Source: Thioalkalivibrio sp. (GTDB lineage: Bacteria > Pseudomonadota > Gammaproteobacteria > Ectothiorhodospirales > Ectothiorhodospiraceae). Taken from it: a DNA stretch of 64,000 nt. Both the position numbers and the translations under genes were made by a program. Under the pieces are notes generated by a model. That model was not told where the DNA came from, made no database searches, and saw nothing but the letters and a program-made list of their open reading frames with translations. How positions within the stretch are numbered: the stretch's first letter is position 1; every line of letters starts with the position of its first letter. Shown in pieces: positions 1-64,000 of the stretch. Location: assembly GCF_041685615.1 (NCBI RefSeq), contig NZ_JAWLFK010000001.1, positions 17,766-81,765 on the forward strand. The letters are read 5' to 3'.

Positions 1-930
1 ACCACCGACATGCTGTTCGACGACAAGCCGCCGGCGGGCCAGCGCGTCGCCCTCATCGGCTCCGGCGTGGTCGCCACCGAGTTCGCCTGGATCTTCCACC
101 ACCTCGGCAAGGACGTCACCTGGCTGAGCCGCTCGAAGCCCCTGTCCGGCCAGAAATTCAGCCCCCAGGCCCTGGGCACCCTGAAGGATCGTCTCGCCGA
201 GGATGGCGTCGAGCCCACCCGCGTCAAGGGCTACGAAAAGGTCGAGACGTCCGACAATGGCGTCACCATCACCGACAGCGAAGGCAACCGCTTCGAGGTC
301 GACTGGGTTCTGCTCGGCACCGGGCGCGCCCCGCACACCGAGGGCCTGAACCTCGACGCGATCGGGGTACAGACTGACGCCCGTGGCTTCGTGAAGCGAC
401 GGCCCACCCTGCAGACCGACGTCGACAACATCTACGTCATCGGCGACGTCGCCAGCGAGTGGCAGACCGCCAACCACGCCCTGGCCGACGCGACCATCGC
501 GGTCGAGAACATCCAGAACGGCAACACCCGCAAACAGGACGAGCGCTTTGTCCCGATCGCGATCTACTCCGCCGTCGAGATGGCCCGCCTGGGCATGGAC
601 GAGGACGACGCCGAGGACGAGGAACTGGAACCGGCGGTCGGCTTCGCCGCCTTCGAAACCTCCCCGCGCGCCTTGGGCCAAGACGAGCCCGAGGGCTTCG
701 TGCGCCTGATCGGCGACATGGACACCGGGGCCCTGCTGGGCGGCGAGGTGATCGGCGCCGACGCCGGCGAACTGATCCACATCCTGTCGCTGGCCCCCGA
801 CCGCGACACCGCTCTGGCCTGGATCGCCAAGGGGCAATGGAACCACCCGACCCGCGCCGAGGAATTCCTCAACGCCACCGAAACCCTCGCCTCCAAATGG
901 AACCTCAAGTCCGAGATCTTCGGTCTCTGA
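1..930 (+). CDS. Pyridine nucleotide-disulfide oxidoreductase (dihydrolipoamide dehydrogenase-like), 5' truncated by the window edge
   Basis: The frame is open from base 1. NAD-binding motif IGSGVVATEF, ATGRxP-like GTGRAPHT, IGDV motif, and a C-terminal dimerisation domain with HPTRAEE (HPTxxE). Confidence 0.85.
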   Translation, partial: TTDMLFDDKPPAGQRVALIGSGVVATEFAWIFHHLGKDVTWLSRSKPLSGQKFSPQALGTLKDRLAEDGVEPTRVKGYEKVETSDNGVTITDSEGNRFEVDWVLLGTGRAPHTEGLNLDAIGVQTDARGFVKRRPTLQTDVDNIYVIGDVASEWQTANHALADATIAVENIQNGNTRKQDERFVPIAIYSAVEMARLGMDEDDAEDEELEPAVGFAAFETSPRALGQDEPEGFVRLIGDMDTGALLGGEVIGADAGELIHILSLAPDRDTALAWIAKGQWNHPTRAEEFLNATETLASKWNLKSEIFGL

Positions 931-1418
931 TCAGGCCGGAACCCGCCCGGTTGCCCTGGACTAGCGCTCGCCCCGGGCGCGCTTGGCAGCCAGACCGCCG
1001 CGAGTCCGGAGCTCCTGCCCCGTTCCCTGAGGAACCCCTCCCGGGCGACCCCGTTTTCCGTCATGCGCGCTCCCCGAGAGTCCGCCCGCCCCGGTCCGGA
1101 GCGGTCTCAGCGCATGCACCCGTACCCCGCCCTGTTGCGGCAGCCTCGATCGTCCTGGCGCCCGGGATCGCCTCCGGCGCGCGATAGGGCCCCTGGCCAC
1201 CGCCTGCTGCGCGCGCAACAGCGCGCAAAGCGCCAGCAACGGGGCCCGGACAAGCCATCCGCACCGGCCCCGCCAAAGCGTCTGGTGAAATGCAGGATTC
1301 ATGGGCGGACCGTAGCGCGGTGCGGGCGTTTCGCGACGCAAAGTGGCCCCTCTACGGGGCATTTTTCCGGCCGGGGCGATGCTGCAGTCCCCAACCCCGG
1401 CCAGCGTTCCCCCAAACG

Positions 1419-1444
1419 AAAAAAGCCCCGCACAAGGCGGAGCT
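1419..1444 (-). terminator. Rho-independent terminator of cspA
   Basis: Minus strand reads gagctccgcc-ttgt-gcggggct followed by a T-run, just past the cspA stop. Confidence 0.75.
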
Positions 1445-1479
1445 CTCCGGCAACCTGGCGCTTGCGCGCCGGGGTTGTC

Positions 1480-1683
1480 TTACTGCGCTTCGACGTTCGC
1501 GGCGGCCGGACCCTTCTGGCCCTGCTCGACGTCAAACGAGACGCTCTGACCTTCGGCCAGCGACTTGAAGCCGCTACCCTGGATGGCGCTGTGATGGACG
1601 AACACGTCCTTGGAGCCATCGGTCGGGGTAATAAAGCCAAAGCCTTTTTCGTCGCTAAACCATTTCACTGTACCTGTAGCCAT
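1480..1683 (-). CDS. cspA: Cold-shock protein
   Basis: [18 protein letters not shown]...DVFVHHSAI...[10 protein letters not shown] with RNP1/RNP2 motifs; start placed at ATG 1683 (67 aa). Confidence 0.97.
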
Positions 1684-2048
1684 TTCGGTTACCTCTGATT
1701 GTTCATAGTAGATTGGGTGTTTCGAGGAGGAGAGACTGGAGGGCAACCGAACGACGGTGAAGATTGATCGTGATTCTCTGCGGCCCCAACCGGGACCGGA
1801 ACTGCGAATCTGAACGCCCCTTGCGGGGTGTCGCCTGGTGCTGCATGGAGCCTGTTACCGTTACCTCGCGGCCATTGTCCGCCCAAACCGCCATGCATTG
1901 ATAGTGTTTTTTTCGGTTTTTCTCGTGCGCCCCGTCGAAACCCCTTTGATATCCATCGCTTGGGAACGAATTTAATTTCGGGCCGGCACCCGTCGAAGCG
2001 ATTTCGAGCCGACAGCGGCAGGAAAAACGGCTGCGGCCGCCGTTCGCC

Positions 2049-3965
2049 TCAGCCAGCCCCCTCCCCGCCCGGCGGGGTTGCGACGACTTCATCCAGCGCC
2101 AGCGGCAGCGGAACATGCAGCGATGCCGCCATCACCCGCAGCAGCTCGACTTCGGCCGCGACCACCTGCCCGCCATGGCCCGCGGTGGCCACCATCGCGC
2201 GGATCAGGCGATCCTTGTCGCGCATGCGCAGGGCATCCAGCTGTTCCAGAACGCGGTCCAGCACGCTGGCCCAGGCACGCGCACCCGCCACCCCGGTCAG
2301 GGCCTCCGGGATTTCGGCCGCCAGCGGCAGGGTCCCGGTCAGTACGCCGATACCGGCCGTGAGCGCCGCGCTCGCCGCCGCGGGGTCGTCCGGATGACCG
2401 TGATGCGCCAGAACCGCCAGCAGGTAGTGCGCGTTTTCCTGATAGGCATCCAGCGAGGCATGCCCTGGGCGGGACGCCCCCGCCGGGTCCTGAACATCGC
2501 GGAGTTGCCGGTCCAGAAGATGCCCCAGCGCGTATTCGAACACCACCACCTGGCCGTCGACATGAATCAGACGATCGACCAGTTTCCGAAGCCGTGTCCG
2601 CTGGTCCGGATCAAGCCGACGCAGTGTCGGAAACCCGAGTTCCAGAAGCGGCAGGCGCAGATCCTCGCGCAGCACCGGTTCCGCATCCCGCAGGCGCCGC
2701 ACGGCCTCCTGGCGCTCGCGACCCAGCGCCTCGCCAATCATCGCCAGCTGGCGCTCGCGCGCCTCGGTCTCGCGGCTCAGGAGCAAATACAACACCACAT
2801 CGATCACCCGCGCCTCCGAGCGCGCTGCCCAGGCGAGCGGCCCCGGGATGGCCGCGAGCAGCATGCCGGCGCCCAGGAAGTGGGTAAGCGCCGGGTGCCC
2901 ACCGAGGGCATCGCCCACGGCCTCTGCACCCGGCAGGCGCCCCTCGCGCTCGCGCTGCATGCCGTCCACCGCACGCTCGCGGGCGCGTTTGCGTACCCGG
3001 GCATTGAGCCGTTCGCGCAGCCCCTTCAGCTCTTCGGGGTCGAACTGCGGCTGGAGGATTCGCACGCGGTCCAGCAATGGCGGGTGGGTCTCGAAGATCT
3101 GCCCGATCGCGTCGCTGGCGAACAGCATGTGGCTGATCTCCTCGGTGTTGCCGTTCAGCCCGGCATAGCGCGTCGCGACCTTTTTCAGCGCCCCGGTCAG
3201 GCCATCCGGCTCGCGGGTGAACTGCACGGCGTGGGCATCCGCCAGGTATTCGCGCTGGCGCGAGATGCCCGCCCGGATCCAGCGCGCCAGGGCCAGCCCG
3301 GCATAGCCGACCACGATCAGGGTGACACTGAGCACCCCGATCCCGGTTTCCGCGCCGTCGCCCTGGTGCCGGCGCCGCCGGCGGGTCAGCCCGCCCTGGC
3401 CCAGCAAGGCCAGGACCTCGATTCCGTAGAGGACGCCGATCAGGCGCATGTTGAGGCGCATGTCGCCATTGAGGATATGCCCGAACTCGTGCGCCACCAC
3501 CCCCTTCAGCTCCGACCGTTCGAGGCTGTCCAGCGCGCCGCGGGTCACGGCGATCACCGCGTCGTGCGGCGCAAAGCCGGCGGCGAAGGCATTGATGCCC
3601 AGGTCTTGCTCGAGCACGTAGATCTCGGGCACCGGCACCCCCGAGGCGATCGCCATCTCCTCGACGACGTTACGCAACAGACGTTGCTGCGGATCGGCGG
3701 GATGGCCTTCGAGGCGGACACCCCCCATCTCCAGTGCAATCAGGCGGCCACCACCCTCACGCAGCCGCCAGGCGCGGTACAGGCTCGCGAGGACAATCAG
3801 GCCCGCCGTGAGGCCCATGGTCCAGGCGGTAGCCTCGGCGCCACCCCCAATGGCCCAGACAATCAGCCCCAGAGACCCGACGATCACCAGCACCGCCACG
3901 ACGAACAGCACCAGCAATAAGCGGGTCCTGCGTTGCGCCTGGTCCTGCTGCCGGAAGAAATTCAT
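2049..3965 (-). CDS. M48 family (HtpX-like) membrane zinc metallopeptidase with long C-terminal extension
   Basis: Starts MNFF with N-terminal TM helices; INAFAAG, AHEFGHILNGD (HExxH), REYLADA and THPPL motifs. Confidence 0.9.
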   Translation of the reverse strand: MNFFRQQDQAQRRTRLLLVLFVVAVLVIVGSLGLIVWAIGGGAEATAWTMGLTAGLIVLASLYRAWRLREGGGRLIALEMGGVRLEGHPADPQQRLLRNVVEEMAIASGVPVPEIYVLEQDLGINAFAAGFAPHDAVIAVTRGALDSLERSELKGVVAHEFGHILNGDMRLNMRLIGVLYGIEVLALLGQGGLTRRRRRHQGDGAETGIGVLSVTLIVVGYAGLALARWIRAGISRQREYLADAHAVQFTREPDGLTGALKKVATRYAGLNGNTEEISHMLFASDAIGQIFETHPPLLDRVRILQPQFDPEELKGLRERLNARVRKRARERAVDGMQREREGRLPGAEAVGDALGGHPALTHFLGAGMLLAAIPGPLAWAARSEARVIDVVLYLLLSRETEARERQLAMIGEALGRERQEAVRRLRDAEPVLREDLRLPLLELGFPTLRRLDPDQRTRLRKLVDRLIHVDGQVVVFEYALGHLLDRQLRDVQDPAGASRPGHASLDAYQENAHYLLAVLAHHGHPDDPAAASAALTAGIGVLTGTLPLAAEIPEALTGVAGARAWASVLDRVLEQLDALRMRDKDRLIRAMVATAGHGGQVVAAEVELLRVMAASLHVPLPLALDEVVATPPGGEGAG

Positions 3966-4096
3966 GGCCGCCCCTTGCCACCGGGAAACGGCCACCACAC
4001 GCGTACAGGGGGGCCGCGAGCCGAGCGTAGCAGGGCAGGGGGTGCGGGGGAATCGGTCGCCTGCGTCTGCGGCGAAGCCGGACGACCAGGGGCTGT

Positions 4097-5485
4097 TCAG
4101 TCGCCGGCGACCGTCATGGACTCGACCAAGATGGAACCGGTGTGGATGTTGCCGCGGCGGTCGACGTCGGTGCCCACGGCCGCCATCCGCTGGAACATGT
4201 CCTTCAGGTTGCCGGCGATGGTGATCTCCTCCACCGGGTACTGCAGCTCGCCGTTCTCCACCCAGAAACCGGCCGCCCCCCGCGAGTAGTCGCCGGTGAC
4301 CATGTTCACCCCCTGGCCGATCAACTCGGTGACGAGGAACCCGGTCCCCATCTCCGCCAGCAGGGAGGCGAAGTCCTTGTCACCCGGGGCCACGGTCACA
4401 TTGCGCGCCCCACCGGCGTTGCCGGTGGTCTCGAGCCCGAGACGGCGCGCCGCGTAACTGTCGAGGGTGTAACTTTGCAGCACGCCGTCGGCGATCAGGG
4501 GGCGGTTGCGGGTGCGCACGCCCTCGCCATCAAAGGGCGCGCTACCCAGCGCGCGCGGGGTCAGCGGGCACTCCTCGATCTGCATCCAGGCGGGGAACAC
4601 TGTCTCGCCGACGGCGTTCAGCAGGAACGAGCTCTCGCGGTACTGCGCCGGACCGGAGATCGCACGGGTGAAGCTGCCAATCAGCGTGCGCGCCATCTCC
4701 GGCGCGAACAGCACCGGACAGTTACGGGTGGACAGCTTGCGCCCGCCCAGCCGGCGCACGGTGCGCTCGGCGGCCTCGCGACCGACCTGCTCGGCGGCGA
4801 TCAGGTCATCCGCGTGCCGCGCGACAGTGTAGGCATAGTCGCGCTGCATGCCGGCAGCATTGCGGGCCACCAGCGCGCAGGACAGCGAGTGGCGCGTGCT
4901 GCGATAACCGCCCATGAACCCCTGGCTGTCACCGAGAAAGGCGATCGCGCGCCGGGTACTGATACTGGCACCCTCGGAGTTCTCGATGCGCTCGTCGGCC
5001 GCGAATCCGGCGGCCTCAATGGCACGCGCCAGCTCGGTGGCATCAGCGGCGCCGCAATCCCACGGGTGGTCCAGATCGAGGTCATCCCAGTCGGCCGCCT
5101 TGAACGCGGGGTCGGGCATCCCGGCGTACGGGTCCGGCTCGGTATAGCGGGCAATGCGGCAGGCCGCCTCGACCGTGTCGATCAGGGCCTGGTCGCTGAA
5201 ATCGGTGGTGGAGGCAGCGCCCTTGGATTGGCCGATATAGACGATCAGCGAAAGGCTCTGGTCGCGCTCGTGCTCGAGCGTCTCGATCTCGCCCTTGCGC
5301 ACGCCCAGCTCCAGGCCGACGCTGTGGCTGACCACGGTCTGGACGCCCGAGGCACCGCGCTCGCGCGCGGCCTCCAGCGTGCGCTGCACCCGCGCCTGGA
5401 GGGACTCCGGCGAATGGGACAGGGCCTGGACCTCGCCTTCCTGGGACACGGGTTCCGGGATCGCGCGTTCGGGAGATGTACTCAT
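4097..5485 (-). CDS. pmbA: Metalloprotease PmbA/TldE
   Basis: PFDGEG, GQGVNMVTGDYSRGAAGFWVENGE and EITIAGNL motifs. Confidence 0.96.
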   Translation of the reverse strand: MSTSPERAIPEPVSQEGEVQALSHSPESLQARVQRTLEAARERGASGVQTVVSHSVGLELGVRKGEIETLEHERDQSLSLIVYIGQSKGAASTTDFSDQALIDTVEAACRIARYTEPDPYAGMPDPAFKAADWDDLDLDHPWDCGAADATELARAIEAAGFAADERIENSEGASISTRRAIAFLGDSQGFMGGYRSTRHSLSCALVARNAAGMQRDYAYTVARHADDLIAAEQVGREAAERTVRRLGGRKLSTRNCPVLFAPEMARTLIGSFTRAISGPAQYRESSFLLNAVGETVFPAWMQIEECPLTPRALGSAPFDGEGVRTRNRPLIADGVLQSYTLDSYAARRLGLETTGNAGGARNVTVAPGDKDFASLLAEMGTGFLVTELIGQGVNMVTGDYSRGAAGFWVENGELQYPVEEITIAGNLKDMFQRMAAVGTDVDRRGNIHTGSILVESMTVAGD

Positions 5486-5526
5486 GCAGGGTTCCGCTAC
5501 TCGATGGCTGATCGGGGATCTTGAGG

Positions 5527-5553
5527 AAAAGGCCCCGGGCCGTATGGCCCGGG
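5527..5553 (-). terminator. Possible terminator hairpin between the small ORF and pmbA
   Basis: cccgggcc-gtat-ggcccggg stem, followed on the minus strand by gccTTTT. Confidence 0.45.
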
Positions 5554-5574
5554 CGGGGACCGGTCGAGGGCCTT

Positions 5575-5838
5575 CTAGTCGAACCGGGTGCCGTGCTTGT
5601 GGACCGCGCCGGCGTTGCCCCAGCGCTCCATGTCGTCGACGTGCACGCCGACCCAGTAGAGCATGCCGACGCTGTCGCGCGTCCAGCCGCCCACCAGGTC
5701 CTGGCCTTCGCCCAGCTCGATGTGGTGGGCGAATTGCTCGGCCTTTTCACGCGCACGGAAGACATGCCACTGCACGATCTTGTCGTGGCCGTTCCCTTCC
5801 GGCAGGGAACGTTCCTGTTCAAGGAAATCGAGATTCAT
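5575..5838 (-). CDS. Hypothetical protein, 87 aa
   Basis: ATG with upstream GGAGG; natural-looking composition; fills the tldD-pmbA gap. Confidence 0.75.
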   Translation of the reverse strand: MNLDFLEQERSLPEGNGHDKIVQWHVFRAREKAEQFAHHIELGEGQDLVGGWTRDSVGMLYWVGVHVDDMERWGNAGAVHKHGTRFD

Positions 5839-5880
5839 TCTGCTGCCTCCTTGTCGCCCTTTTTTCCGGTGCCGCGCCCG

Positions 5881-7323
5881 TCAGGCCGCCTGGGTACCGC
5901 CCACGGTCATGCCATCAATGCGAAGCGTGGGCTGCCCCACGCCGACCGGCACGCCCTGGCCCTCCTTGCCGCAGGTGCCGATGCCGGAATCGAGCTTCAT
6001 GTCGTTCCCGATCATGGACACCCGAGTCAGGACATCCGGACCATTCCCGATCAGGGTCGCACCCTTGACCGGGTACGTCACCTTGCCGTTCTCCACCCGG
6101 TAGGCCTCCGAAGCGGAAAACACGAACTTGCCGGAGGTGATATCCACCTGGCCACCGCCAAAGTTGACCGCGTACAGGCCATCGTCCACCGAGGCCAGGA
6201 TCTCCTCCGGATCAGCGTCGCCCCCGAGCATGTAGGTATTGGTCATGCGCGGCATCGGGAGCCGGGCATAGGACTCGCGGCGGCCATTGCCAGTCGAGCC
6301 CGTACCCATCAGCCGGGCGTTCATCTCGTCCTGCATGTAGCCACGCAGCACGCCGTCCTCGATCAGCACGGTTTGCTGGGTCGGGTTGCCCTCGTCGTCG
6401 ACATTCAGCGATCCGCGACGACCCTCCAGGGTGCCGTCGTCGACAATGGTGATGCCCCGGGCCGCCACCTGTTCGCCGACGCGCCCGGAGAACGCCGAGG
6501 TCCCCTTGCGGTTGAAATCCCCCTCCAGCCCGTGGCCAATGGCCTCGTGCAGCAGCACGCCCGGCCAGCCGGGGCCCAGCACCACCTTCATGGTGCCGGC
6601 CGGGGCCTCGCGTGCCTCAAGGTTCACCAGGGCCTGGCGCACCGCCTCGCGGGCATAGCCGGCGGCACGACCCTCCTCCCGGAAGTACTGGTAGCCGAAG
6701 CGACCGCCACCACCGGACGTACCGGACTCGCGCCGGCCGCCCTGCTCGACGATGACCTGCACATTCAGGCGCACCAGCGGACGCACATCAGTGGTCATTT
6801 CGCCACGGGCGTTGAGCACCAGCACAACCTCGTGTACCCCGGCCAGCGAACACATCACCTGGGTCACGCGGGAATCCTCGGCGCGGGCGACGGCGTCCAC
6901 TTCCTTGAGGAGATCGATCTTCGCCTGCTCGCCGAGCGAATCCAGCGGGTTGTCGGGGGCATAAAGCGCCGGGCACGAGGGCGAACGCGACGCCACCGCG
7001 ATGCGCCCGCTCTGGCCGGCGCTGGCGATGCTGCGCGCGGTCTTCGCGGCCTCCAGCATGGCCGGCATCGCGATGTCGTCGGAGTAGGCGAACCCGGTCT
7101 GCTCGCCGCGCACCACGCGGATACCGACCCCGCGCTCGATATTGAAGCTGGCGGATTTCACGATGCCATCCTCCAGCGACCAGCCTTCCTGGCTGGCGAA
7201 CTGGAAGTAGCAGTCCCCCCCATCGATACCGTGACCGAAGGTGGTGCCCAGAAGGGTGCTCAGCTCGCTGTCGCCGAGACCGGCGGGGTCGAGCAGGGTC
7301 TGTTGCGCAAGGCGGTCGATCAT
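5881..7323 (-). CDS. tldD: Metalloprotease TldD
   Basis: GWPGVLLHEAIGHGLEGDFNRKG, RMTNTYM and CGKEGQGVPVGVGQPTL motifs; start at ATG 7323. Confidence 0.97.
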   Translation of the reverse strand: MIDRLAQQTLLDPAGLGDSELSTLLGTTFGHGIDGGDCYFQFASQEGWSLEDGIVKSASFNIERGVGIRVVRGEQTGFAYSDDIAMPAMLEAAKTARSIASAGQSGRIAVASRSPSCPALYAPDNPLDSLGEQAKIDLLKEVDAVARAEDSRVTQVMCSLAGVHEVVLVLNARGEMTTDVRPLVRLNVQVIVEQGGRRESGTSGGGGRFGYQYFREEGRAAGYAREAVRQALVNLEAREAPAGTMKVVLGPGWPGVLLHEAIGHGLEGDFNRKGTSAFSGRVGEQVAARGITIVDDGTLEGRRGSLNVDDEGNPTQQTVLIEDGVLRGYMQDEMNARLMGTGSTGNGRRESYARLPMPRMTNTYMLGGDADPEEILASVDDGLYAVNFGGGQVDITSGKFVFSASEAYRVENGKVTYPVKGATLIGNGPDVLTRVSMIGNDMKLDSGIGTCGKEGQGVPVGVGQPTLRIDGMTVGGTQAA

Positions 7324-7475
7324 GGAGTCCTCTTGGGTTCCGGAGATCCGTCGTCCCCCCTGAGTGAGGACGGAACGGTGTTCGGCCATTCAGTATGGAG
7401 CTTGGGGCACCGCTCGCGCTTTCAAGCGCGCGGGCGTTGCGGGTTTATCCAGCGCCACGGCCAATCGCAAGGCCA

Positions 7476-8306
7476 TCATGTGGTTCCGGGGCACGGCAGG
7501 CGGCGGTGCTCAACCGCCGGGAAGCTGTTGCGGATGCGCTCGGCCTGAGTATGGTCCAGATTGGCTACCAGCACCCCGGGATTGCGCTGCAGCTGCCCCA
7601 CCACGCGCCCCCAGGGGTCCACCAGGGCGCTGTGTCCGAAGGTCTCGCGGCCGTTCACATGGAAACCACCCTGGGCCGCGGAGAGCATGTAGTACTGGTT
7701 CTCGATGGCACGGGCCCGCAGCAGGACATCCCAGTGTGCCTGTCCGGTCTGCGCGGTGAAGGCCGCCGGCAGGGCCACCCATTCCGCGCCCTGGTCCAGC
7801 AGTGCCCGGAACAGCTCGGGGAAGCGCAGGTCGTAGCAGATCGCCAGGCCCATGCGCCCCACCGGGGTATCCACGACCACCACGCGGTCACCGCTCTCGA
7901 AGACCTTCGACTCGGTGTAGGCCTCGGTGCTGTCGGGCAGACGCACATCAAACAGGTGGATCTTGTCGTAGCGCGCCACCTGCTGCCCCTGATCGTCGAA
8001 CACCAGACAGGCCGAGCGCGCACGCTTGCCGTCCTTCGTCTGCAACGGGATGGTTCCGCCGACGATCCACAGCCCCAATCGCCGGGCCTGCTCCGCCAGG
8101 AATGCCTGTAACGGCCCGGCGCCGTCGGCAACCTCAGCGATCTCGAGGACACCGGTTTCCTGCATACCCATGAAGGCGAAGTTCTCCGGCAGCACGGCCA
8201 GGCACGCGCCCTTGTCGGCGGCCTCCTGCAGCAATCGCTTCGCCTCCAGCAGATTCGCCTGGGGCTGGGGTCCGGAGGCCATCTGGATGGCCGCTACCTG
8301 AGTCAT
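7476..8306 (-). CDS. Carbon-nitrogen hydrolase (Nit1/deaminated glutathione amidase-like)
   Basis: LPENF, YDKIHLFD, ICYDLRFPEL and RAIENQ give the Glu-Lys-Cys triad; conserved yhdP-nit-tldD synteny. Confidence 0.93.
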   Translation of the reverse strand: MTQVAAIQMASGPQPQANLLEAKRLLQEAADKGACLAVLPENFAFMGMQETGVLEIAEVADGAGPLQAFLAEQARRLGLWIVGGTIPLQTKDGKRARSACLVFDDQGQQVARYDKIHLFDVRLPDSTEAYTESKVFESGDRVVVVDTPVGRMGLAICYDLRFPELFRALLDQGAEWVALPAAFTAQTGQAHWDVLLRARAIENQYYMLSAAQGGFHVNGRETFGHSALVDPWGRVVGQLQRNPGVLVANLDHTQAERIRNSFPAVEHRRLPCPGTT

Positions 8307-8362
8307 GTTGCTCCGCTCGTCCGTTGCGAGACCGGCCAGGGCAGCCGAAGCCCTGCCGGGTG

Positions 8363-11300
8363 TCAATCGTTGTCGGCCCCGTCGGGGTCCGTGACCGGCT
8401 GTACCAGCACACGCACCTGCGGGTCATCCCAAGGGCCCGTCACCGCGTACACTACACGGGCCGCCTCTTCTATCTGATCGCCAATCCCCAGCACACGTTC
8501 CGCAAGCAGCACCGCGACACCGGTCACGGGCCCGCCCACCAGCGCCCCGACGATCGGGAGCGCGGTGCGCAGGCTGGGGACGACCACGATCTCGTGATCG
8601 TAATCGCGCGCCACCAGCCCGGTGCGCCCACTCAGGCGCACCCGCGCCGACGGTCCCTCCATGCGCAGGGTCGGCACGTAGAGATCCCCGTCGCGCAGGG
8701 TGGCCTCCGCAGTCAGCTCTCCGAAGGTCAGGCCCTCGGTGAACAGATCGCGGAAATCCAGCCGCAGCCGGCGCGGCAGCACATCCAGGCTGACCAGCCC
8801 CAGCAGGCGCCCGGCCCCCGGCTCCACATCCGCCAAGCGCCCGTCCTCCAGTGCCAGATCCATGGAGCCCGCCAGTTGCGCAAGCCGTGGCGCATACAGC
8901 GGCCCCGGCCAGGTCAGCGACAGCGAGCCCTCTCCAGAGCCGCCGGACAGGGCCTGCGAGAGCCCCGCCGAGCGCATCGCGGCACCCCAGTCATCGCCGG
9001 ACAGGGTCGCGTCCAGGCGCGTCTCCGGCAGACCATCGGCGTTCACTTGCCAGGCCCCGACGGTATCCGCGTGCAGGTCGCCCTCCGGGGCCCGCAGCTC
9101 CAGTTCCCGGATGACCAGTCCTTCCGTCTGCGGCTCCAGCCCCATTTCGATGTCCGCGAAACGGTAATCCCCCAGCGCCAGGCTGTCGAGCGTCAGGTCC
9201 ACCGCCGGCCATATCCTCGGGTCCTCGAATGTCCCTTCCGCGACCGGCTTCACCCCCGGATCGGGATCCGCGGCTCCGTTCCACTCAAGGTCCTCCAGGA
9301 TCAGGCGGTTCAGATGCACCTGCCAGCGGTCTCGCCCCCCCGCCGCCATCGGCCGCCAGCGCGCCTCGCCCGCCAGCCAGTCGGAGGCCACTTCCAGATC
9401 CCAGCCGGCATCCCCGCGCCGGCCCAGGAAGCGCACACCGGGGAACTCCCGCTCGCCCCAGCGGATGCGCTCGCGGATATCCAGTTCCAGGCGGCTCAAC
9501 GCCACCGCTCCATCCCCCTCGCCGTCATCCTCGCCAACCGTTCCCAAGTCCATCTCACCGCCCCAGGGCGCCTCGCGCAGGGCCTCCAGCCACGCCCCCG
9601 CATCCAGCTCGGGCAGGCCGGCGCGTACCGAGACACCGGACCCCGGCAGGGCCAGGGGACTGGCCCGGGGAGCACCGATCTCCAGGGCCATGGCCTGCAG
9701 CCCCATCCCGCGCACGGCCGTACGGGGCTCGGCACCGCGGACCGCCGGATCCTCGGGTGCGGCCGTCGGCGATAGGCGCATGTGGGCCCGCAGGACTGAT
9801 CCCAGTGTCAGGTGGCCGATGCCAGCGCCGTCATGCCCCAGCGGGAGGGTCACCTCCAGCCCGCGGGCCTCCTCCGCGGGCTTGCCGATCGGCGCCGGCC
9901 AGTCGATCGCAACCCCGACCAGATCCGACCCGAGATCCAGCCGTACACCGTCCACCGCCGGGCCGAGGCGTAGCTGGGCCTCCCAGTGCGCCGAACCATC
10001 CAGATAGCGGGCCAGCTCCGGATAGTCCTCCAGCCACGGGTCCAGGGGTTGCTCACCGCGCGCCGTCAGCCGCGCGGTCTCACCATCGAGTGGCCAGTCC
10101 GCCCCCACGGTCACGGCCTCGCCATGGACCCGTGCCGAGACCTCCTCGGCGACGATACGGTCGCGGGTATCGAACCGAACCCGACCGTCCACGGCCTCCA
10201 GCACCGCGGGCCAGCCCGGGACCTCGGCGCGGGTGCCCCGCAGGTCCACGTCCCCGGCAACGCGGGTCTCGTCCAGCCGTCCTTCCTGCAGCGGCAGGGT
10301 CAGGGAGAGCCCCAGCCGGAAGGGGCCATCCAAGCGGGCCTGGTCGCGCAGTTCGGCCGCGTCCTCCAGCAGACCCGCCTCCCGCAGATAGGTCAGCAGA
10401 TCCGAAGCATCGCCCTCGGCCACACCCTCCAGCTCGAGGACGGCATCCTCCATATCCTCGATCCCGATCCGGGTATCGCGGATATCGGTGTCGAAGATGC
10501 GTCCGCGCGCCCCCTCGGCCCGGAAGCTCGCGTTGTGGAACTGGAGCCGGCCCGCGAGGTCCTCGGCCCGCGGCCAGTCCTCCTGGTAGTCGAGGACACC
10601 TCCCTCGACATCCGCCCAGAGATCGAACACGCCCTCGTCACCGGCGAACGGGAAGTCCTTCCCGCGCCCGCGGTAAACCATGCCGCCGCCCGTGGAGATA
10701 CCGCTGACGATGCTGTCCACCAGCCACTGATAGGCGTTCTCCGGCAGGTGGTACAACGGCAGGTAACGTGCGGCGCGCTCGCCGTCGGCACGCAGGATGT
10801 CCATGGCGAAGTCCACCCGGGGGCCCGCCTCGTGGCCGTCCAGCCGCATCCGCAACCGGCCCCGAACCGCGGCATCGTCATTGGCGGCATGCAGGCCCTC
10901 CCCGGCCAGACGCCAGTGACCCGCGTCGTCGCGCTCGGCGCGCAGCCGGCCGCGCGCGCTGTCCAAAATGACCGGATCGGCCAGCACGCGCGGGACATCG
11001 ACTTGCAGGCCGCGGCTGTCCAGCAGCAGCTCCACACCGCCGCGGCGCCACTGCAGATAGCCGGCGGCCCCCTGCACACCAAGGCCGTGATCGGCCGCGC
11101 GCCAGCCTAGATCGCGCACGTCGGCTTCGGCCCAGACCGGCTTCAGGCGCCCCTCCTCGCGCCGCGCCTCGAAGCGGGCGAGGTCCAGAGTGCCGCGCGG
11201 ATGCAGCTCGGCGATGCGCCCGGCCAGCTCGGGTGCCGCCTCACGCAGAAGCGTCAGCAGGGGCGCATAGGGCTCGACGTCCACGTCCCGCGCTGCCAGT

Positions 11301-12292
11301 TCCACCGCATCCACCACCAGCGCACGCGGTTCGCCCTCCAGACGGTACGCCAGGCGCAAATCACCCGAGCCCGGGTGGGTACCGCTCCAGGACGACTGGT
11401 GCCGGCCGTCGCGCACGCGCCAGTCGAAACGATGACCGATAGCCGGCCCCACCGGTTCTCCGGCCAGGTTCAGGATGGTCTCGTGATCCCCTCTGAGCCA
11501 GGCCATGCGTCCGTCCGCGAGGGCGCCCCACAGGCGCAGCGAGGCCGAACCCTCGGGGGCAGGCCAGCCGAGGTAGGCGAGCCACGGCTGCCAGGCGGAC
11601 AGTTCGAGTGCGTCGGCCCGCAGGAAGAAACGCGCGTCGCGCAGATCCGCCGCTGGGGCCTGCACACCCAGTTCGAATGATCCGCCCACACCCGGTCCGC
11701 CGGCATCCAGAGCGCCTTCCAGATAAAGCCGCAGCGACCCGTCATGGGCGGTTCGCATGGCCGCCCGATCCAGCCGCGCGGCGGACTCGAGGCCGGCGCC
11801 ACGGTCCTCCCAGACCAGCCGGATTCCCTCCGCCTCGACGTCGGGCCACTGCGCCACGGGGAACGTGAGCAGTCGTCCCTCTCCCATGCCAACCTCGCGA
11901 CCGTGGAGGGAAAACTGGCCGTCGGTGTGGCGCACCAGCCGCAGTTCCACACCCTCGATTCGCACGGCGAAGGCCAGATGGCGGCTGCGCAGGCTGGCCC
12001 CGGCGCTCAGGGAGACCCCGAGGCGATCAATGGGGACGGGCTCGCCGCCCGGCATTTCGACTCGCACGTCCTGTGCCACGAGCGCCGGCGACCAGCCGGC
12101 CCAGCCCAGCTCGATACCCGCCGCCGTGACCTCGCGCTCCAGCTGCTCGCTGGCGGTTTTCTCCACCCACGCATGCAGCCCGTCCCAGTGGGGCAGTGCC
12201 AGGCGCAATGCGAGGACCGCGATCATCAGGGTGAGCGCCAGGGCCAGGAGCACCCCCAGCGTCACCCGCACATTGCGTGCGCGGATGCTCAT
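8363..12292 (-). CDS. yhdP: YhdP/AsmA2 family phospholipid transport protein
   Basis: 1309 aa with an N-terminal TM anchor; C-terminal GRLLGLVSLDVLPRRLRLDFRDLF and YAVTGPWDDP; lies between rng and tldD. Confidence 0.92.
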   Translation of the reverse strand: MSIRARNVRVTLGVLLALALTLMIAVLALRLALPHWDGLHAWVEKTASEQLEREVTAAGIELGWAGWSPALVAQDVRVEMPGGEPVPIDRLGVSLSAGASLRSRHLAFAVRIEGVELRLVRHTDGQFSLHGREVGMGEGRLLTFPVAQWPDVEAEGIRLVWEDRGAGLESAARLDRAAMRTAHDGSLRLYLEGALDAGGPGVGGSFELGVQAPAADLRDARFFLRADALELSAWQPWLAYLGWPAPEGSASLRLWGALADGRMAWLRGDHETILNLAGEPVGPAIGHRFDWRVRDGRHQSSWSGTHPGSGDLRLAYRLEGEPRALVVDAVELAARDVDVEPYAPLLTLLREAAPELAGRIAELHPRGTLDLARFEARREEGRLKPVWAEADVRDLGWRAADHGLGVQGAAGYLQWRRGGVELLLDSRGLQVDVPRVLADPVILDSARGRLRAERDDAGHWRLAGEGLHAANDDAAVRGRLRMRLDGHEAGPRVDFAMDILRADGERAARYLPLYHLPENAYQWLVDSIVSGISTGGGMVYRGRGKDFPFAGDEGVFDLWADVEGGVLDYQEDWPRAEDLAGRLQFHNASFRAEGARGRIFDTDIRDTRIGIEDMEDAVLELEGVAEGDASDLLTYLREAGLLEDAAELRDQARLDGPFRLGLSLTLPLQEGRLDETRVAGDVDLRGTRAEVPGWPAVLEAVDGRVRFDTRDRIVAEEVSARVHGEAVTVGADWPLDGETARLTARGEQPLDPWLEDYPELARYLDGSAHWEAQLRLGPAVDGVRLDLGSDLVGVAIDWPAPIGKPAEEARGLEVTLPLGHDGAGIGHLTLGSVLRAHMRLSPTAAPEDPAVRGAEPRTAVRGMGLQAMALEIGAPRASPLALPGSGVSVRAGLPELDAGAWLEALREAPWGGEMDLGTVGEDDGEGDGAVALSRLELDIRERIRWGEREFPGVRFLGRRGDAGWDLEVASDWLAGEARWRPMAAGGRDRWQVHLNRLILEDLEWNGAADPDPGVKPVAEGTFEDPRIWPAVDLTLDSLALGDYRFADIEMGLEPQTEGLVIRELELRAPEGDLHADTVGAWQVNADGLPETRLDATLSGDDWGAAMRSAGLSQALSGGSGEGSLSLTWPGPLYAPRLAQLAGSMDLALEDGRLADVEPGAGRLLGLVSLDVLPRRLRLDFRDLFTEGLTFGELTAEATLRDGDLYVPTLRMEGPSARVRLSGRTGLVARDYDHEIVVVPSLRTALPIVGALVGGPVTGVAVLLAERVLGIGDQIEEAARVVYAVTGPWDDPQVRVLVQPVTDPDGADND

Positions 12293-12421
12293 TTTCCCCG
12301 CGCCCGGTCACGACGCGGCCCGTCCGGCCGACCGGGACCCCGATCCTTGCTGGGTCCGCACGTGTGTTTCACCTTGGCGTCGCTCCCTCCCGGATGGAGA
12401 CGGGGGCCAGATCCCCCTGGT

Positions 12422-13954
12422 TCAGACGAAAACCACGTCGAACTGTTCCTGAGTGTAGAGCGTCTCCACCTGGAAGCGGATGGGGATGCCGACGAAGCTC
12501 TGCAGTTCCGCCAGCGCGGCGGATTCCTCGTCCAGCAGCAGGTCGATCACGTTCTGCGACGCGAGCACCCGCAACTCGCGCGCGTCGTACTGACGCACTT
12601 CGCGCAGGATCTCGCGAAACAGCTCGTAGCACACCGTCTCCGCCGATTTCAGGTAGCCACGCCCGCCGCAAACCTGACACGGCTCGCACATCTGGTGTTC
12701 TAGGCTCTCTCGGGTGCGCTTGCGGGTCATCTCCACCAGCCCCAGCGGCGAGACATCGCAGATCTGCGTCTTCACGTGATCGCGTTCCAGGGCCTTTTCC
12801 AGCGCGCGGATCACCTGGCGCTTGTGCTCGTCGTCCTGCATGTCGATGAAATCGATGATGATGATTCCGCCCAGATTGCGCAGGCGCAGCTGGCGACCGA
12901 TCGCCTGGGCCGCCTCCAGGTTGGTCTTGAAGATGGTCTCCTCGAGCTTGCGATGCCCGACGAAGCCACCGGTATTGATGTCGACGGTGGTCATCGCCTC
13001 GGTCTGATCGAAGATCAAGTAGCCGCCGGATTTCAGTTCCACCTTGCGCTCCAGGGCACGATGGATCTCCTCCTCGACGTTGAACAGGTCGAAGATCGGG
13101 CGCTCGCCCGGATAATGTTCGATGCGGCCGATCAACTCCGGCAGGTAGCGCTCCACGAAGCCACAGACCTTCTGATAGGTCTCGCGCGAGTCGATACGGA
13201 TGCGCTCGATATCCACACCCACCATGTCGCGCAGGATACGCTCGACCAGCGGCAGGTCGACGTAGACCTCGGTCCCCGGCGGCGCCCCGGCGGCCCGCTC
13301 CTGCAGGCCGTCCCAGACCTTCTTCAGGAAAGCCGTGTCGTTGTACATCGCCTCGTAGTCCGCCAATTCCGCGGCGGTGCGCACGATAAAGCCGTGCTGG
13401 GGCGCCAGTTCGTCGCGCAGCTGCTCGATGGACTCGCGCAGCCGTGCGCGCACACCCTCGTCCTCGATGCGCGTGCTCACGCCGACGTTGGACTGGTTCG
13501 GCATCAGCACCAGGTTGCGCGATGGCAGCGTGATGTAGGTCGTCAGGCGCGCGCCCTTGGAGCCGAGCGGATCCTTGACCGCCTGCACCAGAATCTCCTG
13601 CCCGTCGCGCAGCAGCTCGCGGATGCCCTCGCGGGCCGCGGGGGCCGGCGCACCGTTTCCGTTGCCATTGCCCGCGGGCGATGTCCCCGTGGAGATGCCC
13701 TGGCCATTGAGCTCCTCGCGCTCCACCGGGGCCACGTCGGAGGCATGCAGGAAGGCCGTGCGCTCCAGCCCGATATCCACGAAGGCCGCGTCCATGCCCG
13801 GCAGCACGCGCACCACCCGGCCCTTGTAGATATTGCCCACGATGCCGCGGCGGTGGGTACGTTCCAGGTGCAGCTCGGTCAGGACGCCATTTTCCACCAG
13901 GGCCACGCGGCTCTCTTGGGGCGTCACGTTCATCAGGATCTCGGTTCCGGTCAT
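12422..13954 (-). CDS. rng: Ribonuclease G
   Basis: VGNIYKGRVVRVLPGMDAAFVDIG, KGARLT, TTVDINTGGFVG, RNLGGIIIIDFIDM and CQVCGGRG motifs. Confidence 0.97.
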   Translation of the reverse strand: MTGTEILMNVTPQESRVALVENGVLTELHLERTHRRGIVGNIYKGRVVRVLPGMDAAFVDIGLERTAFLHASDVAPVEREELNGQGISTGTSPAGNGNGNGAPAPAAREGIRELLRDGQEILVQAVKDPLGSKGARLTTYITLPSRNLVLMPNQSNVGVSTRIEDEGVRARLRESIEQLRDELAPQHGFIVRTAAELADYEAMYNDTAFLKKVWDGLQERAAGAPPGTEVYVDLPLVERILRDMVGVDIERIRIDSRETYQKVCGFVERYLPELIGRIEHYPGERPIFDLFNVEEEIHRALERKVELKSGGYLIFDQTEAMTTVDINTGGFVGHRKLEETIFKTNLEAAQAIGRQLRLRNLGGIIIIDFIDMQDDEHKRQVIRALEKALERDHVKTQICDVSPLGLVEMTRKRTRESLEHQMCEPCQVCGGRGYLKSAETVCYELFREILREVRQYDARELRVLASQNVIDLLLDEESAALAELQSFVGIPIRFQVETLYTQEQFDVVFV

Positions 13955-14030
13955 GCGCTCTTCTTGTTCTTGATTTCACGGGCAGACCGCCAAACCCGCG
14001 CGCGGGCGGGGCGGCGGTCCGGGATGTCGG

Positions 14031-15128
14031 CTACTTCGAGACGGCTTCCGCCGGGTCGGTCTCGGCCGCCGGCGGAGGCCGCTGGGCACGTGGCCAGGAC
14101 TTAATCACCGCGTGTACCAGGGTCGCCAGCGGGATGGCGAAGAACACCCCCCACAGGCCCCAGATGCCGCCGAACACGAACACCGCGGCGATGATTGCCA
14201 CCGGGTGCAGGTTGACGACCTCCGAAAACAGCAATGGCACCAGCACATTGCCGTCGAGGAACTGGATCACCCCGTAGGCAATCAGCACCCAGGCAAACTC
14301 GGAACTCAGCCCGAACTGGAAGTACGCGACCGCGGCGACCGGGATGGTCACCACGGCCGCGCCGATATACGGGATGATCACCGAGATGCCCACCATGAAC
14401 GACAGCAGGACGGCGTACTCCAGCCCGAACCAGTTGAAGGTCAGGAAGCTGACTGCCCAGACCATGACGATCTCGATGAACTTGCCGCGCACATAGCTGG
14501 CGATCTTCAGGTTCACCTCGCGCCAGACCTGGCTGGCCAGGTGGGTATCCCGGGGCATGAAACCACGCACCCAGCCGAGGATCAGGTCGCGGTCCTTGAG
14601 CATGAAGAACACCATCAGCGGGACCACGACCAGGTAGATCACCACGTCCACGATGTGCCGCGCCGAAGACAGCGAGAACGACACCACGCGCTGCCCCAGC
14701 AGGGTCGCCTCGGCGCGGATGGCGCCCATCAGCTCAAGCACCTGATCGTCGGTAATCAGCTGTGGATAGCGCTCGGGGAGCTGCAACAGCAGGTTCTGGC
14801 CCTCGGAGATCATGCCCGGCAGTTCGCGCACCAGTTGGGTCACCTGGGCCGACATCAGCGGGACCACGCTGAACAGCGCGGCGACCGTCAGCGCCAGAAA
14901 GGCCAGCAGCACGAAGGTCACGGCGAGGATGCGCGGGATGTGGAAGCGCGCGAGCTTTTGCACCGCCCCCTCCAGCAGGTAGGCGATGATTAGCGAGGCC
15001 AGTAGCGGCGCCAGGATACGCCCGGCAAAGATGATGATCAGGAACCCCGCCAGCAGCAGAAACGCCAGAATCACCACCTGCGGGTCGGTGAAATGACGCT
15101 GGTACCACTGGCGCAGGATGTCGATCAT
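14031..15128 (-). CDS. AI-2E family transporter (PerM-like)
   Basis: Multi-TM protein with IPYIGA, QFLDGNVLVPLLFSEVVNLHPVAII and WGVFFAIPLA motifs. Confidence 0.92.
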   Translation of the reverse strand: MIDILRQWYQRHFTDPQVVILAFLLLAGFLIIIFAGRILAPLLASLIIAYLLEGAVQKLARFHIPRILAVTFVLLAFLALTVAALFSVVPLMSAQVTQLVRELPGMISEGQNLLLQLPERYPQLITDDQVLELMGAIRAEATLLGQRVVSFSLSSARHIVDVVIYLVVVPLMVFFMLKDRDLILGWVRGFMPRDTHLASQVWREVNLKIASYVRGKFIEIVMVWAVSFLTFNWFGLEYAVLLSFMVGISVIIPYIGAAVVTIPVAAVAYFQFGLSSEFAWVLIAYGVIQFLDGNVLVPLLFSEVVNLHPVAIIAAVFVFGGIWGLWGVFFAIPLATLVHAVIKSWPRAQRPPPAAETDPAEAVSK

Positions 15129-15613
15129 CGCGAGGGCGTTCCCGAGTCCGGGTCGTCACCGGCATCCGCCCGTCGCGCGGGATCCTGCGCGACGGCCTTC
15201 TCGTAATGGGTGCGGAAGACCACCTCGAGCTCGTCGATCACCTCCACCGCCGGGCGCCCCTGCATCACGTGCTGCCCCATCAGGGCCGAGGTCTCGTTCA
15301 GCAGCTTGGAGCGATCCAGCATGTGATAGGTCGCGGACAGCCGGCGCATCGCCTTGATCACCGACTCGTTCTCCGGGCGCGGAATGGGTTCCGGTTCGGG
15401 GACCGGCTCCGGCGCGGGAGCCGGCGACTCCTGCTCCAGGAAACGGGCAAACTTCAGCAAGCTGGCCTGGTCCTCGGGCGACAGCCGCGCGGCGATCTCG
15501 GCGATCGCCCTGGCCGGGTCCTCGCGGCCCTTCTTGCGCGCGCCGCCGAGCACCGAGCCGAGATCCCCACCGGGCAGGCCCCCGTCGTTGCCCGTGCCGA
15601 GCGGTGGAATCAT
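15125..15613 (-). CDS. Hypothetical helical protein (PRPENESVIKAMRRLSATYHMLD motif)
   Basis: ATG at 15613 overlaps the upstream stop (ATGA); its own stop overlaps the PerM start (ATGA); has a Pro/Glu linker. Confidence 0.8.
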   Translation of the reverse strand: MIPPLGTGNDGGLPGGDLGSVLGGARKKGREDPARAIAEIAARLSPEDQASLLKFARFLEQESPAPAPEPVPEPEPIPRPENESVIKAMRRLSATYHMLDRSKLLNETSALMGQHVMQGRPAVEVIDELEVVFRTHYEKAVAQDPARRADAGDDPDSGTPSR

Positions 15614-16356
15614 CCCTCGTCCTCGATCTTCAGGCTGAACACCGGCATCTTGCGGCGTTCCTGCATCAGGCCCAGCGCCTTCACCAGGGCCACGATCACG
15701 TCCTCGGTCACCTTCTGCATCTCGCCCCATTCCATGCGCGCCTCGCCCAGGAGCTCACCCATGTTCGGGGGCGGGTTGTGGCGCGCCTCCATGATGATGT
15801 CCTCGAGCATCCCGGGCTTCATCTCGGGTCGGAACAGGATGCCATAGGTCAGTTCGTCCGGCCGGACCGCCAGCCAGTCGCCGTCGTCGTCCACCAGGAC
15901 CGGCTGGACGTCCTCCGGCAGGTCCACCCGGCCGTTGACCAGCTGCAGGACCCGGCGGCCGTCCAGGGCCTCCGCCAGTTCGTCGCCCTGCCCGGCCGCG
16001 GTCTTGTGGGCGGTGACGAAGCGGGCGCGGTACATCGGGTCCTCCTGGGCGGTGCCGCCGGCCTGCTCGGCCACGAGCAACCCGCCCATGCCGATTCCCA
16101 CCACCGGACGCTTCGAACGGCGGAAAATATCGATCAGCGAAAGCTCATCGGGGACCTGGGGATTCTCCTCGTGATCCGCGGTCGGCCAGGCACCGCCCAG
16201 CAGCCACAACCCGTCGAACTGCGCGGCGGATCCCGGCAGGTCCTGCCCCACGAAGGGGCGGTAATAGGAGAACCCGATATCGCGTTTTTCCAGCTGCGAC
16301 TCGATCAGGCCGAGAAACTCGGAATACGTATGCTGCACCACGCAGTAATTCTTCAT
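15610..16356 (-). CDS. Class I glutamine amidotransferase-like protein with degenerate catalytic triad
   Basis: VVQH..E, LLGG, PVVGIGMGG (canonical GICLG) and GILFRPE (canonical QFHxE). Confidence 0.85.
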   Translation of the reverse strand: MKNYCVVQHTYSEFLGLIESQLEKRDIGFSYYRPFVGQDLPGSAAQFDGLWLLGGAWPTADHEENPQVPDELSLIDIFRRSKRPVVGIGMGGLLVAEQAGGTAQEDPMYRARFVTAHKTAAGQGDELAEALDGRRVLQLVNGRVDLPEDVQPVLVDDDGDWLAVRPDELTYGILFRPEMKPGMLEDIIMEARHNPPPNMGELLGEARMEWGEMQKVTEDVIVALVKALGLMQERRKMPVFSLKIEDEG

Positions 16357-16398
16357 GTCGCGTCAATCCTGTTTGAATTCGGGTCGGGGCGAACGGGC

Positions 16399-17292
16399 CT
16401 AACCGGTGCAGTACCCACGCAGGAATTGCATCAGCACCTCCAGCGTGGGCACGCGGAACTTCTGCCGCGCGTGCACCAGCGAGATCGGCCGTTCCAGCGG
16501 CGGCGAAAGCGGGAGCGCCACCAGGTCACCGAGGGACAGTTCCTTGGCCACCACCGCCTCGGACAACACCGAGATCCCCATGCCGGCCACCACCGCACCC
16601 TTGATCGCCTCCGAGCTGCCCAGTTCCATGCAGCCGCGCAGGCTGTTGCGGTCGTATCCGGCGTGCCCAAGGTACTCCATGATGACCTCGCGGGTCCCGG
16701 AACCCTCCTCGCGGCATATGAATGGGCGTTCGATGAAATCCGCGACCTGGGCGGTGTCGCGCCCTGCCAGTTCGTGGTCCGGCGGCACAATCAGCCGGAG
16801 CTGATCCACCAGGCAGGGCTGCACCTGCAGGCTGCGATGGGTGACCGGGGCCTCGACGATGCCGAGATCCACGCTCCCCTCCTCGACCATCACCACCACA
16901 CTCTCGGTATTGCCGACGCGCAGGCGGATCCCGATATCCGGATGCTCGCGGCGGAAGGCCCCCAGCAGGGCCGGCAGCATGTATTCCGCCACCGTGGTAC
17001 TGGCTCCAATCACCAGGGCCCCGCCATCCGCACCCTTCAGCTCACGCAGGGCCGCCTCCAGCTCGCCGTAGGTATCAAAGATGCGCTCGGCATATCGTTG
17101 AACCAGGCGGCCGGCGTCCGTCAGTGTCACTCGATTGTGATTGCGATCGAACAACCGGGTGTCCAGCTGCTCTTCCAGTTGACGCACCTGGAAGGTCACC
17201 GCGGGCTGCGTCATGTGCAGCACCTCGGCGGCCCGGGTAAAGGACAGCAGCCGCGCCACCGTAAGAAAGACCTGCAAACGCCGATCGGCCAT
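16399..17292 (-). CDS. LysR family regulator, CysL/YeiE-like
   Basis: HTH SFTRAAEVLHMTQPAVTFQVRQLE; effector domain with GASTT and REEGSGTRE; start at ATG 17292. Confidence 0.93.
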   Translation of the reverse strand: MADRRLQVFLTVARLLSFTRAAEVLHMTQPAVTFQVRQLEEQLDTRLFDRNHNRVTLTDAGRLVQRYAERIFDTYGELEAALRELKGADGGALVIGASTTVAEYMLPALLGAFRREHPDIGIRLRVGNTESVVVMVEEGSVDLGIVEAPVTHRSLQVQPCLVDQLRLIVPPDHELAGRDTAQVADFIERPFICREEGSGTREVIMEYLGHAGYDRNSLRGCMELGSSEAIKGAVVAGMGISVLSEAVVAKELSLGDLVALPLSPPLERPISLVHARQKFRVPTLEVLMQFLRGYCTG

Positions 17293-17476
17293 GCTGCCCC
17301 GCCCGATAAAGTGGAAATCCGTTCGAACGGGGATGCTACCAAGCCCCCGCGACCGGCAACAGCAACCCCGCGCCGACGCGCGAACCATCCGGCACCCTTG
17401 CAAGGACAATTCCACCACGGACGCCACAAGGTCCGTAAGCGTCCTCAAGGCAACAGCACAAACCGGGGAAACCGGT

Positions 17477-19220
17477 ATGCCGCAGTCCCCGTACGATGCC
17501 TGGTCGGATGCACGCTCACGGGGAATCCCCGGCCACTGGCGACTCGCCGGGGGTGCCAGTGCAGTGGTGCTGATGGCCCTGATCGCCCTGCTGGTCTACC
17601 AGACTGGCGGCACGTCCACCGCCTATCTCAACTTTATCCTGATTCCGGTGCTGCTCGGGGCCGCGCTGTTCGGCCTGTGGGGCGGCCTGGCCTTCGGGCT
17701 CCTGGCGGGCGTTGTCCTCGGCCCCCTGATGCCGCTGGACACCGCCGCCGGGCTCGCCCAGCCCGCCCTGAACTGGCTTACGCGCGCGGGCATTTATGTC
17801 GTGCTCGGCGGGTTCTCCGGCTGGCTGTTCGACACCGTGTGCCGACACTCCAACCGGCTCCTGGAACAGGCCTACCACAACCCGGTAACCGGCCTGCCGA
17901 ACCGCGAATCGCTGGAACAGTACGTGCACCAACTGATGCAGGAGGCGGACCGCCCCGAGGCCCGAGCCACCCGTGTGTTCGTGATCAGCCTGCAGATGGA
18001 CAACTACCCCGACAGCATCGGCGCGCTGGGCTTCGCCGCCGAACGCCCCCTGCTGCGTGCCATTACCCAGCGCCTGCAAGCGGTGGCCGCACCCGCCGGC
18101 GCCACGCTGTTCCACGTCCATGACGACCACTTCGCATTGATCCTGCCGCACCGCAGCCGCAAGGACGCCCTGGCGGTCACACGCAGCGCGATCGACAGCC
18201 TGCAGGCCCCGTTCGAGGTTCTCGATATCCCGGTCTATCTCGGCGCCCACGCGGGCGTGTCGTCCTTTCCTTTCCATGAACAGGACGAACCGACCCGCCT
18301 GCTCACCAAGGCCTGGATGGCGATGCACGAGGCCAGCCACTCCGGCCGCCGTTCTCGTAGTTACAACCGGCACCGCGACGACCACAGCCTGGACACGGTG
18401 GAACTGCTGGGCTAGCTACAGAGCGCGCTCTACGATGGCTAGCTGCACCTGCACTACCAGCCCAAGGTCGAGCTCGCGAGCGGGCACGTGATGGGTCTCG
18501 AGGCCCTGCTGCGCTGGGAGCATCCTACCCGCGGACGCATCGCGCCCGGGGCGTTCATCCCGCCCGCCGAACGCACCGGGTTGATCCACGCCCTCACGGA
18601 CCGGGTCCTCGACCTGGCACTGGCCGACATCACCCGGCTTCGCGCGCAGGGCCTGGAAATGCCGGTCAGTGTGAACATCTCGGCCCCCAACTTCCTGGAT
18701 CCGCTCTTTGCCGAGCACCTGCTGAAAAAGGTCCACGCCTCCGGCCTGCCGCCCTGCGCGGTGGAACTCGAATTTACCGAGACCGCCGTGATGGCCGACC
18801 CCGATGAGGTAATCCGCGCACTGCGGCGCCTTACCGGGGCGGGCCTGGAACTCGCCATCGACGACTTTGGCACCGGCTACTCATCGCTCGTCTATCTCAA
18901 GCGCATGCCCGTCACCACCCTCAAGATCGACCAGGCCTTCATGCGTCAGATGCTGGGGCACCCGGTCGACGCCCAGATCCCGCGCCAGCATCAGCCTGGC
19001 GCGGGATCTGGGCCTGAACGTCGTCGCGGAAGGCGCGGAGGACGCGGAGGACGCGGAGGACGCGGCCACCCTGGAGCGGCTCCGCGAATACGGATGCGAT
19101 GCGGCCCAGGGCCACGGCATCGCCCGACCAATGCCGCTCGACGCGATGCTCGACTGGGCCCATGTGCAGGGGACCGCATCCGGCCAATGCCAACACCGTC
19201 ACCAGGGGAACCTCCACTGA
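17477..19220 (+). pseudogene. Membrane-anchored degenerate-GGDEF plus EAL protein, disrupted
   Basis: TM region, then a GGDEF-like domain (HDDHF), in-frame TAG at 18413 and 18440, and an EAL domain (YQPK, EALLRW, ELEFTE, IDDFGTGYSS, KID). A frameshift near 18980 continues as RASISLARDLGLNVVAEG. Confidence 0.88.
19035..19065 (+). repeat. 9-bp tandem repeat (gcggaggac x3.4) inside the EAL pseudogene
   Basis: Read directly; it expands the AEGVED motif to AEGAEDAEDAEDA. Confidence 0.9.
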
Positions 19221-19360
19221 CGGCGACAAGTCCGGAAGCATGCATTCCCCGGATTCTCCGGCCGCAGACCCCGGTTTTCGGCCCGGCATCCCTTGCGCCG
19301 CCCCCGGTGCTGCGCTATAGTCCGCCGTCTTTCTGGTAGACCCAAATTCCGGAGTCCCCG

Positions 19361-19597
19361 ATGGCCCGAGTATGTCAGGTGACCGGCAAGCGCCCGGCGA
19401 CCGGTAACAACGTTTCGCACGCCCACCGCAAGACGCGGCGGCGCTTCCTGCCCAATCTGCACTCCCACCGTTTCTGGGTGGAGAGCGAGAACCGTTTCGT
19501 ACGCCTGCGCGTCAGCAGCAAGGGCATGCGCATTATCGACAAGCGCGGCATCGACGCGGTCCTGGCGGACTGCCGTGCCCGCGGTGAAAAGATCTAA
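19361..19597 (+). CDS. rpmB: 50S ribosomal protein L28
   Basis: [33 protein letters not shown]. Confidence 0.98.
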
Positions 19598-19609
19598 GGA
19601 GGCTTCACG

Positions 19610-19780
19610 ATGGCTGCCAAGTCCGCACGCGACAAGATCCGCCTGGTGTCCTCCGCCGGCACCGGCCACTTCTACACCACGTCCAAGAACAAGCGGAACA
19701 TGCCCGAGAAGATGGAGATCAAGAAGTTTGATCCCGTCGTCCGCAAACACGTGATGTACAAGGAAGCCAAGATCAAGTAA
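19610..19780 (+). CDS. rpmG: 50S ribosomal protein L33 (56 aa, absent from the ORF track)
   Basis: Hand translation: [56 protein letters not shown]; GGAGG RBS. Confidence 0.97.
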
Positions 19781-19816
19781 TCGCGCCCTACAGCACGATG
19801 GCCCGGTTACGGGAAT

Positions 19817-19855
19817 GAAAGGGCCCGGCCCGCGAACGCGGAGCCGGGCCCTTTC
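19817..19855. terminator. Terminator hairpin after rpmG
   Basis: gaaagggcccggc...gccgggccctttc inverted repeat. Confidence 0.8.
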
Positions 19856-20240
19856 TGTGTGGGCGTTCCGCAATGTACGCGGCCGAAGGACCCCGGATCC
19901 AGACCGCACTCACCCGAGACGCCTCGGCGTTTGCTCAAACCGGATCGGCCTGCCCGCCCGCCCCGGGCGCGTCATTGCCTTCGGCGGCGGTCTCTGCCCA
20001 GCGCGTCATCACACGCCCCCAACGATGCGCCGTCGCCGGATCCACTTCGATTTTGGTATAACGTCCGCCATCGCGGATAATAATCCGCAGGAGCGGAACC
20101 CCCGAGTCGTGCAGGATCTGGCGCAACTCTACGACTTCGCCAAATGGCGCATTGATCGAATCCATGGTGCGTGTGTTCCTCCCGAGCCGGCCTGCCTCAC
20201 ACAGCCGTGGCCGCCCATCCGTTCTTGACCAAGCGCAAGC

Positions 20241-21455
20241 ATGCAACCAATTTTTGTCGGCCGGCAACCCATCTTCGACGATCAGGAGAATCTGGTCGGC
20301 TTCGAACTCCTCTTCCGCGCGGGTCACCTGGATGCCGCTTCGGTCACCGACGGCGATCTGGCCACCTCCGATCTCCTGCGCAGCGCCTTCATCGACATCG
20401 GCCTGGAGCACCTGGTCGGCAAGCACCTCGCCTTCGTCAACCTGACGCGCGGCTTTCTCGAGCACGAGGTCATAACCAGCCTGCCGCCGGAGCAGGTGGT
20501 GCTGGAGATCCTCGAGGATGTCGAGATCGATGCCGAGGTGATCGCCGCGGTGCGCCGGCTGAAGGGCGAGGGGTTTCGCATCGCGCTGGATGACTACCAG
20601 TTCCAGGAAAGCCACGCCGAACTGGTCGAGCTGGCGGACCTGGTCAAGCTGGACGTGCTCAGCCTGGGAGGGGAACGCCTGGAAGAGGAAGTCGCCAAAC
20701 TGCGTCGCTTCGGCGTCGAACTACTGGCCGAAAAGGTCGAGACCGCCGAGGCATATGCCCACTGCCGGCGCCTCGGGTTCAGCCTCTTCCAGGGGTTTCA
20801 CCTGTCCTTCCCCCACGTTATCGAAGGCCAGCGTCTGGAGAGCCTCGAACTCGCCCTGTTGCGGCTATTGAAGGCGCTGCAGGCGCCCGACCCCACGCCG
20901 GAAGAGCTGGAGGGCCTGATCGCCGCCGAACCGGGGCTTGCCCTCCAGCTATTGCGCATCGCCAACAGCCCGGCCTACCGCGGCCGGCGCGCGACCGATT
21001 CCCTGCACGACGCGATCCTGCGCCTGGGACAGGGGCGCATCAAGCGCCTCGCCATGCTGATGGTCTTGCGCGGTTCCGGCGGTCAGACCCAGGGGCTCGA
21101 ACAGGTCATGATCCGCGCCCGCATGGGCATGCTGATGGCACGCGCCCTGGACCTGCCCCCCGAGGAATGCGAACGCTATTTCACCCTGGGCATGCTCTCA
21201 GGCCTGGATCGCGTACTGGGCGTGCCGCTGCGGCGCATCCTGGGCGAGCTGCACCTCTCCAGCGAGATGGAGCAGGCCCTGCTGGAAAGCACCGGCCCAC
21301 TGGCACCGCTGCTGGCAACCATCGACGCCTTCGAGGGCCCGGTCACTGTGCCGGACCCCGCCCCTACCCCCGTGCCCGCGCCGGTCTCCAGCCGCCTCTA
21401 TCTAGAGGCCGTGCGCTGGACCGAGGATCTGCTCGCGTTACTGGAAGAGGAATAG
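20241..21455 (+). CDS. EAL and HDOD domain protein (YuxH/PdeH-like)
   Basis: FVGRQPI..GFELLFR, AFVN, VLEILE, IALDD, LLAEKVE, LFQGF; HDOD region LLRIANSPAY. Confidence 0.9.
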   Translation: MQPIFVGRQPIFDDQENLVGFELLFRAGHLDAASVTDGDLATSDLLRSAFIDIGLEHLVGKHLAFVNLTRGFLEHEVITSLPPEQVVLEILEDVEIDAEVIAAVRRLKGEGFRIALDDYQFQESHAELVELADLVKLDVLSLGGERLEEEVAKLRRFGVELLAEKVETAEAYAHCRRLGFSLFQGFHLSFPHVIEGQRLESLELALLRLLKALQAPDPTPEELEGLIAAEPGLALQLLRIANSPAYRGRRATDSLHDAILRLGQGRIKRLAMLMVLRGSGGQTQGLEQVMIRARMGMLMARALDLPPEECERYFTLGMLSGLDRVLGVPLRRILGELHLSSEMEQALLESTGPLAPLLATIDAFEGPVTVPDPAPTPVPAPVSSRLYLEAVRWTEDLLALLEEE

Positions 21456-21458
21456 GCG

Positions 21459-22406
21459 ATGCCTCTCACCCTGCGCAGCCAGCTCATACCGGAAGCCGCC
21501 GCAGGCCCCGACTCGGGGCTGCGCATCCGTTTACGCGATCCGGCAGGGATCGAGGGTGGCCGCCGTCTACTGGAGGTGCATCCCGGTCTGCGTGCGCTGG
21601 AACCGGACGACTATGCCGAGTGCTGGACGGCCCAGGGAACGCCGAAGGCGAGCCACGAAGGACCCCTCCACCTGCTGGAATACGACGAGGTCCTGTTCGC
21701 GACCTGGGTCGGGCCGGACCACGATTTGCGGGTCCAGACGGAAGCGGCCTACCGGGCGCTGCTCGACGCCTGCCGCGCGCGGGGTTTCGAGCACCTGGCC
21801 CGCATCTGGAACTTCTTCGGCGACATCCACGCCGAGGAGAACGGCATCGAACGTTACCAGGCGTTCTGCATGGGCCGGGCGGACGCCCTGGAGGCCCTGG
21901 AGATTCCGCAGGCAGGGATGCCCGCGGCAACCGCGATCGGCAGCGACCAGCGCACGCTGATCATCTATCTCATCGCCACCCGGACCCCGGCCGAGCCGAT
22001 CGAAAACCCCCGGCAGGTCAGCGCCTATCACTACCCGGAGCGCTACAGCCCGAAGAGCCCGACCTTTGCCCGCGCCACCCGTCTGGCCACGAACGACGGC
22101 CCGCTGGTCCTGCTCTCCGGGACCGCCAGCATTGTCGGCCACGAGAGCCGGCATCCCGACAACGTCGTCGCCCAGGCACACGAGACCCTCGCCAACCTCC
22201 AGGCACTGCATGACACCGCCGGGCGCGAACTTCCCCGACCGTCTTGGCTGCGGGTTTACCTGCGCCACCCTGAACATCGATCCCGCGTTGCCGCCGTGCT
22301 GGCAGAACACTACAAGGCCGTCCAGCCGGGCCCCACCGTGCAATGGGTGCGCGGCGACATCTGTCGCCAGGAACTGCTTCTGGAGATCGAGGGCGTACAT
22401 GCCTGA
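21459..22406 (+). CDS. FkbO/Hyg5/XanB2-like chorismatase
   Basis: RIWNF, RYQAFCMGR, PAATAIG, ENPRQVSAYHYPERY, SGTASIVGH and ICRQELLLEIEG motifs. Confidence 0.85.
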   Translation: MPLTLRSQLIPEAAAGPDSGLRIRLRDPAGIEGGRRLLEVHPGLRALEPDDYAECWTAQGTPKASHEGPLHLLEYDEVLFATWVGPDHDLRVQTEAAYRALLDACRARGFEHLARIWNFFGDIHAEENGIERYQAFCMGRADALEALEIPQAGMPAATAIGSDQRTLIIYLIATRTPAEPIENPRQVSAYHYPERYSPKSPTFARATRLATNDGPLVLLSGTASIVGHESRHPDNVVAQAHETLANLQALHDTAGRELPRPSWLRVYLRHPEHRSRVAAVLAEHYKAVQPGPTVQWVRGDICRQELLLEIEGVHA

Positions 22407-23214
22407 ACTGCCGGAGGTCGAGACCACCCGGCGCGGCCTCGCACGCCTGCTGGCGGGACGGCGCATCACGGCCTTCGAGGTCCGTGACTCGCGCCTGCGC
22501 TGGCCGGTGCCGGGCGAGCTGGCCCCGCAGCTGGCCGGCGCCCGCGTGCGTGGCCTCGCCCGCCGCGCGAAATACCTGCTGCTGGAAACCGACCGTGCGG
22601 GCCTGCTCCTGCACCTGGGAATGTCCGGCAGCCTGCGCCACTGCACGCCGGAGACCCCCTTGCGCCGGCACGACCACCTGATCCTGCATCTCGACAACGG
22701 GTACCAGCTCCGGCTGCATGACCCGCGCCGCTTCGGCTGCTGCCTGCCACTCCCGTCCGACGGCAGCCCCCACCCGTTGCTGGCGGGACTGGGGCCAGAA
22801 CCGCTGGACCCCGCGTTTGGCGGCGACTACCTGTTCCGGCGCAGCCGCGGCCGTCGCGGCCCGGTGAAGGCCTTTCTCATGGACCAGGCCAACGTGGTCG
22901 GGGTCGGCAATATCTACGCCACCGAGGCCCTGTTCCTCGCCGGGGTCCGCCCGGGGCGCGCGGCCGGCCGGGTGACCCGCGTCGAGTACCAGCGGCTGGC
23001 GGCGCACGTCAAGGCCGTGCTGGCCGAGGCCATCCAACAGGGCGGGACCACCCTGCGCGACTTCCTGCGCGAGGACGGCACACACGGCTATTTCCGCCAG
23101 TCCCTACGGGTGTACGGACGCGCCGGGGAAACCTGCCACGTATGTGCCAGCGTCCTGCGCACCCGCCGCATCGGGCAGCGCGCCAGCAGCTACTGCCCCA
23201 CCTGCCAGAAGTAA
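22399..23214 (+). CDS. mutM: Formamidopyrimidine-DNA glycosylase
   Basis: MPELPEVET start at 22399, RRAKYLL, HLGMSG, GVGNIY and a C-terminal CxxC...CxxC zinc finger. Confidence 0.97.
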   Translation: MPELPEVETTRRGLARLLAGRRITAFEVRDSRLRWPVPGELAPQLAGARVRGLARRAKYLLLETDRAGLLLHLGMSGSLRHCTPETPLRRHDHLILHLDNGYQLRLHDPRRFGCCLPLPSDGSPHPLLAGLGPEPLDPAFGGDYLFRRSRGRRGPVKAFLMDQANVVGVGNIYATEALFLAGVRPGRAAGRVTRVEYQRLAAHVKAVLAEAIQQGGTTLRDFLREDGTHGYFRQSLRVYGRAGETCHVCASVLRTRRIGQRASSYCPTCQK

Positions 23215-23250
23215 ATCCTGCTCCGTCACAGCGTCGCAAGGCTTGTTGTT

Positions 23251-23438
23251 CACTCGGAGGGCACGGAGGACGCAGGGGAACGCAAGAAAGGATTCGATGC
23301 GGTGGGGCGCCCAAAACGCACCCAGGCCTGCGGCACTTCTCCGCGGGGAGGCCCAAACAACGTGCCCCGGTTCGAAATGGCACCATCCTGCGACCCCCAT
23401 GATCGAATTGCGCCGCGTGCGCGGTGCACTCTGTGGTG
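23251..23438. repeat. Degenerate periodic inverted-repeat element
   Basis: Left arm actcggagg/gcacggagg/acgcagggg; right remnant ctctgtggtg. Shares 14 identical bp with 33078-33091 and 10 with 33306-33315. Confidence 0.6.
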
Positions 23439-23495
23439 TCCCCAACAGGCATGGCCAGCGAAAGGCTGCCGGTCCCCGAAACGGGAGGGGCGGGC

Positions 23496-25112
23496 TTACA
23501 GATAGCGCGACACGCGCGGCACGGCGCTCAGCAGGTGCCGGGTGTAGTCGGCCTGCGGATTGGCCAGCACCTCGGCGGTGGTGCCAATCTCCTCCATGCG
23601 CCCGTCGTGCATGACCAGCATGCGGTCGGAGAAGTACTCCACCACACCCATGTCGTGGGTGATAAAGATCATCGCCAGACGCCGCTCTGCACGCAGTCGG
23701 CCGAGGATCTGCAGCACCTCGGCCTGTACCGACACGTCCAGAGCGCTGGTGACCTCGTCGCAGATGATCACGTCCGGATCCAGCACCAGCGCCCGCGCGA
23801 TGGCGATACGCTGGCGCTGGCCACCGGAGAACTCGTGCGGATAGCGCCACAGGGTATCTTCCGGCAACGCCACCTGATCCAGTACCCGGCCGGCCAGGGC
23901 AATCCGTTCATCCTGGTTCGCGCCGATCCCGTGCACCGCCATCGGTTCGGTGAGAAGCGTGAGCACGTTCAGGCGCGGGTTCAGCGACGAGGCCGGGTCC
24001 TGGAACACCACCTGCAAGTGGCGCCGCAGCCGGCGCAGCGGCTTGCGTGGCATACGGGTCAGCGACTCGCCGCGGTAGCAGATCTCGCCACCGGTGGGCT
24101 CGACCAGACGCAGGAGGGCCCGACCCAGCGTGGTCTTGCCGCAGCCGGACTCGCCCACCACCGCCAACACCTCGCCGTTGTCCAGTTCGAAACTGACGTC
24201 GTCCACCGCCCGTACCACGTCCACCTGACGGCGCAACAGTCCCTTCAGCACCGGGAAGTGCACCTGCAGCCCGGACACCTGCAACAACGCGTCTCGCCCC
24301 GCTCCCGGCACCGGCGGCAGCGGTGGCAGGTTCTCCGGCAGCGCCTGGATCAGCTTGCGGGTATAGGCATCCTGCGGATCGCGCAGAAGCGGCAGGCATT
24401 CCCCTTGCTCCACCAGGCGCCCCTTGCGCATCACCGCCACGCGATCGGCCACCGAGGCAACCACCCCGAAGTCGTGGGTGATCAGCAGTACCGCCATGCC
24501 GTTCTTCTCGCGCAGGTGGTCGATCAGCTTCAGGATCTCGGCCTGGATGGTCACGTCCAGCGCGGTGGTCGGCTCGTCCGCGATCAGCAGATCTGGCTCG
24601 GCAACCAGGGCCATGGCGATCATAACGCGCTGGCGCTGGCCGCCTGAGAGCTTGTGCGGAAACTCGTCGCGGCGCTGCTCGGGGTTCGGCAGCTGCACCT
24701 CGCGCAGGACCTCCAGGGTCCGCGCGGCGCGCTGCTCCGGACTCATCTGCGGGCGGTGCAGGCGCAGCACCTCCTCGATCTGGTCGCCCACGGTCAGCAC
24801 CGGGTTCAGCGAGGTCATCGGCTCCTGAAAGATCATGCCGACACGGTCGCCGCGCACGTGCTGCATCGCCGTGGACGGCAGTCCCAGCAATTCCTGTCGA
24901 CCTTCGTGCCCGGCCAGCCAGACCTCGCCCGTGGGACGCTCGAAGCCCGCATCCAGCAGGCGCATGATCGCCAGCGCAGTGATCGACTTGCCGGAGCCCG
25001 ATTCACCCACCAGGGCGAACAGTTCGCCCGCGCGGATGGTAAAGCTCGCATCCTCGACCAGCGCCTCGGCGCTGTCGCGGTGACGGATCTGCAGGTTGCG
25101 GACCTCCAGCAT
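23496..25112 (-). CDS. Peptide ABC transporter, fused double ATPase
   Basis: Two Walker A motifs ([16 protein letters not shown]), [25 protein letters not shown]; start MLEVRNL at 25112. Confidence 0.95.
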
Positions 25113-25114
25113 GA

Positions 25115-26383
25115 TCAGCGCACCCCGCCACTGGTGGCACCAGCAGCGCCGGCGGCCGGACGGGCATCGGCGTCGCGATTGGCAGTGCGCGCCGCCGAAC
25201 GGGCGTGCGGGTCGACCGCGTCGCGCAGGGCCTCGCCGATCAGGTTGTAGGCGAACACGGTCAGGAAGATCGCCCCGCCGGGAAAGGCCGCCATCCACCA
25301 GTTGAAGGTGGAGCTTTGTACGGCCTGGTTCAGCATCTGCCCCCAGGAGGGATCATCGACCAGCCCCAGGCCGAGGAACGAGAGCGTGGCCTCGGCGAGG
25401 ATCGCTGACGCCACGCCGAAGCTGGCGGCGACCAGGATCGGCGCGATCCCGTTCGGCAGCATGTGCCGGAACAGGATCGACGGCAGCGACAGCCCCGACG
25501 CGATGGCGCCCTGAACAAAGTCCTGCTGGCGCAGGCGCAGGAACTCCGCGCGCACGTAGCGCGCATAGCCCGACCACGACGTCAGGCCGATGATCAGCAT
25601 CATCAGGTACAGCGAGCGCCCGAAGAAGGCGACAAACGTCAGCAACAGGAACAGCGTCGGGATGGCCTCGAATATCTCCACCAGGCGCATCCCGATCATG
25701 TCTACGATCCCCGAGAAATAGCCCATCAAACCACCGAGGATCACGCCGATCCCCAGCGCGATTCCGGTCGCGATGAAGCCAATGGACAGCGCGATCCGCG
25801 AGGCATGGATCATGCGCGAGAGCACGTCCGCGCCGGTGTCGTCGGTACCGAACCAGTGCACCCGCTCGGGGGACTCGCGCGGAGCCTCCAGCCCGGTGTC
25901 GGCGTAGTCGCGCAGGTAGTCGCGCGGCGAATACGGGATCGGCGCGCGAATCACCGTCTGGTACTCGCCCATCCGTTCGGCCTCGCGGTACTGCTCGTGG
26001 ATCACCAACGATGGCGGCGACACCGTCTGCCAGGCGACCACGGCCAGTACCGCACCAAGCACCGCCCACAAGCCCAAGCGCCGCCACGGGCGCCCGGGCA
26101 GGCGCCAGAAGACCAACGCCAGCACCAGCATCCCGAACAGAGTCACGTCCGCCGCCGTCAGGTAGCGCAGAAACGGCATGGACCACGCGCCGTCGGCAGT
26201 CTGCAGCAGCAGCGGGTAGGACGTCGCCAGCACCGGTGCGAAGATCGCCACCAGCGTCAGCAGCGCGATCCAGGCGATCCCGAGACGCGCCCCCCAGCGC
26301 AGCAGGATCTCGCCCACCACACGCCGCACCCAGGAACGACTGCGGCGCTCCCCGGTTCCCGGATTGGATCGGGCCTCAGTCAT
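25115..26383 (-). CDS. Peptide ABC transporter permease (OppC/DppC-like)
   Basis: HWFGTDDTGADV, RHMLPN, EATLSFLGLG and NLIGEALRDAVDP motifs. Confidence 0.93.
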   Translation of the reverse strand: MTEARSNPGTGERRSRSWVRRVVGEILLRWGARLGIAWIALLTLVAIFAPVLATSYPLLLQTADGAWSMPFLRYLTAADVTLFGMLVLALVFWRLPGRPWRRLGLWAVLGAVLAVVAWQTVSPPSLVIHEQYREAERMGEYQTVIRAPIPYSPRDYLRDYADTGLEAPRESPERVHWFGTDDTGADVLSRMIHASRIALSIGFIATGIALGIGVILGGLMGYFSGIVDMIGMRLVEIFEAIPTLFLLLTFVAFFGRSLYLMMLIIGLTSWSGYARYVRAEFLRLRQQDFVQGAIASGLSLPSILFRHMLPNGIAPILVAASFGVASAILAEATLSFLGLGLVDDPSWGQMLNQAVQSSTFNWWMAAFPGGAIFLTVFAYNLIGEALRDAVDPHARSAARTANRDADARPAAGAAGATSGGVR

Positions 26384-27755
26384 AGTTCACCCGCGGGTCG
26401 ACGATGGCATAAGCAAGATCGGCCAGCAGGTAGCCAACCAGGGTGAGCATGCCGGAGATCAGGGTGATCGACAGCACCAGCTCGCGGTCGCGGGTCTGCA
26501 CCGCCTCCACCGCCAGCTTGCCCATGCCGTCGATGGAAAAGATCGCCTCCACGATGACCGAGCCCGCCAGCAGCGAGGGCAACAGGGTGGCCGACACGGT
26601 GATCAGCGGCAGCAGGGAATTGCGGAACACGTGGCGCCACAGCACGTCGTGCTCGGCCACCCCCTTGGCGCGCGCCGTGCGCGCGTAGTCCGAGGTCAGG
26701 TTCTCCAGCACCGCCGAACGCGACAGCTTGGCCAGGAACGCCAGCCCGCCGTAGGACAGGCACAGGACCGGCAGCACCAGGTGCCAGGCCCGGTCCAGCA
26801 GGAAGCCCGGCACCATGTCCCCCGGCGCCAGTCCGAGGGCCAGCGCCAGCCCGGCGCCCAGCCCCAGCGTGCCCAGGTAGAAGCCGCGCAGTACACCCCA
26901 GTCGCTGTGCGCGATCAGCCAGCCCACCGCGACCCCGATGATCACGGCCACGGCTGTACTGACCATCCCGGCCATCGCCAGATCGCGGAACATCAGCCAG
27001 CCACAGAGCGCCCCGAGCACGGCGCCGAGTCCGCCGCGAATCAGGGCGGGCAGGGCACGAGCGAGGTAGACCCCCAGGGCCGTCCCCAGAAACGGTAGGA
27101 TCAGCAGCAACGGCAGCGCCCAGACCACCTCCACCGTGGGCAGGAAGGTCATGTCCAGCGCCGCACGCTGGCTGAGCCCCCCGGTGGGGAACCACTGCCA
27201 GAACTGGTCAGAGGCAAAAAAGCCGATCAGCAAAACTCCCGCCAGCATGGTCGGAACCGACCACAGGGCCAGCAGCACCACGCCGGACTGCGAGTCGAAG
27301 GCCTGACCATGCTGGGTGGCCGCCCGCACCCCCACGGCGACCGCAACGATGTAGATCAGGGGGATGGACAAAACGTTCAGCAACAGCGTGATTGGCAGGC
27401 GTTCCGCGATCAGGTCGGTCACCGGCCGACCGTAGCGGAAGCTGGTGCCCAGATTGGGGACCTTGAAGTGGGGCCATCCCGTCAACGAGCCATCCTCGTC
27501 CTGGGCAAAACCCACCGGCGAGATATTGTTCAGCCAGCGCCCGAATTGCACCGGTGCCGGCTGATCCAGGCCATAGAGGCGGTTGTAGTACTCTTCCATC
27601 GCCTTTTGCGCCTGCGGCTCCAGGCCCTGGCCCTCCACCAGGGTCAGGGCGCTGATGCCACCGGGCGCGGCCGCCATCACGGCAAAAACCACCACGGTGA
27701 TGCCGACCAGGGTCGGCACCATCAGGATCATGCGGCGCAGGATATAGGTCAGCAT
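26376..27755 (-). CDS. Peptide ABC transporter permease (OppB/DppB-like) with TM insertion
   Basis: MLTYILRR start at 27755; LGTSFRY, ERLPIT, YARTARAKG and DLAYAIVDPR motifs. Confidence 0.93.
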   Translation of the reverse strand: MLTYILRRMILMVPTLVGITVVVFAVMAAAPGGISALTLVEGQGLEPQAQKAMEEYYNRLYGLDQPAPVQFGRWLNNISPVGFAQDEDGSLTGWPHFKVPNLGTSFRYGRPVTDLIAERLPITLLLNVLSIPLIYIVAVAVGVRAATQHGQAFDSQSGVVLLALWSVPTMLAGVLLIGFFASDQFWQWFPTGGLSQRAALDMTFLPTVEVVWALPLLLILPFLGTALGVYLARALPALIRGGLGAVLGALCGWLMFRDLAMAGMVSTAVAVIIGVAVGWLIAHSDWGVLRGFYLGTLGLGAGLALALGLAPGDMVPGFLLDRAWHLVLPVLCLSYGGLAFLAKLSRSAVLENLTSDYARTARAKGVAEHDVLWRHVFRNSLLPLITVSATLLPSLLAGSVIVEAIFSIDGMGKLAVEAVQTRDRELVLSITLISGMLTLVGYLLADLAYAIVDPRVNYD

Positions 27756-27802
27756 CGCGCGCGCCGGCCTCCCGCCCCTTCCGCTGCCATGCGCATCGCC
27801 GG

Positions 27803-29662
27803 CTACTGCCCGTAGCGCTGCTGTTCGAACGGGACGTAGATCTCCAGCGGAACCGCGCCCAGATTGAGCCCCAGCGCGGTCTGCTCCAGGTTCTGGATGC
27901 GCCGGTCGATGAAGGCCAGGGTCTGACGTCGCATCAGGAAAGTGTACGGCTGGTCCTCCAGCAGGATGCGCTCGGCCTCGCGCCACAGGTCCATGCGCGC
28001 GGACTCGTCCACCTCGCCGCGCGCCTCCTCGATGACGGCGTCCATTTCAGGGTTCTCGTAGTGGATAAAGTTGTCGCCACCGGAGACGGTCTGGCTGGAG
28101 TGGAACATCTGGTAGATATCCACCTCGACGCCACTGGTCCACCCCAGTGTGATGGCATCGAAGTCCTGGCGGCTGAGCTTTTCGAGCATCACGGACCACT
28201 CGGTCGGCTGCGGTTTCATCTCGACGCCGGCACGGGCATACAGGTCGCGCAGGAACAGCGCGATCCGGCGGGTGTCCTCGTTGTCCTGGAAGTAGGTCAG
28301 TTCGAAGGAGAACGGCTCGCCGTCCTCGTCGACCAGTACGCCATCACGGTTGCGCTCGCGATAGCCGGCCTCGGCCAGCAGTTCCGTGGCGCGCTCGACG
28401 TCATACGGGATCGGCTCGAGATCGGGATTATGCTGCTCGCTGCGTGGGGAGAACGGCGAGATCGCCCGTTCGGCATAGCCCAGCATAACCTCCTCGATCA
28501 GCCGGTCGATATCGGTCAGGTAGCTCATCGCCTTGCGTACCCGCGGGTCGGCGAATCGCGTCGGCTCGTCATCGCGCTGCTGGTTCCAGGCGATGAAGGA
28601 ATACCCCGCCGTGGGGCTCATGTATTCGTGGGTATCCGCGCGCTCGCGCAGCGCCTCGTCGTCGCGCAGCCGGGCATATTCGCGCGGTCGTGCGCTGTAG
28701 ACATCGATGTCCTGGTTGCGGAAAGTTGTCAGACGCGCGCTGTCGTTCTGGATCACGCGCCACACCAGCCGGTCCAGCGGCGGCTCCACCGGCCCCCAGT
28801 ACCGTGGGTTGCGCTCCAGCTCGATGCGTCCGGCGTCCGGGGTCCAGCCAGACGGATCCTCCAGACGGTACGGCCCGGAGCCGAGCAGGATCCCCCGCGA
28901 CTCGTTGAAGGTCTCGGGCTCTTCCAGGTAGCGCTCGTAAAAGTGCTTCGGCAGCACGTCCAGGCCACCGGCAACTCGCATGGCATCGAAGTACGGCTCC
29001 TCGAAGGTGAACCGGACCGTGCGTTCATCCGTCGCCTCGACCGCCTCGACCTTTTCCAGGAAGGCACGCGCCCGCGGGACCGCGATGGCATCGGTCATCA
29101 GGAAATCGAAGGTGAACTCGATGTCCTCGGCCGTCAGCGGCTCACCGTCGGAGAACTGAAGCCCCGGGCGCAGCTGGAAGGTCAGTTCCGTGCCGCTATC
29201 GTCGAATTCCCAGGACTCGGCCAGCAGCCCCTGCCACTCCAGCGACTCCGGGTCGCGCACCACCAGTGACTCGAGCACGTAATTCTGCACCTCGGACGCG
29301 TAAGCGTCGGAGGAGACATACGGCGTGATCGTGTCCAGCCCCGTGCCAAAGGCCTGCACCAGCCAGTCGCCTTCGGCGTAGTCCTCCTGCTCCACCGACC
29401 GGGCCGCGCGGCGGAAGGCCGATGGCACCTCGTCGACCCGCGGGGCCTGATCTGCCTCCATGCCGGCAAAGCGCCCGGACGCGAGATCCGATTCCAGCCC
29501 CTGCAGGCTGCGCCGCAGCGCCCGCAAGTCCCGGGCCTGCTCGCTCATGGTGCTTTGCATGCCGGCCATGCGCTGCCACTGGCGGTCGATCTGGACCATC
29601 ACCAGCAACAGCAGGATGCCCAGCACGATCAGGGTCACGATCCAACCAAAATGACGACTCAC
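27803..29662 (-). CDS. Peptide ABC transporter substrate-binding protein (family 5) with N-terminal TM and coiled coil
   Basis: GTG start with GGAGG RBS; GLLAESWE, FSDGEPLTAEDIEF, GSGPY and FADPRVRKA motifs. Confidence 0.88.
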   Translation of the reverse strand: MSRHFGWIVTLIVLGILLLLVMVQIDRQWQRMAGMQSTMSEQARDLRALRRSLQGLESDLASGRFAGMEADQAPRVDEVPSAFRRAARSVEQEDYAEGDWLVQAFGTGLDTITPYVSSDAYASEVQNYVLESLVVRDPESLEWQGLLAESWEFDDSGTELTFQLRPGLQFSDGEPLTAEDIEFTFDFLMTDAIAVPRARAFLEKVEAVEATDERTVRFTFEEPYFDAMRVAGGLDVLPKHFYERYLEEPETFNESRGILLGSGPYRLEDPSGWTPDAGRIELERNPRYWGPVEPPLDRLVWRVIQNDSARLTTFRNQDIDVYSARPREYARLRDDEALRERADTHEYMSPTAGYSFIAWNQQRDDEPTRFADPRVRKAMSYLTDIDRLIEEVMLGYAERAISPFSPRSEQHNPDLEPIPYDVERATELLAEAGYRERNRDGVLVDEDGEPFSFELTYFQDNEDTRRIALFLRDLYARAGVEMKPQPTEWSVMLEKLSRQDFDAITLGWTSGVEVDIYQMFHSSQTVSGGDNFIHYENPEMDAVIEEARGEVDESARMDLWREAERILLEDQPYTFLMRRQTLAFIDRRIQNLEQTALGLNLGAVPLEIYVPFEQQRYGQ

Positions 29663-29925
29663 AGGGCCTCCGGCTTGTTGCTGTGGCGGTCCGGCCATCC
29701 CGTTGCGGGACCCCGGGCGAGCGATCACGGGGACCGCGGGTATCGGGCAGACACCGGCACTATAGCAAGCCACTTGCTCCGGCTCACCGGGTGCTGGCCG
29801 CGCTTGCGGCACATCGGTATGATCCGGAGACAGTCGCGTCCGCCCCCCGGTTCCGCCGGCGGTCGGACGCCGTCGCGACGACCCGCCCGGGTGCGTCGGC
29901 ACGGATCTGAGCCAAGGAGTTTCAA

Positions 29926-30726
29926 ATGGGTTTTCTGAAGGGCAAGCGCGCACTCATCGTCGGCGTTGCCAGTAACCGTTCCATCGCCTACGGCATTGCC
30001 GCGGCCATGCATCGCGAGGGCGCCGAGCTCGCCTTTACCTATCAGAACGAGCGCCTGCGCGATCGCGTTGAAAAGCTGGTCGCGGATTTCGATTCCGACA
30101 TCCTCGTGCCCTGCAACGTCGAAGACGACCGCGAGATCGAGCAGGTCTTCGAACACCTGGACGACTACTGGGACGGGATCGACATCCTGGTGCACTCGGT
30201 GGCCTTCGCGCCCAAGGAGCAGTTGGAGGGCGACTTCCTCGACAACATGACCCGCGACGGATTCCGCATCGCGCATGACGTCAGCTCCTACAGCCTCGCG
30301 GCTCTGGCCAAGGCCGGACGCGGCATGATGAAGGATCGCGACGCTTCCATCCTGACCCTCAGCTATCTGGGAGCCGAACGCTCCATGCCCAACTACAACG
30401 TGATGGGTCTGGCCAAGGCGAGCCTGGAGGCCAACGTGCGCTACCTCGCGTACAACCTGGGGCCGGAGGGCACCCGCGTGAACGCGATCTCCGCCGGCCC
30501 GATCCGCACCCTCGCGGCCTCCGGAATCGGCGATTTCAAGCGCATCCTGGACCACGTCGAGGCCAACGCCCCGCTGCGGCGAAACGTGACCACCGAGCAG
30601 GTTGGCAACGCCGGCGCCTTCCTCTGCTCCGATCTCGCAGCCGGGATCACCGGCGAGGTGATGTACGTGGACTCCGGCTACAACACGGTCGGCCTGGGCG
30701 CGGCCGAGATTGGTCTCGACAAGTAG
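29926..30726 (+). CDS. fabI: Enoyl-ACP reductase
   Basis: [25 protein letters not shown] and [16 protein letters not shown] motifs. Confidence 0.98.
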
Positions 30727-30770
30727 CTCGCCCGCTTCCAGCCTTCATGTCGCCTCTTCAGGCGGCAGGA

Positions 30771-30813
30771 ATGGAAAAGCCCGGCCCGCGTGAGCGAAGC
30801 CGGGCTTTTCCAT
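30771..30813. terminator. Bidirectional terminator between convergent fabI and ppiD
   Basis: atggaaaagcccggc...gccgggcttttccat perfect 15-bp stem. Confidence 0.85.
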
Positions 30814-30886
30814 GTCTGCGGGCCGCAACCCTGCCTCGGCCAGTCAAGCCCGTTCTGTATCACGGACGACCCGGCAAGGGCGTTCA

Positions 30887-31000
30887 ACCACCGGGTGCAC
30901 CGAGGAAGCGGAGGATCTGCACGGCTTCATAGCCGGCGGGATCCGGTGAGACCCGCCCCGTGCGGGCAAACGCGATCGACTTTCTCCGTGTCCGTCGTGG
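30887..31000. repeat. Degenerate periodic inverted-repeat element
   Basis: Left accaccggg/tgcaccgag/gaagcggag (9-bp period). Right ttctccgtgtcc at 30982-30993 is identical to 33295-33306. Confidence 0.55.
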
Positions 31001-31037
31001 CGGAACGTCCTATGACCTCCCGGCACGCCGATTCAGG

Positions 31038-32927
31038 CTAGTCGAGCGCCTCCGGGAAGCGCTCAATGTCCGCCTGCTCTTCCAGCCAGGCCAGATAGGC
31101 ACGGAACTCCGCACTCCCGTAGGCATTGCCGAGCTGATCACGCGCTTCCTGGCGCGCCGCCGCATCGACCTCGTCCTCGTCCATGCGCACCTCTTCCAGC
31201 ACGGTCACCGCGAAATCACCGCCCCCGATCCGGGCACCGGCGATCTCCACCGCGCCCTCGCCCGGGGCCGGCAGACGGAACAGGTGATCCTGCAACCCGG
31301 TAGGCAGCTCGGCCGCCCGGTCGCGCGTGACCTCGACCGAGCGGTTCCAATCGGCGTCCCCCTCGACCTCCGCCGTCCAGTCATCGGCGTCGTGCAGGCG
31401 CTCGATCAACGCCTCGCCCTCTTCTCGCGCGGCATCGGCGGCCGCCTGGCGCTGCAGACCATCACGGATTTCGTCCTCCACCTCGGCCAGAGGACGCACC
31501 TCCGACGGCTCGTGTTCGTCGATGCGCAGCACCACGGTCGAACCATCCTCCAGATCAATCGCCTCGCTGTTGTTGCCGTCCTCCAGCACCCGCGGATCAA
31601 ACGCCGCCTCGCGAATCGATCGGTGATTCGCAATGCCCTCACCGGAATCGCGAGAGAACCAGTCACTCGTCTGGATTTCCAGGCCCGTCGCATCGGCCGC
31701 CGGTTCCAGGCTGTCCGGGAATTCGATCGCCAGCGCCATCAAATCGTCCAGGGCGTCAATCTGCATCTGTTCGGCGGTACGGTCGCGCAGATCCTGCTCG
31801 ACCTCGTCGCGAACCTCCTCCAACGGCTGCGGCTGCACTTCCTGGATATCGGTGACCTCGAGGACGAACCACCCGCGCTCGGTTCGCACCGGCTGGCTGA
31901 TCAGATCCTCCGGCAGGGTGAAGATCACCGTCTCCAGGGTGGAATCCAGATCACCGCGCGCAATCTCCCCAAGGCGGCCACCTCGATCGGCTGTCAGGCT
32001 GTCCTCCGAGTATTCCTCGGCCAGCTCGGCGAAGTCCTCGCCGTCCTCCAGACGCTCACGTATCTCGCGGATGCGGGCCTCACCGTCCTCGCCCGTGTCC
32101 TGAATACGGATCTGGCGCACCTCGCGCAGCTCCGGCTCCTCGTAGCGGCTGCGATTCATCCGATAGTGCTCCCGCACCTCATCCTCGCTCACCTCGACCC
32201 CGGCCTCCAGGCCTTCCGGATCCAGACGCAGATAGTTCACGCGTACACGTTCGGTCGTGGTGAACTCGTCCGGATTGGCCTCGTAGTATTCCTGGATGGC
32301 GTCATCGTCGACCACGTCGGGGCGGTCGAAGTCGTCCGCGGAGAAGATGGTCCAGCTCGCGACCCGAGTCTGATTGCGCAGGCGGCTGAAGTCCTCGATC
32401 AGGGCCTCCGGCACCACGCCGGTGGCCTGAAGACCACGCTGGATCTGCGACATGACGATGCTGCGGGCGATGTCCTGCTCGAAATCCGCCGGACTGATCC
32501 GCTGGGCATTCAGCAACTGACTGTAGCGTTCGCGGCTGAAGCGATCCTCCTCCTGAAACACCGGCATCGCGCGGATCTCGCGCAGCACACTGTCTCCCGC
32601 GGCCTTGAACCCGGCGGAATCGGCGGCCTGGCGCAGCAGTTCCTGCCGAATCAGCGTCTCCAGGGCCTGTAGCCGGATACCCTGCTCGTCGAGGAGGTCA
32701 TCGGGAATCTCGCCGCCGAACATCTGCGCCATCTGGTCGCGCTGGGTGCGCGCCTCCTGATGCACGTCGCGAACCGCGATATCCGTGCCGTTCACCTCGG
32801 CCGCCACCTGCGGGCCGGCCCCGCCGAAATATTCCCCGAGCCCCCACAGGGCAAAGGGAATGGTGATCAGGCCGATGATCACATAGGCGAGCCAGCCGCT
32901 CGCCCGATCACGAATCGCTTGCAACAT
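31038..32927 (-). CDS. ppiD: Periplasmic chaperone/PPIase PpiD
   Basis: N-terminal TM (MLQAIRD...FALWG), SurA-like domain and parvulin domain (FAELAEEYSED...GGRLG); lies downstream of hupB. Confidence 0.93.
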   Translation of the reverse strand: MLQAIRDRASGWLAYVIIGLITIPFALWGLGEYFGGAGPQVAAEVNGTDIAVRDVHQEARTQRDQMAQMFGGEIPDDLLDEQGIRLQALETLIRQELLRQAADSAGFKAAGDSVLREIRAMPVFQEEDRFSRERYSQLLNAQRISPADFEQDIARSIVMSQIQRGLQATGVVPEALIEDFSRLRNQTRVASWTIFSADDFDRPDVVDDDAIQEYYEANPDEFTTTERVRVNYLRLDPEGLEAGVEVSEDEVREHYRMNRSRYEEPELREVRQIRIQDTGEDGEARIREIRERLEDGEDFAELAEEYSEDSLTADRGGRLGEIARGDLDSTLETVIFTLPEDLISQPVRTERGWFVLEVTDIQEVQPQPLEEVRDEVEQDLRDRTAEQMQIDALDDLMALAIEFPDSLEPAADATGLEIQTSDWFSRDSGEGIANHRSIREAAFDPRVLEDGNNSEAIDLEDGSTVVLRIDEHEPSEVRPLAEVEDEIRDGLQRQAAADAAREEGEALIERLHDADDWTAEVEGDADWNRSVEVTRDRAAELPTGLQDHLFRLPAPGEGAVEIAGARIGGGDFAVTVLEEVRMDEDEVDAAARQEARDQLGNAYGSAEFRAYLAWLEEQADIERFPEALD

Positions 32928-33020
32928 GATGGTCTCTGCTCGTTCCGCCGTGGAGAGGGAATCGGGAATCAGCCGCTGATGGTAGCAGGCACGCCGGCGC
33001 GCGTCTGCGCTTGAGGGCCG

Positions 33021-33037
33021 ACCACGAAGGCACGAAG
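33021..33037 (+). repeat. Lone periodic arm accacgaaggcacgaag
   Basis: Two cacgaag units 8 bp apart, matching the arm type at 51720. Confidence 0.55.
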
Positions 33038-33060
33038 AAGGTCAGCACGATCAAGCGTTA

Positions 33061-33318
33061 TTGCACCACAGAGGACACGGAGGGCACGGAGAAAGACAAT
33101 ACCGAACCACGTGAAGGCCAGAGAATCGCGTCTTTGGAAGGGATCGAAGTTGCGCCGAGGGCCCAGCCACGCGTTAGCGCGGTCCGCGCCAGAATCATGG
33201 CATGGGCCCCGTCGATTCGACTGCGAGGGAGAACGCGCCCCGATTCGATTCCCGGGGCTAAGCGCCCTGCCCGCCCGAACCAAATTCCTTTCCCTTCTCC
33301 GTGTCCTCTGTGGTGCAA
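33061..33318. repeat. Element with perfect 22-bp terminal inverted repeats (MITE/REP-like)
   Basis: ttgcaccacagaggacacggag (33061-33082) and ctccgtgtcctctgtggtgcaa (33297-33318). Confidence 0.85.
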
Positions 33319-33362
33319 ACGCCCTTGACCTTCTTCCGCCCTGCATCGCAATAGCCAAAAAA

Positions 33363-33390
33363 GAAAAAGGCGCCACAAGGGCGCCTTTCT
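33363..33390 (-). terminator. Terminator after tRNA-Asp
   Basis: gaaaaaggcgcc-acaa-gggcgcctttc hairpin with a T-run on the minus strand. Confidence 0.75.
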
Positions 33391-33396
33391 CGGAGT

Positions 33397-33473
33397 TGGC
33401 GGAGCGGACGGGACTCGAACCCGCGACCCCCGGCGTGACAGGCCGGTATTCTAACCAGCTGAACTACCGCTCC
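33397..33473 (-). tRNA. tRNA-Asp(GTC)
   Basis: GGAGCGGTAGTTCAGCTGGTTAGAATACCGGCCTGTCACGCCGG...GGTTCGAGTCCCGTCCGCTCCGCCA, 77 nt. Confidence 0.97.
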
Positions 33474-33509
33474 GTATTGATGCAGTGCAACCAGAGTCGG
33501 GGTTGCACT

Positions 33510-33585
33510 TGGTGGGTGCTGACGGGTTCGAACCGCCGACATTCGCCTTGTAAGGGCGACGCTCTACCAACTGAGCTAAGCACCC
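33510..33585 (-). tRNA. tRNA-Val(TAC)
   Basis: GGGTGCTTAGCTCAGTTGGTAGAGCGTCGCCCTTACAAGGCG...GGTTCGAACCCGTCAGCACCCACCA, 76 nt. Confidence 0.97.
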
Positions 33586-33596
33586 GATAAAGCGCG

Positions 33597-33869
33597 CTAG
33601 TTTACTCGATCCTTCAGCGCTTTGCCAGCCTTGAACGAAGGCGTTTTCGAAGCGGCGATCTGGATGGTCTGACCGGTACGCGGGTTGCGGCCGGTGCGGG
33701 CTTCACGCTCGCGCACCAGGAAGGTGCCGAAGCCGACCAGGGAGACCTGGTCACCCTTGGCGAGCGTGTCGCCGACAACACTTACCATGGCATCCACGAT
33801 CCGGCCGGCCTGGGCCTTGGGGACATCGGCTTCCGCCGCGATCGCGTCGATCAGTTCGGATTTATTCAT
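33597..33869 (-). CDS. hupB: DNA-binding protein HU
   Basis: [11 protein letters not shown]...VSLVGFGTF...GRNPRTG...[11 protein letters not shown]; downstream of lon. Confidence 0.97.
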
Positions 33870-34071
33870 GAAGCGCTTCCTTATCTCAGTGGTGACTCAG
33901 GCTTTCTGCCGGACGGGATCTAGCTTACACCAGCCGGGGACCTTTTCTCCATGGCCCCGCGACTGCCCTCGGCACGAAATCAGATGATGCGGATGGGGTT
34001 ATAGCAAGCCCCCCGAAAACGAGTCAAACGTCCGGCGTGCCCGGGCTTCGGGCGAACGTGAACCGACACAC

Positions 34072-34112
34072 AAAAAAAACGCGGACACCGATCAATCCGG
34101 TGTCCGCGTTTT
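34072..34112 (-). terminator. Terminator after lon
   Basis: aaaacgcggacaccg...cggtgtccgcgtttt stem with a poly-T tail on the minus strand. Confidence 0.85.
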
Positions 34113-34130
34113 GGTACCGATTACAAAGGC

Positions 34131-36596
<2,466 letters not shown>

Positions 36597-36678
36597 GTTG
36601 CCCCCTCAGGGCTGGACGAATGTACAGGAGGAAGTGGGGGCGGCGGCGCCCATTTCAAGGGCGACGCAACACTTCCGC

Positions 36679-37959
36679 TCAGGAATCCGCGGCAGCCTGT
36701 TTCTTGGCAAACGAGTCGTTCTCGTAGACCAGGTACGGCTCGGCATCGCCGCGGATCACCGCCTCGTCGATCACCACCTTGCTGACCCCTTCCATGGACG
36801 GCAGTTCGTACATGGTGTCGAGCAGGATATTCTCCATGATCGTGCGCAGGCCGCGCGCACCGGTTTTGCGCTCCATCGCCTTGTGCGCAATCGCGGACAG
36901 AGCGTCGTCGCGGAACTCCAGCTCCACGCCTTCCATCTCGAACAGGCGGGCATATTGCTTGACCAGGGCATTCTTCGGCTGCGTCAGGATGGTGATCAGC
37001 GCGTCCTCGTCCAGCTCGTCCAGCGTGGCCTGCACCGGCAGGCGTCCGACGAACTCGGGGATCAGGCCGTAGCGCACCAGGTCGTCGGCCTCCAACTGCT
37101 TGAGCCACTGGCCGCCGGACTTGGCCGCCTCGGTGGTGCGCAGCTCGGCACCAAAGCCGATACCGCCCTTCTCGGCTCGCTGCTGGATGACCTTCTCCAG
37201 CCCGGAGAAGGCCCCGCCACAGATGAACAGAATATTGCTGGTGTCCACCTGCAGGAATTCCTGCTGCGGGTGCTTGCGCCCGCCCTGCGGCGGCACCGAG
37301 GCGGTGGTACCCTCGATGAGCTTCAAGAGCGCCTGCTGCACGCCCTCGCCCGAGACGTCACGGGTGATGGAAGGGTTGTCCGACTTGCGCGAGACCTTGT
37401 CGATCTCGTCGATGTAGACGATGCCGTTCTCGGCCTTTTCCACATCGTAGTCGCACTTCTGCAGCAGCTTCTGGATGATGTTCTCGACATCCTCGCCCAC
37501 GTAGCCGGCCTCGGTCAGCGTGGTCGCATCGGCAATGGTGAACGGGACGTTCAGCACCCGCGCCAGGGTCTCGGCCAGCAGGGTCTTGCCGGAACCGGTG
37601 GGGCCGATCAGCATGATGTTCGACTTGGACAGCTCGACATCGTCCTTGCCGGCCCTGGCCTGCAGGCGCTTGTAGTGGTTGTACACCGCGACCGAAAGGA
37701 TCTTCTTGGCGGAGTTCTGGCCGATCACGTAGTCGTCGAGGATCGCGCGGATCTCGTGCGGGGTCGGCAGGGAGTCGCGCTCGGTGTGGCCGGCCTCCTG
37801 CATCTCCTCGCGGATAATGTCGTTGCACAGTTCGACGCACTCGTCGCAGATGAATACGGATGGCCCGGCGATCAGCTTGCGCACCTCGTGCTGGCTCTTC
37901 CCGCAGAAAGAACAGTACAGGAGCTTGCCGTCGGCGGAGGGGGTGGTTTCGTCGCTCAT
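36679..37959 (-). CDS. clpX: ClpX ATPase
   Basis: CSFCGK zinc finger, [19 protein letters not shown] loop and GARGLR motifs. Confidence 0.98.
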
Positions 37960-38052
37960 CCGTTTGCCTCGGTTGCGATTTCAGTGTCCTTCAAAACATG
38001 CCCCGTTTGCCTGCGAGTTGCAAACGAGCCAAGCGGAAGTCCGGTATTGAGG

Positions 38053-38083
38053 CCCCGTCCCGGAGCGGGGCCCCGGGACGGGG
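38053..38083. other. GC-rich hairpin between clpP and clpX
   Basis: ccccgtcccgg...ccgggacgggg inverted repeat without a T-tail. Confidence 0.5.
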
Positions 38084-38100
38084 TTGCGAACGGCGCGGAC

Positions 38101-38742
38101 TCAGTCGTCCGCGGAGTTGCGATGGGTCAGGACGTGGTCGACCAGACCGTATTCCTTCGCATCGGTCGCCGTCATGAAGCGGTCGCGATCGGTGTCCTGC
38201 TCGATCTTCTCGATCGGCTGGCCCGTGTGGTGCGCCAGCACGCGGTTGAGCTCGTCACGGATCTTCAGGATCTCGCGGGCGTGGATGTCGATATCCGAGG
38301 CCTGGCCCTGGAAGCCACCCAGCGGCTGGTGGATCATCACCCGTGAATGCGGCAGCGTGTGGCGTTTGCCGGGGGCCCCGCCCGCCAGCAGGACGGCACC
38401 CATGCTGGCCGCCTGGCCCACACACAGCGTGCTGACCTCGGGCTTGATGAACTGCATGGTGTCGTAGACCGCCATGCCAGCGGTCACCGCGCCACCCGGG
38501 GAGTTGATATACAGGCTGATTTCCTTGTCGGGGTTCTCCGATTCGAGGAACAGCAACTGGGCCACGATGACGTTGGCCATGTAGTCCTCGACCGGACCCA
38601 CACAGAAGATGACCCGGTCCTTCAGCAGGCGGGAGTAGATGTCGTAGGCGCGTTCACCGCGGGCGGTCTGTTCGACCACCATCGGGACCAGATTCAGTCC
38701 CTGGGCATGCTGCGCGCCCTGGTCGGCCATGTCGTGGCTCAT
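38101..38742 (-). CDS. clpP: ClpP protease
   Basis: [26 protein letters not shown] and MIHQP motifs. Confidence 0.98.
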
Positions 38743-40046
38743 TCAGTCGACTCCTTGTTCGGATTCATCACGTCCTGGAAGCTGGTTTCCTTCTCGGTGA
38801 CCTTGCCCTGCTCGACCACCCAGTCGACCACCTGATCTTCCAGCACCAGTGACTCCAGGTTGCTCTTGGCCTGGGGATTGGAGCGGTAGTACTGCTTCAC
38901 CTCTTCCGGGTCCTCGTAGGTCGCGGCCATCTCCTCGAGATCCCGTTCGACCCGCTCGGCGTCCACCTCGAAACCCTTCTGGTCGATGATGGCACGCAGC
39001 GCCAGGCCCAGACGGACGCGGCGTTTTGCCTCGTCCTCGAACAGGCTGTCCGGCAGCGGCTGGGTCTGTTCAGCCCCGCCGAACCGCTTCTCGGCCTCCT
39101 CGCGAAGACGGTTGATCTCCGACTTCACCAGGGCATCCGGCAGGTCGAAGTCGTGCTTGTCGACCACGGCCTCCAGTACCTGCTGTTTGACCCGACCCTT
39201 CAGGGCTTGGCGCAGCTCCCTTTCCATGTTGGACCGAACATCGGCGCGAAGTTTCTCCACCGAACCATCCTCGATGCCGAATTTCTTCGCGAATTCCTCG
39301 TCGACCTCCGGCAGCTTGGGTCCCTCGACCTTCTTGATCGTCAGCGCGAACTGCGCCGTCTGGCCCTTCAGGTTCTCGGCCGGGTAGTCATCGGGGAAGG
39401 TGACGTCGATGGTTGGCTCCTCGCCGGTCTTCACGCCCTTGAGCTGCTTCTCAAAGTCCTCGATCAACCGCCCGGCGCCGACTTCGACCTGGAAGTCCTC
39501 GGCCTTGCCGCCCTCGAACTCCTCGCCGTTCAGGCTGCCGACAAAATCCAGGGTCACGCGATCACCCTTCTTAGCCTTGCGCTTGACCTCGGCCCATTCC
39601 TTGTTCTGCTCGCGCAGGGAGTCGATCACCCGGTCGATGTCCTCGTCCGCGACCTCGGCCTTCGGTCGCTCGATTTCGACGTCGGAGAAATCAGCCACCT
39701 CGATTTCCGGGAAGACCTGGAAGCTAGCGGTGAACTCGATAGCATCGCCACCCTCGAGGTTGGTCGGCTCGATGCTCGGATTACCGGCCGGCTCTAGGCC
39801 CTCCTGCTGCACCGCCTCGCGGTAGCTTTCCTGCAGCACCTCGCTCAGCACTTCCTGATACACCCCGGAGCCATAACGCTGGCGGACCACCTTCAACGGG
39901 ACCTTGCCCGGGCGGAAGCCGTCCAGCTTGACCCTCTTGGCCAGGGACTTCAGGCGGTTGTCGACTTCGGCGTCGACCCGCTCGGAGGGGACCTGGATGG
40001 TCATCTTGCGTTCCAGGTTGCCGGTGGCTTCAACAGAAACTTGCAT
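38739..40046 (-). CDS. tig: Trigger factor
   Basis: MQVSVE start at 40046; GFRPGKVP ribosome-binding loop; FKBP domain. Confidence 0.97.
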
Positions 40047-40128
40047 GGAGGGCCTCGTAATAGTTCGGATATCGGTCATCCCTGCCGATCGCAGCGGTAA
40101 CCTTCATGGCTTTTCGAAATGCGGACAG

Positions 40129-40215
40129 TGGTGCGAAAGGAGAGACTCGAACTCTCACGGGTTTTACCCCACTGGGACCTAAACCCAGCGCGTCTACCAG
40201 TTCCGCCACTTTCGC
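40129..40215 (-). tRNA. tRNA-Leu(TAG)
   Basis: GCGAAAGTGGCGGAACTGGTAGACGCGCTGGGTTTAGGTCCCAG...CTTTCGCACCA, 87 nt with a long variable arm. Confidence 0.96.
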
Positions 40216-40335
40216 GATCTTGCAGATAACTCTTGTTGCGTTCGCTCAGCCGCGCATTCTAGCGTGTTCCCCGCCGCCAAACACAAAAGGCCCGCATGAA
40301 CGGGCCCATGTGCCGGCGCGGGGACCGGAGAATAA

Positions 40336-40411
40336 TGGTGGGTCGTGTAGGATTCGAACCTACGACCAATTGGTTAAAAGCCAACTGCTCTACCAACTGA
40401 GCTAACGACCC
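40336..40411 (-). tRNA. tRNA-Lys(TTT)
   Basis: GGGTCGTTAGCTCAGTTGGTAGAGCAGTTGGCTTTTAACCAA...CGACCCACCA, 76 nt. Confidence 0.97.
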
Positions 40412-40550
40412 TTTTCGGTATGGCCCGGGGCGAACACCTGGATCGCCCTGACCGTTGCAAAGTCGAAGGCCCGGGATCACCGGGCCTCCAGTGCCGCGTA
40501 GTTTACGGCGCGACGGGGAAAACGCAAGACGCGTCCCTGCCGCTACGCCA

Positions 40551-41819
40551 TCAGATGGCTTCCAGCTTGCGCATGCCACCCGGCAGCAGCCTCATGTCCA
40601 CCAGCGAGGTGACCAGTGCCTTGCCGAGACTGGCTTCGTCTTCATAAACCATCTTGTAGTACTGGATCTTCATGGTCAGCGCGGCCCCGAAGACGATCAT
40701 GATGAACGTCAGGAAGCCACCCAGCGCGAGCGTGGAGATACCGGTGATACCCTGACCGATGGTGCACCCCATTGCCAGGACGCCACCGAAGCCCATCAGG
40801 ATGGCGCCGATGAAGTGGTTCACGAAGTCCCGCACCGAGGCGAACCACTCGAAGCGGAACGTGCGCGTCACCAGGGCCCAGAACAGGGATCCCAGGATCA
40901 CGCCGGCCAGCGCCATCACGCCGAAGTAAAGCACGCTGCTGTCGAAACCGTTCGACACGTAACGCAAGCTCTGCCCCATCGGATTGATGAAGGTAAAGGA
41001 CTGGTTGGACCACTCGGCGTCATTGCGTGGCTCGAACGGCTCGTCACCGGTGGCCACGAAGCTCCAGTCGGCGATATAGGCCTGGGGCGTGTAGGTGTCC
41101 ATTCCATCATCAATCTGGACGTTGCTCGTCAGCCACCAGGCACCCAGCACCATCAGGCCGATCACCAGACCGCCCAGGATATTGTCGAAGCTCTTGCGGA
41201 AGTCCGCCGCCTTGAAGATCAGGGCCAGCAGCAGCACGCCGATCACCAGACCCAGCACCAGGCGGGCGGTCACGCCGTTCTCTTCACCGGCGACCAGCGT
41301 ACCCAGGTCCTGGCCCGCCGGCGTGGAAACGGCCAGCGCGGTAGTCCAGTCCATGAACAGCAGGGAGTACAGGGTGTCGGAGGTACCCGGCAGCGGGCGC
41401 ACCATGAAGTACGCGATGATCGCGATCACGATCAGCACCATCAGCGACTTGATGTTGCCGCCGCCCACGCGCACCAGCGTCTTGTTCCCGCAGCCCGAGG
41501 CGTAGGTCATGCCGATCCCGAACAGGAAGCCGCCCAGGGCGTGTTCGACCCACTGGAACTCGCTCATGCGGTAGTTCGGGAAGGATCCGTCGGCGCTCAG
41601 CACGCCGAAGAACTCGAGGATGGCCACGCCCAGCATGGCCACGGCGATCGCCAGCAGCCAGGAACGCATGCGCCCAGTATCGCCCATGTTCACCCAGTCG
41701 GAGACGGCGCCCATGGTGCAGAAGTTGGTCTTGTTCGCCACGGCTCCCATGATGAAGGCGAGAATGAACGCCCCACCGAGGAACGCCATCGCGGCGGCTG
41801 AAAAACTGGAGAATTCCAT
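40551..41819 (-). CDS. YeeE/YedE (TsuA-like) sulfur-compound transporter
   Basis: NFCTMGA, GMTYASGCG and GGVLAMGCTIGQG, giving three conserved Cys; multi-TM. Confidence 0.9.
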   Translation of the reverse strand: MEFSSFSAAAMAFLGGAFILAFIMGAVANKTNFCTMGAVSDWVNMGDTGRMRSWLLAIAVAMLGVAILEFFGVLSADGSFPNYRMSEFQWVEHALGGFLFGIGMTYASGCGNKTLVRVGGGNIKSLMVLIVIAIIAYFMVRPLPGTSDTLYSLLFMDWTTALAVSTPAGQDLGTLVAGEENGVTARLVLGLVIGVLLLALIFKAADFRKSFDNILGGLVIGLMVLGAWWLTSNVQIDDGMDTYTPQAYIADWSFVATGDEPFEPRNDAEWSNQSFTFINPMGQSLRYVSNGFDSSVLYFGVMALAGVILGSLFWALVTRTFRFEWFASVRDFVNHFIGAILMGFGGVLAMGCTIGQGITGISTLALGGFLTFIMIVFGAALTMKIQYYKMVYEDEASLGKALVTSLVDMRLLPGGMRKLEAI

Positions 41820-41969
41820 CACGTATCCTCTCGATGAAAGATTTCAGGGCAAGCCTGCACCCACGGGGTGCGCAGCATACATCGGACGCTAGACGAGATC
41901 GACCCCGTTTTCATTCCGGTCCCGGCCAGTCACCGGGCACGGGCATCCCGCCCGGGGCCTGCGGGTGGA

Positions 41970-42656
41970 TCAGTCAGTGGTGTAGCGAGTCGGATCCGGG
42001 ACACCGGCGGCGGCAAACCCCTCTCGGCGAATGCGGCAACTGTCGCAACGCCCGCAGGCGCGCCCGTCGGCGTCGGCCTGATAACAGCTGACCGTCCGGC
42101 TGTAGTCCACCCCGAGGTCACTGCCCGACCGGATGATCTCGGCCTTGGACAGGTGCATCAGCGGCGCTCGGATCTCCCAGGGCGTGCCCTCCACCCCGCT
42201 GCGGGTTGCCACCCGGGCCAGGTCGCGGAAGGCGTCGATGAAGGCCGGGCGGCAGTCCGGGTACCCGGAATAGTCCACCGCGTTGGCCCCGACATACAAG
42301 AGCCGCGCGCCCAGGGTCTCGGCCATCCCCAGCGCCAGGGCCAGGAACACCGTGTTGCGCGCCGGTACGTAGGTCACCGGGATGCCCTCGGTCGGGGTTG
42401 TGGGAACGTCGATCGCCGTGTCCGTCAGGGCAGAACCGCCAATGGCGCTTAGGTCGACGGCCACGACGCGGTGGTCCGTTACGCCCTGGTCGGCCGCGAC
42501 CCGCCGCGCGGCATCCAGTTCGGTGCGATGGCGCTGGCCATAGTCGATAGAGAGGGCATGACACTCCAGGCCTTCGGCCCGGGCCATGGCCAGGCAGGTC
42601 GCCGAGTCGAGCCCACCCGAGAGCAGCACCACCGCCGTCTCCGCGCGTTCACTCAC
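41970..42656 (-). CDS. queC: 7-cyano-7-deazaguanine synthase
   Basis: [28 protein letters not shown] and CGRCDSC motifs; GTG start at 42656. Confidence 0.96.
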
Positions 42657-42657
42657 C

Positions 42658-43353
42658 TCAGCGTCCCGGCTGGTCGCCCCAGAGGAGCTTGTGCAGCTGG
42701 ACCTGGAAGCGCACCGGGACACGTTCGGCCACGATCCAGTCGGCCAGGGTGCGCGGCTCCAACTCGCCGAACACCGGCGAGAACAGGACCTCGACCTCCG
42801 GGGCCAGGGCCAGACCATCCCGCTCAGCCCGGGCCCAGTCGAAGTCCTCCCGCCCGGCCAGCACGAACTTCAGCTGGTCGCCGGCCTTCAGCCGCGGGAT
42901 GTTTCCGGGCTGGTTGCGTGCGGCTTCCTGCGAGCCCGGTGCCTTCCAGTCCATCACGATCGCCACCCGGGGATCGACGCCGCCGACATCCATCGCCCCG
43001 CTGGTCTCCAGCGACACCGCAAATCCGGCATCGCACAGCGCCTCCAGCAGCGGCAGGCATCCCGGCTGCGCCAACGGCTCGCCACCGGTCACGCAGACAT
43101 GCTGGACCCCGGCACGTCCAACCCATCCCAGGACAGTCGGCAGCATCAACGCCTCGCCACCCTCAAAGGCGTATTCGCTGTCGCACCAGCGACAGCGCAA
43201 CGGGCAACCCGTGAGGCGGACGAAGGCAGTGGGCCATCCCACCTGCGACGCCTCCCCCTGAAGCGAAACAAACATCTCGCTGATTCGAAGCCGCACCGAT
43301 TCCGGGTCGACGGCTCCCGATCCCCGGGCGTCACGCAATGGGGCGGTGGTCAT
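42658..43353 (-). CDS. queE: 7-carboxy-7-deazaguanine synthase (radical SAM)
   Basis: [26 protein letters not shown] and QLHKLLW motifs. Confidence 0.96.
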
Positions 43354-44099
43354 TGGGCCTGGTCGATTCGCTGCAGGCGTTCGCGGGCCAGACGGTCCAG
43401 CGTGGTGCCGCCGTACTCGGCGCGCACCTCCTCCAGCGCCTCGCGGGCCGCGTCGAAATCCTCCAGCTCGAAATGGACGTAGCCAATCTTCAACAGGGCA
43501 TCGCCGCTCTTTTCGCTTTCGGGAAAGTCCTCGCGCAGACGCTCGAAATCCTCCAGCGCGGCCTCGAATTCCCCACTGGCGTACTTGGCCTCGGCCAGCC
43601 AGTACCAGGCGTTCGCGGCAAAACTGCCGTCCGGGTAGTCCTCGAGGAACTGCTCCAGCTTGCGCATCGCAGTGGTGTAGTCCCCGGCCATCAGGTCATC
43701 GAACGCCGTCTGATAGGCGGCCTGTTCGTCCGCGTCCGGCAGATCGAGTTCGACCACCTCGTCACGCGAAGCCGAATCCGGCACCGTGGCGCCGCTCTCG
43801 ACGGAGGCGACGCGCTCGTCCAGGTGGCGAAACTGGTCCCGCTGCCGGGTACTGAGGCGGTTCACCTCGTGGCGCAGGGTCTCCACCTCGCCGCGCAGCT
43901 CGCGCAGATCGCGGGTCAGGGACTCGGAGGCCTGCAGCAGCTCGTTCATGGCACTGGAGTCCAGCACGCGTTCGATGCGTTCCAGACGACGGTCAAGCTC
44001 GCGGATCTGCGACTGGGTCGCGAACACCGTATCGTCCTGAGCCCCGACCGTACCAGGCAACAGCACCAGCGGCGCCAGAACAAGCGACGCAACCAGCAT
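43350..44099 (-). CDS. cpoB: Tol-Pal system protein CpoB/YbgF
   Basis: Signal peptide, coiled coil and TPR region (NAWYWLAE, DALLKIG); follows pal. Confidence 0.93.
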   Translation of the reverse strand: MLVASLVLAPLVLLPGTVGAQDDTVFATQSQIRELDRRLERIERVLDSSAMNELLQASESLTRDLRELRGEVETLRHEVNRLSTRQRDQFRHLDERVASVESGATVPDSASRDEVVELDLPDADEQAAYQTAFDDLMAGDYTTAMRKLEQFLEDYPDGSFAANAWYWLAEAKYASGEFEAALEDFERLREDFPESEKSGDALLKIGYVHFELEDFDAAREALEEVRAEYGGTTLDRLARERLQRIDQAQ

Positions 44100-44140
44100 G
44101 GGCGCGGGAAGAAGGCCCGGACGTCCCGGGCGCCGAAACA

Positions 44141-44164
44141 GAAATGCCCCCGAGGGGGCATTTC
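44141..44164 (-). terminator. Hairpin downstream of pal
   Basis: gaaatgccccc-ga-gggggcatttc inverted repeat. Confidence 0.6.
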
Positions 44165-44219
44165 CGCAAGCGTTGTCGAACGGTAATTGCATCTGGATTC
44201 CGCGCTCGCTTCTCGTGGC

Positions 44220-44780
44220 TTAGCGCCGGGATTCGTAGACCAGTTCGACCCGGCGATTCTTGGCCCAGGCCTCCTCGTTCTGCTCGAAGGCCACCGGCAT
44301 CTCCTCACCATAACTGATGACCTCAAGCTGGTCATCCGAGGCGCCGTTAAGGTTCAGCACGCGGCGGACCGACTGCGCGCGACGCTCGCCCAGCGCCAGG
44401 TTGTACTCACGAGTGCCACGCTCGTCGGTATGCCCCTCCAGGCGCATGCGGGCGCCGGGATTCTCCGCCAGATAGGCCGCGTGCGCCTCCAGCATCGGCA
44501 TAAACTCGGATTTCACCTCGTCACGGTCGAAGTCGAAGTAGACCAGACGCTCGGCCAGCGGGCTGTCCGGGTCATCCAGGGCCGCCTCGTCGAACTCGCG
44601 GTCCCGCCCGAGTGCACGGGCCTCGGCCCCTTCCCCTTCCCCTTCGCGTTCGGCGCTTTCCTGTTCGGCAGCTTCGGCAGCCTCGCGCTCGGCATCCTCG
44701 GCATCACGGGTCGGCGTGGCGCAGGCCGACAGGGCCGCGATTACCACGGCGGAAAGGGTCAGGCGAAAGACGTTGTTCAT
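44220..44780 (-). CDS. pal: Peptidoglycan-associated lipoprotein
   Basis: Lipobox LSAC, YFDFD, EGHTDERGTREYNLALGERRA and NRRVE motifs. Confidence 0.97.
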   Translation of the reverse strand: MNNVFRLTLSAVVIAALSACATPTRDAEDAEREAAEAAEQESAEREGEGEGAEARALGRDREFDEAALDDPDSPLAERLVYFDFDRDEVKSEFMPMLEAHAAYLAENPGARMRLEGHTDERGTREYNLALGERRAQSVRRVLNLNGASDDQLEVISYGEEMPVAFEQNEEAWAKNRRVELVYESRR

Positions 44781-44824
44781 GGCGTTCGTTTCCTTGAGAA
44801 AAGTGACAGTCAAAGCGTTGGACA

Positions 44825-46111
44825 TCAGTTCAGGGGCGACCAGGCGGGCTCGCGCACCTCGCCTTCACGGGCGGACAGCCGCTGGTGCACCTGGCCGTCG
44901 CGGCTGACGGAGCCCAGCACGCCTCGTCCCCCGTCCGTCATGGCATACAGGATCATGCTGCCATTGGGGGCAAAGCTTGGCGATTCTGCATCCTGGCCGT
45001 CCGTGAGGCGTGTCACACGGCGATCATCGAGATCGAGACGGGCCAGCTGAAATCCGTCATCACCCCCATGCACGTACACCAGTGAACGTCCGTCCGGGGA
45101 GATCGCTGCCGCCGCCGCGTAGTCACTCTCGAAGGTGAGACGGCGTGCATTGCCGCCACTGACCGACTGAGCATAGATCTGCGGAGCGCCCGCGCGATCG
45201 GAGGTGAAATAGATCGTTTCACCGTCTGGCGACCAGACCGGCTCGGTCTCGATCGCACCAGACCGGGTGACCTGGCGCAGATCCCCGGACTCCAGGTCCA
45301 TCACGTAGATGTTGGGCGAACCGTCACGCGACAGGCTCAGCGCCAGGTGGCGGCCGTCCGGGGACCAGGCCGGCGCACTGTTGATTCCGGAAAAGCTCGC
45401 GATGCGGTTGCGCTCGCCGGTTTCCACGTTCTGGCGGAAGACCTCGGAGCGGCGGTTCTCGAACGAGACGTACACCAGCTCGCGCCCGTCCGGGGACCAT
45501 TCGGGCGACATAACCGGGTCCTCGGAACGGAACAGGGTGCGCGGGTTGGCCCCGTCGGAGTCTGCCACCTCCAGACTGAACTCGCGCGAGTCGTTCCGGC
45601 GTTCGACGCTTACAAAGGCGATGCGGGCGCTGAAGGCGCCCGGATCGCCGGTGATCTGCTCGTAGACGATATCCGACACACGATGCGCCCCGCGCCGGAG
45701 CATGTCGGCCGGCACCGGGATGCGCCAGCCGCCCAGGCGTTCCTCCGCCAGCACGTCGAATACGTGGAACTCCACGATCACGTTGTCGCCGTCGGGGCGC
45801 TTGGAGCCGACCACCAGGTATTCCATCCCGGCGTCCGCCCAGGGCTGCGCGATAAAATCGGCCGGACCCGAGGGGGGCCGCGGCAAGTCCTCGCGCTCGA
45901 CGTCGAACAGTCCACTGCGGGCCAGGTTCTGCGCCACAATCCGGCTCACGTCCTCGTCCGGTTGCCCTTCACCCTCCCAGGCGAAGGGCGCAACGGCCAC
46001 TGGAATGGCACCGGTCACCCCCTCGGTTACCGTGACTTCCAGGACGGCCTGGGCCTGCGCCGACCACAGCAGCGCCAGCCCCAGCAGCATCGCGTGAATC
46101 ATTCGTTGCAT
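44825..46111 (-). CDS. tolB: TolB
   Basis: Signal peptide, IPVAVAPF and repeated WSPDG (PD40) blades. Confidence 0.96.
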   Translation of the reverse strand: MQRMIHAMLLGLALLWSAQAQAVLEVTVTEGVTGAIPVAVAPFAWEGEGQPDEDVSRIVAQNLARSGLFDVEREDLPRPPSGPADFIAQPWADAGMEYLVVGSKRPDGDNVIVEFHVFDVLAEERLGGWRIPVPADMLRRGAHRVSDIVYEQITGDPGAFSARIAFVSVERRNDSREFSLEVADSDGANPRTLFRSEDPVMSPEWSPDGRELVYVSFENRRSEVFRQNVETGERNRIASFSGINSAPAWSPDGRHLALSLSRDGSPNIYVMDLESGDLRQVTRSGAIETEPVWSPDGETIYFTSDRAGAPQIYAQSVSGGNARRLTFESDYAAAAAISPDGRSLVYVHGGDDGFQLARLDLDDRRVTRLTDGQDAESPSFAPNGSMILYAMTDGGRGVLGSVSRDGQVHQRLSAREGEVREPAWSPLN

Positions 46112-46145
46112 GTCGTTCCTCGTTGCCCGGTGGACACCGGGTGGG

Positions 46146-47159
46146 TCAGTCGGGCTCGAAGCGGATGCGTACCCCACCGCGCGCGGTATCCGCATCCGGC
46201 GGACGCGGCAGCGACGACAGGCGGTCCATCGTCTGACGGACCGACTCGCAAAACGCGGTCCCGCCAGAGCAACTCTCGATATCGAAATCGATGATACGCC
46301 CGGTCTCGTTGACACGCACGAGAACAATGGCACGATCCGAGGGATTCAACCCCGACGGTTGCCGCCAGCGCCGCTGTACCACGGATTGCACCTGAGCACG
46401 CCATTCGTCGAGCTCCTGGTCCAGCCGGGCTTGGCGCTCCGCCTCCTCCCGCCGGGCCTGCGCCTCGGCCATGCGTTCCTGTTCACGTTCCATCGCCTCG
46501 CGGCGGCGCTGCTTCTCCAGTTCGCGCTCCTGCTCGGCGCGGCGCTCCGCCTCTTCGCGTTCCCGGCGTTCGGCCTCCTCGCGTTCGCGCCGCTCCGCTT
46601 CTTCCCGGGCCTGGCGTTCCGCCTCTTCGCGTTCCCGGCGTTCGGCCTCCTCACGCTCGCGGGCCTCCTCCGCCTCACGCCGGGCCTCTTCCGCGGCCTC
46701 GCGTTCCTGGCGAATGCGCTCGCGTTCCGCCTCGGCCTCCTCGCGTGCCCGACGGCGCTCCTCCTCCGCCTCCCGGCGGGCCTCCTCGGCCTCTTCCAGT
46801 GCCTGCTGCCGGGCACGCTCCTCCTCCTCGCGCCGGCGCTGCTCCTCGGCCCGGCGGCGCTCTTCCTCGCGCCGGGCCTGTTCCTCGGCGCGGCGGCGTT
46901 CCTCTTCGGCGCGCAGCTGCTCGGCGATCTGCTCCTGCTCGGCCACCTCGCGTTCGTGCTCGACGCGATCGAAGGTCTCGGCATCCACCGCGACCGCGTC
47001 GATCACCTCGATATCCTCCTGCACCGCGATCTCCACCGCCGCCCGGCTGGAGGTCGGCGACATCAGGCTCACGTTCAACAGCAATGCCGCGAACAGCAGC
47101 CCGTGCAGGACCAGGACGAGGAGCAAGCTGAGAGGGTGACGACGAAGGAGCTCGAACAC
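46146..47159 (-). CDS. tolA: TolA
   Basis: N-terminal TM with His, long E/R/A helical repeat and TonB-like C-terminal domain. Confidence 0.93.
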   Translation of the reverse strand: MFELLRRHPLSLLLVLVLHGLLFAALLLNVSLMSPTSSRAAVEIAVQEDIEVIDAVAVDAETFDRVEHEREVAEQEQIAEQLRAEEERRRAEEQARREEERRRAEEQRRREEEERARQQALEEAEEARREAEEERRRAREEAEAERERIRQEREAAEEARREAEEAREREEAERREREEAERQAREEAERREREEAERREREEAERRAEQERELEKQRRREAMEREQERMAEAQARREEAERQARLDQELDEWRAQVQSVVQRRWRQPSGLNPSDRAIVLVRVNETGRIIDFDIESCSGGTAFCESVRQTMDRLSSLPRPPDADTARGGVRIRFEPD

Positions 47160-47169
47160 GGCGTTCGAC

Positions 47170-47622
47170 TCAGTCCTGGTTATCGCGTGGCGGGTCGGTG
47201 ATCAGGCCAACACGGCCGCCCCCGGCGCGTTGCAGGGCGACCATCGCATCAATCACGCGACCGTAGTCCACGTTGCGGTCACCGCGCACGAAGGTCTGGG
47301 TACCCGGGTTCTCGGCGAGGAAGTCGCGCACGATCTCGGTCATTTCCTGCGGGGCCAGGGGTTCGTTCACCTGCGGGCCCTGGTTCAGGCTCATGGCACC
47401 CGTCTCGTCCACCGTGACCACCAGCGGTTCGGCCGCCTGCGGGTCCTCCTCCAGGGCCTCCGCATCGGCCTCCGGAAGATCAACCTCCACGCCCTGCTGC
47501 AGCATGGGTGCGGTGATCATGAAGATGATCAGCAAAACCAGCATCACGTCGATGAACGGCACGACGTTGATCTGCGACATGGGCCGCCGCAGTCGGCGGC
47601 TGTTGCGACGCGACTCGGCCAT
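47170..47622 (-). CDS. tolR: TolR
   Basis: INVVPFIDVMLVLLIIFMITAP motif. Confidence 0.96.
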   Translation of the reverse strand: MAESRRNSRRLRRPMSQINVVPFIDVMLVLLIIFMITAPMLQQGVEVDLPEADAEALEEDPQAAEPLVVTVDETGAMSLNQGPQVNEPLAPQEMTEIVRDFLAENPGTQTFVRGDRNVDYGRVIDAMVALQRAGGGRVGLITDPPRDNQD

Positions 47623-47625
47623 GGC

Positions 47626-48318
47626 TCAGGCCGGCGTCCCGGTGGCGCCCTCGGCGGGTCTACCCGCGCCCTGGCGGTTCAGCAAGGCCACGAACTCGTC
47701 ACTAAAGTTCTCGAGCCGCGCGGCCACGCGATCGACGTCCCCGGCGAAGCGGTTATAGGCAATCACCGCGGGGATGGCCGCGAACAGGCCCAGGGCGGTG
47801 GCGATCAGGGCCTCGGCAATCCCCGGTGCGACCATCGCCAGCGTGGCCTGCTGCACCCCGGACAGCCCGAGAAAGGCGTGCATGATGCCCCACACCGTCC
47901 CGAACAACCCGATGTAGGGGCTGGTCGAGCCGACGGTGGCCAGGAACTGCAGATAGCGTTCCATCTCGTCGGTCTCGCGCGCGATGGCCACGCGCATTGC
48001 GCGGTGGGCGGGCTCTCCCGGGGACATGCCGTGCTGCCGGGCGCGCAGGAACTCCTTGAAGCCGGAGGAGAACACATGCTCCATGCCGGACATCTCGGCC
48101 TTGCGGCGCACCCCCTCGTACAGGTGCGAGAGGTCCGCACCCGACCAGAAACGCTCCTCGAACTCATCACTGGCGCGCCGGGCCCCCTTTAACGAGCGTG
48201 CCTTGATGATGATAACCAGCCAGGAGAGTACCGAGGCGATCACCAGGATCACCATGACCAGCTGCACGATCAGACTCGCGTCCATGATCAGCTGGTACAT
48301 CGAAAAGTCGACTGTCAC
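47626..48318 (-). CDS. tolQ: TolQ
   Basis: LATVGSTSPYIGLFGTVWGIM and APGIAEALIATALGLFAAIPAV motifs. Confidence 0.97.
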   Translation of the reverse strand: MTVDFSMYQLIMDASLIVQLVMVILVIASVLSWLVIIIKARSLKGARRASDEFEERFWSGADLSHLYEGVRRKAEMSGMEHVFSSGFKEFLRARQHGMSPGEPAHRAMRVAIARETDEMERYLQFLATVGSTSPYIGLFGTVWGIMHAFLGLSGVQQATLAMVAPGIAEALIATALGLFAAIPAVIAYNRFAGDVDRVAARLENFSDEFVALLNRQGAGRPAEGATGTPA

Positions 48319-48332
48319 TTGTCCATCTCCCG

Positions 48333-48752
48333 TTATGCCTTTGTTCCTTCCGCCGCACGCATCGCGCGCGCCACGTTGTCGGGGATCGCCACTGGTGCCT
48401 GCCGGGCGACATCGACGCAGGCAATGGCCACCTCGCCGGTCACCAGCGTCGTCGCCTCGCGGTGCACTGCTTGCTCGAACTCGACGCTGGCGCGGCGCAG
48501 GCGCCGTACCCGGCAGGTCACCGTCAGAGCCTCGTTGAAATGTGCAGGGCGCTGCATCTCCACAGCCAGACGCCGCACGGCGAACACAATTCCATATTCG
48601 GCCCGCAGCCGGTCCTGCTCAAAGCCCAGGGCGCGCAGCCATTCGGTCCGTACGCGTTCCATAAACTTCAAGTAATTCGCGTGGTAGACCACACCACCCG
48701 CGTCGGTATCCTCGTAGTACACCCGCACCGGCCATTCGAATGTCGCGGTCAT
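48333..48752 (-). CDS. ybgC: Tol-Pal associated acyl-CoA thioesterase
   Basis: [25 protein letters not shown] motif. Confidence 0.96.
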
Positions 48753-49792
48753 GGCTGGCGCGAGCCCTCCGCCGCGGGCGTCAGAAGATCGCCCTCGTCC
48801 ATCCGGGTCAGACCGAACATCGCCAGTGTGCGCCGGGTCGCCTGGCGCCCGCGCGGGGTCCGCTGCAGGTAGCCCTGCTGAATCAGGAAGGGTTCGACCA
48901 CATCCTCCAGCGTGCCGCGGTCCTCGTTCATCGCCGTGGCCAGGCTCTCGACCCCGACCGGGCCGCCGTCAAACTTCTCCACCAGCACTTCCAGCAGGCG
49001 GCGGTCCTGGGCATCCAGCCCCGAGGTGTCGATCGCCAGCAGGTCCAGCGCCTGTGCGGCCACCTCGTGCGTCACCACGCCGTCGGCCCGCACCTGGGCG
49101 AAATCCCGCACCCGCCGCAGCAGGCGATTGGCCAGGCGGGGCGTCCCGCGCCCGCGTCGCGCGATCTCCGCCGCACCCTCGGCCTCGATCCCCACACCCA
49201 GCAGACCGGCCGCGCGATCCACAATATGTGCGAGATCCGTGACAGTGTAATGATCGAGACGCTGCACGATACCGAACCGGTCACGTAACGGGGCCGAGAG
49301 CAGCCCCGCGCGGGTGGTCGCGCCCACCAGCGTGAACGGAGGCAGGTCCACCTTGATCGAACGCGCGGCCGGGCCCTCGCCGATCACGATGTCCAGCTGG
49401 CCGTCTTCCAGCGCGGGGTACAGAATCTCCTCCACCACCGTCGGCAGGCGGTGGATCTCGTCGACGAACAGGACATCGCGCGGCTCGAGCGCGGTCAGAA
49501 TAGCGGCGAGATCGCCGGCGCGCTCCAGCACCGGACCAGAGGTCTGGCGCAGACCCACACCCAACTCGTTGGCCACGATGTGCGCGAGGGTAGTCTTGCC
49601 CAGACCGGGCGGGCCGGCCACCAGGGTGTGATCCAGGGCCTCGTCGCGGCGGCGTGCGGCCTCGATGAACAGCCCCAGCTGCTCGACCACGCGGGGCTGG
49701 CCGGTGTAGTCCGCGAGCCGCTTCGGGCGCAGGCTGACCTCCGCCCGCTCTTCCTCGGACCGACTCTGCATATCCACCAGACGTGATTCCAT
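48749..49792 (-). CDS. ruvB: Holliday junction helicase RuvB
   Basis: [27 protein letters not shown] and TPRGR motifs; start at ATG 49792. Confidence 0.97.
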
Positions 49793-49883
49793 AGCCCCGC
49801 AGTATGCATCGCCACCGGTGCCGTTTACAGGGCCATCCGGCAGGTTTTCGGACCCATGCCCGCGGGCGCGGGCGCGTTGCGGC

Positions 49884-50777
49884 TCAGGTGCCCGGGAGAT
49901 CACGGGCGTGGACCAGGAACACCCCGTGCCCGCCAGCCTCGAACTCCAGCCAGATCAGCGGCAGATCCGGGAAGGCCGCCTCCACCGCTGGCTGGCTGTT
50001 GCCGACCTCGACGATCAACACACCGTCGTCGGTCAGATGCTCGCGGGCGCCGGCCAGGATGCGCCGCACGATATCCAGACCGTCACCGCCGGCGGCCAGC
50101 CCCAGTGGCGGCTCGTGGCGGTATTCATCCGGTAGCGCCGCCATGTCCCCGGCATCGACATACGGCGGATTGGACACGATCAGCTCGTAGCGATCCCCCG
50201 GCTCCATCCCGTCGAACACGTCGGACTGCAGCGCGCTCACCCGATCGCCCACCTGGTGGCGTTCGATGTTGATATGCGCCACGGCCAATGCATCCGTCGA
50301 GATATCCGCCAGATCCACCCGCGCCTGCGGCATGGCCAGGGCCATCGCGATCCCGATGCACCCGCCCCCGGTGCACAGATCCAGCGCGCGGGTCACGGCA
50401 TCGGGGTCGACCCAGGGCTCGAAGCCCGCGGCAATCAGTTCCGCCAGCGGCGAGCGCGGCACCAGTACGCGCTCGTCGACATAGAACGGCAAGCCAGCGA
50501 ACCAGGCCTCGCGGGTCAGGTAAGCGGCGGGCTTGCGCGTCGCGACACGCTCGCGCAACACGGCCACCACGCGCGTGCGCTCGGCCTCGCTCAGGCGCGA
50601 TTCCCACCACGACTCGGGCAGGTCCAGCGGCAGATGCAGGGTGTGCAGCACCAGCCAGGCCGCCTCGTCGAAGGCATTGTCGGTCCCGTGCCCGAAGCTC
50701 AGGCCGGCCCCGCGAAACTGGCTGGCGCCGAAGCGAATGAAGTCGCGCAGGGTGCGCAATCCGGTGGTCGAATCCAT
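49884..50777 (-). CDS. prmB: L3 glutamine N5-methyltransferase
   Basis: [34 protein letters not shown] and EVGNS motifs. Confidence 0.96.
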
Positions 50778-50854
50778 GCCCGGTCTTTCCGTTGCGTGCG
50801 AGGGCGGTCATCATACCGCCTCGGCCTGTACGCCACCCACCCCTCGGACACCGC

Positions 50855-51709
50855 ATGAGCAAGATCGACCCCTGGCTGGCACGCCTGTCGCACCTGCTGC
50901 CCCAACACGCCCTTTCACGCGTCGTGCACCGGCTGGCGCGCATCGAGTCGCCGCGGCTGCAACCGCTGCTGCACGCCTTCGTGCGCCGCTTCGGCCTGAA
51001 CATGAACGAGGCCGCCCAGCCGGACCTGACCGCCTATTCCAGCTTCAACGCCCTGTTCACTCGCGCCCTGCGCGACGAGGCGCGGCCACTGGAGGGGGAT
51101 GCGAATACCCTGGTCAGCCCGGCCGATTCCCGGGTCAGCGCCGCCGGGCGCATCGAGGCCGGACAGATCTTCCAGGCCAAGGGGCATCACTACACGGTCC
51201 GGGAACTGCTTGGCGGGGAAGGCGAACTCGCGGAGGCCTTCCGCCACGGGCACTTCGTGACCCTCTACCTGTCACCGCGCCACTACCACCGACTGCACAT
51301 GCCGCTGACGGGAACCCTGACCCACATGATCCATGTGCCGGGGCGGCTGTTCTCGGTTTCCCCGCGCATCGTGCGTCACGTGCCGCGGCTGTACGCCCGC
51401 AACGAACGGGTTATCGCCTGCTTCGACACACCGATAGGGCCGACGGCCATGGCGCTGATCGGGGCCCAGAACGTCGGTTCCATCGAGACCGTCTGGGCCG
51501 GAGAGGTCACCCCGCCGCATGGCCGCGAGATCAGCGTGAGCGAGTATCCCGACCGCGACGTCACCCTGGAACGCGGCGCGGAGATGGGGCGCTTCAACCT
51601 GGGCTCGTCAGTCGTGCTGCTGTTGCCGAAACATCCGCTGCAGCTCGCGGACCACCTGACGCCGGAGACCGAGGTCCAGGTCCGCTCGGCCCTGGGGCAG
51701 TTTTACTGA
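50855..51709 (+). CDS. psd: Phosphatidylserine decarboxylase proenzyme
   Basis: FNALFTR, YLSPRHYHRLHMP, RNERV and GRFNLGSS (pyruvoyl site) motifs. Confidence 0.95.
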   Translation: MSKIDPWLARLSHLLPQHALSRVVHRLARIESPRLQPLLHAFVRRFGLNMNEAAQPDLTAYSSFNALFTRALRDEARPLEGDANTLVSPADSRVSAAGRIEAGQIFQAKGHHYTVRELLGGEGELAEAFRHGHFVTLYLSPRHYHRLHMPLTGTLTHMIHVPGRLFSVSPRIVRHVPRLYARNERVIACFDTPIGPTAMALIGAQNVGSIETVWAGEVTPPHGREISVSEYPDRDVTLERGAEMGRFNLGSSVVLLLPKHPLQLADHLTPETEVQVRSALGQFY

Positions 51710-51713
51710 GATT

Positions 51714-51793
51714 TCACGACGAAGCACACGAAGCCACGAAGGAATCCGCCATTGATCCGGCCCTTCTTCGTGGCTTCGTGTGCTTCGAGGTGA
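51714..51793. repeat. Periodic palindromic element between convergent psd and DUF3581
   Basis: Perfect 22-bp IR cgaagcacacgaagccacgaag (51720-51741) / cttcgtggcttcgtgtgcttcg (51766-51787), 24-bp spacer. Confidence 0.88.
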
Positions 51794-51803
51794 TTCCGGA
51801 CGC

Positions 51804-52559
51804 TCACGCGTGGGCACGGGTCCCGGCGGGCTGGTTGTAGTAAGCGGCCTTCCAGCTTTCGTAGTCGGCGACCAGCTGTTCGACGTCGGCGGCATCGAAC
51901 GGGCGCAGGCCGCTCAGGACCAGGTGCTTGCTGCCGTCGGCGACCACGGAATGGTCGATCACCAGTTCGTAGTCCAGGCGGATCTCGCCACGCTTGCCGC
52001 TGACCGTCATCACCGCATCCTTCAGGCGCGGCTCCGGCACCCCGGCGCTGGCCGCCAGCGGCTCGGGCAGGCGAAAGCCCATGCGCTCGTACATCACCAG
52101 CGGGCGCTTCGGGTTCACCATCACGCCGTGTTCCTCCATCAGCGGCACCAGCACGTGCGGAAAGTTCTGACCGGAAAAGCCGACATAGCTGCGGATCAGC
52201 GACTCGATCGCATTCGGCTCGTCGATCACGGGACCGGAGCGTTCCACCTCGATCACGCTCTTGCCGCCTTCGTCGGTGATGGCGAAGGCCTCACCCGGGT
52301 TGTCCGGGAACACCAGCGGCACGTTGCCGCCCACCATGCCGGTAAAGCGGAAGAGCATGTTGGCGCTGGCTCCGTAGGTATCCAGCACGAGGGCGAACAG
52401 GAGATCGCCCGGGACGCAGAAACGCCGGTTGTCGGCGTCGTGGATGGGATTGAAATCGCCGGCGAGCGTCTTGGCAAAGTCGCTCCCCTGCTCCGGGGTC
52501 ACGACCAGCTGACCGTCGCGAAGGCGGTAGAAGTCCTCAAGGAAGCTTTTGTCGGTCAC
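51804..52559 (-). CDS. DUF3581-like protein, probable hot-dog fold
   Basis: GTG start; FAKTLAGDFNPIHDADNRRFCVPGDLLF and NPKRPLVMYE motifs. Confidence 0.8.
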   Translation of the reverse strand: MTDKSFLEDFYRLRDGQLVVTPEQGSDFAKTLAGDFNPIHDADNRRFCVPGDLLFALVLDTYGASANMLFRFTGMVGGNVPLVFPDNPGEAFAITDEGGKSVIEVERSGPVIDEPNAIESLIRSYVGFSGQNFPHVLVPLMEEHGVMVNPKRPLVMYERMGFRLPEPLAASAGVPEPRLKDAVMTVSGKRGEIRLDYELVIDHSVVADGSKHLVLSGLRPFDAADVEQLVADYESWKAAYYNQPAGTRAHA

Positions 52560-52602
52560 GCGGTTTCCCCGAAATCGTCTTGCTGCATGGTTTTTCGCAC
52601 CA

Positions 52603-54489
52603 CTATAGCCCGAAATGTCCCTCGATGGCCTTGATAAAGGCATCGCCGTAGCGTTCCAGCTTGTGCTGCCCCACCCCGGAGATCCCGGCCATCTCGTCGC
52701 GGGTGCGCGGGGCCGCGGCCACCATCTCCAGCAACGTGGCATCACTGAAGATCACGTAGGGCGGCACCCCCTGGTCGCGCGCGAGGTCCGTGCGCAGCCC
52801 GCGCAGGGCCTCCCACAGAGCGCGATCCTCGCTGTCCATTGCCGCGACGCTGCGGGCGGTGTCGCGGCGGGCCGGACGGGCCGCGCGCGCCTCACGTCCC
52901 GGGCGGGCCACCTCCTCGCGCAGGTGGATCGTCTCCTCGCCCCGCAGCACCGGGCGACAGTCCGGGTCCAGGCGGAGTCCGCCGTAGCCCTCGTCATCCA
53001 GGCGCAGCAGCCCGCGTGCGAGCAACTGCCGGACCACGCCGCGCCACTGCGCCTTGTCCAGCTCCTTGCCGATACCGAAGGTGCTCAGGCGATCGTGGCC
53101 CAGGCGGGTCAGGCGCTCGCTCGCCGAGCCGCGCAGCACGTCGATCACATGCCCGGCCCCGAAGCGCTCGCCAGTTCGATAGACGCACGACAGCAGCTTC
53201 TGCACCGGCACGCTGGCGTCCCAGGTCGCCGGTGGTTCCATGCAGTTGTCGCAGGTCCCGCAGGGCCGAGGCATGCGCTCGTCGAAGTAGGCGAGAAGCG
53301 CCTGGCGCCGGCAGCTGGTGATCTCGCAGAACCCGAGCATCGCCTCCAGCTTCTGCTGCTCGACCCGCTGGCGCTCGGCCCCGGCCTGCGAGCCCTCCAG
53401 CATCTGGCGCAGGGTCACGACATCCTGTAGCCCGTAGACCATCCAGGCATTCGCCGGCAGACCGTCGCGGCCGGCGCGGCCGGTCTCCTGGTAGTACCCC
53501 TCCAGACTCTTGGGCAGGTTCAGGTGGGCGACAAAGCGCACGTTCGGCTTGTCGATGCCCATTCCGAAGGCGATGGTGGCGACCATCACCACCCCCTCCT
53601 CGCGCAGAAAGCGAGTCTGATTCGCCGCGCGCGTGGCGGCCGGCAGTCCAGCGTGATAGGGGAGCGCGGGAACGCCCTGTTCCGCCAGCCACTCGGCCAC
53701 CGCCTCGACCTTCTTGCGCGACAGGCAGTAGACAATCCCCGCCTCGCCGGCGTGTTCCTCGCGGATAAAGCGCAGCAGTCGATCGCGCGCGGAACCACCC
53801 CGGCCACCGTCCGCCTGGGCGATGCGGTAGCGGATGTTGGGCCGGTCGAAGGAACTGACGAAGGCGCGCGCCTCGTCGAGGCACAGTCGTTCTCGGATCT
53901 CCTGGCGGGTCGGGCCGTCGGCGGTCGCGGTCAGTGCCAGGCGCGGCACCTGCGGGAAACGCTCGGCCAGCACCGCCAGCTGGCTGTATTCCGGGCGGAA
54001 GTCATGCCCCCACTGCGAGACGCAGTGCGCCTCGTCGATCGCGAACAGGGCCAGGTCGATGCCCTCCAGGCGCTCCAGCATGCCCGGGGCGAAAAGGCGC
54101 TCCGGCGACATGTACAGCAGGTCCAGTTCACCGGCGTGCAGGGCCGCCAGAACGGAACGCGCCACGTCCGCCTTCTGGCCGGAGTCCAGGCTGGCCGCGG
54201 CCACCCCGTTTTGGCGTAGGGCGGCCACCTGATCCTGCATCAGCGCGATCAGCGGCGAAATCACGATGCCGCAGCCGGGTCGAGCAAGCGCCGGGATCTG
54301 GTAGCAAAGTGACTTGCCGCCGCCGGTGGGCATCAGCACCACCGCGTCGCCGCCCGCGGTCACATGCTCGACGATCGCCTGCTGCTGACCGCGAAATTCC
54401 GTATAGCCGAAGGTCTCGCGCAGGATCTCCAGTGGCGCCGCCGGAGCGCTTCCCTGCGCCTCTCCAACTGCAAGACCCGAGGGTTCCAA
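52603..54489 (-). CDS. recQ: DNA helicase RecQ (start codon uncertain)
   Basis: [37 protein letters not shown], Zn/RQC and HRDC domains. Confidence 0.96.
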
Positions 54490-54656
54490 GGGACGTACTC
54501 CAGACAGTAAGACAAGCGACGAACACTGCCGAATGCCAGCCATCGCTGCAAGCAACCGGCGCCACAATCGCCGCGTACACAACACCCGGGATGCATTTCC
54601 CCGTGGGTATCCATCGCGATAAGCTTCCACCCGAATCCTCTTTCCCAGGACGACCG

Positions 54657-55118
54657 ATGCCGACAACTGCCCGCCTCCTGACTGTTGCCTGCCTGGCCCT
54701 GCTCGCACTGACCGCCTGCTCCGAAACCCCGGACCCGGACACCGGGGACCCGGCCGAGCAGGAAACCAGCGGCGAGTCGAACGCGGCTTCCGGTTCCACG
54801 GCTGAGCTCGACTACAGCCTGCCGCCGGACGACTTCTCCGCCGACCCCGAGGCCGGACGTTCACTGTTCCGGTCCAACTGCATGCAGTGCCACGGGGAAG
54901 AGGCCCGCGGTACCGACCAGGGGCCGCCGCTGATCCACCGCATCTACGAGCCCTCGCACCATCCGGACATCACCTTCCATCGCGCGGCGGCTCTGGGCGT
55001 GAACCAACACCACTGGGAATTCGGCGACATGCCGCCGGTGGCGGGCATCACCGGCGAGGAGACCGCCCACATCATCGCCTGGATCCGCCAGGAACAGCGC
55101 GCCGTCGGCATCGACTGA
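54657..55118 (+). CDS. Lipoprotein monoheme cytochrome c
   Basis: Lipobox LTAC, CMQCH, and [10 protein letters not shown] with the putative axial Met. Confidence 0.9.
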
Positions 55119-55123
55119 GCTCG

Positions 55124-56122
55124 ATGCCCTCCAGTTCCAAGGCCGCAATCCGCCAGGCCGTTCACGCGTACCTCGACGCCTGGCTGCGCAAGCGCGACCT
55201 CGCGGGCGTACTCGGATGGCACGCGCCGCATGTCAGTGGCTTCGGAACTGGAGGCGACGAATCGGCCTTCACGCCCGAGGATGTGGAGCGCGTCGTCGGC
55301 CGCGACATCGAACAGGTCCCGGACCCCTTCGACTACGAGATACACCGCGAAGACGTCCGCCTCGTCACGGACGAGGTCGCCCTGGTGATGCTGGTATTCG
55401 ACATGCTGCTTGACACCCGCGGACAACGGGTCCGACTGAACGGACTGCGGACCAGCCTCTTGCTGCACCGGACCGACGACAGCTGGCGTCTGGAACACCT
55501 GCACGGCTCCTTCCCCGCCAGCGTCCACGGTGCCGACGAGCCGTACCCGGTCAAGGAACTGGAGGAACGCGCGCATGCGCTCGAACGCCTGGTCCAGGAA
55601 CGAACACACTCCCTGGAGGCGGCCCAGAGCCGCCTGGAACGTCTCGCCACCACCGACCCGCTGACGGGTCTCCACAACCGCATGAAGGCGAGCGAGTTGC
55701 TGGCCGACGAAATCCGGCGGGCCGAGCGTCACGGGGGCCTGCTTGGCGTGATCATGATGGATCTGGACCACTTCAAGCCGATTAACGACACCCTGGGGCA
55801 CGGTCGCGGCGATACTGTGCTCACCGAGGTCGGGCGCCTGATCGCCGCGCGCATCCGCGAGACCGACCGGGCCGCCCGCTGGGGTGGCGAGGAATTCCTC
55901 ATCCTGTGCCCGCAGGGCGATGCCGCGGCCACGAGCCATCTGGCCGAGGATCTGCGCCGCGCCCTTGGGGTCACCGACTTCGACACCGGACACGCGCTGA
56001 CCGCCAGCTTCGGCGTGGCCCAACTGAAGCCGGGCGAGACAGGGGAGGCCCTGGTCGATCGCGCGGACCGGGCCCTGTACGCTGCCAAGAATGCCGGGCG
56101 CAACCAGGTACAAGCCGCGTGA
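55124..56122 (+). CDS. Diguanylate cyclase with N-terminal SnoaL/NTF2-like domain
   Basis: NTF2-like N-terminus ending WRLEHLHGSFP, a coiled coil, DLDHFKPINDTLGH, RETD I-site and GGEEF. Confidence 0.92.
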   Translation: MPSSSKAAIRQAVHAYLDAWLRKRDLAGVLGWHAPHVSGFGTGGDESAFTPEDVERVVGRDIEQVPDPFDYEIHREDVRLVTDEVALVMLVFDMLLDTRGQRVRLNGLRTSLLLHRTDDSWRLEHLHGSFPASVHGADEPYPVKELEERAHALERLVQERTHSLEAAQSRLERLATTDPLTGLHNRMKASELLADEIRRAERHGGLLGVIMMDLDHFKPINDTLGHGRGDTVLTEVGRLIAARIRETDRAARWGGEEFLILCPQGDAAATSHLAEDLRRALGVTDFDTGHALTASFGVAQLKPGETGEALVDRADRALYAAKNAGRNQVQAA

Positions 56123-56198
56123 AATCAATCCCACCCCTCGGTGACCCGTCAGTGGATCTTTGGGACGGGTCCATCGAACCGGCATAAGGGGTGTTGCC

Positions 56199-56597
56199 AT
56201 GTTGACACGGAGACTGGCCCTCGGCGCCCTTCTGGGCCTTCTGGCCCTGCCCGCCCCAGCCGACGAGGTCGATATCCTGGAGGCCCGGCTGCACGCCAGC
56301 GGCCCGAACCAGTGGCGGGTGTCCGTCACCGTGGAACACCCGGACAGCGGCTGGGACCACTATGCCGATGCCTGGCGCGTGCTTGACGCCGATGGGAACG
56401 TCCTCGGCGAGCGCATCCTGCACCACCCGCACGTAAACGAACAGCCGTTCACGCGCAGCCTGCGCCGTTTGTCCATCCCCGAGGGAACCCGTTTCGTGCA
56501 GATCGAGGCGCGTTGCTCTCAGGACGACTGGGGCCACCGGCGCCTGCAGGTCGACCTGGAACAGGACCGGGGCGAGGCCTACCGCATCCGCCGCTGA
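56199..56597 (+). CDS. Secreted His-rich hypothetical protein
   Basis: Signal peptide MLTRRLALGALL...APA; HPDSGWDHYADAW and LHHPHVNEQPFTRSL motifs. Confidence 0.82.
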   Translation: MLTRRLALGALLGLLALPAPADEVDILEARLHASGPNQWRVSVTVEHPDSGWDHYADAWRVLDADGNVLGERILHHPHVNEQPFTRSLRRLSIPEGTRFVQIEARCSQDDWGHRRLQVDLEQDRGEAYRIRR

Positions 56598-56700
56598 CCT
56601 TCCCGGACGCCGGGGAGGAGCCGCTACTGAATGCGCGCCCATGTGCGAACCGTGCCGCGCCGCTCTAAAGTAAGCCGCCTACCCAGCCCCGGATTTCCCC

Positions 56701-58527
56701 ATGCGCGGTCATTCCAGCGTGCACGATGCGCCCGACGAGGCGATCAACTGGCGCATCGTTCGCTCCCTGTTCCCCTATCTCGCGGAATTCCGCGGGCGGC
56801 TGTTCCTCGCCCTCGGCCTGATGGGCCTGGCCAAGCTGGCGACCGTGCTGGTGCCGCTAGCACTGAAGTACATCGTCGACCACTTCGAGGATTCCGGCAC
56901 CGACGCGCTGGTCACGGTCCCGGTGGCACTGGTGGTTGCCTACGGCCTGCTGCGATTTGGCGGAACCCTGTTCGGCGAGCTGCGCGATGCCGTCTTTGTA
57001 CGCGTGGCCGAGCGCGCCATGCGGCGCGCGGCGCTGCGCGTGTTCGAACACCTGCACCGGCTGGAACTGAGCTTTCATCTGGCGCGCGAGACTGGCGGCC
57101 TGGCGCGAGACATCGAGCGCGGAACGAGCGGCATCAGCTTCCTGCTGCGCTTCATGGTGTTCAACATCCTGCCGACGATCATCGAAATCGCACTGGTCGC
57201 GGTCATCCTGCTGGTCGCGGTGGGCCCCGTGTTCACCCTGACGGTCATCATCGCGGTGGCGGCCTACATCGCCTGGTCGGTGTGGATCACCGAGTGGCGC
57301 ACCCGCTTCGTGCGCGAGGCCAACCAGCGCGACAACGAGTCCAACACCCGCGCGATCGACAGCCTGCTGAACTACGAGACGGTCAAGTACTTCGGCAACG
57401 AGGGCTTCGAGGCCCGGCGCTACGACGAGGGCCTGGCCACCTGGGAACAGGCCCGAACCAAGAATGTCCTGTCGCTGGTGCTGCTGAACTCCGGACAGGC
57501 CCTGATCATCGCCGGGACGATCACCGTGATGATGCTGCTGGCCGCCAGCCGCGTGGCCTCGGGGCAGATGTCACTGGGCGACCTGGTCATGGTCAACGCC
57601 TACATGATCCAGCTGTTCATGCCGCTGAACTTCCTTGGCTTCGTCTATCGCGAGATCCGCCAGTCACTGGCGAACATCGAGCGTCTGTTCGCCCTGCTGG
57701 GAAAACCCGTGCAGGTCGAGGACCGGCCGGACGCACCGGATCTCGAGGTCACCGGCGGGCATGTGCGCTTCGAACAGGTCGCCTTCCACTACCAGCCGGA
57801 GCGCTTGATCCTCGCGGACGTATCGCTCGAAATCCCCGCCGGGCACAAGCTCGCGGTGGTTGGGCCCAGCGGCGCCGGCAAGTCCACGCTCGCGCGTTTG
57901 CTGTTCCGCTTCTTTGATGTAACCGACGGGCGCATCACCATCGACGGCCAGGACATCCGCGAGGTGACCCAGCAGAGCCTGCGCGGCGCAATCGGCGTGG
58001 TCCCCCAGGACACCGTCCTGTTCAACGCCAGCATTCGCTACAACATCGCCTACGGCGATCCCGGGGCCTCCGAGGAAGCCATCCGGCGCGCCGTCCATCT
58101 CGCGCATCTGGACGACTTCATCCAGCGCCTGCCCGATGGCCTGAACACGGTGGTCGGCGAACGCGGGCTCAAGGTCTCCGGCGGCGAGAAGCAGCGCATC
58201 GCCATCGCCCGCATGCTGCTGAAGGACCCGCCGATCCTGGTGTTCGACGAGGCCACCTCGTCACTGGACTCGGGCTCGGAGAAGGCGATCCTGCAGGCCC
58301 TGAACGAAGTCTCGGCGCGGCGCACCACGCTGGTCATCGCGCATCGGCTGTCGACCGTGAAGGATGCCGAGCAGATCGTGGTGCTGGACCAGGGCCGCGT
58401 AGTCGAACGCGGCACCCACCGCGAACTCCTCGCCCGCGACGGCGCCTACGCCCGTCTGTGGCAGCACCAACAGGAACACGAACCCACCACCGCCGACCCG
58501 GACCCAACGCCGGGGCCCAAGTGTTGA
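56701..58527 (+). CDS. ABCB-type fused permease/ATPase (Atm1/HMT1-like)
   Basis: DSLLNYETVKYF, GPSGAGKS, VSGGEKQRIAIAR and DEATSSLD motifs. Confidence 0.95.
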   Translation: MRGHSSVHDAPDEAINWRIVRSLFPYLAEFRGRLFLALGLMGLAKLATVLVPLALKYIVDHFEDSGTDALVTVPVALVVAYGLLRFGGTLFGELRDAVFVRVAERAMRRAALRVFEHLHRLELSFHLARETGGLARDIERGTSGISFLLRFMVFNILPTIIEIALVAVILLVAVGPVFTLTVIIAVAAYIAWSVWITEWRTRFVREANQRDNESNTRAIDSLLNYETVKYFGNEGFEARRYDEGLATWEQARTKNVLSLVLLNSGQALIIAGTITVMMLLAASRVASGQMSLGDLVMVNAYMIQLFMPLNFLGFVYREIRQSLANIERLFALLGKPVQVEDRPDAPDLEVTGGHVRFEQVAFHYQPERLILADVSLEIPAGHKLAVVGPSGAGKSTLARLLFRFFDVTDGRITIDGQDIREVTQQSLRGAIGVVPQDTVLFNASIRYNIAYGDPGASEEAIRRAVHLAHLDDFIQRLPDGLNTVVGERGLKVSGGEKQRIAIARMLLKDPPILVFDEATSSLDSGSEKAILQALNEVSARRTTLVIAHRLSTVKDAEQIVVLDQGRVVERGTHRELLARDGAYARLWQHQQEHEPTTADPDPTPGPKC

Positions 58528-58571
58528 TTCACTCCGAAGCGCGCACAGCAGGGCCAGGTCAACAGCAATTC

Positions 58572-58697
58572 ACAGGAAGATGGGAAGGCTGGAAGAAAAA
58601 ATAATTGGATAAAAGAGCGTGAAATCGTCCGCGATTCGCTCGAGCGCCAGCTGTTCTTCCGATCTTCCCGTCTTCCTGTCCGCTTTTGACTTTTGAC
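58572..58697. repeat. Periodic inverted-repeat element plus 7-bp tandem
   Basis: acaggaagatgggaaggctggaagaa (58572-58597) versus ttcttccgatcttcccgtcttcctgt (58654-58679), 22/26 complementary; followed by ttttgac x2. Confidence 0.8.
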
Positions 58698-58729
58698 CTG
58701 GGCCATCTGCGTGCACCGCGGGGACCCAC

Positions 58730-59146
58730 TCAGTCGGGGTCGACGCGGCCGCGCAGGGCCTTCTTGTGGCCGCGATGGGTCTTGCCTTCCAAGCGGCGCA
58801 GCTTGGAGGCCCGGGTCGGGCGGGTCGGCTTGCGCGCCTTGATCGGGCGCCCGGCCTCGCGCAAAAGCTCCGCCAGGCGCTCCAGTGCGTCCTCGCGATT
58901 GGCCTCCTGGGTACGGTACTGCTGCGCCTTGATGACGATCACGCCGTCCTTGCTGATGCGCCGGTCGCGGCGGCGCAGCAGACGCTCCTTGTAGACATCG
59001 GGCAGGCCGGACGCACGGATGTCGAAGCGCAGGTGAATGGCCGTGGCGAGCTTGTTCACGTTCTGACCACCGGCCCCCTGGGCGCGGATCGGGATCAGTT
59101 CGATCTCCTGCTCGGGCACGCTGACGCTTTTGGAGATGCGCAGCAT
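58730..59146 (-). CDS. arfB: Alternative ribosome rescue factor B
   Basis: [12 protein letters not shown] (GGQ), [10 protein letters not shown] and a basic C-terminal tail. Confidence 0.95.
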
Positions 59147-59153
59147 CGCGGGG

Positions 59154-59459
59154 TCAGCGGAACTCGCCGTCGTGGATACGGCCTTCTTCGTCCAGCTCGG
59201 CAAAGAATCGGCTGTTATCGGTGCGGTATTCCTGGGTCACGACGTCGCCGGGCAGCACCAGCATCACGTCGGGATAGACGCGCTCGAATTCCGCCGGTGT
59301 CGGGCGGGTCTCGAGAAAACGCAGGAACGGGTTCATCTGCTCGACCGTGCCCGGACGCGGCTCGGGCCCGTCAACCCGGGTCTCGGTCTTGTGCGCCGAA
59401 CAGCCACCAATCCCCAGCACCAGTACCACGCCGATCACGGACGAATATCGAAACGCCAT
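59154..59459 (-). CDS. Hypothetical lipoprotein
   Basis: Hydrophobic N-terminus ending IGGC; fills the prfC-arfB gap with a 7-bp spacing to arfB. Confidence 0.75.
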
Positions 59460-59628
59460 ACTCTCCTCCTGCACCGCACAACTGCACCGTCATCGCGAGA
59501 CGCCGCAGGCGGCGTGGCAATCACCCCAAGCTGGCATCGAGCCACGATTCGTTGGTTCCGGATGGAGGTCGCCATGTCGCTACGCGCCTCGCGATTCCGG
59601 TGCCAGGGCAAGGCTCCAGAATGACGTC

Positions 59629-61221
59629 CTACTCCGTCGGCTGGCCGTGCTCGCGGGTCGCCTCGAAGCGGATCTCGGGCCATTTCTCCTGCGCCATTTG
59701 CAGGTTGACCCGGGTCGGGGCGATATAGACCAGATCGCCGCCGTGGTCGATGGCCAGGTTCGCCGCGGCCTTTTCCTTGAACTCCTCGAGCTTCTTCGGA
59801 TCATCGCATTCGACCCAGCGCGCGGTCTGTACGTTCACGTTCTCGAACTGTGCCTCGACCTTGTATTCGGTGCGCAGCCGCTCGGCGACCACGTCGAACT
59901 GCAGGACGCCGACGGCGCCCAGAATCAGGTCATTGTTGGTCAGCGGACGGTAGAGCTGGGTCGCACCCTCCTCACACAGCTCCTGCAAGCCCTTTGCGAG
60001 CTGCTTCATCTTCAACGGGTCCTTCAGCTGCGCGCGACGGAACAACTCCGGCGCGAAGTTCGGCACGCCGGTAAAGGTCAGATCCTCGCCCTGGGTGAAG
60101 GTATCGCCGATACGGATGGTGCCGTGGTTGTGGATGCCGATGATGTCGCCGGGATAGGCGGTCTCCACGTGCTCGCGGTCGGAGGCCAGAAAGGTCAGCG
60201 CATCCGGGATCTTCACGTCGCGCCCAATACGCACGTGGCGCAGCTTCGCGCCCTTGTCGAAGGTGCCGGAGCAGATGCGCATGAACGCGATACGGTCGCG
60301 GTGGTTCGGGTCCATGTTCGCCTGGATCTTGAACACGAAACCGGTGAATTTCTCCTCGGTGGGTTCCACACGGCGCGAGTGCGTCGGGCGCGGCAACGGG
60401 CCCGGGGCATACTCGACGAAATCGTCCAGCAGCTCCTCGATCCCGAAGTTGTTGATCGCCGAACCGAAGAACACCGGGGTCTGCTCGCCGCGCAGGTAGG
60501 CGTCCGGATCGAACTCGTGCGAGGCGCCCTGCACCAGTTCCAGCTCCTCGCGCAGTTCCTGAGCCTGGTCGCCCAGCAGCTCGTCCAGGCGCGGATTCTC
60601 CAGGCCCTCGATGATCTCGCCGGTGGACTTTTTCCCGCCCTGCTCGGGATCGTAGAGGTGCACTGCGTCCCGGCGGATGTGGTAGACCCCGCGGAAGCGC
60701 TTGCCGGACCCGATCGGCCAGGTCACCGGCGCGCACTCGATCTTCAGCACCTCCTCGACCTCGTCCAGCAGCTCGATCGGGTCGCGTCCCTCGCGGTCCA
60801 TCTTGTTGACGAAGGTCATGATCGGCGTATCGCGCAGCCGGCAGACCTCCATCAGCTTGATGGTCCGTTCCTCCACGCCCTTGGCCGCGTCGATGACCAT
60901 CAAAGCGGAGTCGACCGCCGTCAGGGTACGGTAGGTGTCCTCGGAGAAGTCCGCGTGCCCCGGGGTATCGAGCAGGTTCACCATGCGCCCCTTGTAGGGG
61001 TACTGCATGACGGAGGAGGTAACCGAAATCCCGCGCGACTTCTCCATCTCCATCCAGTCGGAGGTGGCGTGGCGCGACGACTTGCGCCCCTTGACCGTAC
61101 CGGCGAGCTGGATCGCGCCGCCGTACAGCAGGAGTTTTTCGGTCATAGTGGTCTTGCCGGCGTCCGGGTGCGAAATGATCGCGAAGGTCCGGCGTCGACG
61201 GGTTTCCTCGATAAACGACAT
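59629..61221 (-). CDS. prfC: Peptide chain release factor 3
   Basis: [30 protein letters not shown] and [10 protein letters not shown] motifs. Confidence 0.98.
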
Positions 61222-61371
61222 GAATGCGGGCCACTTGGAACAGCCCGCAAGTTTAACGCGAAACCGGGGATTCGGTTCAGCTTGGGAAGCCCGCGCGCGG
61301 ATCCACACCCGGAGACCAAAACGGCCCCGGAAACCGGGGCCGTCGCCAGCGCAAAAACGAATGCCGTTCAA

Positions 61372-62178
61372 TTAGCGCGCGGAGGCCGCCTGGATCGCGG
61401 CGTTCTGCTCCTCGAAACGGCCCTGGGCGGTGACCAGGTCACGGTTGTTCATGCGGGCCTCGAGGCTGGCGAGACGCTCCTCGTCCTGGGCCAGGCTGTA
61501 CCAGACGTGCGCCTGGACCAGGTCGCGCTCGACCCCACGCCCGTTCTGGTGCAGGCGGCCCAGCCCGATCTGCGCATGGCGGTAGCCCTGCTCCGCCGCG
61601 GCGGTGTACCAGCGGGCGGCAGTTTCGGCGTCGCGCGTCGTGCCCTGGCCGTTCTCGTGCAGCAGCCCGACGTAATACTGCGCGGCGGGCAGGCCCTGAT
61701 CGGCCGCCTTCATGAGCCATTCGAGTCCCGCCGCCGGGTCCTGCTCGCCATTCGCCAGCTGGCTCCCCAGCCAGTACTGGGCGTCGGCATGACCCAACTC
61801 GGCGGCGCGCGTGTAGTGCTCGCGACTGCGTTCGGCGTCCGCCGGGGCGCCCTTGCCAGCAGCAAAGAGGTACCCCAGATAGTAGTGCGCTGCGGCATGG
61901 TCCGCATCGGCGGCACGCTCGAACCAGTGCACGGCCTGATCATGATCCACCTCCGTGCCGCGCCCGGAGTAGTTGGCCATGCCCACGTCGAACATCGCGT
62001 CGGTATCCCCCTTCTGTGCGTTGCTCTCGCGGATCTCGTACCAGACGCCCAGCAGTTCCTGCTTGCGCTCCTCCTCGTCATAGCCGAAGGCCTGCTGGGC
62101 CTGCACGGCGCCAGTGGAGAGCACCAGCGACAGGGCCAGGGGGAGCGAAACGAACATTGCACGCAGGGCTCGGGACAT
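61372..62178 (-). CDS. Secreted Sel1-repeat protein
   Basis: Signal peptide followed by about five Sel1 repeats (AQYWLG, AQYYVG, AQIGLG). Confidence 0.9.
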   Translation of the reverse strand: MSRALRAMFVSLPLALSLVLSTGAVQAQQAFGYDEEERKQELLGVWYEIRESNAQKGDTDAMFDVGMANYSGRGTEVDHDQAVHWFERAADADHAAAHYYLGYLFAAGKGAPADAERSREHYTRAAELGHADAQYWLGSQLANGEQDPAAGLEWLMKAADQGLPAAQYYVGLLHENGQGTTRDAETAARWYTAAAEQGYRHAQIGLGRLHQNGRGVERDLVQAHVWYSLAQDEERLASLEARMNNRDLVTAQGRFEEQNAAIQAASAR

Positions 62179-62352
62179 GGGATACCTCATTCGGTGTCGG
62201 GGCGAATATCGGTTTCGATCATAGACCGGGGGGTAGGCGACCACAACGCAAACGCCGCAGGACGAGAACCGGTACCGGCAAAACGCGGGCGAATCCCGCA
62301 AACGGGGGCTCAACCTGTGACCAGGTTCACGCCGGGTTCGGGAACCTGTCCT

Positions 62353-62832
62353 TCAGGCGCCGGCCGGGGCGGCGCAACGACGCGTGAGCACCCAGGCGTC
62401 CTCGCGCCCGCTGGGGAGCGGGTAATAACACGGCCGCGTCCCGATGTGCTCGAAGCCCTCGGAACGGTAGAGCTGGACCGCGGCCACGTTGGACGGCCGC
62501 ACCTCGAGGAAGAGCGCCTCGGCATCCTGATCGCAGACATAATCGAACAGGCGCCGGACCAAGAACCGGCCAAGGCCGTTTCCCTGCCAGCGGGGGTCGA
62601 CCGTCAGGTTCAGCAGGTGGGCCTCGCCGGCCGCGACGGTCAGCACACTGTGGCCTACCTGGCGCCCGTCCACCTCCAGGACCCAGCAGTCATAGCCCAC
62701 CCGGATGCAGTCCGCGAAGATGCGGGCGGTCCACGGGTAATCATAAGCCTCGCGCTCCACGCGCATCACGCCCTCCACATCGGCCGGCTCCATGCGGCGC
62801 AACTCGGGCTGGACACGGGGTTCGGCACTCAT
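62353..62832 (-). CDS. rimI: Ribosomal protein S18 alanine N-acetyltransferase
   Basis: EAHLLNLTVDP, QGNGLG, LEVRPSN and YYPLPSGREDA motifs. Confidence 0.95.
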   Translation of the reverse strand: MSAEPRVQPELRRMEPADVEGVMRVEREAYDYPWTARIFADCIRVGYDCWVLEVDGRQVGHSVLTVAAGEAHLLNLTVDPRWQGNGLGRFLVRRLFDYVCDQDAEALFLEVRPSNVAAVQLYRSEGFEHIGTRPCYYPLPSGREDAWVLTRRCAAPAGA

Positions 62833-62940
62833 GACTCGAGCTTCTCCGGCAACAGTGAAAAAAACAGGACGCAGTGTTGTCTCGTGGAGTCGGAACCCGG
62901 CGATCCCGCCCAGGTTCCCATTTCCTCACTTTTAGTTGTG

Positions 62941-63666
62941 TTATGTCAGACAGGCCCGGGCGCGCTGCAGGTCCTGCCAGGCACGCGCCTTGTCGCCCGG
63001 CTTTCGCAGCAGGTAGGCCGGGTGGTAGGTCACGATCAGCGGCACCCCCTGGTAGTGATGCTCCGCCCCTCGAAGGCGCCCCAGGGGCTCTTCCGATTCC
63101 AGCAGACTCTGGGCCGCGATTCGCCCCAGGGCAACGATCACCTCAGGCTGGATCAATGCGATCTGGCGGTCGAGATATTCGCGGCACGCCGCCGACTCCT
63201 CCGGTTTCGGATCGCGGTTCCCGGGCGGGCGGCACTTCAGCACGTTGGCGATGAAGACGTCGTGATGGCGGTCCAGGCCCAGCGCCATCAGCATGTTGTC
63301 CAGCAATTGTCCCGCCCGGCCGACGAAGGGCTCGCCGCGTCGGTCCTCCTCCGCGCCCGGGGCCTCGCCGATGAACAGCCAGCGGGCACGGCGGTCGCCC
63401 ACCCCGAACACGGTCTGCGTGCGGTCACGGGCCAGTACGGTACAGGCCTGGCAGTCGCGTACGCGCGCCTCCAGGGCCTCCCAGTCCAGGATCTCGACGG
63501 CCGCGTCCTGTGCCACGGTACCGAACTCCGGTGCAGCGGCCGGACTGCCGAACGCCGGCACTTCCCCACCAGACGACGCGATCCCCGCGGCGGACGTGTC
63601 GCGCAAGCGCCAGATCGGGATGCCCATGTCCGCGAGAATGCGGCGCTGGCGCACCGACAGCAACAC
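62941..63666 (-). CDS. Family-4 uracil-DNA glycosylase with N-terminal HolD(psi)-like motif
   Basis: CQAC, GEAPG, PFVGRAG, NVLKCRPPGNRDP, C and YHPAYLLR motifs; N-terminus RQRRILADMGIPIWRLR. Confidence 0.93.
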   Translation of the reverse strand: MLLSVRQRRILADMGIPIWRLRDTSAAGIASSGGEVPAFGSPAAAPEFGTVAQDAAVEILDWEALEARVRDCQACTVLARDRTQTVFGVGDRRARWLFIGEAPGAEEDRRGEPFVGRAGQLLDNMLMALGLDRHHDVFIANVLKCRPPGNRDPKPEESAACREYLDRQIALIQPEVIVALGRIAAQSLLESEEPLGRLRGAEHHYQGVPLIVTYHPAYLLRKPGDKARAWQDLQRARACLT

Positions 63667-63670
63667 GTGG

Positions 63671-64000
63671 CTATTCCCCCGACGAGGGCGCCCGGCGCCG
63701 ATGCCGGCGCCAGCGCTCCAGGGTCAGCAGCGGTCCCGACAGGGCATAGATCACGAAGCCCGCCAGCAGGACCTTCGGCGGGTCCAGAGCCAGCAGCATC
63801 AAGGCGACCACGACCCCGACGATCGCCAGGAACGGTACCCGGTGTTTGAAGTCCATGTCCTTGAAACTGAAGTAGGTCAGGTTGCTGACCATCGCCGCGC
63901 CCGAGAGCACGGTGATCGCCAGGATGCCGACCACATAGGGATCGGCCAGCTCCGACGGGATACCCCAATCCTCCAGCACCCAGACCATGCCCACCAGGAT
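63671..64000 (-). CDS. pssA: CDP-diacylglycerol--serine O-phosphatidyltransferase, 3' part
   Basis: C-terminal LMVS-like AMVSNLTYFSFKD and YALSGP pattern; runs off the window. Confidence 0.85.
   Translation of the reverse strand: MLVGMVWVLEDWGIPSELADPYVVGILAITVLSGAAMVSNLTYFSFKDMDFKHRVPFLAIVGVVVALMLLALDPPKVLLAGFVIYALSGPLLTLERWRRHRRRAPSSGE

What the first reader, a model, noticed from the sequence alone, without database searches (positions are those of the whole stretch)
15610..16356. Glutamine amidotransferase-like pseudoenzyme with both catalytic Cys and His replaced
Seen: the nucleophile elbow reads GIGMG (codon ggc) instead of GICLG, and the C-terminal motif reads FRPE instead of FHxE, yet the ORF is intact and coupled by an ATGA overlap to the next gene. 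Established: class I GATases need a Cys-His-Glu triad. Inference: the fold has been repurposed as a ligand-binding or scaffold subunit; Arg in the pocket hints at an anion ligand such as a sulfur oxyanion.
Basis: partly seen in the sequence, partly recalled or inferred. Interest (0 to 1): 0.65.

Follow-up and report, generated by a model that had tools for sequence, protein, structure and literature searches.

The report
Dead amidotransferase tied to sHdr sulfur oxidation
This intact gene encodes a glutamine-amidotransferase-shaped protein that has lost its catalytic cysteine and histidine, and in the genomes sampled it is present almost exactly where the sHdr sulfur-oxidation pathway is present and decays where that pathway was lost, so it is probably an overlooked helper of that pathway.

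Summary
ORF 15610-16356(-) has a class-I GATase fold (AF2 pLDDT 92; TM 0.74-0.79 to TM1158/DnfC). It has Gly89 where the nucleophile Cys should be and Arg176 where the His should be.

This is not strain decay. Gly89, Arg176, Pro177, Glu178 and Lys180 are invariant in 120 homologues, and dN/dS is 0.02-0.07 for close pairs.

In a tree the family groups at 99% support with a second Cys-less clade. Members of that clade lie inside shdr/lipoate-assembly clusters at the position of LipX (Hden_0687). The literature only names LipX a "putative glutamine amidotransferase".

In an even sample of 400 Gammaproteobacteria the window's family occurs in 24 genomes from 17 families. sHdrB1 occurs in those same 24 plus one incomplete assembly (Fisher p = 1e-37).

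Dsr-only relatives that lack sHdr lack the gene. One of them, and one further sHdr-less genome without DsrB, keep frameshifted relics of it between intact neighbours.

The downstream 162-aa protein and the LysR/AI-2E neighbours are a general gammaproteobacterial module (136 of 400 genomes), not dedicated partners.

Best reading: a non-catalytic accessory factor of the sHdr-LbpA system, the gammaproteobacterial counterpart of LipX. Its molecular role is inferred, not shown. The proposed sulfur-oxyanion ligand is untested.

The parts
15610..16356 (-). Cys-less class-I GATase-fold protein (248 aa), 'FRPE' family. It is the gammaproteobacterial sister of LipX.
   Evidence: ORF and translation. AF2 pLDDT 91.9. 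Foldseek TM 0.74-0.79 to 1o1y, 8khs, 3m3p and 3l7n. Tree placement. Co-occurrence with sHdr.
16090..16092 (-). Codon GGC = Gly89, at the nucleophile-elbow position where active GATases have Cys (GIGMG in place of GICLG).
   Evidence: Gly in 121/121 sequences.
15817..15834 (-). Motif F175-R176-P177-E178-M179-K180. Arg replaces the triad His, Glu178 is retained, and Lys180 is invariant and shared with the LipX-like clade.
15628..15669 (-). Conserved C-terminal tail LMQERRKMPVFSLK (aa 230-243). L230, M231, E233, R234 and K236 are invariant. The tail is modelled with low confidence, so it is a candidate docking peptide. LipX-like proteins end just after its first two residues (L230-M231) and lack the rest.
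   Evidence: Invariant columns. pLDDT 53-56 for the last two blocks. Absence in the LipX-like clade.
15125..15613 (-). 162-aa helical protein (p162): weak DUF2281-like N-terminal helix, Pro/Glu-rich linker, conserved C-terminal helical domain. It is translationally coupled (ATGA) on both sides. It is a general gammaproteobacterial protein, not sHdr-specific.
   Evidence: 136 of 400 genomes; no PDB relative.
14031..15128 (-). AI-2E family transporter, the last gene of the co-directional cluster.
   Evidence: Pfam PF01594, E 1.6e-70. Conserved synteny.
16399..17292 (-). LysR-type regulator (YeiE / selenium-metabolism-LysR-like), 42 nt upstream of the GATase-like gene. It is also present where that gene is absent.
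   Evidence: Pfam HTH_1 plus LysR_substrate; NCBIfam NF040786 235 bits and YeiE 216 bits, both below cut-off. Synteny.

Best explanation
The gene encodes a catalytically dead class-I glutamine-amidotransferase-fold protein. It cannot form the glutamyl-thioester because the nucleophile Cys is Gly, the His is Arg, and the Gln at Cys+4 of the GxCxGxQ elbow motif (a glutamine contact, from general knowledge) is Leu. It is the gammaproteobacterial counterpart, as a sister subfamily, of LipX, the uncharacterised 'putative glutamine amidotransferase' encoded in shdr/lipoate-assembly clusters of Alphaproteobacteria. [quoted passage not shown] Shown: the fold, the loss of the triad, purifying selection, common descent with the shdr-cluster clade, near-perfect phyletic coupling to sHdr, and decay after sHdr loss. 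Inferred: the most likely role is a binding or adaptor protein acting on the lipoate-binding protein LbpA or its maturation by sLpl(AB)/LipS1/LipS2. The remodelled, enlarged and positively charged former glutamine pocket (G89, R176, K180) would hold an acyl-amide or carboxylate ligand, such as the octanoyl- or lipoyl-lysine arm or free octanoate/lipoate. The conserved disordered C-terminal tail would dock a partner. Its position inside the LysR-p162-AI-2E operon is a conserved address rather than evidence that those three are its partners.
For: Fold: AF2 pLDDT 91.9; Foldseek to stand-alone GATases at TM 0.74-0.79. Dead triad, aligned to GICLG/FHLE and invariant in 120 homologues and in alignment A1. 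Purifying selection: dN/dS 0.02-0.07. Tree: the Cys-less clade has 99% SH-aLRT and holds the FRPE family (99) and the LipX-like clade (99), separate from 56 Cys-His-Glu GATases. LipX-like genes lie at sLpl(AB)->X->DsrE->sHdrC1B1A or ArsR->X->DsrE->sHdrC1B1AHC2B2. This matches the published lipX = Hden_0687, between slpl(AB) and dsrE3C (PMC10332631, PMC10451225). The window gene is the only LipX homologue in its own genome, which has sHdr on contig C9. Class-wide even sample: 24 genomes have both, 0 have the GATase-like gene only, 1 has sHdr only, 375 have neither; p = 1e-37; 17 GTDB families. Own order: 37 both, 3 neither, 1 sHdr only among genomes at least 90% complete. Phylum sample: the same 4 genomes carry sHdrB1 and a Cys-less GATase, plus one weak extra hit. 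Relatives with DsrB but no sHdr lack the gene. Frameshifted or stop-containing relics lie between intact LysR and p162 in two sHdr-less genomes. The Thioalkalivibrio lipS1-slpl(AB)-lipT-lipS2 helper plasmid gave only a 157-Da mercaptooctanoyl modification in E. coli (PMC10332631), which leaves room for a missing factor.
Against: There is no direct evidence of any physical partner or ligand. The role in LbpA maturation, rather than in the sHdr reaction, sulfur relay or product handling, is inference. In Gammaproteobacteria the gene is never next to shdr or lip genes; it always sits between LysR and p162/AI-2E, which could point to a function with those neighbours. One nearly complete sHdr-positive genome (G054) lacks it, so it may not be strictly required. 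Some LipX-like genes sit beside sox or DsrE/Mo-enzyme genes rather than shdr. The two subfamilies differ at the former His/Glu positions (R-P-E versus H/N-P-G), so they need not bind the same thing.
Confidence: 0.68

Rival explanations
1. It is a ligand-sensing or adaptor subunit of the LysR-p162-AI-2E module. In sHdr-bearing bacteria it would couple that regulator/transporter module to an sHdr-derived metabolite, for example by binding sulfite or another sulfur oxyanion through Arg176/Lys180 and controlling export or transcription. This is essentially the first reader's idea.
For: The position LysR->GATl->p162->AI-2E is invariant in 43 + 20 loci across 17 or more families. There is ATGA translational coupling to p162 and from p162 to AI-2E, and no terminator-like site between the genes. 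The LysR is YeiE-like. YeiH, the E. coli YeiE target (general knowledge), is discussed as a sulfite-export candidate in H. denitrificans (PMC11582611). The pocket substitutions are positively charged.
Against: The module exists without the gene in more than 100 sampled genomes, and it stays intact when the gene decays. The sister clade in Alphaproteobacteria is encoded with slpl(AB)/dsrE3C/shdr and has no AI-2E, LysR or p162 nearby. Arg176 is not shared by that clade.
Confidence: 0.15
2. It is still an enzyme: a hydrolase or transferase that uses a non-canonical mechanism in the old pocket, such as water activated by Glu178/Lys180/Arg176. It would act on an amide or thioester of the lipoate pathway, for example releasing free octanoate for sLpl(AB) or acting as a lipoamidase.
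For: Glu178 of the triad and the oxyanion-strand glycines (G54-G55, G87, G91) are retained, and K180 is invariant. Many LipX-like proteins carry Glu at the nucleophile position together with His (40% of 127 sequences; the third subtype reads GIELG...FHPQ). sLpl(AB) accepts only free octanoate or lipoate, and its source is unexplained (PMC10332631).
Against: No residue able to act as a nucleophile is conserved at the elbow across the clade (Gly in all FRPE proteins, Gly or Glu in LipX-like). The His/Glu positions differ between the subfamilies. No precedent for this is known to me in this fold.
Confidence: 0.1
3. The co-occurrence with sHdr reflects shared ancestry or lifestyle only, and the protein has an unrelated housekeeping role in these lineages.
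For: Genomes are phylogenetically non-independent. All carriers are sulfur oxidisers. The gene is not physically linked to shdr in Gammaproteobacteria.
Against: Presence and absence switch together inside single families and genera: at least four co-absences in the window's own family, plus contrasts in families f69, f202 and f214. Three of those co-absent relatives (G016, G053, G012) carry DsrB, i.e. probably still oxidise sulfur by the Dsr route, yet lack the gene. There are two independent pseudogene relics. The sister clade is physically embedded in shdr clusters.
Confidence: 0.06
4. It is a strain-specific decaying glutamine amidotransferase, that is, a recent loss of Cys and His.
For: Gly89 (GGC) is one base away from Cys (TGC).
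Against: Gly, Arg and neighbouring residues are invariant in 120 homologues and across 17 families. dN/dS is 0.02-0.07. True decayed copies look quite different, with frameshifts and stops.
Confidence: 0.01

Closest known systems
LipX (Hden_0687 of Hyphomicrobium denitrificans): 'putative glutamine amidotransferase' of the lipS1-lipT-lipS2-slpl(AB)-lipX / dsrE3C-shdr island (PMC10332631, PMC10451225, PMC11582611). Drawn as 'GATase1' in hdr-lbpA clusters in PMC6067878.
   Same: Same Cys-less GATase1-fold clade (99% support). The two share N-terminal QH..E.LG..E..E.R.I.F.Y.RPF, the G-x-[G/E]-x-G elbow, and P..K.GM.ED.IME. Both are found only in sHdr-bearing genomes in the samples taken. No function has been tested for either.
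   Different: The window's family has F-R-P-E-x-K where LipX-like proteins have G-[H/N]-P-G-x-K. It always has Gly at the elbow, whereas LipX-like proteins have Gly or Glu. It carries an extra invariant C-terminal tail (ERRKxPVF). It is encoded away from shdr/lip genes, between a LysR gene and p162/AI-2E. That the clade fetched here equals Hden_0687 rests on identical gene position, not on the Hden_0687 sequence itself.
Stand-alone class-I glutamine amidotransferases of the PRK06490/PRK07053 'GMP synthase-like' group (PDB 1o1y TM1158, 8khs DnfC, 3m3p, 3l7n, 9xfs).
   Same: Same fold and length (TM 0.74-0.79). Same N-terminal H.E.LG motif and elbow glycines. Weak but significant sequence similarity.
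   Different: Those proteins keep Cys-His-Glu and the GxCxGxQ signature. This one has Gly, Arg and Leu at the Cys, His and Gln positions. It scores far below the curated cut-offs: Pfam 15.3 against 22.8, and NF005072 53 against 339.
Viral pseudo-glutamine-amidotransferases (herpesvirus vGAT; review PMC7605207).
   Same: The concept only: a GAT homologue without catalytic residues, kept under selection as a binding or adaptor protein.
   Different: Those are FGARAT-derived large proteins of eukaryotic viruses with a different partner logic, and they are not specifically related in sequence. Seen only as a title and abstract.

Membership tests
Class-I (triad) glutamine amidotransferase, Pfam PF00117 | GATase1 alpha/beta fold with a nucleophile elbow | tested here: met
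   AF2 pLDDT 91.9. Foldseek prob 1.00 and TM 0.74-0.79 to 1o1y, 8khs, 3m3p.
Class-I (triad) glutamine amidotransferase, Pfam PF00117 | Catalytic Cys at the elbow (G-x-C-x-G) | tested here: not met
   Gly89 aligned to the Cys of 9xfs_A. Gly in 121/121 family members.
Class-I (triad) glutamine amidotransferase, Pfam PF00117 | Catalytic His, and Glu two residues later (H-x-E) | tested here: not met
   His is replaced by the invariant Arg176. Only Glu178 is kept.
Class-I (triad) glutamine amidotransferase, Pfam PF00117 | Score above the curated family thresholds | tested here: not met
   PF00117: 15.3 bits against 22.8. NF005072: 53.2 against 339. NF005458: 37.6 against 250.
Class-I (triad) glutamine amidotransferase, Pfam PF00117 | Glutaminase activity | not testable with these tools
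   Needs a biochemical assay. Predicted to be absent.
LipX (sHdr/lipoate-assembly-associated GATase1-like protein) | Belongs to the Cys-less GATase1-like clade that contains the shdr-cluster genes | tested here: met
   Clade support 99%. The FRPE family is sister to the LipX-like subclade. Shared clade-specific motifs.
LipX (sHdr/lipoate-assembly-associated GATase1-like protein) | Encoded directly after slpl(AB) and/or before dsrE3C-shdrC1B1A | tested here: not met
   In the window and in 63 related loci the gene lies between LysR and p162/AI-2E. In the window's own genome sHdr is on contig C9 and sLpl(AB) on C65.
LipX (sHdr/lipoate-assembly-associated GATase1-like protein) | Occurs only in genomes with an sHdr system | tested here: met
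   24 of 24 carriers have sHdrB1, and 24 of 25 sHdrB1 genomes carry it. Order-level and phylum-level samples agree.
LipX (sHdr/lipoate-assembly-associated GATase1-like protein) | G-[H/N]-P-G-x-K motif at the former His/Glu site | tested here: not met
   The window family has F-R-P-E-x-K, invariant.
LipX (sHdr/lipoate-assembly-associated GATase1-like protein) | Direct sequence identity or orthology with Hden_0687 | not tested
   The Hden_0687 sequence could not be fetched. Equivalence of the fetched clade rests on gene order (against PMC10332631 and PMC10451225).

The most novel reading that the evidence does not exclude
A Cys-less GATase1-fold protein, in three subtypes (FRPE, LipX-like GHPG, and GIELG/FHPQ), is a universal and so far unrecognised core accessory of type-I sHdr-LbpA sulfur oxidation in Pseudomonadota. 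It would be either the missing factor needed to complete lipoylation of LbpA, which heterologous assembly without it stalls at the mono-thiolated mercaptooctanoyl stage, or a new non-catalytic subunit that hands the LbpA lipoyl arm to the sHdr complex.
Probability: 0.3. Interest if true: 0.8.

Novelty: new variant of a known kind. Interest (0 to 1): 0.62.

Why it matters
The sHdr-LbpA pathway is a widespread route of cytoplasmic sulfur oxidation. Its mechanism and full parts list are still open.

This analysis turns a gene annotated as 'GMP synthase' or 'type 1 glutamine amidotransferase' into a specific candidate component. It cannot be an amidotransferase. In the samples taken it predicts the presence of sHdr across 17 gammaproteobacterial families with a single exception, an incomplete assembly. 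It is discarded when sHdr is lost.

It also shows that the named but unstudied LipX belongs to the same dead-enzyme clade. So the label 'putative glutamine amidotransferase' used in the sHdr literature is probably wrong.

The prediction can be tested directly in existing genetic and heterologous systems: H. denitrificans deletion strains and the Thioalkalivibrio lipoylation helper plasmid. The gene is also a useful single-gene marker for sHdr-type sulfur oxidisers in metagenomes.

Tried and rejected
**Strain-specific decay.** Rejected: the residues are invariant, dN/dS is low, and real relics look different.

**p162 (15125-15613) as a dedicated partner.** Rejected: it occurs in 52 of 55 genomes of the order and 136 of 400 of the class, including sHdr-less genomes where the GATase-like gene is missing.

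**A link to dsr or to sulfur lithotrophy in general.** Rejected: Dsr-only relatives lack the gene.

**Pfam and NCBIfam.** They gave only sub-threshold GATase matches for the protein and nothing meaningful for p162.

**Fold search of the p162 model.** No PDB relative (best E 5).

**Promoter and terminator scan of 13900-17600.** Uninformative: 0 promoter-like sites and 3 weak terminator-like sites, against 1.7 expected.

**Literature search for pseudo-GATase plus LysR.** It found only viral pseudo-GATs.

**Pocket geometry.** The coordinates of the AF2 model were not available in the Python box. Pocket geometry, and the contacts of Arg176 and Lys180, could not be measured. No complex prediction was possible.

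**Apparent exceptions to the co-occurrence.**
- G034 (gene present, no sHdrB1) is an assembly gap: sHdrA is present.
- G347 (sHdr present, gene absent) also lacks p162 in a 91%-complete assembly, so the locus is probably unassembled.
- G054 remains a genuine exception.
Full report
**1. The observation**

The minus-strand ORF 15610-16356 is intact and encodes 248 aa. Residues 87-91 are GIGMG, with the Gly89 codon GGC at 16090-16092. Residues 175-178 are FRPE, with the Arg176 codon CGA at 15829-15831.

A sequence search of PDB aligns these motifs with GICLG and FHLE of a solved glutamine amidotransferase (9xfs_A, E 7.6e-8; also 3m3p and 1o1y). Gly and Arg therefore sit exactly at the nucleophile Cys and general-base His positions. 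The triad Glu (E178) is kept.

The Gln at Cys+4 of the GxCxGxQ signature, which in active enzymes contacts glutamine (general knowledge of the family), is Leu93.

The stop codon overlaps the start of the next ORF (15125-15613) as ATGA. That ORF overlaps the AI-2E transporter gene (14031-15128) in the same way. A LysR gene (16399-17292) ends 42 nt upstream.

**2. It is a GATase fold but not a GATase**

Curated models match only below threshold: Pfam PF00117 gives 15.3 bits against a 22.8 cut-off, and NCBIfam PRK06490 gives 53 against 339.

An AlphaFold2 model built on 38 family sequences is confident (pLDDT 91.9, pTM 0.89). It matches stand-alone class-I GATases: TM1158 (1o1y), DnfC (8khs), 3m3p and 3l7n, at TM 0.74-0.79 and probability 1.00. 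Only the last ~14 residues are modelled poorly, although they are invariant in sequence (LMQERRKMPVF).

**3. It is a conserved family under selection**

The 120 closest database proteins are 60-92% identical. They come from Thioalkalivibrio, Ectothiorhodospira, Ectothiorhodosinus, Acidihalobacter, Sulfurirhabdus and many MAGs, and are mostly named 'GMP synthase' or 'type 1 glutamine amidotransferase'. All of them have G87, G89, G91, R176, P177, E178, K180 and P181.

Pairwise dN/dS against close orthologues is 0.02-0.07, at dS 0.3-0.75. This is a stable pseudoenzyme family.

**4. Relatives**

An exhaustive HMMER scan of 1.84 billion representatives shows a compact family: 10 representatives below 1e-30. 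Next comes a second group that also lacks the Cys, with G-[IF]-[G/E]-L-G and FGFAG-[H/N]-P-G-x-K. Only beyond that come ordinary GICLG/FHPE enzymes.

In a maximum-likelihood tree the non-Cys proteins form one clade (99% SH-aLRT). It has two well-supported subclades, the window's 'FRPE' family (99) and the 'LipX-like' group (99), plus one Glu/His/Gln lineage. This clade is separated from a clade of 57 sequences, 56 of them canonical Cys-His-Glu enzymes.

The two subclades share many clade-specific residues: QH..E.LG..E..E.R.I.F.Y.RPF, the elbow glycines, and P..K.GM.ED.IME. They differ at the old His/Glu site, and only the FRPE family has the C-terminal tail.

**5. What the sister clade is**

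Contigs encoding LipX-like proteins show these gene orders:
- sLpl(AB) -> X -> DsrE -> sHdrC1-B1-A-H (L045, L046; G458 and G540).
- SoxYZ / ArsR-type regulator -> X -> DsrE -> sHdrC1B1AHC2B2 (L047).
- Others lie beside soxXYZAB or beside DsrE plus a molybdoenzyme.

This is the position of lipX (Hden_0687) in Hyphomicrobium denitrificans, between slpl(AB) and dsrE3C. The sHdr literature only calls lipX a 'putative glutamine amidotransferase' (PMC10332631, PMC10451225, PMC11582611, and the 2026 preprint 10.64898/2026.10.01.755906). A 'GATase1' box is drawn in hdr-lbpA clusters in PMC6067878 without discussion.

In the searchable corpus I found no statement that LipX lacks the catalytic Cys, and no mention of an unlinked gammaproteobacterial homologue.

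**6. The window's gene tracks sHdr**

*Own genome.* It carries sHdrC1B1A-H on contig C9 and sLpl(AB) on C65. Its only LipX homologue is the window gene.

*Own order (55 genomes).* The gene is single-copy in 47 genomes and sHdrB1 is present in 47. One assembly gap was resolved: G034 has sHdrA. Among genomes at least 90% complete, the counts are then 37 with both, 3 with neither (G016, G003, G053) and 1 with sHdr only (G054).

*Even sample of 400 Gammaproteobacteria.* The gene is found in 24 genomes of 17 GTDB families, all with E <= 1e-69. sHdrB1 is found in the same 24 plus G347. G347 is a 91%-complete assembly that also lacks the neighbouring p162 gene. Fisher's exact p = 1e-37.

*Sample of 301 Pseudomonadota.* The four sHdrB1-positive genomes are the four with a clear Cys-less GATase. 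One further weak hit is probably a canonical enzyme.

*Controls for lifestyle.* The coupling is not just lifestyle. G016, G053 and G012 encode DsrB (the rDsr route) but no sHdr, and they lack the gene. G015 has Dsr, sHdr and the gene.

*Relics.* Two sHdr-less genomes keep wrecks of the gene exactly between intact LysR and p162. The wrecks have pieces in three reading frames, internal stops, a ~130-codon deletion, and substitutions at otherwise invariant residues. G053 and G012 have LysR abutting p162.

Presence and absence also switch together within families f69, f202 and f214.

**7. The neighbours are not sHdr-specific**

The order LysR -> GATl -> p162 -> AI-2E is kept in all 43 loci from named genomes, and at least LysR -> GATl in all 20 loci from other gammaproteobacterial families, most of them with p162 and AI-2E as well.

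A profile of p162 hits 136 of 400 Gammaproteobacteria. In sHdr-less genomes the arrangement is simply LysR -> p162 -> AI-2E. So the GATase-like gene is an sHdr-linked insert, or a selectively lost member, of a general module.

p162 is a ~120-aa helical protein. In this strain it carries a 35-aa Gly-rich N-terminal extension. It has no PDB relative. The ATGA coupling is real, but it is not evidence of a dedicated complex.

**8. Mechanism**

*Shown.*
- The protein has a GATase fold without the residues needed for thioester catalysis.
- It is under strong purifying selection.
- It shares ancestry with the shdr-cluster protein LipX.
- It is kept only with sHdr.

*Inferred.* It is a non-catalytic accessory factor of the sHdr-LbpA system.

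*Most likely step.* I favour the handling or maturation of the lipoate-binding protein LbpA, for three reasons:
- In Alphaproteobacteria lipX is the last gene of the lipS1-lipT-lipS2-slpl(AB) operon and is translationally coupled to slpl(AB) (PMC10332631).
- The Thioalkalivibrio helper plasmid without this gene produced only a 157-Da mercaptooctanoyl LbpA in E. coli, because the second sulfur insertion was inefficient.
- A GATase pocket is built to hold an acyl-amide with a carboxylate. Here it is enlarged (Cys to Gly), made more hydrophobic (Gln to Leu) and positively charged (Arg176, Lys180).

These three points are suggestive only. A role at the sHdr reaction itself, or with the LysR/AI-2E neighbours, is not excluded. 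The conserved, poorly modelled C-terminal tail looks like a docking peptide.

**9. Rivals and verdict**

The rivals are:
- a sensor or adaptor for the LysR/p162/AI-2E module (0.15);
- a non-canonical hydrolase (0.10);
- co-occurrence without functional linkage (0.06);
- strain-specific decay (0.01).

The finding is real, and it is more interesting than 'a dead enzyme'. It is a distinct, unlinked variant of the named but unstudied LipX. With the tools here it shows a very clean phyletic and decay signature that ties it to sHdr.

Limits:
- No experimental or structural evidence for a ligand or partner.
- The Hden_0687 sequence was not compared directly.
- Genome labels in the samples are coded, so taxon names for most carriers are unknown.

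Noticed in passing
window 14031-17292; loci L078-L089: LysR -> p162 -> AI-2E transporter is a conserved co-directional module in about a third of sampled Gammaproteobacteria (p162 profile hits 136 of 400). Its function is unknown. p162 is variously annotated as 'hypothetical', 'DUF2281' or, probably wrongly, 'Crp/Fnr family regulator', and it has no structural relative in PDB.
   Followed up: partly
L051 (G016:C1) 6245-6721; L078 (G131:C15) about 5450-5940: Two independent pseudogene relics of the GATase-like gene lie between intact LysR and p162, in genomes that lack sHdr. They carry frameshifts, internal stops and, in G016, a ~130-codon deletion.
   Followed up: yes
L094 (G453:C28) 6984-7589; L049 6001-6708 (P0151): A third Cys-less subtype has Glu at the nucleophile position and His-Pro-Gln at the old His-x-Glu site (GIELGGQL ... 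FHPQVK). It occurs in an sHdr-positive genome of another class. In one metagenome contig it lies beside DsrE_2 and a molybdopterin oxidoreductase. About 40% of LipX-like proteins also carry Glu at that position.
   Followed up: partly
G054 (L052, L055): One nearly complete relative has the sHdr genes but neither the GATase-like gene nor the LysR next to p162/AI-2E. It is the only clear exception to the co-occurrence.
   Followed up: partly
window 17213-19339 (+): The divergently placed GGDEF (17213-18415) and EAL (18488-19339) reading frames are split into two ORFs here, while tblastn shows both parts in related strains. This looks like an interrupted GGDEF-EAL gene, and another first-reader note reports in-frame stops at 18413 and 18440.
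   Followed up: no
window 15509-15613 (N-terminus of p162): In the window's species group p162 carries a ~35-residue Gly-rich N-terminal extension (MIPPLGTGNDGGLPGGDLGSVLGG...). Most homologues lack it (typical length 115-130 aa), and it is modelled with low confidence. It is what creates the ATGA overlap with the upstream gene.
   Followed up: partly
G445, G245, G403, G241, G300: In several gammaproteobacterial families the GATase-like locus and an sHdrB1 gene lie on the same contig, only 21-32 kb apart. This is loose neighbourhood rather than operon linkage.
   Followed up: no

Follow-up and report, generated by a model that had tools for sequence, protein, structure and literature searches.

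Small extragenic repeats shape bacterial genomes, and few of them have a known partner enzyme, the main example being RAYT for REPINs. In E. coli, REP sequences protect or process the 3' ends of mRNAs. MITEs such as the Correia elements of Neisseria and the enterobacterial ERIC sequences are intergenic, 80-400 bp long and bounded by terminal inverted repeats; they are co-transcribed with their neighbours and occur as filled or empty sites between strains. A REP is an imperfect palindrome of 20-40 nt with a conserved GTAG or CGTC end (PMC3733652). Tandem units are found in the class 2 sites of Geobacter, which consist of three units with the consensus TCTCCGTS[Y] and form 21 opposite-strand pairs at variable distance (PMC2700814, Additional file 8). 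Four of them occur together with a second class of tandem octamers, GTTGCTYN, and all were read there as IHF/HU-type regulator sites (PMC2700814). That work does not connect the class 2 sites with a gene, with mobility or with presence/absence, and describes neither the head motif nor the CACGAAG and CAGGAAG dialects reported below (PMC2700814).

The window studied here, which is the whole stretch of 64,000 nt of a Thioalkalivibrio MAG (G000) that was analysed, holds five sites of a tandem-armed hairpin family. The original prediction had described a non-autonomous mobile or REP-like family tied to the gain and loss of small cassettes, and this is supported by motif counts above chance, by filled and empty alleles and by the gene enclosed in relatives. 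The five sites are probably gene-less, MITE/REPIN-like copies of cassettes that encode a GxxExxY PD-(D/E)XK nuclease (TIGR04256/PF13366). This cassette family has barely been described before.

Hairpin elements of the window and its genome

Inverted repeats with periodic units had been proposed at six intervals, and all six were confirmed in the sequence. The interval 33021-33037, previously listed on its own, belongs to a nested composite at approximately 33019-33350, of which it forms the outer arm. The sites are as follows.

Site 1, 23251..23438, no strand assigned: decayed CACRGAG-type hairpin at the junction of mutM (+) and a convergent gene
Site 2, 30873..31017, no strand assigned: decayed CACRGAG-type element at a convergent junction, where it follows closely downstream on the conserved fabI terminator hairpin
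Site 3, 33019..33350, no strand assigned: nested composite between a tRNA terminator and the start of ppiD
Site 4, 51712..51794, no strand assigned: hairpin made of CACGAAG units only, three in each arm, with a 24-nt loop
Site 5, 58530..58725, no strand assigned: CAGGAAG/GGGAAG-type element with core 58572-58697 and head GGTCAACAGCAATTCAC, at a convergent junction

The element is built as a modular, nested hairpin composed of a 17-nt head GGTCAAGGGCGnTTCAC, two to five tandem units, a unique loop and a mirror arm, so that each end forms a terminal inverted repeat (head, then tandem units). The unit measures 8-9 nt and combines an invariant core of 5-7 nt with a free spacer of 1-3 nt. Three arm dialects were distinguished, namely CACGAAG, CACRGAG and CAGGAAG/GGGAAG. 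The two arms are inverted, each being a run of tandem 7-9-nt units with a conserved core. The interior is not entirely free: it contains a conserved head motif and a conserved short inner stem. In CAGGAAG-type arms the spacers do not covary (identity of 0.68 within an element versus 0.72 between elements), and arm covariation as a sign of a selected stem was rejected for this type. Conserved cores together with non-covarying spacers are explained more readily by a protein that recognises the cores than by selection for a perfect stem.

Decay has affected the copies at 23251-23438 and 30887-31000, whose orthologues in two relatives have intact arms. The arms of site 1 lie at approximately 23251-23276 and 23416-23438 and gave weak profile matches to the CACRGAG arm model (23255-23276 on the plus strand, 23438-23424 on the minus strand). 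Its orthologues in G012, G005, G002 and G010 hold the same element with better-kept arms, that of G005 being a nested and larger version. At site 2, the aligned orthologues of G012 and G005 have the intact arms CCACAGAGTGCACAGAGGACACGGAG ... CTCCGTGGGCTCCGTCTCCTCCGTGG, while the G000 copy is degraded and has lost one unit (9 nt). The exact blocks said to be shared between distant copies, of 14 bp (23255 and 33078) and 12 bp (30982 and 33295), are both present.

Site 3 combines an outer CACGAAG arm (33021-33041), whose decayed partner lies at about 33333-33350, with an inner CACRGAG element (33061-33320). The inverted pair 33051-33082/33297-33328 spans 32 nt with 88% complementarity, and the ssDNA fold of 33015-33345 was far more stable than its shuffles (z = -7.7, 0 shuffles as good). 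Site 4 occupies nearly all of the 94-nt gap between two convergent stop codons. Its inverted pair (51714-51741/51766-51793) spans 28 nt with 93% complementarity, its ssDNA fold (51710-51797) reached -32.9 kcal/mol (z = -10.8, 0 shuffles as good), and its arms were recovered by the profile scan with E = 5e-9 and 1e-7. The core of site 5 sits inside decayed outer CACGAAG arms; it was recovered with E = 1.6e-11, its inverted pair (58572-58597/58654-58679) spans 26 nt with 85% complementarity, and the ssDNA fold of 58530-58725 gave z = -6.6, again with 0 shuffles as good. Profile scans of the window detected no copies beyond the five sites. At the gathering threshold, Rfam gave no match at the sites, the window's matches being four tRNAs and a cspA element only.

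Genome-wide, the arm motifs proposed for the family occurred far above chance. Tandem-unit patterns were counted 18-54 times, whereas fifth-order Markov simulations gave 0-9, and the same pattern read backwards gave 0 matches; the simulations and this control ruled out chance or low complexity as the origin of the arms. The genome contains about 40 intergenic or non-coding hairpin clusters versus approximately 0 expected by chance, and the copies are scattered singly, without arrays. Several clusters fall at contig ends, and the repeats thus break assemblies. In viral contigs, isolated single arm matches without inverted partners were detected, with no sign of a phage vector.

Genomic position, orthologous sites and arm dialects

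The elements lie at gene 3' ends. Convergent junctions accounted for 19 of 33 element sites, compared with a background of 20% (p = 2.6e-6), and divergent junctions were depleted. Within the window, convergence had been claimed for four of the five sites and was found at these four, the remaining one (33021-33318) lying between tRNA genes and the start of ppiD. The element hairpins lack a U-tract, and an intrinsic terminator scan of 51500-59000 gave no prediction at site 4 or site 5. Beside sites 2 and 3 there are canonical terminators that are conserved independently of the element; in species lacking it there, these terminators are the only feature present. Thus the elements are not canonical Rho-independent terminators and do not behave as ordinary ones.

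Of 35 genus genomes, about 11 contained arm patterns and the others essentially none; within Thioalkalivibrio the family is restricted to a single sub-clade. Filled and empty alleles both exist across species, as was evidenced by sites 2 and 3, whose orthologous positions are empty in outgroup species. The site 2 element (about 190 nt) is missing as a whole from eight other species, which keep the terminator, and site 3 is empty in G008, G015 and G014. From these alignments it was shown that copies are gained as whole units, arms and loop together. No consistent target-site duplication was found at the ends inspected, the empty sites being strongly diverged, and no precise excision footprint was definable in the filled/empty comparisons.

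All orthologous sites were occupied in the closest relatives (31/31 in G012 and 30/30 in G005), and therefore no recent insertions relative to them were found in the window's genome. Near-identical, recent copies were not found either. In G012, 12 of 31 interiors could not be aligned (41-61% identity), with flanks 78-91% identical. Inner modules vary by species within shared outer arms. At site 3 the outer arms are common to six species in the orthologue alignment, and the inner module is CACRGAG in G000, G005 and G002, CAGGAAG in G012 and G003, and of neither type in G010. At site 4, the G012 orthologue carries a CAGGAAG module nested at the apex, with decayed outer arms. Site 5 is almost identical in G012, and in G005 it has perfect three-unit outer CACGAAG arms and an unalignable loop. 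The orthologue alignments show that sites remain occupied while their occupant changes between species, and that the apex of an older hairpin is where a newer copy becomes nested.

Apart from a second REP family, the loops are unique within the genome, which ruled out their copying between elements by gene conversion. When 84 element regions were translated in six frames and searched with an HMM for remnants of the nuclease gene, nothing matched at E <= 10. Unique loops that hold no nuclease remnant lend no support to a simple origin of the gene-less copies by internal deletion.

The preserved dialect differs between genomes. CACGAAG pairs numbered 214 and 191 in the two genomes with a CACGAAG-armed cassette and 25-80 in the others. 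Among 28 shared sites, intact paired CACGAAG arms were present at 17 in G005, 2 in G012 and 1 in G000 (G005 versus G012, Fisher p = 4e-5). The arm dialect around the nuclease gene tracks the dialect that is intact genome-wide in six of seven genomes. The exception is G002, where the cassette arms are CACRGAG, yet CACGAAG pairs are more numerous; G005, with its CACGAAG-armed cassette, also has 29 CAGGAAG arms. Dialect tracking is thus imperfect.

The GxxExxY nuclease gene and the rival readings

A single-copy PF13366 gene was found between the arms in seven relatives. The arms are of the CACGAAG type in G005 and G043, of the CACRGAG type in G002 and G044, and of the CAGGAAG type in G003, G012 and G042. 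An eighth relative, G010, has a truncated copy. The product matches TIGR04256 (GxxExxY) at 1.5e-44, comprises approximately 125 aa and conserves the catalytic E...D...ExK residues. Its structure model (pLDDT 91.5) has PD-(D/E)XK nucleases as the nearest, weakly matched PDB folds, and a PDB sequence search returned no solved homologue. A 2012 survey of PD-(D/E)XK proteins lists the function of the GxxExxY family as "Unknown" (PMC3424549), and the literature search retrieved no biochemical activity recorded for any GxxExxY protein. The association of gene and arms within the genus may stem from one ancestral event; the statistics are uncorrected for phylogeny. In Polyangiales MAGs, which belong to a distant phylum, a GxxExxY gene (L164) is located between AACAGGAAGgcgGGAAGgcgGGAAG and its mirror, and these arms are those of the gene-less hairpins of that group. 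Across phyla, the proteins group mainly by taxon, and the comparison of protein identity with arm dialect was uninformative.

The partner genes named with the original prediction fared differently. GxxExxY genes do accompany the arms, in the seven relatives and in Polyangiales, but the four-helix-bundle gene (S23p, PF05635) is missing from the window's genome, and of the 35 genus genomes 34 lack it, which ruled it out as a partner. Likewise, among the genes that full copies might enclose, the nuclease was found in the seven relatives and no RAYT was associated with the arms. The window's own assembly (94% complete) contains no GxxExxY gene, nor the EPS locus that hosts it in relatives.

Since relatives carry the same arms around the nuclease gene, the window sites are most likely gene-less hitch-hikers of a selfish cassette. 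The putative nuclease, probably multimeric, would read the repeated cores at both ends and mobilise or homogenise gene-less copies in trans, with the tips of extruded hairpins or cruciforms as preferred targets. Dialects that the resident nuclease stops recognising would decay, and if the elements influence host RNA, by acting as 3' hairpins or processing sites, that would be a side effect. Either the window copies would depend on a gene located in the 5-6% of the genome that is missing from the assembly, or they would be orphans; the decayed sites 1 and 2 fit the latter reading.

The position of the elements could also be attributed to the host. They might be RNA or DNA hairpins selected for protecting or processing mRNA 3' ends, as two-way terminators or as RNase III sites, with the nuclease locus being incidental. 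The strong bias to 3' ends and convergent junctions, the high stability of the hairpins and the occupancy of sites across three species would all be expected. Nevertheless, we consider this unlikely, since the U-tract is missing, the terminator scan was blank at sites 4 and 5, and the canonical terminators at sites 2 and 3 are conserved separately and stand alone in element-free species. Furthermore, about two thirds of the genus manage without the family, the spacers do not covary, and the dialect that stays intact goes with that of the arms flanking the nuclease gene in each lineage.

Invariant cores with a fixed 8-9-nt period and free spacers, in sites paired at variable distance (as in PMC2700814), are also what binding sites of an architectural or global regulatory protein would look like (IHF/HU, as proposed for Geobacter metallireducens class 2), without any mobile DNA. 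This is quite improbable, given that the elements follow genes rather than mark promoters, that most of the genus has the same housekeeping genes without them, and that they are present or absent as whole units and nested in one another; moreover, no protein other than the GxxExxY nuclease shows a physical link to the arms. Extragenic, palindromic and dispersed elements limited to one lineage also recall classical REPs or REPINs moved by RAYT (a Y1 transposase), or MITEs of an ordinary IS, and RAYT-like genes do exist in relatives. Here the case is very weak indeed, as a transposase search that covered the Y1 type (PF01797) had no match in the window's genome, the repeat on either side of the RAYT-like genes in G012 is another one than these arms, and the arms are tandem arrays instead of 20-40-nt REPs with a GTAG/CGTC tag. 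A RAYT partner was accordingly rejected. The repeat that flanks the G012 RAYT-like genes is a separate family, often located inside the loops of tandem-armed elements. The elements also mark hot spots where other mobile repeats land.

Comparison with described systems

Interpreted as hitch-hikers of nuclease cassettes, an unusual family with multi-dialect arms of tandem units and nesting at the tips gains a candidate partner from a widespread nuclease family, and culturable Thioalkalivibrio strains that differ in dialect would offer a natural experiment. By analogy, GxxExxY nucleases and tandem-armed hairpins might even form a second, independent REPIN-RAYT-like system, a proposal we put forward tentatively. 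A single-copy, vertically inherited nuclease would then read arrays of 8-9-nt units and sustain the hairpins of its own dialect, new copies would land on the tips of hairpins already present at gene 3' ends, and drift in specificity (CACGAAG, then CACRGAG, then CAGGAAG) would leave older dialects decaying. If true, the proposal would account for many so far unexplained short-period tandem repeats that lie between bacterial genes, the "regulator sites" of Geobacter among them, and would define a new way of mobilising hairpin DNA.

The Geobacter consensus TCTCCGTS[Y] is the reverse complement of the Thioalkalivibrio CACGGAGA unit, although the two genera belong to different phyla. On the reverse complement, the CACRGAG arms 33061-33093 and 33294-33320 match the class 2 consensus, and the combinations of class 2 sites with octamers resemble the nesting seen in Thioalkalivibrio. 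As the unit is the same, its Geobacter annotation as a binding site for a regulator may have to be reconsidered.

With Correia and ERIC the elements share a length of 80-400 bp, terminal inverted repeats, an intergenic position, putative co-transcription and filled/empty sites. Their loops are unique, whereas MITE interiors are conserved among copies, and we know of no cognate transposase-bearing IS. Unlike the ORF-bearing intervening sequences of 23S rRNA (S23p/PF05635), the copies are intergenic and carry no PF05635 gene.

The likeness to REPIN-RAYT systems extends to short, non-autonomous, lineage-specific extragenic repeats that form hairpins, to a single-copy gene flanked by its own repeats, and to repeat populations that seem to be kept up only in the presence of the cognate gene (PMC3116915, PMC2817692). 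The gene, however, encodes a PD-(D/E)XK nuclease and not a Y1 (HUH) transposase. The arms begin with TTCAC-CAC..., carry neither GTAG nor CGTC and are tandem arrays of 8-9-nt units, in contrast to the single 20-40-nt palindrome of REPINs, and the copies, unlike those of REPIN-RAYT, nest inside one another.

Position and anatomy of the elements

Tandem-unit inverted repeats could be read in the sequence at every interval for which the original prediction had claimed a dispersed intergenic family. Five elements were delimited, with inverted pairs from a repeat finder.

Elements in the window
23251-23438: site 1, weak, decayed copy
30873-31017: site 2, weak, decayed copy
33019-33350: site 3; inverted pair 33051-33082 / 33297-33328, 32 nt, 88% complementary
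51712-51794: site 4; inverted pair 51714-51741 / 51766-51793, 28 nt, 93% complementary; occupies nearly all of a 94-nt gap
58530-58725: site 5; inverted pair 58572-58597 / 58654-58679, 26 nt, 85% complementary

The decay of sites 1 and 2 was evidenced by profile scans with arm models, which detected no further copies in the window. The 14-bp and 12-bp blocks said to be shared by distant copies are both exact. The folds predicted for the sites in single-stranded DNA are much more stable than those of shuffled sequences (z -6.6 to -10.8). Four of the five lie at convergent junctions, as had been proposed, and the remaining one between tRNA genes and the start of ppiD. Site 3 is immediately downstream of a tRNA pair and its terminator.

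The Rfam search gave no match at any of the five sites. Its matches in the window, at 1418-1800 (-), 33400-33585 (-) and 40132-40411 (-), were a 5' UTR resembling the cspA thermoregulator, plus four tRNA genes. Ordinary terminators were rejected, since scanning revealed none at sites 4 and 5, and the canonical ones adjoining sites 2 and 3 are separate and kept even in species lacking the element.

All loci read were modular. A module consists of a head, approximately GGTCAAGGGCGnTT(C/A)AC, followed by 2-5 tandem units of a single dialect.

Dialects of the arm units
A: CACGAAG; spacer of 1-2 nt
A2: CAC(A/G)GAG; spacer of 2 nt
B: (A)CAGGAAG followed by GGGAAG/GGAAG units; spacers of 3 nt

Each element contains one to three symmetrically nested modules, A outermost and A2 or B within, enclosing a loop of 24-220 nt, and the purine arm is 5' in every case, whichever the strand. 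Immediately on the loop side of the B arms lie a conserved GGTTTTTGGGGTG-like stretch and a short inner stem (AGGGATTGG / CCAATCCCT), apart from which loop sequences are unique within the genome. B arms are no more similar within than between elements (0.68 between the two arms of one element versus 0.72 across different elements), indicating that cores are kept while spacers drift without compensation.

Abundance, distribution and turnover

In the Thioalkalivibrio genome under study (G000; 2.40 Mb, 110 contigs, 66.5% G+C; window at C92:17766-81765), tandem-unit patterns occurred 18-54 times, compared with 0-9 in five Markov simulations of fifth order, as expected of a real family. Clustering of the pattern seeds resulted in 52 loci, of which 11 single seeds inside coding sequence are probably chance matches. 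About 40 loci are intergenic, several at contig ends, as expected of assembly-breaking repeats. Contigs ended within or beside an arm at C22:5600, C41:78, C42:103, C68:43775, C69:12191, C88:2336, C94:93 and C96:36591. With so many ends in or near an arm, the family is a major source of breaks in this assembly, and its real copy number exceeds the count.

Both neighbours were called at 33 loci, which comprised 19 convergent, 12 tandem and 2 divergent junctions, a significant convergent excess (p = 2.6e-6; background 20% among intergenic gaps of 100 nt or longer), although the crude GC3-based ORF filter used for calling may be wrong in individual cases. The elements start from a few to about 30 nt after the stop codon.

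The family is restricted to one lineage. The B pattern was found 29-51 times in G000, G003, G005, G012, G042 and G044, 0-13 times in the remaining genomes of the genus and never in 16 genomes from other families; A and A2 are limited to the same sub-clade, and a backwards-pattern control gave no matches. Arm-pattern matches were observed in named Thioalkalivibrio strains, among them ALJ16, ALE14 and AKL19.

Filled and empty alleles, expected if cassettes are gained or lost, were found. The site 2 element is present as a whole (~190 nt) in G000, G012 and G005 and absent from eight other species, and G008, G015 and G014 lack any element at the site 3 locus, which identifies the elements as acquired DNA. 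When joined 120-nt flanks of the 33 loci were searched in the two closest good genomes, all recovered orthologous sites were occupied (31 in G012, 30 in G005), with no empty site among them. Between G000 and G012, 19 interiors were 90-98% identical, pointing to vertical descent, whereas the other 12 could not be aligned (41-61% identity) despite 78-91% identical flanks. In these comparisons the outer A arms are shared and the inner module depends on the species, being A2, B or a REP of another family. Two sites of the window behave alike: site 3 contains A2 in G000, G005 and G002 and B in G012 and G003; site 4 is A alone in G000, but its G012 counterpart has a B module precisely at the hairpin apex. 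Indels of unit size (8-9 nt) were also seen among orthologous copies. The simplest reading of these comparisons, in which no insertion was caught in the act, would be repeated independent insertion into the tips of existing hairpins.

The GxxExxY gene and the arm dialects

As predicted for full copies, relatives carry a gene between the same arms: GxxExxY (PF13366; TIGR04256 at 1.5e-44), single-copy in seven genomes, truncated within A arms in G010, and enclosed by another arm type, CACGGAT, in G011, G013 and G022. PF13366 was absent from G000. In the element-bearing clade, the gene occupies one conserved site in an EPS/PEP-CTERM gene cluster (seven relatives, plus the truncated copy in an eighth; reference locus L156), where the flanking genes end ...NWLGPKISRSLG and begin MDDLLYLVHRIPWPPNKGDKIRSHH.... 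Neither blastn nor tblastn detected this locus in the G000 assembly, which is 94% complete, so that gene loss and incomplete binning are indistinguishable.

Polyangiales MAGs showed the same build, the gene being flanked by AACAGGAAGgcgGGAAGgcgGGAAG and its mirror or by arms of the TTCACAGGGAG type, and gene-less hairpins with such arms come after stop codons. The gene is physically linked to arms in two phyla. In Polyangiales cassettes (L164:1462-1857; L166, L167 and L169, about 1480-1925) the reading frame extends into the arms: L164 has an upstream ATG in frame across the 5' arm, and in the other three the frame passes through the 3' arm before its stop. The purine units (GGAAG/GGGAG) resemble ribosome-binding sites. 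Unusual arrangements were seen in Acidobacteria and Proteobacteria MAGs (L064:5340-5420, L073:6465-6540, L048:7110-7260). The former has a reversed order (pyrimidine arm, TGTGA, short spacer, TCACA, purine arm), which may represent two abutting element ends; the latter, a near-perfect hairpin with seven GGAAGGACA nonamers per arm.

The proteins keep the E...D...ExK catalytic residues. The structure model had high confidence (pLDDT 91.5), and the closest folds of known structure, all weak matches, were Cas4, lambda exonuclease, a splicing endonuclease and restriction-enzyme nuclease domains; no solved structure homologous by sequence was found. PF13366 function is entered as "Unknown" in the literature, the term "GxxExxY" turned up in three full texts, and a search of incomplete coverage found no publication connecting the gene with tandem-unit arms.

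Arms around the gene and arm patterns per genome (B spans three units, A and A2 two; only between-genome comparison per pattern is fair)
G005: gene arms A; A pairs 214, A2 pairs 103, B 29
G043: gene arms A; A pairs 191, A2 pairs 156, B 13
G002: gene arms A2; A pairs 80, A2 pairs 61, B 2
G044: gene arms A2; A pairs 25, A2 pairs 74, B 51
G042: gene arms B; A pairs 58, A2 pairs 58, B 50
G012: gene arms B; A pairs 35, A2 pairs 29, B 39
G003: gene arms B; A pairs 37, A2 pairs 34, B 51
G000: gene not found; A pairs 18, A2 pairs 23, B 34

The genome-wide arm dialect appears to track the arm type of the gene, a pattern that is suggestive rather than proven, the genomes being phylogenetically non-independent; the exception is G002, with A2 cassette arms yet more A than A2. 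Of 28 orthologous sites, 17 have both A arms intact in G005, 2 in G012 and 1 in G000; as the sites were picked from G000, the unbiased comparison is G005 with G012 (Fisher's test, p = 4e-5). The G000 profile resembles those of B-cassette genomes, as does that of G012, its closest relative.

Origin of the family and related systems

The elements are probably non-autonomous derivatives of the GxxExxY nuclease cassette, with the nuclease as the putative mobilising or maintaining enzyme. As to its mode of action, new gene-less copies would insert preferentially into hairpin tips close to gene 3' ends, and the resident nuclease would read one dialect, only elements of that dialect being maintained. 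The proposed mobile or REP-like, cassette-linked nature is supported, minus its RAYT and four-helix-bundle parts, the latter finding no support.

A hairpin selected by the host at gene 3' ends would suit the placement and stable folding, but conserved cores with uncompensated spacers in B arms fit protein reading of the repeated cores better than perfect-stem selection, and the host-selected hairpin is unlikely. Protein reading would also suit a site for an architectural protein; set beside the gene enclosed by the arms, such a site is an improbable account of the family. RAYT-like genes do occur in relatives, but they are bordered by a different repeat and lack these arms, and G000 has no Y1 transposase, so that a RAYT-driven REP was rejected; RAYT- or IS-driven elements are very improbable.

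The repeat around the RAYT-like genes is a second, unrelated REP-like family (cores approximately GTCATCCCGGCCGYAGCGGAGCGGAGAGCCGGGATC and GATGCGATTCGCTYYGCTCATCACATCCTAC), often located within loops of tandem-armed hairpins. It was found in G000 at C87:9163-9317, C92:10700-10918 (just upstream of the window) and C94:126-191, and in G012 at L188-L191 and L201. At the G012 orthologue of C73:10352, the element is replaced by a RAYT-like ORF with the GATGCGATTCGCTYYGCTCATCACATCCTAC repeat on both sides. Other mobile repeats seem to use the hairpin loops as landing sites.

A comparable arrangement was described in Geobacter metallireducens, where three tandem TCTCCGTS[Y] units form each member of 21 inverted pairs whose spacing varies, four of these sites being combined with a tandem-octamer class, and IHF/HU-type regulator sites were proposed (Aklujkar et al. 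2009, PMC2700814). Reverse-complemented, the Geobacter unit reads CACGGAGA.

Follow-up and report, generated by a model that had tools for sequence, protein, structure and literature searches.

The psi subunit (HolD) has been seen as a small accessory subunit that lacks enzymatic activity and is confined to some Gammaproteobacteria, and chi (HolC) is far more widespread. In Escherichia coli, psi attaches to the DnaX3-delta-delta' clamp loader by its N-terminal peptide, which enters the collar. Chi has been reported from alpha-, beta- and gamma-proteobacteria and psi from the gamma group alone; in Pseudomonas and Acinetobacter, psi is far longer and may have additional functions (PMC3290774). 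Psi was not found in several genomes that encode chi (PMC3197488, PMC3290774), and chi in those organisms keeps its psi-binding site (PMC3197488). P. aeruginosa psi is conserved at its extreme N-terminus and has a long N-terminal portion that is disordered; it binds chi at 1:1 stoichiometry and also binds single-stranded DNA (PMC3197488). Its identity as psi has both biochemical and genetic support (PMC8879598, PMC3197488). It is the product of PA4679, an essential gene whose functional protein has 278 aa and only works in vivo as the longer form that includes the N-terminus (PMC8879598, which cites Jarvis et al. 2005 for the P. aeruginosa HolD). [quoted passage not shown] One paper thus knows this protein as HolD and the other as a putative UDG, and the two descriptions are unconnected. 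A literature search, which left most subscription journals outside its reach, returned no paper linking psi to family-4 UDGs (UDG4) or deriving psi from a UDG.

Family-4 UDGs are represented structurally by Thermus thermophilus UDGA (1UI0) and by the enzymes of Thermotoga maritima (1L9G/1VK2) and Sulfolobus tokodaii (4ZBX). All have four cysteines, GE(A/G)PG and HPAYLLR, and all start at the catalytic domain. Uracil glycosylases fixed to replication machinery are known from other systems: human UNG2 works with PCNA and RPA (PMC8053108), and the vaccinia D4 UDG is part of the polymerase processivity factor, where it has a structural, catalysis-independent replicase role (PMC1936997) of the kind proposed below for canonical psi. 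Both differ from the protein described here in being family-1 or poxviral enzymes with unrelated docking motifs that sit on a clamp or processivity factor and not on the clamp loader, so the comparison is one of analogy.

The window analysed here (the whole 64,000-nucleotide stretch of Thioalkalivibrio sp. DNA) contains, on the minus strand at 62941-63666, an open reading frame with a GTG start that encodes 241 aa plus a stop codon. Family scans and positional orthology with holD define three parts: a psi-type N-terminal peptide, a linker and a family-4 UDG. This is the architecture that the initial annotation had proposed from the letters alone, and it was borne out in each part. The likely reading is that the gene is a holD orthologue in an ancestral, catalytic form, whose N-terminal peptide would dock on DnaX and whose body would bind chi and excise uracil. 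A fusion artefact or frameshift was considered as a source of this architecture and ruled out by the single frame, the zero stops and the identical architecture in complete genomes.

By every criterion of sequence and fold, the protein is a full member of UDG family 4. The complete domain occupies residues 62-241 (62944-63483, minus strand). The NCBIfam model TIGR00758 (UDG_fam4) matches residues 72-237 with 204.8 bits against a cut-off of 125.3, the Pfam UDG model PF03167 gives E 2e-39 and 135 bits against a cut-off of 24.3, and phmmer matches 1UI0 at 1e-43. The [4Fe-4S] ligands are all present: C72-x2-C75 (63442-63453) provides the first two and corresponds to the Cys pair of 1UI0, and the span from C145 (in NVLKCRPP) to C161 (63184-63234) holds the third and fourth. 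Motif A, GEAPG, lies at residues 100-104 (63355-63369) and motif B, HPAYLLR, at residues 215-221 (63004-63024), all on the minus strand. The four cysteines and both motifs do not vary among 20 homologues that are 56-81% identical (alignment A1) and align residue for residue with 1UI0 (152.8 bits). The AlphaFold2 model of the 241-aa protein has a mean pLDDT of 78, with most 10-residue blocks of the UDG domain at 84-97. Its best Foldseek match is again 1UI0 (E 8e-20, TM 0.83, rmsd 2.1 A), giving a UDG alpha/beta fold; identity to the Thermus, Thermotoga and Sulfolobus enzymes is about 40-43% in the Foldseek alignments, with TM 0.83-0.85. Databases call the protein a uracil-DNA glycosylase. Unlike those three enzymes, the window protein carries a 61-residue extension headed by a psi-type peptide, and its gene occupies the holD slot.

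The extension begins with MLLSVRQRRILADMGIPIWRLR (residues 1-22; 63601-63666, minus strand), a predicted DnaX-collar docking motif. It is followed by an Ala/Gly/Pro-rich, flexible linker (residues 23-61; 63484-63600, minus strand) that has no conserved columns and varies in length and sequence among orthologues, with many indels in A1. In the AlphaFold2 model, residues 5-13 of the peptide form a short helix at pLDDT 72-78, and residues 22-52 are disordered at pLDDT below 50. L11, G15, W19 and R22 of the peptide are conserved in A1; as had been expected of orthologues of a functional motif, the peptide is kept across genera and the linker drifts. The E. coli K-12 record confirms both the psi N-terminus given in the initial annotation, MTSRRDWQLQQLGITQWSLR, and the gene order holD-rimI-yjjG-prfC. 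The pattern R-x4-L-x2-(L/M)-G-I-x2-W-x-L-R, which the same annotation had reported as shared residue for residue, is indeed common position for position to the two proteins, and the single genome-wide match described next places it beyond chance.

When the psi model PF03603 is run over six frames of the 2.4-Mb genome, it gives one match, which is this N-terminus (residues 6-26, HMM positions 3-23). The match is weak by itself (E 0.9), covers the N-terminus only and lies below the gathering cut-off (10.6 vs 22.2 bits), so the window protein is not filed as a PF03603 member; the NCBIfam scan likewise gave no match to a psi model. In dozens of other genomes the PF03603 match is confined in the same way to such an N-terminus. 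Over a sample of 300 genomes, the pattern recurs many times: the best or only weak match to PF03603 covers about HMM positions 2-29 and lies within a reading frame of roughly 215-345 aa, and TIGR00758 places a family-4 UDG domain immediately downstream, on the contig and strand of that match.

Comparisons between profiles are much stronger. A 21-column profile built solely from UDG4-type N-termini (A3) and an independent profile of canonical psi N-termini (A4) align with an hhalign probability of 98.1% (E 1e-13) and have the consensus YLxxMGIxxWxxR in common. A3 matches E. coli psi residues 4-22 at E 1e-6, a stretch that falls inside the 27-residue psi peptide (chain O) of the clamp-loader crystal 3GLI. 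When the full-length family profile is aligned locally with E. coli psi, the best alignment pairs psi 1-22 with residues 3-24 of the window protein. In genomes with canonical psi (e.g. G039, G129, G046, G199, G193 and G004), the best A3 match is the psi N-terminus. The search therefore works in both directions, with PF03603 picking the N-terminus of the window protein and the UDG4-type N-terminal profiles picking canonical psi. Given the E. coli structures of the homologous peptide, the window peptide would be expected to dock on the DnaX collar.

The genomic neighbourhood is also that of holD. The next gene downstream is rimI, encoding ribosomal protein S18-alanine N-acetyltransferase (62353-62832, minus strand; TIGR01575, 119 bits). 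Beyond it, as context, lie a Sel1-repeat protein gene where E. coli has yjjG (61372-62313, minus strand; PF08238, 1.6e-39) and prfC, encoding release factor 3 (59629-61221, minus strand), which was read by eye from the ORF translation with its GTP-binding motif. The true start of prfC is probably an internal ATG and not the listed upstream TTG. The placement directly upstream of rimI with prfC nearby, as first annotated, therefore stands. Across 38 psi or UDG4 loci, rimI is immediately downstream in 28, and these span intact, decayed and canonical forms, which points to a single orthologous gene lineage in a single genomic slot. By position and by descent, the window gene is probably the orthologue of holD, and it probably encodes a psi of a different, ancestral type, in a lineage whose protein would still be catalytic.

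[quoted passage not shown] An alignment of 13 canonical psi proteins taken from Pfam matches, with obvious intermediates left out (A2), finds E. coli psi in the PDB (8GIY_F, 4e-8). Aligned against the UDG4-type family (A1), it gives an hhalign probability of 98.6% (E 7e-16, 92 columns) and pairs UDG4 residues 117-241, the C-terminal two thirds, with psi 51-138. Relics of the enzyme can be read in individual canonical psi proteins: LLKNMLRAIDL and TFHPSHLLQHSGDKRHAWKVLKQ in L007 have the counterparts GQLLDNMLMALGL and TYHPAYLLRKPGDKARAWQDLQ in the window protein, and the helix after motif B, K226..AW230.DL233, is kept in canonical psi as K..LW. The initial annotation had also given psi a MUG/UDG-like fold. 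The structural search does not bear this out, as no psi chain appears among the Foldseek PDB top 50 for the AlphaFold2 model, which consist of UDG-superfamily chains (families 4, UdgX, 5, TDG/MUG, SMUG and Ung) and one phage polymerase; the UDG fold of psi therefore rests on the profile homology, which does support it. Since the UDG4 body is homologous to the globular core of psi, it probably bears the chi (HolC) binding surface too.

Between the intact enzyme and canonical psi lies a graded series of relatives. By TIGR00758, the intact window protein scores 205 bits; L038 scores 145 bits and has GIAPD in place of GEAPG; L014 scores 85 bits, is without the N-terminal Cys pair and already exceeds the psi Pfam cut-off (22.6 bits); L036 scores 77 bits and has lost motif A with the Cys pair present. 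Further along are L040 (38 bits, 156 aa), L035 (35 bits, 275 aa, with a long Pro/Ala spacer), the decayed L042 (25 bits) and L041, which is without UDG4 signal (0 bits). Many relatives are without the catalytic motifs and still have the N-peptide and the position at rimI. Body homology, graded intermediates and the rimI slot of all forms give strong support to the suggestion that the window protein resembles the ancestor of psi. In lineages with a family-1 Ung, canonical psi appears to be what is left of a UDG4-type protein after decay.

Compared with E. coli psi (PF03603; 1EM8, 3SXU, the 3GLI peptide and 8GIY), the window protein has the same N-peptide type, YL/QL-x2-(M/L)GI-x2-W-x-LR, the same position upstream of rimI with prfC near, a core homologous through residues 117-241, and a chi in the genome. 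Read from sequence, these are the hallmarks of a psi: N-peptide, homologous core, rimI neighbour and chi. E. coli psi differs in having 137 aa, no Fe-S cysteines, no motif A or B and no enzymatic activity, whereas the window protein has 241 aa and a complete UDG4. P. aeruginosa PA4679 resembles the window protein in layout: it is long, is conserved at the extreme N-terminus, and has a long disordered spacer as well as a larger core. A simple homology search had missed it. L035 apparently has the layout of PA4679, as judged from the published descriptions of the latter. In L035-type relatives the Cys ligands and GEAPG are missing, so a glycosylase function is improbable for that form; the window protein, in contrast, has all catalytic features. 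In a set of 5.8 billion proteins, a profile of the decayed form (A5) matched proteins named UDG or DNA polymerase and none named psi. Proteins of Burkholderia, Paraburkholderia, Hydrogenophaga and Ideonella are among the A5 matches.

The distribution of these genes was surveyed in 300 genomes of the GTDB class Gammaproteobacteria, which includes the former Betaproteobacteria; the sample covers 264 genera and roughly 200 families. Above cut-off, 215 genomes have a family-4 UDG, 16 a canonical psi and 251 a holC. The peptide profile A3, six rows of which come from sample genomes, matches 201 of the 300 at a per-genome threshold of E <= 0.1, nearly always exactly once. Among the 150 motif matches listed, at least 94 precede one of the listed UDG4 matches by 58-328 nt (median 142), and only one is known to lie elsewhere; the other 55 are in genomes without a UDG4 among the 150 UDG4 matches listed, for most of them because the UDG4 row falls beyond those listed, and some of these are canonical or decayed psi. 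Chance likeness of a short motif is ruled out by single genome-wide matches co-located with UDG4 in at least 94 genomes. Motif and UDG4 occur together in at least 179 genomes, a floor because divergent motifs (e.g. that of L038) score below threshold. In a phylum-level sample, the motif is confined to genomes of the same GTDB class, a weak indication that it is absent from Alphaproteobacteria.

Canonical psi and UDG4 are mutually exclusive: UDG4 is present in one of 14 psi genomes vs 227 of 286 others (p 4e-8, phylogeny ignored), and the lone psi genome with UDG4 is that of the intermediate L014. UDG4 co-occurs with holC (odds ratio 15.6 over the 300 genomes, phylogeny ignored). Its relation to family-1 Ung (TIGR00628) is the opposite: of the 202 genomes with strong UDG4, 6% have Ung, and the share is 58% among the 26 with a decayed form and 94% among the 72 without UDG4 (p 8e-44 over the 300 genomes, phylogeny ignored). 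Strong UDG4 is thus almost limited to genomes without Ung, as expected if its glycosylase activity is needed. The Thioalkalivibrio genome fits the same arrangement. It has no canonical holD (PF03603, six frames, 2.4 Mb) and no family-1 Ung, and its holC, next to pepA, scores 131 bits; the check for a separate holD and holC proposed at the outset thus came out in favour of the psi reading. A second UDG in this genome is a family-5-like Fe-S protein. With intact, strongly conserved motifs and no family-1 Ung beside it, the window protein is predicted to excise uracil.

Several other explanations need to be weighed against a catalytic holD orthologue. The protein might be a glycosylase that is tethered to the replisome and no more, its N-peptide docking on DnaX and its body having no contact with chi, which would act alone or with another partner. 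The N-peptide evidence speaks for docking alone, and what the body has in common with psi is typical of UDG4 in general: LLxxMLxAIGL and K..AW.DL are conserved also in Thermus, an organism without chi, and alone are therefore no proof of a chi-binding surface. There are also 65 sample genomes with holC but with neither the motif nor Pfam psi at the thresholds used, although in some of them (e.g. G118 and G152) the motif is present and merely falls short of the A3 threshold. Tethering alone is nonetheless unlikely, given that canonical psi appears to descend from the UDG4 body and binds chi via its core, that the long psi of Pseudomonas, probably UDG4-derived, makes a 1:1 complex with chi (PMC3197488), and that UDG4 and holC co-occur strongly and the genome offers no other psi candidate. 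From the body homology and the Pseudomonas protein, we infer that the window UDG4 body binds chi. An ordinary base-excision-repair UDG, with a motif for some other partner, localisation or regulation and a likeness to psi that is a relic, would agree with the database name, the missed psi Pfam cut-off and the intact enzyme motifs. It is improbable in view of a motif that is strongly conserved in 201 of 300 genomes while the neighbouring linker drifts freely, and whose consensus equals that of the functional psi peptide. Retention without function over more than 200 genera is unlikely, and the UDG4 proteins of Thermus, Thermotoga and Sulfolobus, which have no psi/chi system, begin directly at the domain.

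The opposite case, a pure psi subunit with a silent glycosylase and an Fe-S domain kept for structure, has precedent in the many relatives that lost the catalytic motifs and kept the N-peptide and rimI position, and the second UDG of the genome could be set on the same side. It is very improbable for this protein, as its catalytic and cluster residues are all invariant in 20 homologues and strong UDG4 scores occur almost only without Ung, which the Thioalkalivibrio genome does not have. Hardly credible is an annotation artefact in which translation begins at M14 (ATG) or later and leaves the motif outside the protein. The start codon is a GTG, and one database homologue (P0112) is annotated from MGI. 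However, residues before M14 (R-x3-L and YL) are conserved in protein across genera, and a downstream start, which would cut them off, is ruled out on that ground. A GGGGGA run resembling a ribosome-binding site lies 8 nt 5' of the GTG (63675-63680, minus strand; an assignment read from the sequence) within the 3' end of the upstream gene, and complementation in P. aeruginosa needs the longer form with the N-terminus (PMC8879598). Upstream of the GTG, 19 codons are open in frame and hold no further ATG, GTG or TTG. The TAG stop of the preceding gene is at 63671-63673, so the gene pair is close-packed.

For the holD orthologue in catalytic form, a working model can be outlined. Residues 1-22 would insert into the DnaX3-delta-delta' collar as the E. 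coli psi peptide does, the disordered linker of about 40 residues would give reach, and the UDG4 body would bridge the clamp loader to chi and SSB. Held in this way on the clamp loader, the body would excise uracil at or just behind the fork. A uracil glycosylase working on the single-stranded template at a replication fork would be hazardous, so the enzyme may be under some control that these data do not show. In lineages that hold Ung, the glycosylase chemistry would become dispensable and the body could shrink to the inert psi core.

The UDG4-type protein is probably the psi that had been missing from many proteobacteria, and E. coli psi probably descends from it. Extended to the class, the proposal is somewhat more likely to hold than to fail: in most Gammaproteobacteria (in the GTDB sense) without Ung, psi would be an enzymatically active Fe-S UDG that places uracil excision on the replisome and links it via chi to SSB, and E. 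coli psi, and probably the long psi of Pseudomonas, would be remnants left once Ung took over. The Thioalkalivibrio gene is then one instance of a very widespread and apparently unrecognised type of psi. PA4679 as an essential HolD and PA4679 as a putative UDG drug target become descriptions of one protein, and thousands of database entries that bear only the name uracil-DNA glycosylase, or the legacy name phage SPO1 DNA polymerase-related protein, probably belong to the replisome. If the window protein is psi, the missing subunit is accounted for in roughly two thirds of the class as sampled, and the origin of psi is explained as a repair enzyme that was captured by the replicase and later decayed. 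A bacterial counterpart of replication-coupled uracil excision, as carried out by UNG2 with PCNA and RPA, would then be directly testable.

The UDG gene (window 62941-63666, minus strand), which joins a psi-type N-terminal peptide to a family-4 uracil-DNA glycosylase, is preceded by a gene of which only the C-terminal, membrane-spanning part (63671-64000, minus strand) falls within the window; its 5' end lies beyond it, and a family search with the part inside the window gave no confident match. The gap between the end of this neighbour and the GTG of the UDG gene is 4 nt, a spacing that suggests translational coupling of the two. On the other side, between rimI and prfC, a Sel1/TPR-repeat protein with a secreted appearance is encoded at 61372-62313 (minus strand), its true start probably downstream of the listed TTG; in E. 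coli this place is taken by yjjG, which encodes a pyrimidine nucleotidase. A 1500-aa open frame on the plus strand (59347-63849), antisense to all four genes from prfC through to the UDG gene, is a high-GC artefact and not a gene.

Elsewhere in the same genome, holC encodes a chi protein of 140 aa (locus L002, contig C46:14302-17703) and adjoins pepA, the leucyl aminopeptidase gene, a pairing also known from E. coli. The genome has only one further UDG-superfamily gene (contig C62:3835-4341, minus strand; 1480..2121 in extracted locus L004). Its 213-aa product has GLAPG where GEAPG is expected, and its cysteines are arranged as CxxC plus KC. Family-4 models score it at 74.7 bits, below cut-off, and it is thus family-5-like. 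No family-1 Ung was found in the assembly, whose completeness is 94%.

In some of the other sampled genomes (e.g. G161 and G294), two genes score above cut-off as family-4 UDGs. Several small genomes of 1.5-1.8 Mb (G039, G040, G046, G076 and G199) gave no holC match at E <= 0.001 despite encoding a psi-type protein: chi has either diverged strongly in these genomes or is missing, in which case psi can persist without it. Locus L029 (G203, C1:979222-982326), from a high-GC genome, holds a 411-aa open frame whose final ~190 residues are psi-like (AEQQAWLQAMGYSVYLEG ... LRANPAAKRALWPQLRAL), with Y in place of W in the N-terminal motif; rimI comes next. Runs of N, marking masked or withheld sequence, break the psi/UDG4-type genes at two further loci, L020 (G065) and L021 (G162), and leave the bodies of both unreadable.

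Across the 300-genome class sample, intact family-4 UDG and family-1 Ung are strongly inversely related: Ung occurs in 6% of genomes with a strong family-4 UDG, 58% of those with a decayed one and 94% of those with none, frequencies that are uncorrected for phylogeny. This relation suggests that acquisition of Ung freed the glycosylase activity of psi to decay.
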